Notes: a model not told the origin generated them from the letters alone. DNA of 64,000 bases from Protoeuglena noctilucae (GCA_958009085.1 OY253670.1:930001-994000); one strand, 5' to 3'; shown: positions 1-64,000, counted from the stretch's first letter. Made by a program: numbers and translations.

Positions 1-1571
1 AGATCCGTGCGGGCGTCGCACGAGGGGACGCAAACGTCATCGAGGCGCTCCCTGCGGAGGTGAGCACGAAGGGGCGAGCGGCTGTGACGCCCTCTATTGT
101 GGCTGCGACCTCACTGCCGCCGTCCTCTCCTTGCAGGGCATGGACAAGGAGTCGGTGCTGGCACGACTGGGAGCCCGCGAGCGAGCGGATGTTCGCGTGC
201 CGTCCCACACCAGCACGGTCAGTGGGGCCGTGTACCCGGCTGGGGATGAGTGCCTGGACCTCATGATGCGCGCCTACGAGGCCATGGCTCTGACCAACCC
301 GCTGCACCCGGACGTGTTCCCGTCGGCGCGGCAGATGGAGGCCGAGGTCGTGGCTATGACGGCCTCCTTCCTCGGGGGCGGTCGCGCCGGGCCCTGCCGC
401 ACCGTCTGTGGTGCCATGACGAGCGGCGGCACGGAGTCCATCCTCAGCGCCGTCAAGGCCTCCCGCGACTTCATGTTCTCTCGACGACCTGCCACCCGTG
501 ACGCCCCAGAGATGGTCCTGGCTGACTCGGCGCACCCAGCGTACCTGAAAGCAGCCAGCTACTTTAAGATCCGCGGTGAGCCTTTGCCCGGGTTGGGAAG
601 CGCAACTCGGCGCATCAATGCGCGTCGGTGTGTGTTGGTGCCCGACGTCCACACCGTCGTGCTCGTGTGCAGTGGTGACAGTGCGCGTGGACCCAAAGAC
701 CTTCCGCCTGCGCGCGTCTGACGTGGCCCGGGCCATCACACGCCGGACGGTGCTGGTGGTCGCGTCGGCGCCTGGCTTCCCCCACGGCCTCGTCGACGAC
801 TTGGAGGGCATCGCGGCCGTGACGCACCGCCGTGGGGTTTGCCTCCACGTGGATGCATGCCTGGGGGGCTTCTTCCTGCCCTTTGCACGGCGCGCGGGGC
901 GCGCCCCCAACCTGCGCCCCTTCGACTTCTCGCTCCGTGGCGTGACGAGCATGTCCGTCGACACGCACAAGTTCGGGATGGCACACAAGGGCACCTCCGT
1001 GGTCCTGTATCGCTCCCCCGAGATCCGCCGGCACCAGTTCACAGCCATCACCGACTGGTCCGGCGGGCTGTACATCTCGCCCGGCATGGCGGGGTCGCGC
1101 TCCGGCGCCCTCATCGCCACCGCCTGGGCCGCCATGCTCTACCACGGCTCCCGGGGCTACGAGGCGATCGCCAGCCAGCTCCTGGACGCCCGCGACGTCC
1201 TCGTCGCCGGCATCCGCGCCGTCCCGGGGGCCGAGGTCATCGGTGAGCCCGAGATGTCGGTGGTCGCCTTCCGGAGCGTGGATCGCGCTGTTGACATCTA
1301 CCGTGTCCACGAGATCCTCACCCGCAAGGGCTGGCACCTCAACGCCCTTCAGCGACCCCCCGCACTGCACATGTGCCTCACGGCGCGGTCCGCTGGCTCG
1401 GCCGCGGCGCTGGCGCATGACGTGAGCGAAGCATTCGCCACAGTCCGCGCCCAGCCAGGGGCGGGGTCGGGGGGCATGGCGCCCGTCTACGGCATGGCGG
1501 GGACGTTGCCGGACCGCGGCGCCGTCGCCGACGTGCTGGTGGCCTACCAGGAAGTCGTTTTGGAGGTTTGA
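1..1571 (+). CDS. DPL1: Sphingosine-1-phosphate lyase (PLP-dependent, DPL1/SGPL1 family); 5' end lies outside the window; introns 60-136 and 576-672
   Basis: Motifs NPLHPDVFP, MTSGGTESIL, HVDACLGGF, SMSVDTHKFG (PLP lysine), GGLYISPGMAGSRSG and GWHLNALQRP. GT-AG introns join ORFs 131..721 and 576..1571 in frame. Confidence 0.95.
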
Positions 1572-1798
1572 GCTGCGGGCCATCAGCAGGCTGGCCGCTG
1601 CCAGTTGAAGCATGCTGGAAGAGATGGGCAACGAAAAGCGACTTCTGCCGCTAGAGATCGTTCTTGTGTGCGCATAGGGCTTGAGCATTCCCCGATTGCT
1701 GCCCAGCGACCACCGCGCAGGGTTGGTTGTGGAGCCCCCCTCACCTCTATGGGCGCCAGGCTGCGATAGTTGGAGCGCGGCGGCGCCCGTGAGCGTCC

Positions 1799-2810
1799 AT
1801 GGAGGTCATCGACTCTCTCGCAGCCGCAACGCTCCTCTCGGGGGTGAGATGGCGACGGACAGGCCCTGTGCGACATCTGCGACACGACCCGCGACCGCGT
1901 TGGCCCTGAGCACTGCTGTACCTCCTGGATTGCAGGACGAATCGAACGTAGCGATTTTCGATGCAAAGGCGATCAGCGAGCTGTCGCCGGAGCGCCAGGG
2001 GCCCCTCGCGGGCGTCGTGCAGGCCATGGCACGGATGTCGCAGCTTGCGCAGGCGAGGCGGGGCGAGGCGGAGGCGCAAACTGCTCGCATTGCGTGAAAC
2101 AGATAATAGAGATCAACTTCCGCCATCACGTCCGATCGCAGGGCCTCTCGGCGCCCGTGACGGACCTGCACCGTGTCCGGCTTCACGGGCACGTGCTGTT
2201 CGTCGCGGCGGAGCGCCGGGCAGGGGGCGGGGTCGTCGTACAGGGCATCCTCAAGTCCGGGCGCAAGCGGCTGTTCTTGCAGGACCGCCGCGGCGCATTC
2301 ATCGAGGCCGAGCCCTGCTGCGTGCTCGATTTCTACGTCCACGAGTCGTGCCAGCGCCGGGGGGTCGGTCGCCGCCTCTTTGAGCGCCTCCTCTCGCGCG
2401 AGGGGCGCCGTCCGCACGAGTTTGCCTACGACCGGCCCTCCGAAAAGCTCCTGGCTTTTCTCTGCAAGCACTACGGCCTCGTGCGCCCGCTCGTCCAGGC
2501 CAACCACTTCGTCATCTACCCCGGATTCCACCCCTCGGACAGCCCTGCAAGGGAGATCACCGCGGGCCGCCGGGCGGGGCGCGCCCCGCCCCCCAGCGTC
2601 GACACAGCGCTGGCCCAAGCGTTGTTAGGGTCCCACCCGTCCCGGAGTAGAGCCCAGGCTCCATGGGGCGAAAGCCGCGCGGGCGCCGGGGGCCACGTGC
2701 ATGTCGTGACCGTTCGCCCGCCCTGGGGGGTGGAGGGCGACGAGGTGCCGGGCCGGTCCGGGCCGCCGCGCGCGGGCGGGCGGGGGCCGTACTGGCTCGG
2801 CGCTCACTAG
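1799..2810 (+). CDS. ATAT1: Alpha-tubulin N-acetyltransferase (ATAT1/MEC-17)
   Basis: GILKSGRKRLFL, CVLDFYVHESCQRRGVGRRLF and AYDRPSEKLLAFLCKHYGL are ATAT1 hallmarks. SQLAQ|GLSAPVT is joined by GC-AG intron 2053-2141. The ATG at 1799 is inferred. Confidence 0.9.
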
Positions 2811-2849
2811 TGATAGACGGACGGCGCGCTAGACACCTTTTCACAGCCA

Positions 2850-4769
2850 CTACCCACTACCACTTTCAACCTCGTCTCCATTGTCTCCACCGTCGCTGTC
2901 GTCGACGGTCCACGGCGTGCCGAGCTCGGCCGTCAGCACCCGCGCCTCTAATGCCACAAGCGCCGCATGCACAGCCGCGGGGCCGACGCCAAGCACTTGC
3001 GAGAAGGCCGCGGTGACGCACACGTAGTCCCACGCGGGCCCCCGCAGCGGCTCTTTAATGACTGGATGGAGCGCCAGCCCCACGACCACACCCCACTTGC
3101 CCCTTGCCGCCACATACTCCCCCAGCGGCGCAGGCCGCAGGCCCGGGATCCTCCCGCGCGGCCGAGGCCGGGGGATGAAGGGGCGCGCCTCGCCGGCCCC
3201 CCAGCGCGGCGCCATGCGCACCAGCGACACCTCGGGAGGAGGCGCCTCGGGAGCGCCGTCCTCGGAACCCACCGCAGCCCGCAGGGCATTGGCCACGAGC
3301 TCTCCGCGCGCGGCAGGAGGCGCAGATCCCACGACGCTCGCGGTGATCCGCGACCCCCGCGCGGTCCAGGGAGGTGGGGCCCGCGCTGGCATCGCCTCCT
3401 CGTGAGCCCGGGCCATGGCACGTGCCCAGCGGACCCAGCTCGCAGGCGGCGCCAGGAGAACGTCCCCGCCATCTGCCGGGTTGCGCACCTCCCGCACCCC
3501 GCTGCCGTCGCTCCCGCCGGCCGCCGGGTGTGCCTTGGCCCATCCGCCCGGTGACACGGCTCCGAGCAGACAGGAGAGCTTGAGGACCGCGAGCAGCGCA
3601 GCCGCGAGGCCCACCGCGGGGTGCGTCGGCGAGGACGGATCGAGGTTGGCGGGCGCCCCGTGCAGCGCGACCAGGGCCTCTGCCGCCCGGGCGGCCCCCG
3701 CCGGCAGCGCGAGCCGCGCGCACAGCATCCGCAGCATCCACCCGGGTTCCACGGGCGGGGGCCGCACGCCGGCGACTTGCGCCACGGCCAGCGCCAGCGC
3801 GTGGACTCGGTCGCGTGACGCCGAGGCCCACCCGGGCACCCGGGCTGCCAGGAACGACGGAGGCAGGCCCCGCGCCTCCGCGAGTGGGGCCGTCGCCCTC
3901 GCCGAAAGCGCCTCGAAGAAAGGCACGGCGCCCGACCGCGCCCACCACTCGAGGTCGGCCGGGAGCGGGGCGCGGCCCCGGTCTGCACAGGCGACGTAGA
4001 GCACCGCCAGCGGGAGCGATAGGCTGGCGATGCGACAGCAACCCTGGGAGAGGCGCCGGACGGTCTTCAGGTCCGGCTTTTCCAAATAACCGGCCGCCTC
4101 CTGCAGCTCCTGGACGCTCGCGTCGGCCAGAACCCGAGACTTGGCGACCCACGAGGCCCAAACGCGTCGACACGCCTCCTTCAGCCCCAAATCGCCGCCC
4201 TCCCCCGCCCCCTCCAGCGCCTCCGCACAGACTTCGAGACACCTTTGCAGGGAGAGCAGGTGCGCTGCGAGGGCGACCCGCGCGTCGACCGGCACGAGAG
4301 AAGGGCCTTCAACTTTTCGCTTCTTCACGTGGTACGCCCGCCGGCGAAAGCGCGTTCCCGCGGCGCCCTCATCAAACTCATCCTCCTCCTCCTCCGCGCC
4401 AGCGGCCTGGGCGCGGAAAGGAAACAAAAGGGAGCCTGAGCGGCATGGGCTGGAGAAGCGCGTGCTTCGAAGCCCAACTTGGGCGAAAGCGCGCGGCACC
4501 TGCGACTGCGTCCCGCAGTTGGCACAGAAGAGGGTTCCCGACTCTTCCATGAATTCATCCGCATGGCATAGAGCGCACCGCGGGCCGAGTTCCTGCAGCG
4601 GGAAAAGCCCGGCTTCCTTCGATGATGGCCGCGCTGCGACATCGGGTAGCTAGCCAAATGGAATAGCATGCTTCCTGCGCTCGCAAGCGAGGCGGACCTC
4701 TTCCTGTGTCTGGCTCGGGAGTGTCTGGGACAGGCGCCCGAACAAGCCCGGCCGTGCGGCCCCAGCCAT
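2850..4769 (-). CDS. RNA polymerase I TBP-associated factor TAF1B/Rrn7-like protein
   Basis: N-terminal zinc ribbon CALCHADEFMEESGTLFCANCGTQSQ, followed by LAVLYVAC...LPADLEWWARSGAVPF typical of the Rrn7/TAF1B cyclin fold. The first exon (ATG about 4769) is inferred from splice sites. Confidence 0.7.
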
Positions 4770-5055
4770 CCTGGGCGTCAACCGCGCATCCCCCCCTCAG
4801 CCGACCGCCACGGCACACGCCTGGGGACCGGCGGATGAGCAGGATTGGCCGTCTCACTCGGATCGTAAGCAGCACGCCGCTCGTCGCCAGTGGCTGAAGC
4901 TGCAAGTGGCTGGCAGGCATTCATCATCAACAGCAAACTTCACGCAAATACTCTTTGCATTTACTTACTCCCATTCCCAGCCCCCCACGGTCTAAGGCAC
5001 AGCAGGACAGTACAAAGTCCCTTCCTCAAGCCCTTCCACAGTCGCCGCCGTCGGG

Positions 5056-6007
5056 ATGAGCGGCGTGAGCTGTCAGGCCGCCATCGGACAAGCGCTCTGT
5101 GTCAGGGGCCATCGCGTGGCCGTAGGGAGGAGACCGGCGTGGATTGCGCGCCACTTCTCCGTCAAGCGCGGCGATGTTTGGTGCGCAGCCGGGGACGACC
5201 TCGCCGTACCGCGTGTGGCGCACGCTTCCTGCAGCAGGCGTGCTCAGCTGCTACATTTCACAGCTTTCGAGTGAGAGTGCGTGGCCGATGCTCGCAGGGT
5301 GGCCGCGCGGGAGCGTGACGACGTGGAAGAGGACGGCAAGTTCGCACGCGTCGACCTCGAGTCCGATGAAGGCGTAGGCGGCACGAGCGACGAGGCGAGA
5401 GCTGCTCCGTGTGCTTGTTCACAACACCTGTTGGAGGAACCTGCTAGCAGCCCAAGGCCAGCCCCCCCAACAGACACAACGACCTAACTTCCGTTCCCAC
5501 AGCCCCTGGGACCTCCCGCGTGTCTACTGGTGGGCTTCCCCCCTAAGGACGCGGAGGCCTTCCGCACCAGCCTCTGCGACATGGGAGGCGACTTCGTCAA
5601 CGTCCTCTCCTGCTCAGACGCCGCGCTCCGGCTGCCCCTGGGCCGTGTCATGGAGAAGAGTGAGAGCGAGCCGCGCTGATGGTATTGCCGTTGACGTTTG
5701 CCTTGCTGAGACGAAAGCCTTGCAGGAGCCGTCGTGCCGAAACGCTCGGGGTCTCTGCTTCCACGCAGGCCCGGCGGAGCTGCCCCTGTCGAGCTACGTG
5801 CCGTACCGCAAGCGCACCATCTTCATGTCCGGCATGACGGGCGCGGAGATCGTGGAGGTCATGGGCGCGTATTCCGAGACGGGGATGCCGCGGGCGGTGT
5901 TCGCGGCCCTGGTCCCTCGCAACGCGGCCAAGACCGTGTCTGAGCTCGCCGAGGAGGTGCACGAGGACGACGAGCGACTCCGGGCGGCGCGCGGGCTCAC
6001 GCAGTAG
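5056..6007 (+). CDS. DUF3783-like protein, probably plastid-targeted
   Basis: Spliced product contains GPPACLLVGF and RTIFMSGMTGAEIVEVMGAYSETGMPRAVFAALVPRNAAKTVSELAEEV. The N-terminus looks like a transit peptide. Confidence 0.7.
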
Positions 6008-7193
6008 CGACCGGCAGCGGCACCCAGCCGTCGAGGTCCCCGCACTCGAGGAAGGGCACGACCGTGCGGAGGGCGCTTGATGCGTGGTCCGATGGCTCCA
6101 GGCACGATGGACCCTCCATGAGTGACTGGAGCTGGCGAGGATGGAAGTCTTCCGGGAGACACCAGTCCTGCGCAGCCCAGCGTAATGCGGCTTTGCTTTT
6201 TTGTCTATGGCTGGCTGTCGTGGATTGGCTCGTCATGCAGTTGCGCGTTTGTATGGCCCCGTGCGCACCTGGCAAACGACAAAGTGCTCGGCGGAGCCGA
6301 TTCGGGAAGAGCGAGGCTTGAAGACGTGGACCGTGCGGAAAAGGGTCTTGAGCTGGGCACAAAGCACGGTGGTGTCTGGGCCCCTGGGACCAGGGAGGCG
6401 GGGCGGAGAGTGAGCAAGCGGCGGCGGGGAAGAGCTGTGAAAGGCGCATGAAAGCGCCCAGCTCACCGGAATATCTTGGCGACGAACGTGCCCCCCCGGC
6501 GGAGCACGTGGCCCGCCACCGTGATGCCGGCGAGGATGAGCTGGTGCTGCACGTACTGATCCAGGTCGTGCACGCCCGTCACGTCCGGGGCGCCGTCCGA
6601 GACGACGAGGTCCGCGCGGCCTCCCTCGAAGCAGCTCACGACCTCGCGTGCCGTCGCCGCGCTCGTGATGTCGCCCTGGATGAGGTGCACGCCCTCCACG
6701 GGCGCCATGGGCTGCAGGTCCACGGCCACCAGTCGCGGGATTTCCTCCGGCGGAAGGCCCTGCGGGACATGCCTGGGCACGGGGCCTGAAAAGACGGACG
6801 TATGCTGGCAAGGGGCGTATCGTGTCATCCAGCGATGGCGTGGAGACTGGAGGGACCCAAGAGAGCGTGCAGATGCAAACGCGGAACTGACCTTGTCGCG
6901 CGCCGGAAGGTAGAGCCGGCGGCTGAGGACCTGAGCCCACGACCCCGGCGCGGCGCACAAGTCCACCACGTTCCTGGCGCCCTTGAAGATGCCGAACGCA
7001 TCATCAATTTGGATGAGCTTGAACGCGCTCCTGCAGCCGTCGAATATGATCGTATTACGTCGAAAAAGCAGACTCCCTGGCTACCCTACCAATTCTTCGA
7101 CCTTCTCCAGCCTCGCCTGGCGCGCCATCCCTCCTCCTTGGCCCTCCGATAATACACGTCCCGCTTGCTGCGCTCCTCCCTTGGCATGCCCAT
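5997..7193 (-). CDS. TRM7: tRNA (cytidine32/guanosine34-2'-O)-methyltransferase TRM7/FTSJ1
   Basis: [69 protein letters not shown] and [10 protein letters not shown]. Confidence 0.92.
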
Positions 7194-7526
7194 CGTGGCG
7201 TCGCTTCCTGCCCACGAGTAACGCCGCCGACGCTCTTGGAACGAACAGAGCGCGGCCAAGCCCGCCAGCGGCGGACCTCACGATGCTGGACCGGCACGCC
7301 GCTGGGACGCACACGTCAGGGCCTCCGCCGCTCGCTGCTGGCGACGCCTGGCAGCTGCGGCACAGCGATCATGTCGTGGACTCCGATGCAGCATCCACTC
7401 CCGCCGCGCATTCTTCGGAACTGCAGCACCAAGAGGACGATCGGCTCTGCGAAAATCTCGTGCTGCTGCCTCGAGAGCCGCTGGAAGGCCGCGACCGGCG
7501 CACGGGAAGCTCGTCGCGTCGCTTGG

Positions 7527-9018
7527 ATGCAGCGGGCGGCGTTCCCTACCGCCATCCACGCACGGGACTGTACCGTGCTTCGGTCCACCCGGGGCCAGGC
7601 TTTCTCGGGGCCCCTACCCACCCGCAGGCCCCCACGCAGCGGGCGGTGGCCCGTGGCATGTCGCGCGGGTGAGGGCCGCGCGCGAGATGCCACAGGCAGC
7701 TTCCTGCGCTTCGTTTTCGCTCGCCAAAGCAACGCCGTGGGTGACCCCGCCCTGTGCGACGCGCGTTCCGCAGGGGAGGATGCGGATAGGCGCGGCGAGG
7801 CGTCGGGCCCGCTAGCGACCCTCCCGGGCGCGCGGACTGTCACCGCGGCGGAGTCTTCGGGGACGGAGGAGCGGAGCGCGGTGGAGAAGTTCTTCTTCCC
7901 GGACAAGGAGGAGCTCCCGGGCGACTTCCAGATGCCCATCTGGGATCACTTGGAGGAGCTGCGCGAGCGCGTGATTGTGGCCGCGCTGGCGTGTGGTGCG
8001 GCCATCCTCACGTGTTTCTGCTTCAGTAAGGACCTCGTCGTCTTCCTCGAGGCCCCCGTCATGGAGAAGGGCGTGCGCTTCCTGCAGCTGTCGCCGGGCG
8101 AGTTCTTCTTCACGACCATCAAGGCGAGGATCGCGCGGCGGGCGGCCGCGGACCTCCTCGCGTCTCTCAATGCACCCACTGACCCCGCGAGCGGATCCCC
8201 CGGCCCGCAGGTGGCGGGGTACGCAGGGCTACTCCTCTCTGTCCCGACGGTGCTGTACGAGATCATCGCGTACGTCGTGCCGGGGCTGACGAGGGACGAG
8301 CGCAAGTTTCTCGGACCCGTCGTCCTCGGCTCCACCTTTCTGTTCATCCTCGGCCTCTTCTTCTCCTACCAGGTGACCAGTTCGCGCACGCTCGGATCGA
8401 CAGGGCGACCCTCACCGTGCGCCGTGGCCCGCGCTGACCCGCACCACCCTCCGCCGCCGCGATGGCGCAGGTCCTCGCCCCCGCTGCGCTCAACTTCTTC
8501 ATCTCCTTTGCTGATGGGGCCGTGGAGTCCCTCTGGTCCATCGACCAGTACTTCGACTTCGTCCTCCTGCTCATGCTCTCCACCGGTGACACGCGCCCAC
8601 GCTGCAGCTCGTCGAGTCTCTGCCCTTCGCGGCTCTGTGGGTGGGCGATGGCGCCTTGCCCTCTGCGCACACCGTCACACTCTCCTGGCGCTCGCAGGGC
8701 TGTCCTTCCAGGTGCCTGTCATTCAACTCATGCTCGGGCAGCTGCGTATCGTCACTGCGGACCAAATGTTCTCGCAGTGGCGCTTCGTCGTCGTGGGCGC
8801 CACCATCGCGGCAGCAGGTGCGTGGCGCTAAATGCGGGGCCTTGGCGGGACGACAGTTTTGTGAGCGGACTCGCGATGTGTCAATGACCACATCCGCAGT
8901 GTTGACCCCCTCGACGGACCCCTTTACCCAAAGCCTGCTGGCCGCCCCGCTCATCGGGCTGTACATGGGCGGCGCGGCGGCCGTGAAGGCCATCGAGCAG
9001 GCTCGGGGGTCGGCCTAG
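7527..9018 (+). CDS. tatC: Chloroplast twin-arginine translocase subunit TatC (cpTatC)
   Basis: [48 protein letters not shown] and VLTPSTDPF. Five introns; transit peptide starts about 7527. Confidence 0.95.
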
Positions 9019-9732
9019 CTTCTCCATCCGGCGACTAACTCGTCCTTCCGCGCCGCCTCAGCGGCTGACAAGCCATCCGCGGCCGTGTGACGGGCCGTCT
9101 GCGAGCGCACAGCTCCTGGGTCTCTGGTTACTGTCCCATCCACGCCGTTTGACAAGCAGCGAGCCTTGCTTGGCGCACCTGGTATTCATGAAGCTTCGCG
9201 GCCCCCTTTGCTGAGATGCCCTTCTGAAGCGACTCCTGCTGTCGGCCCTCGGCAGCGGCCAGCATCTGCGCCCTACGCTCCTCGGCGTTCACGGCGCTGT
9301 TCCCCGCTGTGGATCCTGCGGGGTGCACGCAGGCCGGCTTTGGAAAATCGTCAACGGATATTGACAAGCACGTGGCCTCCAAAGGACGGCGCAAAATACC
9401 TAATTTGTGACCGCTCGTCGCTCCCCGGATTGCTGAGGAGCAAAAGGAAGCAGGAATCATTGTTTGATGCGGGCCTTGCGCGATGGGATGAAGCAGCCGA
9501 ACGACAAACTGCAATGCACTGCTTGCCTGTTTGTTGGCCTGGAGCTCCCGAGGTCGTATGGGCTGCCGACGCTTGCTTGGGGCGGGAGGAGCCACCCTCC
9601 CTCGCCCCCTTGCTTGGCGTGCAGCCTGCGCAACGAGGGAGACGGAACGGGGTCGCCTACTAACCGATGCGACCCTACCGCCTTGTACTCTCCGCCCTGA
9701 GCGAGCGGGACGGTCCGCGGACACGCACCCAT
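9015..9732 (-). CDS. Small protein resembling SVIP (small VCP-interacting protein)-like membrane-anchored proteins
   Basis: Exons give ...[38 protein letters not shown]...|...ELVAGWRS*. A possible MGAC myristoylation/palmitoylation start lies at 9732; the 5' structure is uncertain. Confidence 0.4.
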
Positions 9733-10150
9733 GGCCTTTAAAGTTTCTACAACCAGAAGCGTCCTCTGCAGCTGCAATATTCCTCAAGGCTCCTTTTAGG
9801 GCCCTAAAATCCTCCCTGTCAGCGTACACTGGAACGCTGGCAGCTCGTTTATGACTGCTTGTATCCATGGACTGCTTGTAGCTGTAGGCTCGGAGCGTAG
9901 ACAGGCAGCCGGCGAGGGGGGGCCCTCGCGCCAGACCACTGCCCGGCGCCAGAGCATAATTGGCTCTGAATCGCTGCAGCCCAAACGCCTTGCCCCCATC
10001 CTCTCGTTGTCAGTGGGTGCTGCTCGGATTCGCCCGTGCCTGGGCCTGCTGTTTGCAGCGCTTCGCGCTTGAGAGCGTATGGGAAGAAGTCCGTGAGCCG
10101 TGAGGGCGGTCGAACGCGCTTGTCTCGGCGCTGTCTTCCGAAGCAACGGG

Positions 10151-12646
10151 ATGGTGGACCAGCGGGGGACGGCCGGCCCCCCGGGCGGCATAGGCGGGTT
10201 CTGCGCTGTGATGCTCTGCGCCGGGACGCTCAGTGTCGTTTTCTCGAAGCTTCAAGACGTCGTTAGCGTGGGACAGGACGAGAACGGGAACCCGGTCACG
10301 TTCAAGCACCCCATCCTTCAGTCGGGCTTCATGGCGAGTCGCGGGGAGCCGCACCCGCCTCGAGCGTCGCACTTGCGTGGGCGCCCGCGCCCTCCCGCAT
10401 CGGACTCGGCCCCGTTCTGGCTCCCTGCAGTTCATGGGAGAGTTTCTGTGCATTATTTACCTAGCAGCTGGCCGGGCGTGGGCAGGGTCGTGCCAGCACC
10501 CGGGTGGCGCGAGGGGGTACGCAGCAGACCGATGGGACGACGTCAGAGAGCTCCTGGGTGGCATAACCTCCAAGATACCGTTCTTAGGGGGGGGTTCTCA
10601 GGTGCGTCTACCGCGCACTATGCGCACTATGGGCTGCGTGGCTCGTCCTTGCTGTGCCCTGCCGCACTGGGGCGTGCACTGCGAGGTCGCTGTCGCGCCG
10701 CAGCGGTCTACGCTGGGGTACCTGGAGGACGGCTGGGGCGCGGGGGCCCGCTCGGCTCTCTTGGGGGGCGAGGGAGAGGGTGCCGACGATGAGGGAAGCC
10801 CCAGGGGCGAGGACGAGGCAGGCGACGTGACGAGCTATCAAATTCTATCGCCGGGGGGCTCGACCGCGTCCGCACGCCGCCGCCAGAAGAGTTTTCTTGG
10901 GAAAATCGACCACCGGCTCGTCTTCGCGCTGCCGGCTGCCTGCGACATGACCGCCTCCGCCATGCTCAACCTAGGTTTGTTCTACACCTACACGTCCGTC
11001 TACCAGATGCTCCGGGGCACCCTCGTCATCTTCACAGGCAAGGAAGTCTTGGGTGATGTCCGGGGTGGCAGGGAGGGGTGCGGTGGCAGGGAGGGATGCG
11101 GCGGCACGGTGACTCATGCCACGGTGGGATGGTGCCTGGCACTGTGACTAATAGCATGCCCGTTGCGGCGGACGCAGGCCTCTTCACGGTCATGCTCCTC
11201 AAGCGGAGGCTCTTCGCGCACCACTGGACCGGCCTGGGTCTCATCTGCACAGGCGCCGTAATCGTTGGACTCTCTTCGACCATGCACATGCACCACGGCC
11301 CGGCCCCACCGGCGCCCTCGCCGACTCCCCAGCCTACCATGCCCCCTACGCCAGCGCCGACGCCCCAGCCGACTACGCCCCCTACGCCAGCTCCCACTGA
11401 GCTGCCAACTCCCAGCCCGACCAACGAGCCAACCCCCAGCCCCACCGAGCAGCCGACTCCGAGCCCCACCAACCTGCCGACTCCCAGCCCCACAGAGCTG
11501 CCGACTCCTGCTCCGACGTCGTGGCCCCCTGCGCCCGAGCCCACGCCGGAGCTGCCGACCCCAGAGCCCAGCACGCCAGGCCTCGCAGTCGGCTTTGATG
11601 TCGCGGCGTTCCATCTCCTGACGGCGGAGGAGGCTTTCGCAGCGCTGAGGCCCGAGTCGGTCGCATCGTCAAATGCCCGAGCGTCGGGTGGTTTTGCGGG
11701 AATTGGACAGCTCCTGGGTGGCTTGGGCATCGGCCCAGGTCGAGGTGGCAACCGCCCAGACGTGGCGCCGGCCCCAGCCCTTGGCGACATCCTCGTGGTG
11801 ATTTCACAGGTACGGTGGTGGTTTTTTGGTCGATTGCAATTTGGCTGACTGCCAGTACAATTCCACTCGTCACCCGCAATTGCCGCACCCGGGCTTCCCG
11901 CGCTGCTGCGACAACGGAACGCTCGCCCCCCCTGGCCGTCACCTGCAGACCATCCAGGCGTTGCAAGTCGTGCTGGAGGAGTTCCTGCTCTCCAAGCACG
12001 CCGCAGTGCAGCCTGCCGAGGCCGTCGGCCTTGAGGGAGCGTGGGGACTCTTTTACGTCTGCCTGTTGGGTGTCTTGATGGCCTGCCTCCCGCGGCAGTC
12101 TCAGGTGACATACAAGGGAGCGCAGATGCCAGTTGCACAGGCAACGGTGGCGTGAAATGGATGAAGCATGAAGCCGTGCCTGCGCGCTTGCAGATCGACA
12201 ACGTGGCAGAGGGCGTCGCGGAGGTGTTCCAGCACCCGAGCCTCCTGCTGTCCGGGGTGGCGACCGTCCTGGCCATCGCGCTGTTCAATTGGGCCGGCAT
12301 GACCATCACGCGGCGCGTGTCGGGGGCCACGCGAGCCACGGTCGACGCCTGCCGCACCGCCATCGTGTGGCTCGTCTCCATGGCCCTCGGGTGGGAGCAG
12401 TTCCACGTCCTGCAGCTACTGGGCTTCACGGTTCTGTTAACCGGCACCGCCGTGTACAACGAGCTCATCACATACGCTATGGTTACGAGGCGTCTCCAAC
12501 CCAGCAGTCGGGAGGGAGATGCGGCGGAGTCGGGGGACGCCGGTGCCGAGGCGGTGCCGCCCGGCGTCACGCCCATCCCCGCTGCCGGGAGGCTGTGGGC
12601 GCCCCTAGCAAGTGCATTAGCGTGGCTGCCTAAGATGGGCCGTTGA
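10151..12646 (+). CDS. SLC35F6-like drug/metabolite (nucleotide-sugar) transporter with a Pro/Thr-repeat insertion
   Basis: [65 protein letters not shown] and GTAVYNE. Confidence 0.85.
11300..11577 (+). repeat. Coding Pro/Thr tandem repeat (PTPSPTE/NL-type, 24-nt period) inside the SLC35F6-like gene
   Basis: The translation [68 protein letters not shown] is directly visible. Confidence 0.9.
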
Positions 12647-13025
12647 AGATGCAGTTTCTGTCAGTGCAGCACAGCTCAGACTAGCGTGCCGGGACTGTCA
12701 AGCATCGCCGGCGCCTCCTGAGCAGCATCATCGTCTGCGTCGCCTTGCTATCTGGCGTCCCGTGAAGCGCCATTGCGGTTGGCGACGAGCCGACAGTCTC
12801 GGGCGCGTCGCGGGAGGCCGCAACGGAGGCGGCGACGTCGCATCATTGTCGTTCAAACTTCATCGCAATCGGCCTACCGTCGAGTGCGGCTGGATGTCGT
12901 CGGGGTTTTGAGTTCAGAGCACCGACAGGGGAGACTGGGAGCCGGCCTCCACAGCCTCCTGGGCAGCCCTCCTGGGCGCGCATTGAAAACGCTGGTCGCT
13001 CGTCGTCGAGAAGGAGCACCGAACG

Positions 13026-16000
13026 ATGCCGAGCCCGCTTCTCGTCGCGAGCTCCGCCCAGGTGAGCCGTGCACGGGCCGTCTGCTTCCCCCGCTCGCAC
13101 GCGACGACGCGACCGTCGTCCGCCCGGCCTGCTTCTGTAACCATGAGAGCCGGCTCCGCCTCGCGTGGGGTTGCTGGTTTTCCAGGCCTCCCGGCGCGCC
13201 GAGGCCACCGTGACAACGCGTCCCATTTCGCAAAGGCTCTCTCGACGCAGGGGACGCCTTCCCAGGACAGGAGGGCGCTCTCCACCATAACCAACTCCCC
13301 TCGTCCGGACTCGAGCCGTTCGCGCAAAGTCCCCGACTCGCCGGGTTCCGCCACGCCATCCGACTGCGCCCCACCTCCGGGCCTCGCCTCGCCCTCGCTT
13401 CAGGACCTGGTCACTCCGCGGCGCGCGCCCGCGATCGCTTCCGGCAAGTCGAACTCCGCCACGCCCCACGCGCGCCGCGCGTCCCGGGCCCCCACGCTCT
13501 CACACTCCGCGGAGCACGACGTCGCATTTGGCGGCCAGAGCTACCAGGAGCTGCAGGAGCTGCGCGCCCAGTACAGGTGCTAGCCCTGGCTGCGATGTGG
13601 CTGTTTTGGTTTCCAAATACTTTGTGGATGGTCCCCGGCGCACCCTCAGCGAGCCTGCCTTGCAAGCGCGCAGGAAGAAGGTGGAGGATGCGTATGAGAT
13701 TGTGAGGAAGCTCTGCACCGCGACCCTGTCCGGGCCGACGAGCCCGACGCTGTCCGCGGACCAAGGGCACCCGGGCCAGGGCGCCTCTGTCACTGAGGAC
13801 TCGCAGAGCGTGGCGGAGCTGAGAGCGCGATGCGACGCGCTCGCGCTGCGCAACCAAGAGCTGGAGTCGCTGCTGGCGGCAGCCGAGGGTCCTAAGCAGG
13901 CGCAGTCAACCCACGGGTGAGTCTGGCTGTGCGCCGCAAGCATGCAGGCGGCACCAACAACGAGCTGCGCTGCTGAGCTGCAACCCTGCCCACAACTCTC
14001 TCGCCCGCCTGCCCCTCCGCAGCTCGCCTCTTGCGTCATGCGTCCCTGTCCAGGCCGACGCAACGCCAGAGCCGCCGGCAAAGGGTAACGACCCCACGTG
14101 CGTCGATAGCAGCGACGTGGCAACGGGTCCCTGGGGGTTCTCCGCAGCCCCAACGCAGACCCCGCCGCGATGGCTGATGGACAACCCGCTCTATGTCACG
14201 CCGTCGATCCGGGGGCATGGGTGCTCCCCAGCACTCGAGCCATCCCATGCGGACGGGTGGGAGAGCCCCGTCACCTTCGTGTTGCCACACATGGACGACG
14301 ACTCAGACGCCGACACCCCCGGGGCTGCGGTCGACAGCGGCGTTGCGGCGCAGGGGGCGGGCGAACGTCCCACCACTGCGTTGGAGGTGCCTCGCTGCGA
14401 TGCGATTCGCAACCTACGTGCGATATGCGACGCTGCCTGTGTTGCCTGCATTGCCCATGCATACCTGAGTGGCAAGAGCTCTTTCTGGCCCCGCGTAGGT
14501 GACCCGACCCTCGTGCCGACCGTCGTGCCGTCTCGCGTTTCGCCCGCAGTGCCTGGGGACGTGTGCAACGGCTGAGGGTCTGGCCAGGGAGCTGGAGGAG
14601 CTCCGGGCGCGCGTCGCAGAGACGGACGCGGCGTTGCACGAGGCGCGGAACCGGGCGGAGCAGCTGAGTTCCGAGGCGGCGGCGATGCGGGGCGAGAGGG
14701 ACATGGCTAGGGAGCTGTGGGAGCGGGCGGAGGAGGGCTCTGGGCGCGCTCTGGCCGAAGCAGAGCAGCGAGCGCATGAGGCTGAGGGCAGGGCTTCGCG
14801 GGCGGAGGCCAGGGCGGCTGCTGCGGAGGCCTGCGTGCGTGAGATGGAGGCTGTGCGAGCGGGCGCGGGGCGGGCGGACGGGGGTGCACCGACGGCGCTG
14901 GACGTGCTGAGCGCCGTGGCGGCAGGAGGGGACGACGGCGAGGGTCTGTCAGCTGCAGAGCTGCGGAGGGCATTGGCGGAGAAAGAGACGCTGGTGGCGA
15001 CCCTTTTGTCCCAGAGCAAGCACCGCCAGCAGGTCATCAACAGCCTCAAGGTGGAGCTGGAGAAGGAGAAGTCGGCCGCGGAGGTGGGCATCCGGGAGGC
15101 GCTGCGGCTGGCCGAGGCGGCGGCCAAGGCCCACAAGCGCCAGACCAAATGCGTGGGTCTGTTGGAGGAGCGGCTGGCGATGGTGGAGGAGGAGGTGAGG
15201 CGAACGGGGGTGGGGCAGACACATGAGGGGTCAAGAGGGATGGGGGCTATGTGCCTGGGAACTGAGCTGCTGATTCCACCATGTTCGCGTTCCGCCTGAT
15301 CTCGCAGAGGGAGGTGGTCACCATGCAACTGGAGCGCGCCATATGCCGGGACATCGACCTATGCCGGGAGGTGGCGTCCCTGGAGGGTTGCGTCGCCCAC
15401 CTCATCGCCAGTCACGCGTGTCAGATGGCCGTGGCGAGGGACCACCTGCGGCAGGTGGCGGCGGCCCCGGACTGTGTTGAGGGCTCGGGTCCGCTCGTTT
15501 CCGAGGCTGCGCGGCGGGCGTGGGCCATCCGAGAGGCCGAGTTGCGGGAGGAGATAGACGAAGCAGCAGCGACCATCAGGTGCGGGTCAAAACTGCTCAG
15601 GGCGACAGACACGCAAACATGGGCCGGTTCCGCTGCGCAGGTGAGGCTCGATAACAGCCGCCGTCGCCGCGTGCCATGCGCCGCCGTGCCGCCCACAGGC
15701 GCCTCGAAGCGGACCTGGCTGCCCGTCTGGCGGAGACGTGCGCGCGGGACGCGACCCTCGCGTCGATGGCCCAAGAGCTCGAGGCGCGACAAGTGATGTC
15801 GGAGCATGCCGACCGCGTCATCGCAGCCCTGGAGGGCCGTGCTGGGGAAGCGGAGGCCGAGTGCGAGCGGCTGCGTGGGGAAGCTGCCGATGCCGAGGCG
15901 TGCTGCCGGGCACTCGAGTCGCGGCTGGCGGAGGCGGAGGGGCCCGAGCTGGTGAGTCACGCTCTGGCGCAGGGCCGGCGCGACGCGCCGCAGCTGTCGT

Positions 16001-19000
16001 CGTCTGGTTGTCGCAGTCACCGACTCAGTGGGCGCGATGAACGCTCACGTGCACCCCTCTTTGTACCCGCAGGTGCGGTGCCCGAGCCCGTCCGGCCTGC
16101 CGGCTGCGGCGTCCGCAAACCCCGCGGTCGCGCTGGACAGCGCCGCGCCCCAAGCGCTCTTTGCGTCCGACGGGTGGGAGTCGGACCAGGTGGCATGCGG
16201 GTCGCCTGGGCGGGCCAGCAGCCCCACGCTGCCGCCGCCCTGCTTCGACGATAACGTCGACGGCGCGCGTGGAGACGAGGGCCGCGCGGCAGAGGAGGGG
16301 TGGGAGTCGCCCAGCAAGGTGCTGGGGTGGGCGGCTGTGTCTCCGGAGGTGACACGGCGTCCCAGGCGGTCCCGCCAGACGAGCGATTCGTGCGAGAGGC
16401 GCAACCAGCGGCGGGAGGAGGGCTGGGAGTCTGCATGGGGCGACGCCGTCGAGGGGTGGGAGGGCGGGCTCGATGGGGCATCGGTGCGGATGAGCGTGGG
16501 GGTGTCTGAGGCCGTCACGCTCTCCAACAGGTGCCCTTGCGCGCCGGTGCCCCTGGCAGCAGCGTCTGTGGCGATCTAGAGGCCTGAGAGCCGTGACTGC
16601 CCATACGCCGCTGCTTAATGGGTCTGTGAACGCGCCCTGTCCTTGATCGCCCGCAGGGTGCAGCGTCTGGAGGTGGAGCTCAGCGCCGCGCGTGATCGCT
16701 CGGAGGCACTGCAAGCGGAGGTGGAGCGCCTCACGGCCCAGCTTCTGGCGGCGACGAGGGCGCAGGCAGCGCCAGGAGCGACACCGCAGCATGGCTCACC
16801 GGAGGCCAGCATCCCGGTCGGGGTCTCGCGCCCGCCCTCGGTGGCCCTCATCGACCGCGACGAGGCGTCCTCTGATGTCTGGGACGCAGTGAGCCTTGAG
16901 GACGGCACGGCAGGGCAGGCACGGCCAGCCAAGGTGGAAAGGTGAGCGGAACGTCGGGCTGCGAAACGAGCGAGCGGCAGCAGAGTATCCCGCGACAGGC
17001 CCGCCATCGAGCGCTCGGTCGCCCTTGACCAGCAGCCCCTCCAGCCTGGCGGCACGCATCACCGAGTCGGTGTCGAACGTCTTCACCGCCGTCCTGTCGC
17101 CAAAGGCCTCGTCCCCGGACCTGGGCGGCGCGCGAGGGCACATCAAGGCTCTCACCTTGGCTCTCTCGTGAGTACCTGGGACATGGTGTTGCTCTGTGAG
17201 TGGCGATCTGCTGCCCCTAAGATGTCATGACAGACATAGCTGTGCGTCGTCCCTCTCGCAGGCAAAAGACGGCGGAGCTGGAGCACACGACCAGCAGGCT
17301 CGCGGCCACCGAGGCGCAGCTGCAGGAGGCGAGACGGGAGATGGTGGCCGCCTGGGCCCACGCAGGCGTGACGGCGCAGGCGCTGAGGAGTGAGGCGAGC
17401 GACCTGCGCGTCCGCATGGAGAGGGACGCGGCGACCGCGGAGGCGCTGCGGGGCCAGGTCGACGCCCTGAGGGTCGCGGCGGAGGCGGCAGAGGAGCGTT
17501 CGGCTGCGCTGGAGGCAGAAGCTGCGTCACTGCGCGCCGAGGTCGGCTCGTCACGAGAGGCGGTGGCAGAGGCCCTTCGCCGGGCCGGCGAGGCGGAGAC
17601 CGCGGCGGAGCTGGCGGCGCAGAGGGCTGCGGGGCACGAGGAGGCGGCGGAGGAGGCCCGGGCGAGGGCGGCGGAGCTGGCGGGCGCGCTGGAGGTCGCG
17701 GAGCGTGCCCTGGCGGTGCAGCAGCGAGAGGCGGCTGACACGGTGGCCAGCCCAGGAGTGTCCGTGTCCGTCTGCGACGCCAGCACCAGCCCATCGCAGC
17801 CCCGGGTCTGCGGCCGGCAGGGCAGCGCCCGGTCCCCCCAGCGTAGCGCGAGGCCGGCGGTGGCGGTGGTGGACGAGGAGCGGGTGCGGCTGGCGGCAGA
17901 GCTGGCCCAGGCCAACGCGCGCAACCAGTCGCTGACGGCGCGGAACTCGGAGCTCGAGGAGGAGGCGAGGGCGGCGCTGAGGAGGGCGTCGTCCGTCGAG
18001 TCGGTGACGATCGAGCTGGCCGTCAAAAGCAGGGAGGCCGCGGCGCTGCGGGCCCGGGTCGCAGCCCTGGAGGCGTCGTTGGAGGCGGCGTCGGCTGCGG
18101 AGCGGGAGGCGCGTCATGTGGCGGACGCAGCCGTGGCTTGCGTGCGGGACGCGGAGGGCGAGGCGTGCGACGCCGTGCTCGACGCCGTGATCGCCGAGAC
18201 GCAGGCAGACGTCGCCGCAGCAGACGAAGACCGTTTGTCTGCCGCGCTGGCCCAGGCGCGCGCTGAGGCGCAAGTGGCTCAGCAGCGCGCCTGCGAAGTG
18301 GCCGCGGAGGCTAGTGCTGAGGTGGCAGCTGCGCACAAGCGGGCGGATGCAGCGGGGTGGCGGCGCATGGCAGCGGCGCTGGACGCCGCCGACGCGGCGT
18401 GGACTGCAGCGGCGGGGCTGGCGGTGGTGCTGGGCCACACATCGGCGGGCGTGCAGGAGCTCTATAAGACAAACGAGAACGAGAGCGCGATGTGGCGAAG
18501 AGAGGTGGACGGCTTGGAGGCCGAGGTCTGGAGGCTGCAGGGTCTGCTGGGAGACGCTGTCTCGGAGCTGGCGGCCGAGGCGGCGGCGAGGGAGGCAGCA
18601 GAGGCGGCCGTGCATGCGACGGAGGTGGGGGTGTGCAACTTGACCTGCCGCATGTGTGCGCTCCTGGCGACGGCCGGCGACGCAGGGACCTCGGGGCAAG
18701 TGGCCGGGGCGGAGGGTTTGGGGGCGCTGGAAGCAGCAGACGCGGTGTTGGGAGCCGTGGAGCGCGAGTGGGGCCGGCTCGCGGTCGGGGCGCGTGCGTC
18801 GACGCAAAAGGCGAAGGTCGCGCTGCACAAGATGCGGCAGGCGCGAGCGGAGGCGGAGGAGCTGCGGCAGCGTGTGGCGGGGGCGGAAGCTGAGGTGGCG
18901 GCGGCGAGGCAGGCGCAGGCGAGGGTGGAGGAGCGGGTGCGGGTCTGCGAAGGCGAGGACGATCGAGACGCACCGGCATGCGCCGCCGAGCTGCAGCAGC

Positions 19001-21632
19001 AGCTGGCCGCAATGACGGCGCGGTTCTCAGAGGCGGACGCCGAGGCGACGCAACTGGCAGCCAAGGTGCGCTGGAAGGAGATGTGCGGGAGCTGGCGCTC
19101 CCTATCTTAGTGGGTATTCTCACCTCGCCTGCCGCGTTGTGTCCCAGGTGCTCCGGCTCGACCTGGAGGCCAAGGTGGCGCGGGGCGACTGGGAGCGGGC
19201 GGAGTCCCGGGCGACCGCGGCGGAGGGGCGGGCCGCGGACCTGACACGTCGGGCGGAGGCGCTAGAGGGAGCGCTGCGAGCTGCCGAGAGCGCGGCGGGA
19301 CAGGCGGAGCTGCGGGCACGGGAGGCATGCGAGGCGCGAGAGCGGGCGATGCACCGGGAGCTTGCGGCGGTCGTGGCGGAGCTGGCCGCAGAGGCAAACG
19401 GTCTGGAGAGCACCGCCAGTGGGGACGAGACGGCGTTGGACGTGGCGGCCCTGGCAGAGGCTGTGCAAGGCGCCTGCAGGCGTTGGCGCGCTGCCCGACA
19501 GCACGCGGAGGCCGCGGCTCGCGAGGACCGGGCGGCGATGGAGGCGGCGCTGGCGGGGGCAGCGGCAGAGGCGGGCGCCCTTCGTGAGCGAGCGGCGGCT
19601 GCGTCTGCCCGAGTGGAGGAGCTGGAGGGGACCATCGCGACGGTTCGGGAGGAGGCGGTGCGGCGCGTGGCGGGGGCGGAAACCACGGCCCTCCGCCGCG
19701 TTCAGGAGGCAGAGGAGAGGGCGCGGGAGGAGCTGGTGGCGGAGCGGCGGGAGGCCGAGGAGGGCGCTGAGCGTGCGGAGCGGGCGGAGGAGAGGGTGCG
19801 GGCGCTGGTGGAGGAGGTGGGCGAGCTGCGAGGGTATCTGTCGCAGGCAGAGGCGGCGCGGGCCGCGGCAGAGCGGGAGGCGGAGGGGCAGGCGGTGCAG
19901 CGGGCGGAGGCGGCGGAGCGGGCGGTGCGGCAGGTCGAGGCCCTCGAGTCCCGGAGCGCGTCTCTGGCGTCTGAACTGGCGACGGCGCAGCGCCAGAGGG
20001 ACGAGGCCCAGGGCGACCTGCGTCACGCGCACGCCATGCAGGACCAGCTGCAGGCGCTGCTGGACGGCAAGAACGTCGAGATCAACGCTGCGGCGGCGGA
20101 GGCGGACCTGCTTCGCCGCGCGCTGGCCAACCAGAGCGCCGAGGCGGAGGCGGCGGGCGGCGGCGGCCGAGCGGGCCGAGGAGTGCGCGCGGGGCGACCG
20201 GCTGGCGGCGGTGGAGGCGGTCGCGGCGCTGAAGGAGGCGCTGGCCCGGCATAAGGCGCGGACGCGTGCGTTGCAGGGCCAGGTGGCGGCGTCGGCGTCC
20301 CGGGAGACGCGGGCGAGGCTGCAGCTGGCGATGAGGGAGCAGGAGGCACGGGCTGGGGAGGCGCGGGCGGCGGCCCTGCAGGCGACGTTGGAGGAGATGA
20401 TGCGCGAGCCGGGCTGGAAGAGCAGCCCGTCGGGGAAGGTGAGCATCCGCGGCGATGCAGCGGGGCTGCGGGTGGCGCATTCCAGACCCCCAGGTTTGCG
20501 ATGAACCTCTCGGGTCTTTCACCGGCTGTGACGCAGGCGCGCTTCCGACCCGAGGCGAACGCCGCCGCGGTGCGCGACGAGCGCGATGGCCTGCAGGCGT
20601 CCCTGGAGTCCCTGCGAGACGTGGTGCGGGAGATGTCACAGGAGCGCGCCGCGCTGTTCCGGGAGCTGCAGGACGGCGGGTGCGAGGCGCACGTGGTGGC
20701 TGGCAGCGGGGGGCTCCTGCTGGCCGTCCGCGCGCTGGTCCAGGAGCTGGGATCCGCCCGGGCGAGGCTGGAGGACGTCGGGGCCAGGGCGGGGGAGGCG
20801 CTGTCGAGCCTGGAGGCCGCGGCAGTTGAGTGCGTCCAGGCACACGAGGAGCTCTCGAGGGGCGTGTCGATGAGCCCGGGTGCCGAGGAGCCGGCCGGGC
20901 CCGCGGCGCCCGCCACCCCCGCGAGCGGCCTGCCAGCGGACGGTGGGGCCTGGACCCCGGGCTCGGTCGACCGGCCCCAGGCCTGCGAGTCGCCTTCGCT
21001 GCCGGGGAGCAGCCTGTCGTCAGGGAGCTCCTCCTTCGAGCGCCAGGCCGCCTCGGCGCTCCGTGCGTCGCGTGCCCTGCTCGACCGCCTCGGCATGGCC
21101 CGCGCGTCCCTGAGCGCTCTCGGGGCCCAGGGCCTCGCGGCAGGCGCCGTCGTCACGCTGGGCCCTCGCGCGCTGCCCTTTGCCAGCGATGGCGATGTCA
21201 ACAGCGCTGCGCCCGCCCTCACGGACGCGACCAACCGGCCGGGATCCAAGGCCGAGCGGGCGAGTGCCACTGCAGGCATGCCTTGCTCGCATGCGACCCG
21301 CCTCACGTCTCGCGGCCGAAATGCGCCGTCCCCGTCCCCGCAGGCCAACGCCCGGCGTGGCTTCTGGGGTTTCCTGAGGCAAGACAAGCGCCAGAAGCAC
21401 GCCGCTGTGTCGGAACCGCCGGCTGCGGACGCCCCCGACAGCCCTCCTAGGGCAGGGGTGAGTGCCGCATGCGAGTCGTTGCGCGTGAGGCGTGGAGCTC
21501 TGGTTGCCCTGTTTAGGACGCTGAAGGACGCTGTGCTCGCAGGGGCCCGCCACGGGCTCCCCAGGCAGCAAGGGCAGCACGCTGGGGAGCCGCATTGCTC
21601 GAGTGATGGACCAGGCCTGGAGCGCTCGATAG
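13026..21632 (+). CDS. Very large multi-exon Ala/Glu/Arg-rich coiled-coil protein of unknown family, with an apparent +1 frameshift near 20156
   Basis: Long heptad-like exons (14570-15195, 17262-19065, 19149-20438) are linked by GT-AG introns. The spliced last exon ends at TAG 21630-21632. Ends are uncertain. Confidence 0.65.
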
Positions 21633-21744
21633 ATTCGATAGGGGTGCACTGGGTGACTCGCACTGCTACCGTGATTGTGATACAATACTATTTGCGCTCC
21701 TTTCAAAGATTGCGTGTGTTAGGTGCTACGCGCTACGCGCTCCC

Positions 21745-22912
21745 TCAGAGCCCGATGAAGAGCCGGCGGTGCTTGCCCTGCTTGTTGTTCCAGTCCTGAG
21801 GCACGGGCTCCGCGGCTTTGCCGTTGAACGCCTGGACCAGTGGGCCTGGGCTCTTGCCGTCGCACTGCTTCGCGTCTGGCCCACCGCAGTTGGAGGGCTT
21901 TTTGCTGGCGCTCGTGCTGCCGTCGCCGGGGCTCGCGCCGCCCGGCGGGTCTCCCGCCTGGGCGCCGGGGCGGTAGCCGCAGTCCACGGGGCGGTACTCG
22001 ATGCCGATCGCGCCCTTGCCCTGCGGCGGGTGAGCATGGAGGGGCGCGGCTGTGGCGTCCGGTTGAGCCAGCCAGCACCCGACACATGCCTGGTGGTTCC
22101 CAAGTCACCTTGGACGCGAGCTTCTCAAACGCCCACTGGGAGAGGTCGAAGTGCGGCATGTCGCCGCAGCACCAGCGCTTGTTGGAGGCCTCGTTGCCCG
22201 GCTTGTAGCACGGGCACGAGTCCGTGATGGTCACGACGATCGACTTGGTGGGGTCGTAGCACGCGTCCTCCCGGTGGAGCTCGGCGCCGTTGCCGTCCGT
22301 GAAGGACGCGGGCCGGCAGCGGACCTCAAAGCACTTGCCGCAGCTCCCGTCGAAGCCCGCCATCTTGTCGCTGATGGCCGCGATGTCCCAGCCAGTCCCG
22401 GCATGGGGGTCCAAGTAGCCATAGCCGCAGTTCCCTGCGCGCAGAGGCCCCAGCAGGTGGTGAAGCTGAGCGCCACCACCCTGCCGCAATTGCGGCGATT
22501 GGCGGGCTGTCCTTGCACGTACTAACATGAATCAGTAACATGATATGCCGTGTGCCAGGTGTTGGTTGCACAGATGCGCGGAATCGCGCATCGGCGGCAC
22601 GAGGTGCTGGGGGGAAAACAGCCCGCTGCATCCACACAGGCCTCCAGAGGCAGTTACACGCTCCCAGGCGAACGTTTACATCAAAATCTATAGCGCACAC
22701 AGACTGCACTGGCGCGAAACGGCCGCATCGGACGCAGCGAGCCTGGGGTGCCTGTCCTCCCGTTTCCCTCCCCCCAGCCCTGGTGCCTCACCAGAGTGAA
22801 TGCTCATGGACGAGCTGTCCCCATACCACGTCGCTCTTCCCGCGGACCACGCCGCAGCGCCGAGAACCCGCGCAGAAGCGAGGGCGGCCGCCAAAAGGAG
22901 GGCTGAAGACAT
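21745..22912 (-). CDS. Secreted expansin-like/RlpA-type double-psi beta-barrel (DPBB) protein
   Basis: Signal peptide MSSALLLAAALASA, then GRATWYG, G|NCGYG, GSCGKCFEVRC, VVTITDSCPC, WCCGDMPHFDLSQWAFEKLA and IEYRPVDC. Confidence 0.85.
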
Positions 22913-23646
22913 GGCTATCGAACGGGAAAGGGTCGGACTGGTCTCCTTAATTCAACTGTTGATTGCGGCAGGGTTTGGTAGGCGCAGGCACGGCGAGGCG
23001 CGAACAATTTTTGGCGGTTTCAAGCACCAGTCAGACGATCCCCCCCCCCCGCCCACATACGCGCACCCCTGCAGTCTCCTGGCCACAATATGAAGCCACA
23101 ATCGTCTCGAGCGTTCTTTTGACTGTCCTGCCCCCTGCGACCCTCGACATGATCGGAGTTTGCGTATCTAGAGTCCAAACAGCCCACCTGGAGGGCCGCT
23201 AGCTCAGTCTGCGAGCAGGCGAGTGCACAGTGGGGTTCCGCCGACCTGCCTCGGCACGTCTGCAGCCCTGAGCTTCTGAGGAAAGTGTTGGACAAGACAT
23301 GAGTTGACCGCGCAAGTACGGCTCCCAGACTCGGGCGCGTGGGGCGCTCAGGGCGCAAGTCGGGGTTTCTGTGCTAGCTTGTTTCCCTGCCATGCACCTG
23401 GGGCGGCGCCGGGCAAAGCGCGCGTGAGGTCTCATGCGGGCGTTGGGACCGCCGGTGTTTGCGAGCAAGGCAGCCCAATGTGTCGCCGCCGGCTTGGGTT
23501 TCACGAACAATCGCATCCATAGATGCTGTCTCGCCCTGCCTCGCGTGCCCGCTGCTTCGGAGGAGGGCGCATGCACTTCCTGCGCAGAGGCCTCTCAAAT
23601 GTGTCTTTTCCACGCAGGCTGCGCCCGCTTCCAATCTCCTTATCCA

Positions 23647-26600
23647 ATGGAGCGGAATGCGGGGGGTCAGGTGTTATCTCCGAAAAACACGGCGACGACG
23701 GTGGGACACGCTGGCCCCCTTGCGGGGGCCGGCAGGGCGACGCAGCTGTTGGACCCCCTCCGCCATCACTCGAGCGCCGCCGAGTCCATCTTCCGTCCCC
23801 AAGCACCGTCGGGACCGTCCGAGAACGATGTCCAGCCAGGCCTGCCCAGTGAGCAGCGCGTCCAGCACTGCCAGCCGAGCCCAGGCATCAGCCGCGGCAT
23901 CGCTCACGCTTGAACATGAACTATGCACCTGCCCGCAGTCACCATGTCCATGGAGCTGAACGTGTCGCAGGAGACGCAGCGGGCCCACGAGCGGGAGCTG
24001 GCGCTCGTGCGGATCGTGGAGGGGTTCCGGACAGGCGCGCTCGCCAGCAGCCGAGGTGGGTGGGCGCCGAGGCTGGGTGAAGGGTGGATGCTGGGTGCTG
24101 CGCGCGCATGCTGGCCAGCCACAGCTGCTCCCACGCGCCTGGCGCCCGCAGTGGCCCTCCAGGTCCACTGCGCCCTCTCAGCGCTCCTGCTCGTGCTCCC
24201 CACGACGGCCGTGGTCCTCAGCGAGAGCTTCTCCGCCAGTCGCAACTGGGCTCATCGGTGGGACTCAAACACGTACTTGGATCCCGGTGAGGCAGTGGGT
24301 GCGATGCTCAGGGCGCCGGCACCGACGTCCGCTCCCGACTCCACAGAGCCACCGCCCTCGCCCGCACCGTCCGCAGCGCGCGTGGCGCCGGCCGTCGCCA
24401 TGGTCGTCGTCGTGCTCATCGAGTGCACCTCGTACGCCGCCGCCTTCGTGGGCCTCACGCTCCGCAGCACCTACCACGCCGCCACGCGCGTATACCCCTT
24501 CGTCGCCAGTGGTGTCGTGGTGGCCTCGTCCCTGCTGTACCTGCTGGGCGTCAGCGCCATGAGCAGCAGCGGTGCGTGAGCGCCAGATACCCTAGGGTAC
24601 CCTTACCCGGTACCTTCCACTGCCCGCGCGTGCGACAATGCCACCGGTGCTGGCCCGCCTGCAGAGGTCCAAGGGGTGTGGGGCATGCAGCGGCCCGCAG
24701 AGATCGGAGTGCTCATGGCGGTCGTGTTCGGCAGCACCGCTGGGGTCCTGCAGGCGAGGGCCGCGCGTGCAGGACACGTGTGTCGCCTCAAATGAACGTC
24801 CCTCTGCCCAGTTGACGCTGTCAGTCCGATCACGGCCTCTCGTCCCGGCCCCTCGCAGGCGGTGCGCCCCACACCAGTGCTCCTGACCTCCTCCATGTTT
24901 CTGGTGGCCAGTGAAGCCCTCCTCGCTTCTCGGGCCCACACCGACGCTGCGGGTGCTGCCGTCGCCCGCATCGCCGTCTGCCTCCCCATCTACCTCGCGC
25001 TGTCCTATTGGATGCGGTTCTGCGTGGACCCCAGCTTCACGGGGCCGTTCATGGCCCCCGTTGCCGCGGGGCTTCGGTGGGTCCTGCGAAGGGTGGGCGG
25101 CCACCGCCTGGGTGAGAAGATGGCCGGCGATACCACCAAGGTCGTCATCCTCCTCGCGCTCAGGTGCCTGCGCTCGCGGTATACCACGTCCATGGCTGGT
25201 TCATGCAAACACGGCCGGGGTGACTGTGAGCGCAATCTGCACCTCCCGGCTCACCCGCAGCGCGTGCTTCTCGCCCCTCTGCCTCGCCACGCTCGGCGCC
25301 ACGCTCTTCTGGTCTGCGTGCGCCGGCAGTGTCAGTGGGAATCTGTTTATCAGTACCGTTTCCCTGGGCTACCTCGTGCTGTTCGGGGCATTAGGCGTTG
25401 GAATCGAGGTGCGTGGGGGGGGGGTAGGACTGTGGCTTGCCGTGCTTCGTGCGCCCCTCTGAGCGATCCGCAGAGCAGACACAGACACCCCCCGTCGCTG
25501 GCGCCGCAGATGTCTCGGATCCTCGTAGCTTCGCGGGAGGCCGTGATCGAGAACATTGTGCCGAAGGAGGTGGGCCAGGCCCTCATCCAGTCCCGCATCT
25601 CTGCACGTCACGTCGACGGTGACTGCCGCACGGACTGCCTTGACAACATGGTCGGGGCATCCGAGCTGGCGACCCGCAAGCACCCGACGCGACGACACAA
25701 CACCTCACCTCGCACACTGCCCGCAGCGGACGACTGGCGGCGTGCGCCCACTGGCCGCGCGTCAACTTCCATGGAGACGCGCACGGCACGCAAGTCCTTG
25801 GACGCTAGGGACGTCGACCTGGCAGCAGAGGCGAGCTCCCCGCGGGCCAGGATGTGGCGCAAGGGGCCCAGCTCCCGCGTGGGGCCCTCCAGGGCGTCCG
25901 AAGACACGCACGCGAGCGCGGCAAACGTGCTGGCGAACCGACGCATCGCCACACCGGCCCGGGCCGCGACGACCAGGACCGCACAGGCCCTGCTGGGTGA
26001 GGCGCAGTGGGGGGCTCAAGCGCGGTCGAGCGGGGCGCAAAGGCGCGTGCACGACGCGGCAGCTGCCCATGGCTCCGCAGGTCCGGGGCATGGCGAGGCC
26101 GCCACGACGCCGGGGACGCCGCAGCCGCCCCCAGTGCAGCTCCGGCTCGTCACGCCGCCTTTCCAAGCGTCCGAGGCGCACGCCGCCGACGGGCCGCCCC
26201 AGCAGGGCGTGTGGAAGAACATCCTTGCGCCGGTCATGCGCCGCACGGCGTGCGAGGACCCCGTGTCGCCGTCCGCCGGGATGCGACAGCGGCGACCCTC
26301 GCCGCTGGTGCTGCCCGCGCCCGACCTCTCGGACATGAGCCGACCCCGCACGCCCCTCGGCATCCAGTCGACGGCGCTGGACGGCATGCAGGGCGGCGCC
26401 GTGGTGCTGCCCTATTACCGTGACTTTGAGGACGTGGGCATGCTCTTCTCGGACGTGGTCGGGTTCACGTCCATGTCGGCGCAGCTGCCGCCCAAGCGCA
26501 TCCTCCTCCTTCTGCACCAGTGCTTCTCCGCCATCGACAAATGCGTCAGGCACCTGGGCGCTTTCAAGGCGAGGCCGCGTGCATGCCGCGGCACCTGTCT

Positions 26601-27152
26601 TCTTCTCCGCCTCGCCTGGCCCCCGTCTCATGCCGCCCTTCCTGCCCTCTCTCACAGTACGAGACTGTGGGCGATGCGTACGTGGCAGCCGCCAACATCT
26701 TCCGAGAGGACCCCACGCACTCCATGACGCTGCTGAAGCTGGGGGTGACGCTCATCAAGCTCATGGCCAGCGTGCGCATCCCGATGCCCGACGGCTCCAC
26801 GCACCAGCTCAGCGCCAGGGTCGGCATCCACCGGGGGCCGTGCTCGGGCGGCGTCCTGGGCCTGGAGCGGTCCGTGCTGCAGCTCGTGGGGGACACGCTC
26901 AACACGGCGAGCCGCATGGAGAGCACCGGGCAGCCCAACTGCGTCCAGGTCACGGGGGACGTCTTCGACGCGCTGCCCGCGCACATCCAGGCGCTGTTCG
27001 TCGACCGTGTGGTGGTCGCCGAGGGCAAGGGCGAGATGAAGACGCACCTGCTCGACGTCCTCAACCACCCGGAGGTGCCCGCGTCCGGGCTCAGCCTCAT
27101 CGACGACCCGGAGACGTGGAGCGACATCCTCGCCCTCCCCGACAGAGTCTGA
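23647..27152 (+). CDS. Membrane-bound class III nucleotide (guanylate/adenylate) cyclase
   Basis: Several hydrophobic N-terminal exons, a long linker, and a C-terminal catalytic domain: MLFSDVVGFTSMS, FK|YETVGDAY, RVGIHRGP, GDTLNTASRMES, GKGEMKT. The start is uncertain. Confidence 0.88.
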
Positions 27153-27450
27153 GACGGGGTGGGGCGTGCGAGTGTGACGTGGATGGTGATTTGAGCGAAC
27201 CCATTGATCCGTTGTTCCGTGACCTTAGTTCCTCTGATAGCCGATATCATAGCGTACACTTTCCCCTTCGATGATCATTCATGGCACATTTTTGCTCTCT
27301 CGCCACACTACAGTGTTCCTTACTCTGACATTTGCATCCTTTGGCCATTTGTTGCCAAGCAGCATCGAACCGTGTTCTCTGAATGAAGTCCTGCACCGGC
27401 CGAATAGCGGAAGACTGGTGCGCGCTGCGCAGTGCCGAGGCCCTTTCGTC

Positions 27451-28206
27451 ATGAGGTGCGCATTGGCCCTCCAATCGGCAACGCTGGGGAACGGGAGGGC
27501 GCTGAGGCCCGTGCGAGTGGGGTTTCGGCCATCGAATGCACGCGAGTCACCGTGTGGATGCCGCGCGTTTCGGGAGGAGGAGGGTGAGGACGAGGATGCG
27601 GCGTCTGCAATTCGCTGTAATTCGCCCTCGATTGCATCGTCGGAGATTGAATGTCCTCTGTCGCGCAGAGAATGGGAGCATTGAGTCGTTATTCACGCAA
27701 GAACTGAGGAAGAGGGGCCTGGAGAGCAGCGGGGTGAGCAGTGCGAGCTCACTCGCGTTCCCCACATCGCTGCCGCGCCGTCTGGGCTTTCCTATGTTTA
27801 CGCACGACCATTACATGTGCAGGAGGCGAGCAGTCCATTAGGCTCGGCGCGTTCCCCGCCAAGCGCGCGGAGTCCCTTCTCGGAGGATCAGCTGGCGCGT
27901 TCGAGAGCCCTAAACTCGGAAGGACTCGAGGGCCTCATCCCAAGGGCCAAGCAGCTGGTGACGCTCGGCACGACCTTCTTCCTCAACTTCGGCCCGCTCA
28001 TCGGCGCGGTGTTCCTGGCCACGGGTGCCGTGTACTTCTTCCTGGGCGACGCCTTCGTGCATGGCGGCACGCCCGGCGCGGGAATGCCGGCGTACGTGGA
28101 CCCGCAGGACCTGCTCAACGCGCCTACGTACGACCCCATGGTGCCATTGAGGCAGCCGCCGCCGATGCCCAGCGGGGACGGGACCGGGGGCGGGAACTTT
28201 TACTGA
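27451..28206 (+). CDS. Uncharacterised green-lineage-type, probably plastid, single-TM protein
   Basis: Transit-peptide-like start, then SLFTQELRKRG, DQLARSRALNSEGLEGLIPRA, a TM segment, FVHGG and YVDPQDLL. Confidence 0.7.
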
Positions 28207-28239
28207 GCGTTCAAGCAGAGGGCTGGGAGCTGCCAGTAG

Positions 28240-29353
28240 CTATCGGTAGCCCGGGCCGCGCTTCCCTTTCGTGTAGACCTTTCCCCTGCTGCCCCCGTCC
28301 CACTCGTCCCCGACAGTCTCAATGACGAACTTCTCCCCTCGCGACGTCACGGGTTGGCCATCACGGTACCTCACCTGGGGTGCCCGGGACCGCTCCTTGC
28401 GGTCCATAACCCTCTTGGGTGCACCAGGGATGCCCTGGGACGGAGAACGGTTCATCATATCTAGTTTCCAGTCTCAGAATCAGAGGCCGGCTGACGAGTC
28501 CAGGGCATGCCACGCACGCTTGTCAGGCGTGAGGGTCTCACCGGCGGGGCGCAGGGACCCGTCTTGGAGACAATTTGGTAAGAGAAGCGGTCCACGAGGC
28601 TTTTGCGGAGGCGCTCTTCTTCCTCTTGGGCCTCCTTCGCCCGTTGCTGTGGAGAGCAAGCAGAGAGAAGGATGTCATGGAGAGGGCTGGCGAGCGGGCG
28701 CACCTGCCCGGCGCTAAGCGCAGATGCAGCCAAGCCCCCAGCTACCGGCAGCTCCTCCCACCTCTTCTGCTGCCGCTTCCGCCTCCCAAGAGAGGCTTGC
28801 TTGGCCCAAGGCGTCCCCCATCCCAAGCAGGCGGTCGGCAGCAGCGTCCGCGTCGCCATTCAGCTGGTGCAGGACGTGCCGAATGAACTCTGCGCTCGCT
28901 GCGCCCCGGCACAGCTCCATCAGCGACGTCACCGTCGCGTCATCGGTCGTCTCTGCGCTGCCCTCCTCACTCCTGCCGGAAGTCTCTCCTTGCAGCGAAG
29001 CCTGTCGGTCGTAGGTCTCCGGAGACCATGAGCCATCGAGCAGCGCGGCCACCCGCGCCCGCTGGTCCTCCTCTGGTGTCGCGGCCAGACGTGGAGACAA
29101 ACATTGCAGCATGTCCAGCAGATCGTCGACGCTCAGCTCCCCTGGGGCATTGGATTCCAAAATTTCTGCAAAGATCAGCTCTGGCGAAGGATTTCGAGCG
29201 TAGAGCAGGTGCAGGGAGCCAGCGACAGGTGCGCCTAAAAGTTGAATTCCTGTTGCACATGTGATGCCGCGTACCCGCCAGGCACTCCGCATGCCCGTCA
29301 TCATCGACCCCGTGGTGGGTAAGGAACGATCTTGCAAGAGACAGCGCGGACAT
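28240..29353 (-). CDS. CUEDC2-like (CUE/ubiquitin-binding) protein
   Basis: CUE-like helix set EFIRHVLHQLNGDADAAADRLL and C-terminal VRYRDGQPVTSRGEKF, resembling the CUEDC2 C-terminal motif. Confidence 0.6.
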
Positions 29354-29490
29354 GCCCAAAAACGTTGAACATGTGTTTGAAGCCAAAGGCTCCCTTTTGA
29401 ATTGATGTGCAGCTCGGTGTAGTTCAAATGTCATCTTCGGCGCGAGCCTGCCGAACATCGCTGGCGCTGGCAGCGCAGGTAGGTCACTTG

Positions 29491-32400
29491 TCATTCCTGC
29501 GCCGGCTCAGGGCGCTTAGAGTGGGCGCCCTTGGGCAGCAGACACGCAACTATGACGGCGAAAGACATGAGGGCGGACCCCAGCATGAAGGGGGCGCCCG
29601 GTAGGAGTGGCACGAAGCGCGGGCGGTCCGACCGCGTAAACTCTGAGAAGAGCGTCGCGAAGAATACCGGCCCGATGCCCGTCGCGATGGCCTGCGCCCC
29701 GAAGAGCGCGCCCTGCACGGCGCCCTGTTCGGACTCGGCGGCGTTGCGGCTCTTGATGCTGCAGGCGCATCGGAGGCACTGAATTGGGATGCCTGATATG
29801 AGAGCAAAACAGTCAGGTCCGCCTGCCATCCCCTCGACTCGCCTGCTGATGGCCGGGACGCAGAGCGCCGTGAGGGACATGACGACGAGGCCAGAAAAGG
29901 CCACTACGCGGGTCGTCGTGGCAGATAGGATGGCCAGGTAAACGGCTGAGCCCAGGAGCCCCAAGATGAGAACTGGTTGTTCTGAGGAGGCGAAAGAGAT
30001 GCCAGCAGTGAGTCTTCACACTGGAAGACGCCCTTAGTAAGCAGCAACCGCTCCCCTGCAGCTGCCCGCGCTATTGTGCGCGCCTCACCGGAGGTGTAGC
30101 GGGTGATGAAGGGCAGGAGTACGATTTGGTTGAAGATGCCGCATGCACCCATGATGACGAGGACCATGGACTGGTCGCGAGGCCCGAACCCAACCCTCAT
30201 CTGGAGGTACTGCAGGATGAGGTCGTCGAGGCCCTCGAGAGACGCTCCTTGCAACATGACCAGGAGCGTGAGCATGCGGAAGAGCGGGGAGCGGACGGCG
30301 ATGCGGATGCTGCCCATGATGTTCGCAGAGTCCGACGCGGGCGCCTCCGCGGGTGCGGAGGCTCCTGCAGACGCCGCCAACGGCGACGCCCCCACCGGCT
30401 CTACCACGACCGGGGGGTCGCCGTGGGTCCCTGCGGACAAGAACCACCCGCACGATGCTTGTCAGGAATGGAAGTAAAGGCTGTCCGCCGAACCCACAGC
30501 GCAGTGACCAGCACGCACCCGGCTCGAGGCCGCCCCACTCGACGTCCACCCTCGGCTTGGGTCGCACCAACGGCGGCACGTCCAGCACCACGCGCGCGTC
30601 CGGGGACTTGCCGCGCGCGTGCGTCGGCGCGGGATCCTTGAACAGGTCGCCCCCGTCGCCCGCCGCTCCCATCCGCGGGGCCGCACTGGGGAACACGGAG
30701 GCAGGGGGCGCGCCACCCGCCCCCTCGGGCCGCGCATGCCAACCTCCGGCGCGGCGGCCATTTGAGGGAGGCGCGGCGTCGCGGGCGGCGGTCTCCCCCG
30801 CCGCCACCCCCGCTCCGTCCGCCCCGCCAGTTGTGCTGCGCGTGTCCCGCCCTGACACTCTCCGGGTTGGTCCCGAGGCATCCGAGTCCCCTTCCGCATG
30901 CGCCTTGGAGTTGCGGCGACTGCGGCCCCGCCGGTAGCTGTCGGCCACCTCGTCTGCTCCCACTGCCTCCCCACCTTCCCTTCCACTCGCATCCCGGCCC
31001 CCGCCCCCGCGCCCCCTCGAGCCTTCCTCCCCATGCCACAGCCTCTCCGGAGCCGAAAAGGGCGAGTGGAGACGCACGCCGGGGTCACTCTGCCCCTCCT
31101 CCCGGCCCTCCCCCGTCCTCCCAAACACCCAGTCGTCATCATCATCCCCCGCCTCGGGCCCCCTGCGCCGAGCACCGGCACCCGGCCCGGTCCGGAACCA
31201 ACCCCGCGCGTCGCCGCCGAACGCCAGCGCGCCCCCCGTGCCCGCCCACGGCAGCGCCGCGTGCCCCCTGGCGTTGGTGCCATGCACCCCGTACGCCATC
31301 CAGTCCCCCCACGCCCGCGCCGTCCGCCTCCCGTGGTGGCGCGACCGCCTCCCCTGCGTCGACCCGTCTTCCTCTTCCTCAGACGCCTCGTCCAGATAGA
31401 CCCTCGAATCAGCACCGGACGACTCGGACTCCTCCAGAAGCAGCGGCAGGTCCTCGTGGTCCTGTGCGGCGTCCCTCACTGCAGCCGCGGTCCAGAGACG
31501 CGCAAGTCGGATCGACTCGCCTCGAGTGGCGGGTCCCGAGGGCAGCGATGGCGGGGCGACGCTCACCTCGGGAGGAGCCGTCCCCACGACGAGGCCACTC
31601 GCTCCCGAACTCGCTCCAGCGCCAGGCGGAGGTACGGAGGCCCGGGGCATGCGGGGTGCTGGCGAGGACGTGGAGGGTGAGGGAGCCCTGGTTGGACTGG
31701 CGGGCGGCCTGGCGCGACGCCGCAGGGAGGCTCTCTCGCAGGAGCGCAGCGGCCGTCACGGCGCACAGCATGAAGGCGAAGGCGACGTGGATGGCCCCCC
31801 GCGTGCTGCCGATGACGCCGGCGATGATCGGGCCGATGAGGTACGAGACGGCCTCGACCGCCAGCACAAGACCAAACACCTTGGGCCGGTTCTCCTTGGA
31901 AGTCACGTCCGCGGCGTAAGGCAGACCGACTGCGAAGACGCTGAAGCCCTGAGCGAAGGCCGTGCCTGGGAAAAACCAGAGGAGAGAGACCCCGGCATGG
32001 TAGTACAGCAGCAGCACGAGGGGCGGGACGAGGTTGATGAGCTGGGCGAGGAGGAGGAAGGGCTTGCGGCCATGGCGGTCGGACACGGAGCCCACGAGGG
32101 GGTTGATGACGAAGGACAGGATGCTGCGGGGGAGGAAACGAGGGTCAGGTGAAACCGCGATGCAGTGGGCGCCACGCGCGCGCCCAATCCCTCGTCCTCG
32201 CCTTTGCGACACGAAAAGCGTCCATCCTTGCCACTCCGCCGTCGTTCCGTGCGCGTTGAAGCAGTCCGGGGGCTCGTGGCCCAGCGGGAAGGACTCGCAC
32301 TGCAGAGGCGTCCCGCTCGCCTTGCTTGCAAAGTAGTCAGTCAAGAGGGAAGGCAGGTAGGGAAGGAGCATCGCTGCGATGGCAGCGACGGACGGCGGAG

Positions 32401-32737
32401 GTGCAGCGATGGCCGAGCGGGGCGCATATGCCGATGCAAAGCGTACGCGAATCGCAGCGCTCCGCACCCGTCGGCGTCATGCCCAGCAGCAGCACCAGTA
32501 GCAGATGCCATATTCCCGTGTCCCATAGCTCCTTTAAAAGGGGCTTGGGCGCGGGCACCGGCCTCCCGGGCCTGCGTCTTCGTCGCTGTGAGGCCCTGGA
32601 GCGCGGCCCCTCCCTCCGCGCACGCTGTCTGCAAGATATGCATCAGATCAAATCAACCACACGCTTGTCAACAGAGAACTCGCCGCGTTACTCGCACCGC
32701 ACCTTCTCTGGGGAGCATCGTCGTCAGCACCCTCCAT
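29491..32737 (-). CDS. MFS transporter (MFSD14/HIAT1, TetA-like family) with a large low-complexity central loop
   Basis: MFS motif A GSVSDRHGRKP, YAADVT, EQGAVQGALFG, GIGPVFF and PGAPF. ATG 32737 is inferred via splice sites. Confidence 0.88.
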
Positions 32738-32962
32738 CCAGGCCCGGCGGAGCGCAAGAAGTATTCAAAGGGACAAGCAGTCAATCCAGGGCCAGGAATC
32801 CGAGTCTGGGCTTTTGGCCTACGATCATCGACACGACGGGGCACTTGCACGGGGCGAAAATGCGCCTCTTTCGTTCCCCTCACGCTGCCCTGGCTTCAGC
32901 TTCAGCGTCCCGTGGCAAAGAGGCGGTCAAAGCACTTACAGGGCACTTGGCGCTCGTGTGTT

Positions 32963-33953
32963 ATGAGCGGGGCTTTCCAGGACTTCGCGTTCAAGAAGGC
33001 GGGCGTGCAGAAGCGGAAGCCGAAGAACAACGGCCCCAGTCAGGCTAAAGCGGCCAGCGCTCCGAATGGTGGCCCGCCAAACGCCATCCCCGGGCCGGGC
33101 GTCCCGGAGCGCCTGGGCGACGAAAAGTCCCCCCTGCGGCTCGTGATTGTCGGTCACAATCCATCGGAGGAAGCGTGGCGCAGGGGCCACTTCTATGCAC
33201 ACAAGTCCAACCGGTGCGAGTCCCGCTCGCTGAGTGCGACTACGATGGAAGGGGTCCCCTCCCACCTGGATGCGACTCGGGGCTCCCTTCCCCTTGCACA
33301 GGATGTGGCCAATCCTGAGGGAGACGGGCATTGCGCCGCCGTCGGTACGGGGCGCGGAGGACGACGTGCGAATGGCGCCAGGTGAGGGCGAGGAAGCGAA
33401 GACGCAGGCAGTCCCCAACGGCCCACCCGATGCCATGCAGCTCCTGCGCCGCACCGCACGCGCAGAGGCCGGGGTGGGTTTCACGGATGTGGGTACAGGG
33501 AACCCGGGGACCGACTCCCGGCTGTTCGGGGAGGCAGCGTTTGCGGTGTGGGGCCCGTCATTCCTGCAGCGGCTCCAAGCCCACGTCGCCCGAGTCAATG
33601 CGTCCATCGGGTGCAAGTGCGGCGCCTGCGGGGCACCGAGTGTCGTGGCCTTCTCGGGGAAGAAGCAGTTTGTAGACCTCGTCAACAGCTGTCGGAGGTC
33701 AGGCTCGCGTAAGGTGCAGGGCGGCGAAGTGCCCGTCGGCCAAGCCCTCCCGCGCAGTGCCCTTCCGGCCGGATGGCCGCTGCCGGACTCGAGCGAAGTG
33801 TGGGTAATGACGTCGACGTCGGGCGCCTCGGCGCTGTCCACGGAAGATCGCGTGCGGCCTTGGAGGCTGCTGGCGGAACGGATCCGGGGAATCCCCTGGC
33901 CTCGAAGCGACGCGCCCACTTGCACGTCGAGCATCGCGCCCACTTGCACCTGA
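32963..33953 (+). CDS. MUG/TDG-like (UDG family 2) mismatch-specific uracil/thymine DNA glycosylase
   Basis: LRLVIVGHNPS...GHFYAHKSNR|MWPIL, GVGFTDV, VVAFSGK and VWVMTSTSG. The basic N-terminus is NLS-like. Confidence 0.8.
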
Positions 33954-34034
33954 AGCAACGCGCCCGCTTGCATATATAATCCATGCGCTCACTTGCATCT
34001 GAAGCCACGCATCTGACGAGACGCATCTGACGTG
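33911..34034. repeat. Degenerate minisatellite: 4 units of about 24 nt (core GCGCCCACTTGCA) plus 2 copies of CGCATCTGACG, spanning the glycosylase stop codon
   Basis: Units start at 33911, 33935, 33959 and 33984; the CGCATCTGACG copies start at 34008 and 34022. Confidence 0.85.
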
Positions 34035-34373
34035 CATTTTGGCATGAATTTGGCTGTTCCATCACCGATGCCACAGACAACACGGCAAATTAGGTCCTAT
34101 CTTCAGCTCCTGTTGGTGCTGTGACGCTGCGCTTCGCCGAAACGCGGGAAAATATGCCCGGCCAGGTCATCCAGTGCGAGCTCACCGCCGCAAAGGCGAG
34201 TCGCGGTCGTATGGGGCGCGATTGATGCTCTTTCGACGCTTACCGCGCTCAAGGGTCGCCGGGCCGACGATCGTCGCGCTCGAGAGCAGCCGCGAGGGCC
34301 ACCGCGATGGCCACGTGTTGGAGCAGTCCCTGGCGCCCACACGCAGGCGCATGGGACGCTCAGGACGCGTGTG

Positions 34374-34867
34374 ATGCGGCAACTGGCATCATTAGCCGCC
34401 GCAGCCAGCGTGCTCGCGAGCGCTGGCCCTTCCCTCGCGTCTTCCGGCGTGTCGTTCGCCAACCTGAAGGGCGGGGAGGCCCTGCGCTCGCCGGTGCACG
34501 TCGAGTTCGCGGTCCAGGGATACCAGGTCCGTCCCGCATCGGAGGGCCTGCAGGAGGGCAGCGGGCACTTCCATGTGCTCATCGACGCCGAGGACGCGGT
34601 TGAGGAGGGCGTCACCATCCCGGTAATTGCTATTTCAGGGGTGCACAGTGCGAGACTGCGCGTGTGCTCGTGGGCTGGAAGGAAAGAGACCGCTCGTGGC
34701 TCTCGCAGTTCGACGAGAGGCACCGGCACTACGGCAAGGCGCAGCTGGCGGACGACCTGGTCCTGACCCCCGGCAAGCACAAGCTGGCCCTGCAGTTCGC
34801 TAACGCTCTCCACGAGTCGTACGGCCCGACCATGGCCAAGCACATCGAGGTTAACGTGCTGAACTAG
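34374..34867 (+). CDS. DUF4399-like small secreted/lumenal protein; intron 34623-34708
   Basis: Signal-like MRQLASLAAAASVLASA, then VSFANLKGG...SPVHVEFAV, GHFHVLID, IP|FDERHRHYGKAQ and LTPGKHKLALQFANALHESYG. Upstream exons are possible. Confidence 0.8.
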
Positions 34868-35147
34868 GGGGAGGGAGGGGGGGCCACACCCCTTGATGCT
34901 CCCTTGCCAGTCTCTGGTGTGAATCGCTTTTAAATCACAAAACGCCACACCGCCGTCGGCACACTCCATTCAGGAGCCAGCATCGCCGCGCAACTCTGCT
35001 TGGATAGCACCTTCCTGTCCAACTGTAGCGAGACCACACGCGCAGCCCCTCTCCTGGGGGCTGGAGGGGTGCCCCCCGCGGGCGCCGGGCTTTGACGAGG
35101 ATGCAGAGCTGACCCTACACCGGGTTGGTCGCGGCGCTGGCGCCGGC

Positions 35148-36798
35148 ATGTTGGCGGTCGACCTCGACATCATCTCGCTCTGCGCGTCCGCGCTTCTGCT
35201 GGGCTACAGCCTCTGGGTGCTGGGGATGAGCATCCCATGGCAGGTGCGATGGTCTGGAGGTCGTCCGCGAGCTGCGGGTGGGCGAGATCCCACTCAGAGC
35301 GCGGCAAATCGCTTGCTGTGGTTTTTTTATGTACACGCCCCGCGTTGGTGCACGCAGCGCGCCATCGAGTCCGCGTCCGTGTTACTTCAAACGCTACCGA
35401 CGTACCGAATGTATGGACTGGAGACGATGGACGTCCCGGGCACCCCGACGGTCTCGGAGCTGGCGAGCCTCAACCGCAGCGGGCCCAGCCATCAGGAGGA
35501 GGGTCAGAAGGACACGGTGGCAAACGAAGTCTTCTACAAGGGACTGCTGGACCTGTGGGGCGCGCGCGTCAGCCTCTGGTGAGCCGACGGCGATCAAATG
35601 ATGCTGACCCCCCTCTCTTCGGCCAGCTTTCACGGCCCGGCCCCGGACCTTCGTGCCCGCAGTGTCCTGGTCGCCGCTTGGGCCGTCTTGGAGATCCTCT
35701 CCATCCGCTCTCTCTGGGTCGAGGGCTCCGGTCTCACCATCCACGCCATGAACAAGAGTGAGATGCTCATTCGCCGACATTTCCGCATTTGCCGCCGCTT
35801 CTCCCGAGTGCCGTGACTCGCCCGTCGACTCGCATCGCACCTCTTCGCAGACGTTCACGGTCGCCGGTACATGTGCCAAGCCTACACGGCCGCCACGCTG
35901 GGCCTGCTGGAACCGCTCATCCTCTTGCTGCCAGCGCTGATGCTGCGCGAGTCCATGCGCAGGGGCGCGAAAGCAAGCGCTCTGTTCCGGGCCGGTGAGT
36001 TGGGGAGGTCCGTGCTACCACGGACGCAGCGCCGTGTGGCGCGGTGCCAAGCCAGCTGTGGCGCTCTGCGCGCGCAGGGTCGACCGAGTCCCGCAGCGTC
36101 CTCCGCACGGCACTCATCCTCACCGCGCCCGTGACCGTGTGCCAGGCGGTGCTGGTGTTTGTGCCCGAGGCCCTCCGCGGGACCTTCACGAGCCCTGGGA
36201 TGCGGAGCCTCTTTAGCGCGTGGGATTGCGACAATGTCGAGTGAGTGCAGTCGGACGATGAAGATGCGCTTCGATGCCGGGCGGGCCTGCGACCCTGCCC
36301 CTGCACGGTTGGTGAAATGTGCCCCGCCACCCCGTCGCAGCAGTGGGGGCGCCGGGTGCCTGAAGCTGGACTGCAAGTACCCGCTGGTCCCCCTCGTCGT
36401 CATGGCAGCTTTCCTCGTCGTCTACTTGGTCGGACTGCACCGGGTGGCCCTGGCGGCGCGCCGGCACGCCCTCAATGCCGCAGTCCGTGCCCGTGCCTCT
36501 GCCCTGCGGTGGGCCCCGACCGTCCTGTGCCTCCTGCTGCTCTTAGTGCGCGCCGTATACGTCGGCGGATTCTCCAAGCAGACCTGGCAGCAGCAGTTCA
36601 GCGGGTGAGGGGCCCGGGCAGGAGGTGCAACCTCCTCTTCGCGGCTCGTCTAGGTATCCATGAAGGCCGTCCCTGTGTCCTTGCCGCAGGGGCAAGATGG
36701 TCGGGATCATCCTGTGGGCCGTCATCTGTGTGACGCTGATGGAGGTGACCGTCCGGCGCTCTTGGCGGGAGCTCGCCCGTGCAGTCAAATTTGGATGA
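35148..36798 (+). CDS. Multi-pass (about 7 TM) membrane protein of unknown function
   Basis: Spliced exons give about 7 hydrophobic segments, with CQAY...GLLEP and CKYPLVPL...LNAAVRAR motifs reminiscent of an uncharacterised plant TM family (recalled, not verified). Confidence 0.6.
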
Positions 36799-37353
36799 GT
36801 GCCCCACCCATGCTCTGCACCTAGTCCGGGCGGCGTCTCGAGAGCTGGCCCGTGCCGTCATAGATCCTAGGTTGACACCTTCCCGCACACGCTCTTAGCC
36901 AGACCTTGAACGGCGCATGTCTTCACGACTATCTAACAGGCAGAGTGTGGGCAGGGAGACCCCGGCGCAAGCTACGAGAGTGGCGTCAGCTGCCACTGGG
37001 GCAGCGTATTAGAAAGGGTACCAAAAGAGAAGGCTCTCTGGAACATCAGCGCTGGAACATCAGCGTCCCTCCTTAGGACGGAGGGTAGAGTGTAGGGCGG
37101 AGGGTAGAACAAGGAGCTCGATCTCGATCTCTCAAAAGTCCGCCCTGCGTGAAAGGTCCCGCATTCGCCAGTGAGAAGCTGGGTGTTGGTCGTGCACTCA
37201 CCCAGGGGCACATTATGGGCCCTCAACACGCTAAGAATCTCCACCGCCGATCAATGGCTCAGTGTGTAGAATAAGTTTTTGTGTCTCATCCCAGGGCCTC
37301 GGCTGGCGTTGGCTGGCTCGCGGGGCATGCATCCAGGCCTCACACCTGGAAAC

Positions 37354-40033
37354 TCAAAACGGCGGGGCGGCCACCGCGTCGGCGACGTAGGTGACCATGG
37401 CCCCTTTCCCCTTGACCTGCAGCTCCTCTCTCACGAAGCTGCCGCGGACCGCCTCCGGGAGCAGGTCCAGCGTCGTCTGGGTGATGCGCACGTGGCCCGC
37501 GCGCGAGAGCGTCTCCATGCGCGACGCCGTGTTGAGCGTGTCGCCGATCAGCGTCAGCGTGTTCCTCTTGACGCCCAGCGTGGACGCGGCCACGGTGCCC
37601 GAATGCACCCCGACGCGGATCTGCAGAGTGCCGGGGGACTGCGCGGGCGACGGGCCGTCCCCGCCAGCCACTGCACCCGGAGTGGGCCTCGGGGAACCCC
37701 CCGCACCCATGCTCGACACCTCCAGCATCGCGCCGGCCCCAGCCAAGTCCTGCGCTTCCAGGCGGAGCACGTCTGCGTCTTTGGGGTTCGGCGACGGCGC
37801 CTCCTCGCCCCGCGGGGCAGGCGTCTGGACGGACGCGGCGATGTGGACCATGGCCTGGGCGGTGCGCAGGGCGTGGAGCGCGTGGTCCGGGTCAGGATGG
37901 GGGTAGCCCGTGACCACAATGTACCCGTCGCCCACCGTGCTGTACTTGAAAGCGCCCGTGTGGTCGAGGAGGGCGTCGAGCTTGGTGAAGAACTCGTGCA
38001 GCATGAGCATGACGGCGTCCGGGGGCAGCTCCGAGGACATCTGGGTGTACCTGCGAGCACAGCAACCAGGTCGCTCAGGGCCGCAGTCCTGTGGGGCCCA
38101 CTGCGCGTGCCAAGCCACCGATGCGCGCCGCCCACCCGACGATGTCACTGAAGACGACCGTCACGTCCGCCTGGACCCGCAGGTAGGGCAAGGGTGGGGG
38201 CGAGACCTGAACTGCGCCGGCCCACGGTGGCCCTGGGATGTCCTCGCTGACGGTGGTGTGCAGCCGATGCCGGATGCCCGTGGTCGCGGTCGGGGACGAC
38301 CCGGTGCGGGCCCGGGCGCCCCAGCTGCCCGACGCGAACCGCCGCGTGAGCCCGCCGATGTCGGTGGCGATGCTCGGGGACGACACGACGCCCCGCCCCT
38401 GCCCATGCTCGCGGGGGCGGCCCAGCAGCCGCGTCCGCCACTGCGCTCCGGTCAGGCTCTTGCTGGTCTGCTTCTGCAGCTCGCCCACCGTGTCGAGCTG
38501 CCCAGCGTCCGCGCTCTCGGGACCCGTGAGGCTGCCGTGGACCGCCTTGGCCATCGCCAGGCCGGGGGCGACCAGAGACCGCACGGCCTCGTTGCCTGGC
38601 AGCTGGCCGCCCTCGGTGTCGAGCCGCGAGCGCTTGGGGGCGCCGGGAGCAGGCGCGGCGAAGGCGCGCAGGACGAGCGCACCGGCGACGTCCTCTGACA
38701 CGGCTTCCTGAAACACTGCGGCCGTGCGACTCATCTGCGGGGGCAGCGCAGGGCAAGGGCCGGGGCTCAGGTGCAGGCGCGTCTGGGACGTCACGGTGGC
38801 GGCTTGCTAGGTCCCGAGACCGCAGTGGCGGGTCGCCAGTTGCAGGCGCCAGACGCACCTGGGAGGCGGCGGTGACGCGGATGAGGAGGACCGTCAGGAG
38901 CACGAGGAGGGTGCCGACGGAGTTGGGAACGTCGAAGGCGAGGAGGAGGCCGGCGACATAGACGGTGAGGGTGCCCATGACGGTGAGGGCCACGAGGGCT
39001 CGTAGCACCGCGTCAGAGACGAACGGCCGGGTGCCTCGTGCCGCCTTGCGGATGAACCACAGGGGGCGGAGGAGGACGGCTGTGAGCCCCGCGAACGCCG
39101 GGATGCAGAACACGCTGAGTACCATCTCCCCCGCGTAGAGGCCTTGGTCCGTGTCGTGGAGGACGTGGGCACTGCGTGGGCGGGTGCGAAGGCATCGAGC
39201 GAGGCAGCTGGCTGGCAGCGAGTGGTGGACGCGAGTGCGGACTCTTCGCCACGCCCAAACTCTCTTCGTCACGTTCGACACGAAACGTGGGCCTCACCTG
39301 TACCACAGCAAGGCGGACTGCATCAACAGGGACGCGACGCTTCTCGCCGCGACCGACACGGCGAACGGCAGCCAGAGTGGCTCCGAGTCATGGGCGATCC
39401 CCACGGTGGTCAGCCCGATGCCCACCGCCAATGCGATAGCACGCTGCAGAGGCCGGAACTCGAACGACCGGACCACGTCGAAGACGTCGCACTGCACGTC
39501 CTCGCGCTGGTCGGCCAGGAGGATGGCCGCCGTGGCGCATGAGCCCAGCGCGTTTGCGACCCAGACGCAAGCGCACACGTGCGGGGTCCACTGCAGCGCC
39601 CAGACGCGCGTGCGCCGGAAAGAGAGGAAACCGAGCACGGCGAACACGGGAGGTAAGCTGAGAAAGAAAACGGGAGCTCCACGCGCCCAGCACAAGGGTG
39701 CGAGGTCGCGCCTATGGTTCGGGTCGAGGCACGTGAGCGTGACGAGATCATGGAACATGCCGGCCAGGGTCATGGCGAGCAGGAACACCACGACTGCGGC
39801 CAGGGAAGGGACTGCTTCTTCGCAAGGCTTAGCGACTGCGGCCAGGGAAGGGGCTGGTTCTTTGCAAGGCTTAGCATCAGCCCCCCAGACGGCCCGGACC
39901 GTCGTCGTACTCACTTACGGCCGCCACAACAGGACGGTGCATCCGCTGTGGGAAGGGCTGGAGTAGCGCGCGCCATCCGAGAGCTACGGGAGGGTTCCCG
40001 CGGCTTCCGCGATCCCCCGATGAGGTCGTCCAT
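37354..40033 (-). CDS. Second membrane-bound class III nucleotide cyclase
   Basis: Multi-TM N-terminus (38860-39790), then VVFSDIVG|YTQMS, FKYSTVGDGY, IRVGVHSG, GDTLNTASRMET and VKGKGAMVTY. Confidence 0.88.
39791..39874. repeat. 42-bp tandem duplication (39/42 identical) covering a branch-point-like motif and 3' splice site
   Basis: CGACTGCGGCCAGGGAAGGG...CAAGGCTTAG occurs at 39791-39832 and 39833-39874. Confidence 0.9.
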
Positions 40034-40470
40034 GTGAGTCCGCCTGCGGGGCGTGGTAAGATGTTGCAAGCCGTCGGAAGCATGTTTTGAAGCTGTTCTT
40101 TGCTTGTTCTTACCGCTCGCACCCGACGTGGACGCGCCTTTGAGTTGTTTTGGCGCTGAGTGATACAACGGGGAGATTTTGGCCGACGGCATGGAGTGGA
40201 TGCCACGCGCGCCGCGGTCGCTGTCGGTGACGGCCGGGGCGCGCATGTCGTGCTTCGGCGCCTTCGCGCCTCAGCGTGGGAAGGATCTAGTTCACCCCCA
40301 GCCGGGGAGGGCAGTTCGACATTCAGCCCTCATCGGACTCAAGCCCAACGTCTTATGACTTTGCTTCAAGGAGATGACGCGGCAGCTTCTCTTCGGGGGC
40401 TCTTACTACTACGATTTTCATGCTGCATGCAGGGTAGGTCTCTGGCGCTGGTGCCTCTCGCCGGTGACGT

Positions 40471-42837
40471 TCACTGCTCCTTCTTGTCGGCAGGCTGCTT
40501 GGGCGACCAGCCCATGACGCGCGACAGGGCCTCCGCGAACGCCCTGCGTCGGTTTTCCACGATCTTGGGGTTGGGGCGGTAGTACTTCAGATATCCGTCC
40601 CAAGGCACGATCTTGAGCCCCGCTCTGCGGGGGGAATCGGGCGGCCGTGAAACGCACGCGCTGGCTGGGGTCAGGCGGTCGTGGTTGCCCCCGGCAGCTC
40701 ACTTTTGCGCAATCATGGCCTGCACACGCTGGGCGAAGGCGATCGTGGACTCTCCCGGCTGCTGATTTTGTGGCTCGAGGAAGTAGATGTCGGCGACCAC
40801 CATCCACGACGTCATCAGCCTGCAAGGGGCCGGTTTCGGGTTTTCGACACACATTGCCCGAGCACCTCGCACCCTTCCATGTGCGCTGCAGGCATGCACC
40901 CCTCAGTGCGCCGCACCGGAACAGATGGTTGCTGAAGGACTGTCGTCGGGAGTTCCAGAACGCATCCACGAAGACCTTGTTGTACTTGATGGCAATTGGG
41001 CACACGGTGGCCCCCAGGTCGAACGCGCCTCGCTTGAACATGACCGTGTACTCGTTGTTGACACAGGTGCCCTCCGGGAAGACCAGCTGGGGAGGAAGCG
41101 CGGGGCACAGGTTTCCACCAGCCGCACAAGCAGCGATGCATCCGGACGGCTGCACAGGACAGCTGCCTGGTAGAAGCGTCACCAGGGGCGGCTTGGAGGC
41201 ATCCTCGACGTGCTCCTTCATGCGCTTCATGACCAGCTCCCGGTCTGCCGCCTGCGAGCCGCGAGGGCAGGCCAATCAGTGGCAGGGGCCCACAGTGACA
41301 GGTCACAAAAACGTGCTCCAGCACATCCCGCGCGCACGCACCTCGGTCCTGTTGAAGTAAATGCAACCGAGGGACCTGAGGACGCGCTTTTGGATGAAAC
41401 CGACCCAGCCGGGGTGTATCTGCATGATCTGCGGAACATCCATCAGTGGAGTTGGTTGTCGCAGCACAACACGTCTCCAAACGTCACTCGGCTCGTCCCC
41501 GCTGCGATAGCTCACCACCGCGAAAGGCGTGTACGCGCACAGGAGCGCGTAGTCGATCATGGAGGTGTGGTTGGCCACCCACACGGCGTTGGCCTTGCGT
41601 GTCGGACGGGGGCCGTGGTACCGGATCGCCGCGCTCCACGAGACGAGGAAGGCGCTCGAGATGAACTGCGCACAGGGAGGCACTCGGCATGCTTCAGAAA
41701 GCGGTCGCGGCTTAGATGACGGCGGCCGACACTGTCGCATGCGTCGGCATCCGTGCCTGGACGAGCTTCCGCTGAGTCAGGTCCTTGCGGCGCCCTGGCG
41801 GCATGAGTAACTCCAGGCCGAAGAAGACGGGCAGGAAGAGGATCCAGCTGACGAGGAGGGCTATGAGACGCAGGGGGAAGAGGATGAGGTACCTGCGAGG
41901 GTGGGGCAGGTATGGGTGGGCGAGAGGAGACTCCATGACAAGGGGGTGGCGTGTCTTGCAAAGGCGTCGGCTCACCTGATGAGCACCCCAATGGCCCACA
42001 TCGGCGCCAGGTACCAGTTCCAGTTCATGGGCTCCGGGTGGTTGTGCTCGAAGCACCGCCAGAAGGAGTCGTCCACCACGGCCTCGGCAGCGTCGCTGAG
42101 GACACCTGCACGGCACGTCGCGGGCGGTCAAGAAGGTGCATGGCTCGGGGCCAATGCTCCCATGCCCTGACCTTCCCGTAGCTGCTAGCTGCAGCTACTG
42201 CAGGGACCCATCGCTTTGTGCGCGACGGTGCGCGCGACGAGGCAGCGGCGGCGGCAGACAGAGACGCACAGGGCTCCATCGCGGCTTCGGCGCTGTCACC
42301 GGGCACCTGATATGTCGAGGACGAGGCTGGCGACGTCTGTGTGCAGCGCCAACCGCTCCCTCTCGCGCATGTAGTACACCTGGTCGACCGACTGCTGCAC
42401 GGCAGCGTGCTCCGGACCGTCCGCATGCTTCGTATCCCAAGGAAGGACGAGGCCGCCAGGAATCCCCGCCTGCGTGCGCATCGCATGGGCGCATCCACGA
42501 AACGTCCTGTTCGCACACGGCGCGCCGCCACCTCCAAGGCCTCGCGCACCTTCGCCTTGCGCTGGACAGCGTCATCGCTGATGCTGGCCTTGCGTATGAC
42601 GTCTGTGAGCTCCTCATTCGCGGCCCCCACGCCCTCCCTCAGCCCTGCTCTCGGCGACGGTGCGATCTCCGCGAATCAGCCACAGCGTGATCGCATCCAT
42701 GATAATCTCACATTGCTGAGGGCCTGCGGCGGCAAAAGCTCACCTGGTAGCCTCGTGGAGCGCGTCGATGTGAGCCCCGTGGGGGACCGGGCCGATGCCG
42801 TCGGCGACCTGCCCTCCGTAACCTCCGCTCCCTCCAT
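40471..42837 (-). CDS. GPAT9: ER glycerol-3-phosphate acyltransferase GPAT9
   Basis: VVDDSFWRCF, WNWNWYL, VWVANHTSMIDY, FNRTE, FPEGTCVNN, FKRGAF, PIAIKYNKVFVDAFWNS and VPWDGYLKY. Confidence 0.93.
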
Positions 42838-43071
42838 CGCCGACAGCGAACGCGGCCAACTCAACGCAGCCGCTGCTTCTTGTGCAGAACAAAACCAACG
42901 CTCTTCCCGATCTGCCCCTCAACCCCTTCGCCCAATATCACCCACGCTGCTCGTCTCGTGTTCAAGTGAATGGGGCGGTGGGTTGCATGTGCTAGAGAGC
43001 AATGCTCCAGCAGTGCGCTGGCACCGCTGGCACGCAAGTGTGCAAAAGGGGTCGAGGGGGTCGGGCGAACA

Positions 43072-44088
43072 TCATGACCCGTCGTTTGCTGGGGCCTTCG
43101 CATCGGCCCCATCACCCTTGAAGTCTGGTGCAGCTTCCGCCTTCTTCTTCTTCTTCGCAGGCCGAGCAGCTGGGGCGGCTGGGGCAGCTCCGTCGCCCGC
43201 AAACGCCGTGTCTAGGTCCTTCGTCTTGGTGCTGGCAATTTTCTGAATTAAGAACCGACGCCATTCCAGTATGTGCGACGGCACGTGCGTGGCGGTCGCT
43301 GATAGAAGCGGAGAATCACCAAACTCGCCGGCGCAGCCACGGGTTGGCTGCGACGCCGACTCACCTTGCCCTCGTCGATCTTGGCGCTCTCCTCCAGCAA
43401 ATTCACCGCCTTCGTGTACTTCTCCTTATCCTTTCTGCGCACGTGGGTCGAGGCGAGGAATCGTTCGCAACAACCAGGGAGCGCTGGGAGCACGTTGCTC
43501 GGCATCGTCTGGCTGCACGGGCCGCACCGGAGGCAGAACAGCAGGTCTTGCGGCATCACGGTGTTACCCGGACCCGCGCTCTCCATCGCGTTTTGGCAAA
43601 GGTCGACCAGGTAGTCGACGCAGAGCTCCTCGAGCAGCTCGGCCGTCTCGCGCTGCACGAACGCGGGGCGAGCGAGGGACGTGGGCTCGGTCGTTGATGC
43701 TACGGCACTCAAAGCGCCGGAAATTGGCGTGGCGTGCCTCGTATGCGGCAGAATCTAACCCGCGCCTCTCACCAGGGGCTGCGGGTCATCGCCGAAGCCG
43801 TGCATCAACGTGATGAGGTTTTCGAGCCTGTTTCCCCGTTGCGTGTGAAGAAAACCCTGCATAGAACAACGAATGTTCAGCGGCCATGCCACAACAGGCA
43901 CGGGGAGCGCAATAGAGGGGCTGGGACATCGCCACTGCCAAAGCTCTCTCTTCATCGGCTCTGCGTCGCTGAAAGGAAATTGCCCAGCCTCAGGTCACCC
44001 TCTTTCTCCCATTCGACAGCCTGCCGTCGGTGTCGGCCGCGGAGTCGTCCCCGGGGCGTCCGCGGGGAACGCGCGGCTTCTCGCTCAT
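43072..44088 (-). CDS. TAF13: TFIID subunit TAF13 (histone fold)
   Basis: LMHGFGDDPQPL|RETAELLEELCVDYL...DLLFCLR|KDKEKY. The 5' exons are uncertain. Confidence 0.8.
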
Positions 44089-44371
44089 CCCATGCCCCCG
44101 CCTGAGGCGTTCCCCGGCCACCGCCGGCGCCCACGGATCGACTCAAGGCAATGGGTGCTCGTGTGAGGGTACTTGGCGTGTGATAACGGCAAAGCACAGA
44201 GGCTAGGGTCTCCTTCAAAGGCAAAAACGCATCAACCAACACCTCTTGTCCCGGCGCCTCCTCTTCTGTGCCCGTGGCGTGCCGCCGGCGGCAATTGCGG
44301 CAGCTGGCTCGTGTCAGGCTCACTGGCAGCATTGCCTTGCATCAGAAACACCAGACGTCAGACACCAGACG

Positions 44372-46027
44372 TCAGAGGCCCATCTCGTCCAGCGTCGCCC
44401 TGAGCCACGCCGCCGTCTCGTCCGTCAGTTGCGCGCCGATGGCCTGGACGCACGCGGCGCCTGTGGCGCACCCAATCCTCGCGCAGTCGAGGAGCGGCCG
44501 GCCCCGCAGGAGCCCACAGAGGGCGCCCGCGGCGAAGTGGTCCCCTGCGCCCGTCGTGTCCACCACGGCGCGCACAGGGACGGCCGGGACATGGTGGAGC
44601 TCCAGCACCCGCGGATTCCCGCCGTCCAGCTCTGCCCTGGCCGCCGTGCACCCCTCCGCTCCCCTCGTGACCACCACAATGCCGGACAGACAGGACAGGA
44701 GGCAAGCTGCCCTGGTCGCACTGTCCTGGGCGCCGCCATCGAGAGCCGTCCCATGAACCACGGGCGACGAGTCCAGCTGCGCCTCCGGCTTGACTGCCTC
44801 TGTTGGTGAGCGTGCATGCAGGCCCGGCTGCGTGTGCAGGCGGGCAGGTGCCGTCGCCACTCATGTCACCATGCTCGCTCCTAGCCACCGCTGCCTCTGC
44901 ACCAGTGCACACTCGCCTGGTGCTGCGCCGCCTGCGCGACGGCAGTGGAGCCCGCAAACCCGTCCAGGAAGGCCTGAGCCTCGTCCTCGTTGCAAAACAC
45001 TGCGGAGGGCGCACAGCCGTGCATCTAACAGAGCGACGCCTCGACGAGGCCCGGCTCAGGTGCCAATGGACTGCTCGCTGGCTCACCGCAGTCCACATAT
45101 CGCGCCGCCAGGAGACGTGAGATCTCGGCGTGGTGGGCCCTTACCACTTCGAACGACCCCAAATCGAACGCCACCCTCTTCCCCGCACGCCGGGCAGCGG
45201 AGAAGATGGCCTCCAGCAAACCGGGTATATACAGGCAGTATCCAGCACAAAACACCCACTCGACGTCAGACAGGTCCACTGCGGCCACCTGGGCCGGAGT
45301 GAGGCGCTCGCACCCATCAAAGCACGTGCGCATGGTGCGGTTCCGCCCGTAGTTGAGGACCAGGCTGCGACGGAGCATTTGACCATGTCGTGAGGAACAG
45401 AGAGCTGCGAGAGTTGCCTGACAGGAGCTGCCTGGGCACGAGGCAAACGCACCATTGGCCCGTCGGGGTGCCGTTACAGACGTGGAGGCCGCTCGTGTCG
45501 ATGCCCATGGCCTTGATGGAAGTCGAGAACAGCTCTCCGCCAGCGTCAGACCCACAACAGCCGATGATGCACCCGTGAACCCCGTGGCCCCGGGCGAGGC
45601 CGCGCAGCACGTTCGCTGCACTGCGATTATCGAGCAAGATTTTGCATACGCATGGCGAATTCCATTTGGCAAACAAACATCGCATCCCAACACGTGCGAG
45701 GCACGGCCCGGCGCCACACCTGCCGCCCGGCGTCTTGAACACGGTCGCTGTCGTCGCCTGCGAGGAAGCCTGGGGCGTACTTCGGCGCAGTCGACTCCAC
45801 AGGGACGTTGTGTTCCAACCATAGTTTCAGTTGCACCATCGGCGGGCTCTCATCACCTGAATGGACGACAGCAGCCGCTCCATTTCCTCGCGGGGGATTC
45901 GGTGGCTCCCTCCCAGCTCCAGGTCCTCGGATGACAACACGGAAAGCACTCCGCTGGCATCCGTCGCCTCGACAATCGTGTCGAGGAGACACATGGGCTG
46001 TATCGCAGCCACGCCGTGCGCCCCCAT
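44372..46027 (-). CDS. pfkB/ribokinase-family kinase, probably nucleoside-kinase-like
   Basis: SAANVLRGL, GTPTG, NRTMRT, FDLGSFEVV and the pfkB signature VVDTTGAGDHFAAG. Confidence 0.88.
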
Positions 46028-46227
46028 TGGTTTGAGTCGTGCGCCCGGCGTTGGCCGCCAACCCTCGCAAAAGCGCTTTGCCAGGGGAGTTCAGGGGACG
46101 ACAAAGTGTCTTGGTCATGTCTTGACGGCGGCGGGTGTGCGTGTCGATGCCAGCAGCAGGTTTTCTTGCACTGTACGAGCAAACACTTCACCTTCAAAGC
46201 AACTAGGCCCCGATATTTCTGGAGCTG

Positions 46228-48279
46228 TCACTCGTCCGAGGGGGCCGCGCCAATGGCGGAACGGGGGAACGCCTTGGCCGAGTCCCACAGCTCCGGGTTG
46301 ATGTCCGCGCAAGCCTCCAGGTCGAGCAACCACCGCAGCTTGCCGTTCGACGGCCGCACCAGCTGCACAGGGAGCGCTCCGGGCAGCGCCTGCACTTCGA
46401 GCGCCCGCTGCACGACCTGCGAGGCAAGGCGACAGCGACGCGCGCGTCATGTGTGGTTGAGCAAACCCTCGTCCCTGGCCTGCCCTGCCCCACGGGGCTC
46501 TCCCCTGCGCTTCGCACCTCGGCCTTCCCCTTGCCGCACGCCACGATAAGGACGTCCCGGGCGCTGTTGATCACGGGCATGGTCATCGTGATGCGCTCCG
46601 ACGGCGGCTTGGGCGAATCCGACACAGGGAGCACCCACCCCTGCGGGAGCGCGTGGATGCATCGAAAGTTGGCCAGCCGCGGAGACCAGGACCGGACAAG
46701 CGCCGCGAGGGCGGCAGGCTAGTACACGATTGCGATTCCAACGCACGGCCTCGCCCCGCACCTTCTTGGCCGCGGTGGCGGCCTTGTTCGGGAACAGGGA
46801 CGCGACGTGGCCGTCCGGGCCCACGCCGAGGAGCATCATGTCGAGAACGGGAAAGCCCTCGGGGCTGCGCGCCAGCACCGTCTTGGGCGGATTCATCATT
46901 AACCCCTCGTACGCCCTCGCCGCCTCCTCGACCGTCGCGTCCTCCAGGATGGCGTAAATCTGGGCAGCTGCGAGACCCGAGCGACGCGCACGTGGCATAT
47001 TCTGATACGCGGCGCTCAGACCTAAAGCGAAGGTGTTGCAAGTAACCTGACCTCGCGCACGTGCACGTCGCCCTCACCAGGAATGCCCGCGCGGTCAAGG
47101 AACGCCTTCTTGGCAGCGCCGTGGTTCGAGTCGGGCGAGCTGTGCGGCGCCAGGCGCTCGTCGACGTAAAACACGTGCCACTTGCTGAAGTCGGGCCGGT
47201 TTTCCAGCTGGAACATGAAGGGGAGCATGTCCACGAGGGAGCCGCCTGCAAAGGAAGCCGAGGGCATTGCCTATTCGACGTCGCCTCTCCTGGCCTGCTA
47301 ACAGCACGAGCGTGCACCTCCCATGCTGGGGACCCAGTGTTGCGGGCTGGCGCTAGGTGGGTGGTGGTCGGCGGGCTTACCTGACAGCGCCACGGTGAAG
47401 CAGCCCCGCTCCTGGATGGCCCGCGCAGAAGCCTCCGCGACCACCTTGGCCAGCCCCGTGCCGCACGACTGCTTGTTCGGGTACAGCAGCACCTGGGCGT
47501 CGCCCTCCGCCGTCGGGTAGTTGAACATGTGAGGCTTCGCCTCCCCCGCGCCTGCAAGGGACGCGAATGGAAAGGCACGATCGTTGCCGCGTGCTACTTC
47601 CCCCTTGGCGGGGTGGGTAGCTCCCAGCCCGTGGCTTCGCGAAACGTCAATCTTTTGCTCGCACCTGCGCTCGTAGAGATCGGCGCCACCACGCCCGACG
47701 CCATTAAGTGAGAACCCATGACGGGGGGCACGCCCTTCTCCCACTGGGAGATGTTGATGATGTTGAAGCGCGGGTTCGCCGCAGCCTCCGGGGTGAGGCG
47801 CGAGGTGGGCCACTGCAGGCGTCCGGCGGCTCGCGCTTACAGCAAAGCAAACGCAAGCGCGGCTGGCGGGACTCCGTCGCCTCCGCGCGATGCGCTAGGC
47901 GGCCACGCACCTTGTCGGGAAGGTCTGCGGGCTTGCCCTCGCTCCCCTTGGCCACGGCGCTAGGGAGACGGCTCCCCCGGCGGTTGCCAGTAGCCGAGGC
48001 TGCCACGCGCAGCTGTGGCGAGCAGACCTGCGGGGAGATGAGCCCATGCACATGGCCCACCCAACGCAAGCCACCACGAAGTCTCCCAGGGCACCGGGGC
48101 CAGGTACCGCTCATCGGCCACGCTGGCCTCGCTGTCAGACGCACATGGAATCGGACAGGACACATCATCCGGCTCAGGGAGGGCACGGTCGAGCATGCGG
48201 GAGTCGTTGGGGTCAGGCGGCCATCCAGCCCCACGGCGGGGGCATCGGTCGCGAGCATGGCTTTGATGACATCCAACAA
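46228..48279 (-). CDS. PGL: Plastid 6-phosphogluconolactonase
   Basis: FTVALS|GGSL, WHVFYVDER, DSNH, LLGVGPDGHVASLFP, DSPKPPSERITMT and WLLD. N-terminal extension present; start approximate. Confidence 0.92.
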
Positions 48280-48679
48280 GCAGACGTCACAGCATCGGCT
48301 AATGCATTGGACCCCGGCAGCGAGCAGAAACGAGTCGTTCCGCGAGCACGGTGGGTGGCGATGGATGCAAGCGCGGCTGCCCCACGTATTCGACGAACTT
48401 TATACACATAAGTCGCAGCCTCCAAGAACACACGCCCCAACTGCCTCTTCTCACCGAGAGCATTTCTTTCTCCGCGCGGGGCGCAGGTGCCGCCCTGTGA
48501 CTTGCTGTCCACGTCGTTCTTGTCGCGATGGCGGAGGTGCGGGCTTCATAGACACAGGCGACGTGGAACGTCACGCCAGAAGCAACCCGAGCGCGAGTGC
48601 ATGCGATGCGGCCCCTATCCGCTGAGCAGAGACGGCAACGCCCAACGAGTGAAGTGCGGAGGTGATGCCCCGCGAAGAA

Positions 48680-49858
48680 TCATGCTGTCTTCAGGAGCTT
48701 GCGGGCCTTCTTGCTCTTCATCATGCGCCGGGCCGTCTTGGTGCTCACCACCTGCGTCACCTCCGCCGCCTTCCTGCGGGCCTCCTTCTCGGCCTTGACG
48801 CGCTGGCGTCGCTCTCGCTCCGCCCTGCATAGCAGGAAAGTGCAGGGAGATTGGCTGGGCCGTGACGAGGTCGCCGGGCGGTCGAGCTGGCGTGGGTAGC
48901 ACTACATGACATGAGTTGGTGGGATGCAACACAGGCCACCTGCGATGCGGTCAGGCACATGCAAGGATGCATACACGTGCTCACTTGAGGATCTCAGCCC
49001 TGCGTGCCTTTGCTGCCGCCCGCTGCTCCCTCGCCACTTTCCGGAACTCCCTCTCCTTACGCACTTCCTGCTTACACAGAGGGCCCCAAAACGTCTTGAT
49101 GCAACCACAGATGCCTGCATACAGTACAAGCCCACAACCACACTACCGACACGCTCCCGTTGCTCCACCGATGCAGCGGCCTCATTCATAGTGCACCATG
49201 GGGCGCCGGAACGCACCTCTAAGGACGGCTTCTTCAGGTCCGCTCGCTTCATGGCGCGAGCCGGCTGCTTGACCTCCTTCCAGTTCTTCCCCGACACCTT
49301 CCCCACGCCGACTGCGTTGCGACGCTCTCCTCGCAACAGCATCGGGTCCACGTCCACCTCCTTGCCCTGCAAAACGACACATGAGGCGGGCCGCGTCAGT
49401 GCACCTACGTAAATGTCTCGGCCCTCGGCGTGTATCGCGTGGCCCCCCCTGGCCTGCACACCTTGCCCTCGGCATCCTCCCACGTCTGTGGCAAAAGGCC
49501 CTTCTTCACGCGCTCGTTCTGCTTCTCCACGGTGAACCCCTTGGGTCCCAAATGGTCCGGCATCGCCTCGGAGCGGAAGTCCACGAGCTGCGATGGGTAC
49601 CGCTGCTTGGGGACCCAAACCTGCGCCCGGAAAAGTATTATGCGCTCATATGCACAGCCTGAAGCAACTTCGAGTCCAACTCGTCCCACACATTGGCACC
49701 GTCGACCGAAAGTGACAATGGGCCGGCGGCGCGACGCCCAAGCAGGACACGAGGTCCCCTGCCCCCTGCGCGGCGGCAGGCTACGCCGCCTTGCGCCCGA
49801 CGCCAACCAAGCGCACCTTGTATTGCTTGCCCTGATCGATGGGCTCGTCCACGTCCAT
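48680..49858 (-). CDS. CCDC86/Cgr1-like nucleolar coiled-coil protein
   Basis: GKVSGKNWKE motif, a K/R/E-rich coiled coil and a C-terminal ...VTQVVSTKTARRMMKSKKARKLLKTA*. Confidence 0.7.
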
Positions 49859-50419
49859 GGTCGTCGAACCGCGGGCCTACCAGCGCTGACGGCGGCCCTG
49901 CCCTAGCCGGCCTGCCCTACGGCCACCCTCGGGCCCGCAAAACCCCCCCGTCTGACTTTGCCGCACGCTCTATTCCAAGAACAAACGATGCGGCAGAAGA
50001 GGGCAGGGCGCACCGCAGCGGGGGGGCAGGGACGTGCGTTGCAGCAGTGCCAACCTATCTCCGTAGCGTTGCAACAGAGGTCGCTCTGCACGTCGCGTCA
50101 GGAAAGCCGCAAGAGTTGCGTGCGTTAAGCTGCGCCTCAGGCTCTCGTCGTTTTCACTTGAAAGCCCCACGTGCAACCCTAGGCCTGACTGGGCCCAGTG
50201 GGCTGGCTCTATTCTATCGTGAGACACGAAAGTCTGGCTATTCACATGATGCAGTAAACCTACGGCGCCAAACCCGGCGCGCTAGGGAGCACGAGACGGC
50301 GCACGCGCTCGCACATGAGGGACGCCTTTTGCAGGCGTCCTGCAACATCCCTTGCTAGCAAGTCGACAAAACTTGCGAGCTGCATGCCCGGTGTCCCAGG
50401 CACGGCCACCGGGCCATCG

Positions 50420-52870
<2,451 letters not shown>

Positions 52871-53445
52871 CGCTGAATCGCTACGAAACCTGGCGGGCTC
52901 TGCCCCACCCACGCAGGGGGTCCCAGCACAGCTATGCGCTAGCCGCAAGTCGAATCCTCCCTGATGAAGCACGTTCATGACGCGCCTTTCATTCTCAGGG
53001 TCTAGGCCGGGCCAATCCGCTGGCCAAGCGTCGCGCGGCCCCGAGGCCCTGCCCACGGGTTCGCGGGCCCCTCACCTCCGGCACGTAGCCGGGTCCCAGG
53101 GGAGAGGGCCCGGATCCCGTTATTTTCCGTATCCAGTTTTGGACGCCCGCTTTATCGGCCGCCATGGCGCCCCTCCGCGGACCGGCCGCGGGCTAGCACG
53201 CGTGCCCTTCCTGCCACCTGGCAGACGTGACCGATGGCGCAATCGTCTCTCTCTCACGACGCTCGCGAAGCAGACGTGCATTCTACTCGTGGCTGTCCGT
53301 GGGATCGGATTTTGGGGCTTCCCCTGCCGGGCTGGGGCTGCCCTGGCAGGTCAAATGACTCGATGATGTCCGGCGCTGTCCGCTGAGAGATTTGGAAATC
53401 ACTAGTGTGTCGACACTAAGATCTCTAGTTTGGAAACCTATGGGG

Positions 53446-56400
53446 CTATCTAATTCTCCAGTCAGGCCAAGGACCGCCCAGCGTGGCCGGCTGCATGGAC
53501 GGCCCATCTCGAGCCGTGGCTTCGCCGCCCTCCCTATGCCAGCCCAGCGGCCGCTCCTCCTCGCCCCCGCCCGTGACCCCGCCCGTGGCAACGTGCGCGA
53601 AGTCCAGGACCGCCTGTGCCACGGACCCCGTCGCGCCCGGCTCGAACCGGGCACTCCGCATGAACCTGCCCAGCACCGGGGCCAGGCCGCTGACGACCGA
53701 GTCGAGCACGTGCTCACGCGCATCGTCCCAGCCGTCAGCCTTGCCCAGAGCCCGAATGGCTGCCATGCCATCCGGGGCCAGTCGCTGCGCCATCGCCTGC
53801 CGGGCGCCCTGGGACCGGGAAGAGAGGGATGCTTGGGATTGCATGAAACTCGATCATCCAGGCAAACAGCGCAAAGCACCCGCTGTGCACCTCCATGCCG
53901 CACCTGCCCCACGGCCCACCGCTGCCGGGGCGGCCCGCACGCCTCCCCCTCCCACGCGGCCCGCTCCCAATCCGGCGACCCAGTCGGCCACGCCTCCCTC
54001 TCTGGCAGCATCCGAGCCACGAGGGCCACCTCCCGCGCACCCGCACATGCGTCCGACTCGACCCCGGGGCACCCCACCGATGCGAGGAGCGCGGCCACGT
54101 CCTTGTCCAGCGCCGTGAAGATGGGGACGAGTCGCCCCGGCGGCACGAAGTACTCCAGCAGGGGCACCTGGGGTATGACCCTGCCGTTGCCAGCAGATGA
54201 GGATGACAGGATCAGCGCCTTTGCTCCAAGCTGCTCCGCCCGCACTGCCATCGACACCGCAGTGCACAGAGGCGGCCCGACTCCCACTGCGAGGACGGCC
54301 GCTCCGAGGAAGGGCGACGAGGCGCCTGGCGGAACGGAGCCCACGACGCCTGATGCACGTGCGCCTTGAGAGCGACGTGCGGTGCTCCCAGGTCGTGATG
54401 TCTCTGCCGTGCCGCTGCTCGGGCCATCACCAAGCACCCCGCGGCACAACGTGGCTTCCACCACCAAGAGGAGAGGCGCGGTGAGGGCCGGGGCGACCTC
54501 AGGCTCCGCCTCGTCGCCTGCAGCAGCAGGGACGCTTAGAACAGGCAGTGAGTCTCAGCCATCCAGCGGCGCGGCCCACCTCAACGTCACAGTCAAGAGC
54601 TCGCAGGCTCACCCTGGCACCACCCGTCGCGCTTAGCACCCGCCGCCATTTGTCTGGCCACCCAAGCCGCGCCCTCGCAACCGCACATCGAGTGCCCCCA
54701 CCGCACGTTGTCCGCTTCATCCTGCTGCCCAGCCTCGCCTCGACCCTCGCCCGCCTCTCCCTCACCCCTTCCGCTGTCCCCGCCCGCGCCTGACCTCAGC
54801 AGCGCCAGGCTGTCCCATAGATCCGCCTCCGCCCAGTCGAACCAGCTCCATGCCGCCTCGTGCCACCGCACGCACCCCTTGCTTCCCGAAACGTCGCACC
54901 AGGGCCGGCGGAGGTGCTGGTGGGCGGGGCGACCCTGTCTCTCACAAACGCCGCCGCCTGCGCCCCGAGCAGCCCCGTCTCTTAACGTCCAGGGATCTCT
55001 CTTGCCCCGCCATGGTCGATTGGACGTGGCCTGGCCCGCGCCCCTGCCACGGCTTCTTGAAGGGTCGAAGTACCTCCTGCCGTTGAGCTGGGAAGGCACG
55101 GTCGGCATCCGTGACGCCACGCACCCTTGGGCAGTAGAGACGTCGAGCGTCCACATCGGCGTCTCCGAGACGGACATGACCATTTGCACCCCGACCCACG
55201 GGCCCAGTGGCATCTGCGCCAGCCAGCCCTCGTCAGAGGGGGTCGCCTGCGAGTGCGAGCATGCCAACACCTTGCAATTGTTAGGAAGATGGCGCTCACA
55301 AATGCGAAACCTAGCAGTAAGAGTGGTGTCTCCTCACGTGGGGATCGAGAGGGAAATGCACCAGGTCTCGGCACACGGGCTGCTTGGACTCCGGGGAGTG
55401 GACGTTGCGGCCGAGGAGGCAAGCGAACCGCGCCAGCACCTGCGGGATCGACAGCAATAGAGAGCATTTGTCGGACGCTGCATGGACCGCGCTTACTCAC
55501 ACCAGCCATGCAACACTGGTGCGACTGGTGAGGGTGGCGGTTGTTGTAAGTGCGGGACAACATGTGACACCACACCTCTTGTCGGGTCTTGTGCATGGAG
55601 TCGAGCAGCTCTCGGGCCCCCAGCTGCGACGCCGGCCCGGACGCCATCGCCTCGTAAAGGTCCGATGGCGACTCCTCATGCAGCTGTTCCGCCAGTAGCG
55701 ACAGGCCCTCCCCGCCGCGCATGGTCTGCAACGCTGCGGAGGATGCCAAGCACGCCCGGCACCGGCGGCGTCTGCGCAGCACAGGGGAGGTGACAAGAGT
55801 CATCAGGGCACATGGAGCAACCAGCGATATCAATGCTATGTGAGGCGCTTGAGCGACTTCGCGATGCCTTTGGCGCAGCCCGTGTATGGATGACACCTGA
55901 TCAGGGCCGCGTCCCGTGCATCCAGCCCCAGGTGAGGGAAGACGTGCTGCAGCCCCTCCACCGCTTCCCGCATCGCTTCGCTTGGCTCGTCGTCGTCGCC
56001 CAGCGTCGCCCCGCAAATCCCCGCACACGTCTTATCTTGCCACTCGCAGCCCAAGGCGCCCTCTCGCGCCACCCCGGGCTCTGCGTGCATTTGCACCGCC
56101 TCCCAGCCCAGGCGACCGACAGACGTTGCGATACGGTCCAGGCTGGCTGGGATAAAGGGCAGACTGTCACCCCAGGGCCGCATATCGGGGCAGCTGTCCG
56201 AGACAGCAGGTACGCAGGGTGGAACGCTGGGGTTCCCCGTGAAACGCAAAGCGTCCCGGTCCTGCGACACCGTGGGGCACATGAGGCGACAAGTGAGCTG
56301 AGAATGTGAGAGGGAGTTGCGAGCAGAGATTGCGTTCCCATGTCACGTGGCTCTCCTTTGCAGCCCGTCGCGCATGCGTTGGCGTCACCTGGGCGGGCTG

Positions 56401-58747
56401 CACGGGGAGCGGGTGGCCCTCCGTGCTCATGACAAACGCGTCCGCCATGCCCCGGGCGCCCTTCAGCAGAAGGTACGGGTACATGACGGTCTCGGATAGG
56501 AAATACGACTCGGCCTTGTCCTCCAATCGGAACGCCTCACCGGCGACATCGACGACGCTGGCAAAGCCACACGGGCCGCGCAGCTTGGTCAGGACCAGCG
56601 CCATCGTCTCCCGAGCCTGCATGAAGCAAGGGACGACGCGAGCACGATGGATGTCGAAAGATGCCAGCCACTAAGTGCCGACCTGGTCTGCACCCCTGCA
56701 GCCACCTTCGCCGGTCGCGACCCACAACCCTTCAGAGGCTGGTTGGGTTCACTCGCCACCCACCTGCTCCACGAATTGGTAATCTCCCGTGGCTTCGAAC
56801 AGCGCCCAGGCAGACTCGAGCATTTCCGGCCGCAGCGGCCAGCCCCTCATCACCGGGTGGACCCACCCGCCCCCCGCATGCCACTCCTCACTCAGCAGGC
56901 CCCCGCTCCGGGCAGCCTGCCGCGTGAAAGCCTCGTGCATCCTCCGCGCCTGCTCCTCGTGGCCCAGCGTCGCAGCCATGCCCGGCCAGAATGCCGCCAG
57001 GCTGCTGACCCAGCTCTTCGCGAGGACTCCTGCGAGAGCCAACTGCTAGAGCCGTCTCTGGCACGCCCTCAACGATGGAAGACCCACTGTCCGAGAGCAA
57101 TGCTGCCAGTACACACAGCGACGGCGCACCCCGTGCACCTGTGTAGATGTCCACATCCAGCAGCCACGCGTCGCTGGACATCTCCAGCAGTTGGCTGTGG
57201 ATGTCTCCGTGGAAAAAGACCGCAGACGCGTACGCCTCGGCAAAGGCAGCCAGGAGCTCCTCGTACCCAAACATCAAGTACCCTGCGCGCGATCGACCTC
57301 TGGGGCCTATCTCATTGTGTTTGTTCCCGGGGACGCTGCTCGAGCTTAACTCTAAGCCCAACAACATCCCAGAGGCCCCGCCAATCCCCGTGCTCGCCTT
57401 TCAGCAGGTACTCGTAGAAACTGTCCGACATGGCGCCCACGGTGGCCATGTCACGCGTCCACCGGCCGTCGTACACGTCCGCCATCGTGCCGTAGAGACC
57501 GAGGGGCGAGCGCATGGACACCAGCGCCGCCACTGACGCCAGGGCAGCCTCCTCGAAGCGCGGGTCCCCTGACAGACGCGACAGGAGGCCCATCTCTAGG
57601 ACAAAGGTGCCGGCTGTGGCTGCGGGCATCAAGGGACGCTGCCGCCTCACTCTGCCTTGTGCAACGATGAGCGACAGCCTCAGGCGTCAAGTCACCAACA
57701 CCCACTGCCGGGGTTGGGAGTCGACGACCGCTTGGCCCCGATGCAAAGCGCACCCGTGTTGGTCTCCCAGTCTCGCAGGTCCCTGCTCCACGTCCGCATG
57801 TCCACGTGGGCCGTGGGCAGGCCACTGGTGGTGGCGAAGGCAGGCAAGAGGCGCAGGCCGACCTCCACGGCCTTGCCCAGCAGACAGCCGTCGTAGGGGC
57901 GTCGTAGGTCAGGTCCCGGGGTCGGCCCGACGTCTGATGTGGCTGCACACGACCACACGGCGGGCGGCGGCGGTGAACCGACCTCTGTCCCAAGAAACCA
58001 CTCCACGGACGGCACCCCGCCTGGACCATCGGCACCGAACCCTCGCCGTTCCCTCACGTCGCCGCACGCGCTCCCCGCCTGCCCACACCGCGCCCACTGG
58101 GTGGAAGTCAGGCGCTTCACTTGTTCGACGGGCACGGCCACGAAAGCGGGGCACCTCTCCAGAAGCGCATGCGCCGAGAGGAGGCCCCCAAGCACGCGGA
58201 TGTTGACCTCGAACGCGTTCGCAGTGCCGACGGTCGCCGGGGCGAGGCTGTCGCAGACCCACTCCACGGCTGCGGCCGTGCGTGTGCGGTCGCCCATCAG
58301 AACCAACGTGCTGCGGGCACGGAGGGTAGGCTGCCAGGGTCATCGCAGCTGTCGTGCGCTTGCAGACCGTGTCGCCGGGCAGGGAATTGGCGTCACCTGA
58401 GAGCATCGACTGCCGTGGACGACAGGCCCCCAAACTCGTCGTAGCCCGAGCAGGAGAGGGGCTTCAGGCTGTCGTGGGGCGCAGCAACGCGCATGTACGC
58501 ATCGAACTGTGCGGCTGCCATACTGACAAGGTGCTCCGGCGCAATGCGGCGACTGCGGGCGGAAGCAGGGCAAGTTGTCGCCCCCGCAGCGGCGAAACAC
58601 TCTATGAATTTGTCATGAGACTGACCTGATGTTCTCGTCGACATCCTTGCTCGCGATTGTTGGCGAGGGGGAGGGAGAGAGAGAGGGAGGCAGGAGGGAA
58701 ACGGCGGCCAGGACCCACGTAGCGAGGCCGAGGAGCTCGAGCAACAT
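53446..58747 (-). CDS. EDEM-like GH47 alpha-1,2-mannosidase with a C-terminal PA-like region
   Basis: Signal peptide, HDSLKPLSC, VDALS|TL, FEVNIRVLGGLLSAH, DSFYEYLLK, WPLRPEMLES, ESYFLSET, STEGH and PA-like AVRAEQLGAKALIL. The 3' end is uncertain. Confidence 0.85.
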
Positions 58748-58862
58748 ACGCGTCCCCTGGCCTTACGGCCATTCACCACGCAAAGCAAAGAGTAATGATG
58801 ACCGGCTCGTGAGGGTTTTATGACCATCGGCCTCTCGGGGGTGCGGCCCCATGCCGTGCAAG

Positions 58863-59802
58863 ATGCGGCTCATCATCACGAGCAGCGGGGTGGCCAGCAG
58901 GGCCCGCCCCTCACACCCCACGCTCTCCCGTCGCGGCATGTGCGGCTATCGCCAAGTTGCACTCGTTTGCTCGTTTGTGCCGCAGTCGTTTCTTGCATGT
59001 CTGATGCGAGACACCTCGACTGGCCGCGAACACTCGATCCTGCGTCCATCTCATCGGCTGTGGATCACATCGGTTCCAACCGACGATGTCTCTGCGTGTC
59101 GCCGCGGCGCGCCCGAGCGCGCTGGGCCACAGGCGAGCGACGCGCGACCCCAACCCTCTCGTGTGGAGGTGGTGCACTGTCGTTAGGCTGGCGAACCTGT
59201 GGCGCGCGTCCTCGCGACCGCGCGGGACGAGGAGCGGCTCTGCAACCCTTCCCGTGGTGCCTGCAGGAGCCCGGCGACAGCGCCGCGTCCTGGCCATCAC
59301 GCCGCCCGGAGGTGTCCTCTGAGGACGCATGGAGGCCGGAAAGGGGTGTTGAATCCTGTGCGCGCGATCGAGATCGACTGGTCGGACCCGGACACCTGGA
59401 TTGGTGCCGGGGGCGCCATCTTGGGCCTCGCGATGGGTATCGGCGCTCCCATCCTGTACATGAAGGCGGCAGGTGATTGAGAATCGCCGTTTTTGCTCGC
59501 CTGCCCTGCGCGGGAATGCAGAGCGCAGCGGTCGTCAGGCACCCGCACCGAGTGCGCGCAGAGCGGGACGAGGAGCGCCTGGAGGAGCTCCGGGAGCTCA
59601 ACAGGGCGACCAAGGAAGCGACGGGGGAGTACATGTCGGAGGTGGGAGCCTACGCGCGCATGGGCTCGTGCAACATGGTGGGAACACTTCCCGTGCTGGA
59701 CCATTTCACTTCTTGTGCTCCCTTTGTGTGGCACAGGAGGAAATCCGGGCCATCCGGGTCCCCAAGTGGACGGACCGCAGGGAGTTCGTGGATGACGACT
59801 GA
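58863..59802 (+). CDS. Small single-TM, probably thylakoid, protein of unknown function
   Basis: EIDWSDPDTWIGAGGAILGLAMGIGAPILYMKA|ERDEERLEELRELNR...|EEIRAIRVPKWTDRREFVDDD*. The start is uncertain. Confidence 0.6.
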
Positions 59803-59968
59803 GTGACTGAGGTGGTGGAACGCTGCACCTGTAGTTAGTGTACCACTCAACAAACCGGGTTCAAAATTGTGGCTGCGAATTCGTGGGGCCCATCTTCTGT
59901 GCAGCCAGGACAGAAGGCGCTAGAGCATGAGGAACGGGGTGACTGGCTGGGTGCACATTGGACGCCAT

Positions 59969-61758
59969 CTACATGCAAAGCCACCTCCGCCAGTGCCGTG
60001 GCCGAGATGCGCGACCCGATGACCGCCCTTGGCCCTCCCGGTTGAGCAGCCTGCTAAACCACTTGCGACCCTCTGCGTCGTCCCTGACGTGGGCACCACT
60101 CGCCTCGCCCACACCCGTGCTACCAGTCGCACAGGCATGTGGTTCCAGACCTAGCCCACTCGCGTGCCCACGAGGCCATGCAACCTCGCCCCTGTTGCCC
60201 CTCTCTGATTGCATAGCCAGGGGCCCCTTGCGACAGTCCCCGGGCCTCGCGCCCGCCGCTGTATTCCCGGATTGACCCATCGACGTCGTCGGCTGCGAGT
60301 GCACATCGACGCTCGTCGCCGGACCTGACGAGAGGGCCTGGGAGCGGCTGAAGCTGCCCCCGGCGCGCTTCAATGGCCCGTCTTCCTCGGAAAGCAGACC
60401 ATCTTTTGTGGATGACGCCTTGGTGCGAAGATAGAGCCGAGGCAGGATCCTGTGGTGGGGAGCGTCGCAGGTTCATTTGCGAGAAACCCCTGGGGGCGGA
60501 GTAAAGCTGCTAGGAAGAAGCGGCGCCACCGAGCCTCACGAGCTGTCGTCACGGGGTCGCGTCGCCTCTGCCCCGGTGAAGCGGTTTGGGTGCAGCTGTT
60601 GCCACAGTTCCGGACTCATGTGTTCGGTGAGCCACGGATGGTGGTAGAGCTCCAGAGCTGCGGGGGCGCAGGGGCAAGCTCGCACACTCCCATGCGCTGC
60701 TGCAGCCAGGCGGGGGGCCAGAGACGCAGGCATCGCACCTGTGGGTCTCTTGTCAGGATCAGGGGTCAGGCACGCCTTCACAAATTCCTCCGCAAGGGCA
60801 GAGTGCTTCTCCTTGATGCCCCAGCCGTCGCCGTTGTAGATGGGCGCCACGCAGTCCCGGTACGACCCCTGCCCTTTGCCACGGGAGAAGAAGCCCCGCG
60901 AGAGCAGCAGCTCAGCGGTGAGGACGCCGAATGACCACACGTCCGCTGACACGCCGTAGCCTCGGCGCAAAGAGCGAGGCACCGCCGCGCAGTCCTGCAG
61001 GGGCGCAACAGGAGGGCGATACACGGTCGGAAATGGTCGCCAGCTGGAGCACGCAGCGTGGCGAGGGTCGCCCGCGCCTCACCGTGCTGTTGAGGTCGGT
61101 GGGGTCGGTCAGGGCGACTTCCGGGGCCATGCAGCGGGAGGTGCCACAGATCGACAGGCGGCGCTGGGCCTCGCAGGCGAAGCCAAAGTCGGAGAGCTTG
61201 ACGACGCCCTCACTCGTCAGCAGCACGTTCTCGAGCTTGACGTCCCGGTGAAGCACCCCCTGGGCATGGAGCGTCGCTAGCGCCGACGCCAGGGGCCCGA
61301 CCACAGAGTTGACGAGGCTGCGTTGGCCCTGGTACAGGTCCCCGTAGCGCAACCACAGGTCCCTGCCCTCCGCCACAGGTAGGACGATGAAGGCAGAGTC
61401 TCTCGTCCGGACGAGGTCCAGCACCGGCATGACGTGTGGATGCCCCATGCATCTCGATTGCAGGCCATACTCGCGCTCTCCGGACCGGACACGCTTGAGC
61501 GCTACGTGAGCCTCGCGTACCTTGTCCCACGCCAGCCTGCGTGACGGCGCGCTTACTTTGCTTGTGCAGAAGCGGGAGCGCGATAAATCTTTGCTGAAGG
61601 TCGACAGATATGGCTGGCACGGCAAGGTTAATGAATGTCATTAAGGTCAAATGGCCTCACCAGACGGTGCCGTTTGTGCCCGTCCCGAGTGCACCAAGAC
61701 ACTCAAATTGAACCAGATGCGGATATTGCGGTGTAAAAGGGTCGCCAAGCATGGTCAT
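59969..61758 (-). CDS. Ser/Thr protein kinase (Aurora/CAMK-like)
   Basis: LGTGTNGTVW|LA, VALK, LHRDVKLENVLL, KLSDFG, CGTSRCMAPEV and ADVWSFGV. The last exon is inferred. Confidence 0.85.
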
Positions 61759-62116
61759 AAGGTGTTTAACTCTCGTCACATGAATGTGGATGCGGGGAGG
61801 CGTTGCAGGCCGCCGGCCCGTGATATGGGCTGCTGACGCGCCACACACGAATCAAGCAAACTGTCAATGTCAAGGGACCGTCGCACTGCCAGGTTCAGCG
61901 CGGAGGGGCTTGACCACGCTACGGGGGTACTGACGTGGTACTGGAGGTCTGGTTCTGGTCACGGTTGCCCAAGAAAAGGCACCTCGCCCACACTCTTCCA
62001 GGATTGGCACCACGTTCCGCTTCACAAACGCGCTGTGAGGATTTCTTGAGTTTTTGCGCAAAGTGCTTCCAGTCACGAGCGCGACACCGCGAGCTTGGGC
62101 ACGGGGAGACGTCCCG

Positions 62117-64000
62117 ATGATCGGGGCGAGGGACCTTGGACGCGTCGGCGCCAGCCCGTCGGCCCTCGCCTCGCCCGTCGGCCTGCCCGCCTGGGCAGCA
62201 GCACCCCTGCGCTGCCTGCCGGGCACAGCGCCCCGGCGATCGCGTGGGACGATGGGTACGCAGCGTAGGAAGTTGACGATACAGAAAGCCACTCCGAGTG
62301 CGCCGGGATCGGGGTACACGACCAGGGCGGAGGACTTCACCCAGGTGAGGGCCCAGGAGCCCTTCCTCGCTTCGTGCTGGCCCGGACGTTACCTGGCCCC
62401 ACCCCTTGCACTGTCCCGATCTCAACGATGCTGGCCCGCGCGGCCAAGCGCGCCGCCAACGCCCACCCGCGCGGGTCGTTCGCTGGTGTCCAGGAGCTCG
62501 CGGCTGAGGAGTCCGAGGCCGAGCGCCTGGAATCGGAGGCCCGGCAGATCCTCGCCGATCTGGCAGTGGCAGAGGAGACGGTGGAGAAGCTCGGATCCGA
62601 GCTGGACGCCCTCTTCGCCGCGGTGTTGGGAGAAACGAGTCTGGAGGGCACGGGCCTCGACGGGGACGCGCCGGGCCCGGCGTTCGCCGGAATCACCGAA
62701 GCGATGTTTACAAGTTTGGCGAGGGATCGCGCCCCTGACGCAGAGGCGCTCCTGAGGCTGTCGGAGGAGCGCGTGGGGCCGGCGCAGTGGCGGACCTTCC
62801 AAGTGAGGCACCCGCCGCGCCCTCCGTGCACGCGGCCGCCCGGCAGTCGGTCCTCCATCTCTTTTTCGACGACGCTCTTTCATCGCAGGCACAGACGCAG
62901 GACATCAAGCTCAGGAAAACCAGGGCGGAGCAGGAGGTGGCGTCGCTCCGCGGCCGCCTGGCCGACCTCAGGTGCGATGCCTGGCCGGGGCCGTCAGAGG
63001 TGACAGAGCAACCGTTTTGCACTGGAGACGTTGGCAGCTTGCGCGTCTCACCCTGTCTGCAGGCGCGCGCAGTCGGCACAGGCAGCCACGTCATCCGCAA
63101 GAGAGAGGGCCGAAGGGGCCGGGGCCGCTTCCACCGCCACGCTGGCCCCTCGTGTCGGGGACCGCGTCCGCATCGTGATGATCACGGGCTTCGAGTCGTT
63201 CAACAACGGCCTCTACCAAGACGTGGCTCGCCAGCTCTCCCTCGTCTGCCCCCAGGCAGAGCTCCTGGTCTTCAGTGACCGCGGTGAGGCCCGCAACTCA
63301 GGACGCACCACCGCTTGCTCCCTCACCGCTCCCTCACTGCTTGGCCCACTCCACTCCGCACCCTTACCCTGCAGACATCAAGGGCAGGCCGGATGCGCTG
63401 GAGCGTGCGCTGGCCAAAGCCGACGTCTTCTTCGCGTCCCTCGTCTTTGACTTTGACGAGGTCGAGTGGCTGAGGGCCCGCGTCCAGCGTGTCCCCCTGC
63501 GCTTCTGTTTCGAGAGCGCGCTGGAGCTGATGCAGGTCACGCAGGTCGGGAGCTTCGCCATGGGCGCGCCCGACCCCGGCAAGCGTAGCGGGCCGCCTCC
63601 GATCGTACGGAAGGTCCTCGGCCTCTTCGGATCCCAGGCGAGGCGGCGGGGCGATCGATCTTTATAGTAGCGGAACGCCAAGGCTTGGTTGAGAACGAAG
63701 TTGATTGAGGTTGATGAGACAGGGACCCCATGGTGACAGCGCAGCACGTTGTTGCTGCCGGCAAGCCGATGCAAACTGCCCCCTTCGCGTTGCAGAGGGA
63801 GGAGGACAAGCTCGTCGGGTACCTGTCTTTCCTCAAGATCGGCCCCAAGCTCCTCCGCTTCATCCCTGGCGGCAAGGCTCGGGACTTGCGCAACTGGTTG
63901 CAGGTGTGGCTACGGGCACGCGCGCGAGTGGTCATTGACACCAAGTGACCCAGACGGTCATGTTGACGACGTTGAATGGCTTTCCACACGCAGGTGTACG
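62117..64000 (+). CDS. Mg-chelatase subunit H-like (ChlH2/BchH-type, CobN/Mg-chelatase family); runs off the window
   Basis: RIVMITGFESFN..LY, VFSDR|DI, ADVFFASLVFDFDEVEWL, FESALELM...GSFAM and REEDKLVGYLSFLKIGPKLLRFIPG. Confidence 0.88.

Follow-up and report, generated by a model that had tools for sequence, protein, structure and literature searches.

Abundant GC-AG introns have already been published for several GC-rich algae. In a survey of 61 species (PMC3033335), U2-type GC-AG introns made up 1.3% of approximately 2.46 million introns, and the shares in the three most GC-rich of the 61 genomes were 39.6% (Aureococcus anophagefferens, highest GC content in the survey), 22.2% (Micromonas pusilla) and 7.7% (Chlorella sp., second-highest GC content). 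In M. pusilla CCMP1545, whose genome has about 65% GC, 25.6% of introns have GC donors, which GT-only prediction had for the most part overlooked; among the regular (non-introner) introns the figure is 9.7% (PMC4815162). In Emiliania huxleyi (65% GC genome), 135 of 241 curated junctions (56%) have GC donors, GC-AG junctions were confirmed by RT-PCR, and the acceptor stays AG; the authors blamed the GC content and reported mis-prediction by ab initio tools (PMC4028052; PMC7779022).

The window, the whole 64-kb stretch of Protoeuglena noctilucae DNA analysed here, has 63–73% GC in 4-kb steps, like the GC-AG-rich algal genomes (about 64% GC or more). The source organism is a GC-rich, intron-rich marine green alga, and the introns lie in nuclear genes. 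Like U2-type GC-AG introns in general, the window introns start with GC and end with AG, are of ordinary length and are excised precisely, and their other donor positions are nearer the consensus than those of GT introns, but their share, about 10–25% of introns in this window, differs from the 1.3% in the survey and from about 1% in most eukaryotes. M. pusilla CCMP1545 is likewise a GC-rich marine green alga with many GC donors, but 79% of them lie in repetitive introner elements and there is about one intron per gene, whereas the window introns are unique sequences and the window genes have many (123–155 introns of ≤ 250 nt in the gene models, in about 23 genes counted from gene models and Pfam matches). 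E. huxleyi is a haptophyte with a GC-donor majority, whereas GT donors are the majority in the window. Chlorella sp., an intron-rich green alga, is closest to the window in gene architecture, and the window share looks above its 7.7%, a figure from annotations of that time; as the best named protein matches to Chlorella species are only 67–76% identical, the window alga belongs to a lineage other than Chlorella.

Individual GC-AG introns and their support

An earlier note, made from the sequence alone, had claimed 14 GC-AG introns in the window. The boundaries of all 14 read ..G/GC(G/A)(A/C)(G)..(C)AG/ (a slash outside parentheses marks a splice border), and 13 gained support independent of this motif, from RNA contigs (three), homolog junctions (five) or Pfam profile continuity (five); the part of the claim left at a lower grade is the MFS transporter intron, whose support comes from the gene finder. 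The donors had been described as almost all (C/A)AG/GCGAG, which holds for 11 of the 14, the exceptions being ATG/GCGAGT at 10334, CAG/GCAAGG at 11038 and CAG/GCACGG at 41756.

Spliced RNA was sought in contigs of three marine metatranscriptome runs of one study (X1, X2 and X4). Three claimed introns of an NDR-type kinase gene on the minus strand, 50812–50923 (donor cag/GCGAGC), 51104–51215 (cag/GCGAGC) and 51910–52009 (cag/GCGAGG), were joined exactly in contigs of all three runs, as was an intron beyond the 14 in a small, highly expressed gene (59133–59266, plus strand, cag/GCGAGC), for which GC..AG was the sole splice-like placement on the plus strand. The use of nearby GT donors, which the earlier note had named as a refuting outcome, was looked for at the RNA-resolved GC joints; no GT..AG placement was found there, and over all the positions at which each joint could lie, GC..AG was the sole splice-like dinucleotide pair. 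The 14 claimed introns and the four RNA-resolved introns all have GC..AG termini.

Homologous proteins located five junctions. In the Mec-17/ATAT1 alpha-tubulin acetyltransferase gene (2053–2141, plus strand, cag/GCGAGG; predicted in 5/5 gene finder runs), the Volvox homolog P0133 aligns without a gap, its residues 13–50 matching 1939–2052 and residue 51 onward matching from 2142, and position 44 of the Acetyltransf_16 profile is the first residue of the downstream exon. The sole protein on record at this region, P0132, is a prokaryote-style ORF call with a GTG start within the intron. In the TRM7/FtsJ tRNA methyltransferase gene (7031–7116, minus strand, cag/GCGAGG), EEGWRARSA(F/Y)KL is ungapped across 7117/7030 in five of the six homologs tried, those having the N-terminus, and the first residue of the downstream exon is FtsJ profile position 5. 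An SLC35F6-like transporter gene on the plus strand contains two such introns: homologs read ..HPxxQ(T/S)xxM/Fx GExLC.. ungapped across 10333/10431 (intron 10334–10430, atg/GCGAGT, also in 5/5 gene finder runs) and (A/T)G/L(L/F)T..LLKRRL ungapped across 11037/11178 (intron 11038–11177, cag/GCAAGG). For the GPAT9-like acyltransferase gene (41666–41756, minus strand, cag/GCACGG), ..RK(M/L)VQ/F(L/I)S.. is ungapped across 41757/41665 in P0254 and P0263, and the three other homologs tried are consistent.

Pfam profile continuity supports five further introns. In the class III nucleotidyl cyclase gene (26569–26657, plus strand, aag/GCGAGG), Guanylate_cyc profile positions 3–48 precede the intron and 55–181 follow it, with six residues for the six positions between. 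In the Mg-chelatase H (ChlH-like) gene (63638–63795, plus strand, cag/GCGAGG), DUF3479 positions 47–120 plus five residues lie before the intron and 126–159 start at the first residue after it, and the upstream frame meets a stop at 63665. Frame-compatible GT donors were sought at these two introns and none was found: the four frame-compatible donors of the cyclase intron and the seven of the ChlH-like intron are all GC. In the GH47 (EDEM/mannosidase-like) gene (57283–57397, minus strand, aag/GCGAGC), Glyco_hydro_47 positions 149–223 reach the exon end, the following 47-aa exon covers 224–274 and the next exon continues from 275; the upstream frame has a stop at 57312–57314, and the GT alternatives are all poor.

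The other two, in TatC and the NDR-type kinase, are in-frame and stop-free, as is the MFS intron. The nuclear TatC gene carries an 87-nt intron (8124–8210, plus strand, aag/GCGAGG), left unspliced by the self-trained gene finder, where TatC profile positions 1–61 reach the last residue before 8124 and positions 63–114 start from the second residue after 8210, the 29 intervening codons being without a profile match. The fourth NDR-type kinase intron (52155–52250, minus strand, aag/GCGAGC, 96 nt; 5/5 gene finder runs), absent among the 15 RNA joints listed of 41, separates Pkinase positions 2–34, which extend to the exon end, from positions 41–80, and the read-through translation gives two separate profile stretches. 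The 78-nt segment 32124–32201 of the MFS transporter gene (minus strand, aag/GCGAGG) is a probable GC-AG intron on the evidence of the gene finder (4/5 runs) and the coding score per codon, which drops to −0.28 inside from +0.10 and +0.34 in the flanks; the MFS_1 profile match starts right at its acceptor.

Three more candidates came from the gene finder. Two are in-frame, 21260–21343 (plus strand, cgg/GCGAGT; 5/5 runs, including that with a GC prior of 0.001) and 29759–29842 (minus strand, cag/GCGAGT; 5/5 runs), and the coding score falls inside both. The candidate at 24754–24858 (plus strand, cag/GCGAGG; 3/5 runs) is not readable through, as it has an in-frame stop inside. Another candidate, 44828–44916, was rejected as contradicted or at least retained, since RNA contig X1 record 1 extends 67 nt into it.

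The motif matches might instead be due to chance, the true donors being nearby GT sites, or the segments might be retained coding insertions in stop-poor, GC-rich DNA. AGGCGAG occurs 37 times in the window against 18.0 ± 4.0 in 100 shuffles, none of which reached 37 (AGGTGAG, 21 against 9.1 ± 3.0); the count alone is insufficient because about half of the matches are expected by chance, and read-through of TatC, NDR 52155–52250 and MFS is formally possible. However, RNA joints exist for four introns and exact homolog junctions for five, two introns have no GT alternative, a GT-only gene model conflicts with the RNA joints at all four RNA-verified sites, and the in-frame segments score negative for coding and break Pfam profiles exactly at their borders. 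Chance or retention is already refuted for nine introns, and as a general account it is barely credible. The GC-AG introns are real and are spliced from their GC starts; removal at the exact boundaries is observed in RNA for four, and homology and Pfam continuity indicate that it would apply to ten more.

GC-AG share of introns in the window

All estimates of the GC-AG share come from this one 64-kb window. Among the 15 RNA joints listed of 41, all within 44–64 kb, four are GC-AG, three from the NDR-type kinase gene and one from another gene. The resulting share of 27% (95% interval, 8–55%) is loose, because 15 of 41 joints, two genes and one study underlie it; under a 1% background, the probability of at least four GC joints among 15 is 1.2e-5.

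The gene finder was self-trained from a generic MAG/GTRAGT consensus seed only, and recovered exactly 14 of the 15 listed RNA joints and 13 of the 14 claimed introns. GC-AG introns were 9/81, 14/114 and 18/137 of its stable introns. Fixing this finder's GC prior at 1% left 13 GC-AG introns among 123, and fixing it at 0.1% left 12 among 155; a free prior gave 23/143 to 34/139, an estimate that was unconverged (0.23 vs 0.295) in a finder that also fuses adjacent genes. The earlier note had placed the rate about an order of magnitude above the usual 1%, and the share in the window is about ten times that figure or more, with roughly every sixth to tenth intron spliced from a GC start; its denominator of roughly a hundred introns was a little low against the modelled 123–155.

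The excess might be local to the window or to a few genes rather than a property of the genome. The evidence comes from 64 kb only, and four of the nine modelled junctions of the NDR-type kinase gene are GC-AG, a hint of clustering; however, the supported GC introns are spread over 12 genes from 2 kb to 64 kb, and we regard a local excess as very unlikely.

As the earlier note predicted for GT-only predictors, a GT-only run mis-modelled all 15 supported loci, through cryptic GT donors, read-through, exon loss and gene truncation.

Donor context and intron sequences

All five of A-2, G-1, G+3, A+4 and G+5 were matched in 11 of 14 supported GC donors vs 7 of 72 GT donors (Mann-Whitney test, p = 3.7e-6), a comparison that is partly circular, as both the initial reading and the PWM finder favour GC donors with a perfect remaining motif. 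Among the nine RNA- or homolog-verified GC donors, six have the perfect context. The usual GT donor departs from AG/GTGAG at one position, and the GT donors are themselves GC-shifted, with G at +3 in 69/72 and C at +4 in 27/72. The remaining positions of the GC donors compensate with a stronger consensus than that of the GT donors, a difference partly biased by detection.

U12-type introns are marked by the donor /RTATCCTT and by conservation of a branch box resembling TCCTTAAC. A minor-class identity was rejected for the window introns: each of the 20 GC donors begins with GCGAG, GCAAG or GCACG, unlike a minor-class donor.

GC-AG and GT introns are alike in length (median 98.5 vs 96.5 nt). 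An origin from a spreading introner element with a GC donor, of which the introns would be copies or relics, as in M. pusilla CCMP1545 and pelagophytes, has precedents in the D-IE1 introner elements that hold 79% of M. pusilla GC donors (PMC4815162) and in Pelagomonas introner elements with GT or GC donors. However, the GC-AG introns here range from 78 to 158 nt with no common size, lie at varied positions in conserved genes, and an all-against-all search for shared sequence among 92 introns (20 GC, 72 GT; E < 1e-3) returned a single 24-nt match in one pair. The GC-AG introns are unique sequences and not mobile-intron copies; an introner origin is largely refuted for this window, and we consider it highly improbable.

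Proposed role of GC pressure, splice-site recognition and significance

We consider it probable (about 0.8) that these are ordinary U2-type spliceosomal introns with a GC donor, tolerated under GC pressure with unchanged snRNAs. Strong GC-biased mutation or gene conversion would cause donor position +2 to drift from T to C, and C at +2 would be tolerated when all other donor positions still pair with U1 and U6; a GC donor would then use up the one mismatch allowed by this spliceosome, and no snRNA change would be required. The GC pressure on donor sites suggested by the earlier note fits the GC content of the window and the GC-shifted GT donors, while its role as the mechanism is one that we infer. 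GC content is not the whole cause, since Micromonas commoda, at 64% GC, is reported to have 1.5–2.7% GC donors (PMC4815162; PMC3033335).

The other route raised was altered recognition, by a spliceosome that accepts C at +2 as well as U, so that the excess would reflect changed recognition and not tolerance; the change might affect the 5′ end of U1, the ACAGAGA box of U6, an snRNA modification or U1-C/Prp8-type proteins. This would fit a GC donor share far above that of most eukaryotes and the failure of GC content alone to predict GC donors in M. commoda vs M. pusilla, and the authors of PMC3033335 propose base modifications or U1 snRNP proteins. However, a near-perfect rest of the consensus is still needed (11/14), as unchanged U1/U6 pairing predicts, and the same paper gives canonical U1 5′ ends for Aureococcus and both Micromonas species; that two GC-AG-rich algae besides the present one are reported to match the consensus at the U1 5′ end speaks against compensatory change in U1 being the general cause. 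A search for snRNA genes in the 64-kb window gave no Rfam family at gathering score. We consider an altered spliceosome unlikely.

It is a doubtful, though conceivable, extension that splicing in this alga suffers no more from C at +2 than from a lone mismatch elsewhere in the donor, as most GT donors depart from AG/GTGAG at exactly one position and GC donors at none other than +2. If true, the near-universal special status of U at +2 would be lost in this alga. Should the share of 10–25% also hold genome-wide, its regular (non-introner) introns would exceed those of any green alga reported so far in GC-AG content, and it would be a natural system for finding the spliceosomal component that enforces U at +2.

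No new question is opened, since the "enigma" of GC-AG introns was already stated in 2011 (PMC3033335). Annotation of this genome by GT-only or GT-favouring methods would corrupt the models of a large fraction of its genes. The window supports the view that GC-AG abundance arises repeatedly under GC pressure, in a cleaner case than that of M. pusilla, whose introner elements confound. The short list of GC-rich, GC-AG-rich algae thus gains an intron-rich green species whose introns are unique and are not introner elements.

Genes of the window and the claimed splice boundaries

Counted from gene models and Pfam matches, about 23 protein genes lie on the two strands of the 64-kb window, whose G+C content is 63-73%; the introns are short (median about 97 nt). 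Pfam searches with the predicted exons backed the gene identities given in an earlier note on this DNA: Mec-17/ATAT1 acetyltransferase, FtsJ/TRM7, TatC, class III cyclase, MFS transporter, acyltransferase, a kinase with Pkinase and Pkinase_C domains, glycosyl hydrolase 47, and DUF3479, interpreted here as the domain at the N-terminus of CobN/Mg-chelatase H proteins. The name SLC35F6 was matched by a named Chlorella sorokiniana homolog, and the subfamily labels NDR, EDEM and GPAT9 are putative names carried over from the earlier note. At E values up to 10, a Pfam search with 22 short exons returned nothing useful for exon 1 of ATAT1, exon 1 of TRM7, the SLC35F6 exons, or the upstream exons of GPAT9 and MFS.

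Because the best named protein matches are green algal (50-76% identity; Chlorella sorokiniana, Apatococcus, Bryopsis, Parachlorella, Coccomyxa, Volvox and Micromonas among them) and TatC is nuclear, the source was judged, from sequence comparison, to be a chlorophyte, none of the named matches being a close sequenced relative. A protein-atlas comparison made for taxonomic placement matched bacterial or mixed PLP-decarboxylase clusters only and was uninformative. In the nuclear TatC gene (7731-9000, +), about 70 residues precede the Pfam domain, and the gene would agree with a green-lineage TatC of predicted plastid targeting. Class III nucleotidyl cyclase domains occur in two separate genes less than 12 kb apart (23737-27146, +, and 37357-39656, -).

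The earlier note had listed 14 GC-AG introns, and all 14 have a G^GC donor (^ marks the splice point) and a CAG acceptor exactly where it placed them. Its description of almost all donors as (C/A)AG^GCGAG is true of 11 of the 14. On its two strands together, the window contains 37 copies of AGGCGAG, versus 18.0 +/- 4.0 in shuffles; about half of the matches are chance and the motif alone is weak evidence, so the test must rest on RNA, protein homology and reading frames. Five chance matches lie inside the very long exons (601 and 334 aa, without Pfam match) of the gene at 13404-21614 (+), especially 17263-20149. The GC skew is positive, 0.20, at 16-20 kb in this region of very long exons, and the gene product is probably a large low-complexity protein.

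RNA and protein homology at individual introns

RNA contigs from four marine metatranscriptome runs (X1-X4) were placed on 44001-64000. Of the words sampled from 48-58 kb, X1-X4 contain 27-49% and four runs of "organism A" contain all. After positional ambiguity had been worked out for each of the 15 joints listed of 41, 11 could be placed as GT..AG and four fitted GC..AG only. Three of the four belong to the NDR-type kinase gene (50812-50923, 51104-51215 and 51910-52009, all -) and had been claimed; the fourth, 59133-59266 (+), was absent from the earlier list. Each of the four is present in X1, X2 and X4 (one study), and at these joints the contigs were not reported to differ from the window in any base. 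The probability of at least 4 GC-AG joints among 15 at a 1% background is 1.2e-5 and the 95% interval of 4/15 is 8-55%, figures to be read with the four joints coming from two genes and the 15 being those listed of 41. The joints of NDR 52155-52250, EDEM 57283-57397 and ChlH 63638-63795 are absent from the 15 listed, and RNA is neutral on these three.

Within the stretch, RNA contigs reach their greatest depth (110-152 in X1) over a small three-intron gene at 59086-59879 (+). A poly(A) tail ends one contig at 59879, about 77 nt past the predicted stop, and the exons gave no Pfam family match. X1 contigs are one base shorter than the window at 44560 and at 57206 (depth only 3.9 at the latter), which may mean that the strains differ or that one assembly or the other is off by one base. 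X3 contigs, at a depth of 3-5, are unspliced through predicted introns (56655-56891, 57458-57752 and elsewhere in 44-64 kb), several of them GT introns, and were for that reason left out as splicing evidence; the X3 "RNA" run apparently contains the alga's DNA or pre-mRNA.

Tblastn of fetched homologs against the window gave junctions without a gap exactly at five further claimed introns. SLC35F6-like homologs read ..LQ(T/S)xxM^FxGExLC.. across 10333 and 10431 (intron 10334-10430) and ..LRGTLVIF(A/T)G^L(L/F)T..LLKRRL.. across 11037 and 11178 (intron 11038-11177). EEGWRARSA(F/Y)KL spans 7117 and 7030 at the TRM7 intron (7031-7116, -) in five of the six homologs tried, those with the N-terminus. 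At the ATAT1 intron (2053-2141), residue 50 of the Volvox protein ends at 2052 and residue 51 resumes at 2142. For the GPAT9-like gene (41666-41756, -), ..VQ^F(L/I)S.. spans 41757 and 41665 in two of five homologs, and the other three are consistent with it. The only 100%-identical recorded protein for the ATAT1 exon, P0132 (238 aa; 2095-2810, +), has its start codon, a GTG, within the GC-AG intron; being a prokaryote-style ORF call, not an annotation or spliced model, it was set aside as splicing evidence.

Pfam profiles continue across other introns. Positions 1-61 of the TatC profile stop at the last codon before 8124 and positions 63-114 begin at the second codon after 8210, and the 29 codons inside 8124-8210 match no part of the profile. 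The cyclase profile passes from 48 to 55 across 26569-26657, with six residues for six positions, and DUF3479 of the ChlH-like gene runs from position 120 plus five residues to position 126 across 63638-63795. At NDR 52155-52250 (-) the profile goes from 34 to 41, and read-through gives two separate stretches. In the glycosyl hydrolase 47 gene (57283-57397, -), profile position 223 lies at the exon end, followed by a 47-aa exon for 224-274 and then by 275. An enumeration of all G[TC]..AG pairs that fit the reading frame and leave the aligned blocks intact gave no GT donor among the four options for the cyclase intron or the seven for the ChlH intron; at the glycosyl hydrolase 47 intron the upstream frame hits a stop 85 nt in, and the GT donors that could be used instead are poor. 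The MFS intron (32124-32201, -), which keeps the frame and contains no stop, is a probable GC-AG intron from the gene finder described below and a drop in coding score only. Thirteen of the 14 claimed introns thereby have independent support.

Share of GC-AG introns and consequences for annotation

A generalised-HMM gene finder was written for the window; its only starting information was the generic MAG^GTRAGT consensus plus a crude codon bias based on GC3. Both GT and GC donors are permitted, every parameter, the GC-donor fraction q among them, is relearned from the finder's own gene models, and the RNA joints were withheld from it. It reproduced 14 of the 15 RNA joints exactly, along with 13 of the 14 introns claimed; the one it missed, the in-frame TatC intron, was read through. 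Since neighbouring genes were merged, making its introns above about 300 nt false, only introns of at most 250 nt were counted. With q free, GC-AG introns numbered 23/143, 27/145 and 34/139 from starting values of 0.3, 0.02 and 0.6, respectively; with q fixed at 0.01 and 0.001 they numbered 13/123 and 12/155. Among introns found in five of five runs, at least four runs and at least three runs, the counts were 9/81, 14/114 and 18/137. The low shares are underestimates, because hostile priors lose the RNA- or homology-proven introns 59133-59266, 11038-11177 and 41666-41756, and q = 0.001 also loses 51104-51215. A fair statement of the GC-AG share in the window is 10-25%.

Further candidate GC-AG introns from the gene finder are 21260-21343 and 29759-29842, found in all runs, and 24754-24858, which has an in-frame stop inside. 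Candidate 44828-44916 is doubtful, as an RNA contig (X1, record 1) extends 67 nt into it. Extra GC candidates including 7560-7627, 27826-27885, 38053-38182 and 57943-58020 were left uncounted, having appeared in one or two runs only with weak signals or Pfam conflict.

The warning that GT-only predictors would mis-annotate these genes was borne out when GC donors were forbidden and the other trained parameters kept: all 15 supported loci were mis-modelled. Cryptic GT donors deleted or added residues (e.g. 50812-51043 instead of 50812-50923), in-frame introns were read through, one exon was skipped, and the segment with intron 51910-52009 was dropped from any gene model. The GT-only model contradicts the RNA joints at all four RNA-verified sites.

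Abundant GC-AG introns have been in print since 2011. Reported shares are 39.6% in Aureococcus, 22.2% in Micromonas pusilla and 7.7% in Chlorella sp., with 1.3% overall (PMC3033335). In Micromonas pusilla strain CCMP1545, 25.6% of donors are GC according to van Baren et al. 2016 (PMC4815162); the share is 43.5% for introner-containing introns and 9.7% for regular ones, and these donors were largely missing from the initial predictions. In E. huxleyi, 135 of 241 curated junctions were GC-AG and nine were verified by RT-PCR (Feldmesser et al. 2014, PMC4028052), and the PhycoCosm paper (PMC7779022) puts the share at about 55%. The available portion of Pucker & Brockington 2018 (PMC6310983) has no algal GC-AG outlier. 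Among the publications covered by our literature search, abundant GC-AG introns in green algae are reported only for Micromonas pusilla and Chlorella sp. The latter is the closest match in gene architecture, being intron-rich with unique introns, the GC-AG share being apparently higher in the window.

Donor context and a possible origin in GC pressure

Fourteen supported GC donors were compared with 72 GT donors present in all four gene-finder runs compared. GC donors versus GT donors had A at -2 in 13/14 versus 49/72, G at -1 in 14/14 versus 66/72, G at +3 in 12/14 versus 69/72, A at +4 in 13/14 versus 38/72 (C in 27), and G at +5 in 14/14 versus 55/72; all five positions matched in 11/14 versus 7/72. 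The number of matches differed with a Mann-Whitney p = 3.7e-6, in a comparison that is partly biased, since a GC donor is easier to detect, for the earlier note as for a PWM, if the remaining motif is intact. Counting +2 C, deviations from AG^GTGAG were one in 11, two in two and three in one of the GC donors, and none in seven, one in 48, two in 16 and three in one of the GT donors. The four RNA-verified GC donors are perfect apart from +2; the ten RNA-verified GT donors reproduced by the model have one deviation in eight cases, none in one and two in one. The context of the GC donors is strict. The GT donors of the window are themselves unusual (+3 G in 69/72, +4 C in 27/72), and a GTGCG class stands beside GTGAG among them, e.g. 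at 46417-46517, 47552-47664 and 47813-47910 (-).

Median intron length is 98.5 nt (GC) versus 96.5 nt (GT), with base composition alike. The introns are unique and not introner elements, which a Pelagomonas preprint reports with GT or GC donors: when 92 introns were compared all against all, one 24-nt match was the only result. No GC donor resembles a minor-class donor. Orthologous introns, whose comparison the earlier note had proposed, were sought in a metagenome scan with an NDR exon, which gave 80 loci. Most of the 45 whose alignments were inspected lack introns and have only about 45-60% identity over the protein; in those that do have introns (L013, L016, L017, L031 and L033) the positions differ from the four GC introns, and no GT-to-GC switch was scorable among the 45. 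L013, L016 and L017 are long metagenome contigs with many introns and an NDR-type kinase 92% identical over query-exon residues 8-67; they may be either an intron-rich relative or another eukaryote.

The earlier note had attributed the excess to relaxed or modified U1/U6 recognition or to GC pressure on donor sites. The GC-AG excess and the annotation risk are real, and as to cause, GC pressure with compensation appears to be the best-supported mechanism. The whole donor motif is GC-shifted (GTGAG/GTGCG, the usual donor consensus being GTAAGT), and the window around it has 63-73% GC. Under GC-biased mutation or gene conversion, +2 T would be driven towards C, a change that would be acceptable as long as every other position still pairs with U1 and U6. 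A lineage-specific component besides GC content seems rather improbable to us; in its favour, GC content alone is insufficient in the case of Micromonas commoda, for which 1.5-2.7% GC donors are reported at 64% GC. Altered U1 or U6 as the cause is unsupported by precedent: the putative U1 5' end equals the consensus AUACUUACCUG in Aureococcus and two Micromonas species, as given in PMC3033335, whose authors suggest base modification or U1 snRNP proteins instead. Rfam gave 0 matches on the window at the gathering score, and thus no snRNA, U1 and U6 included, within it. The window provides a cleaner, non-introner case of abundant GC-AG introns, and the finding has practical value for annotating the genome of this alga.
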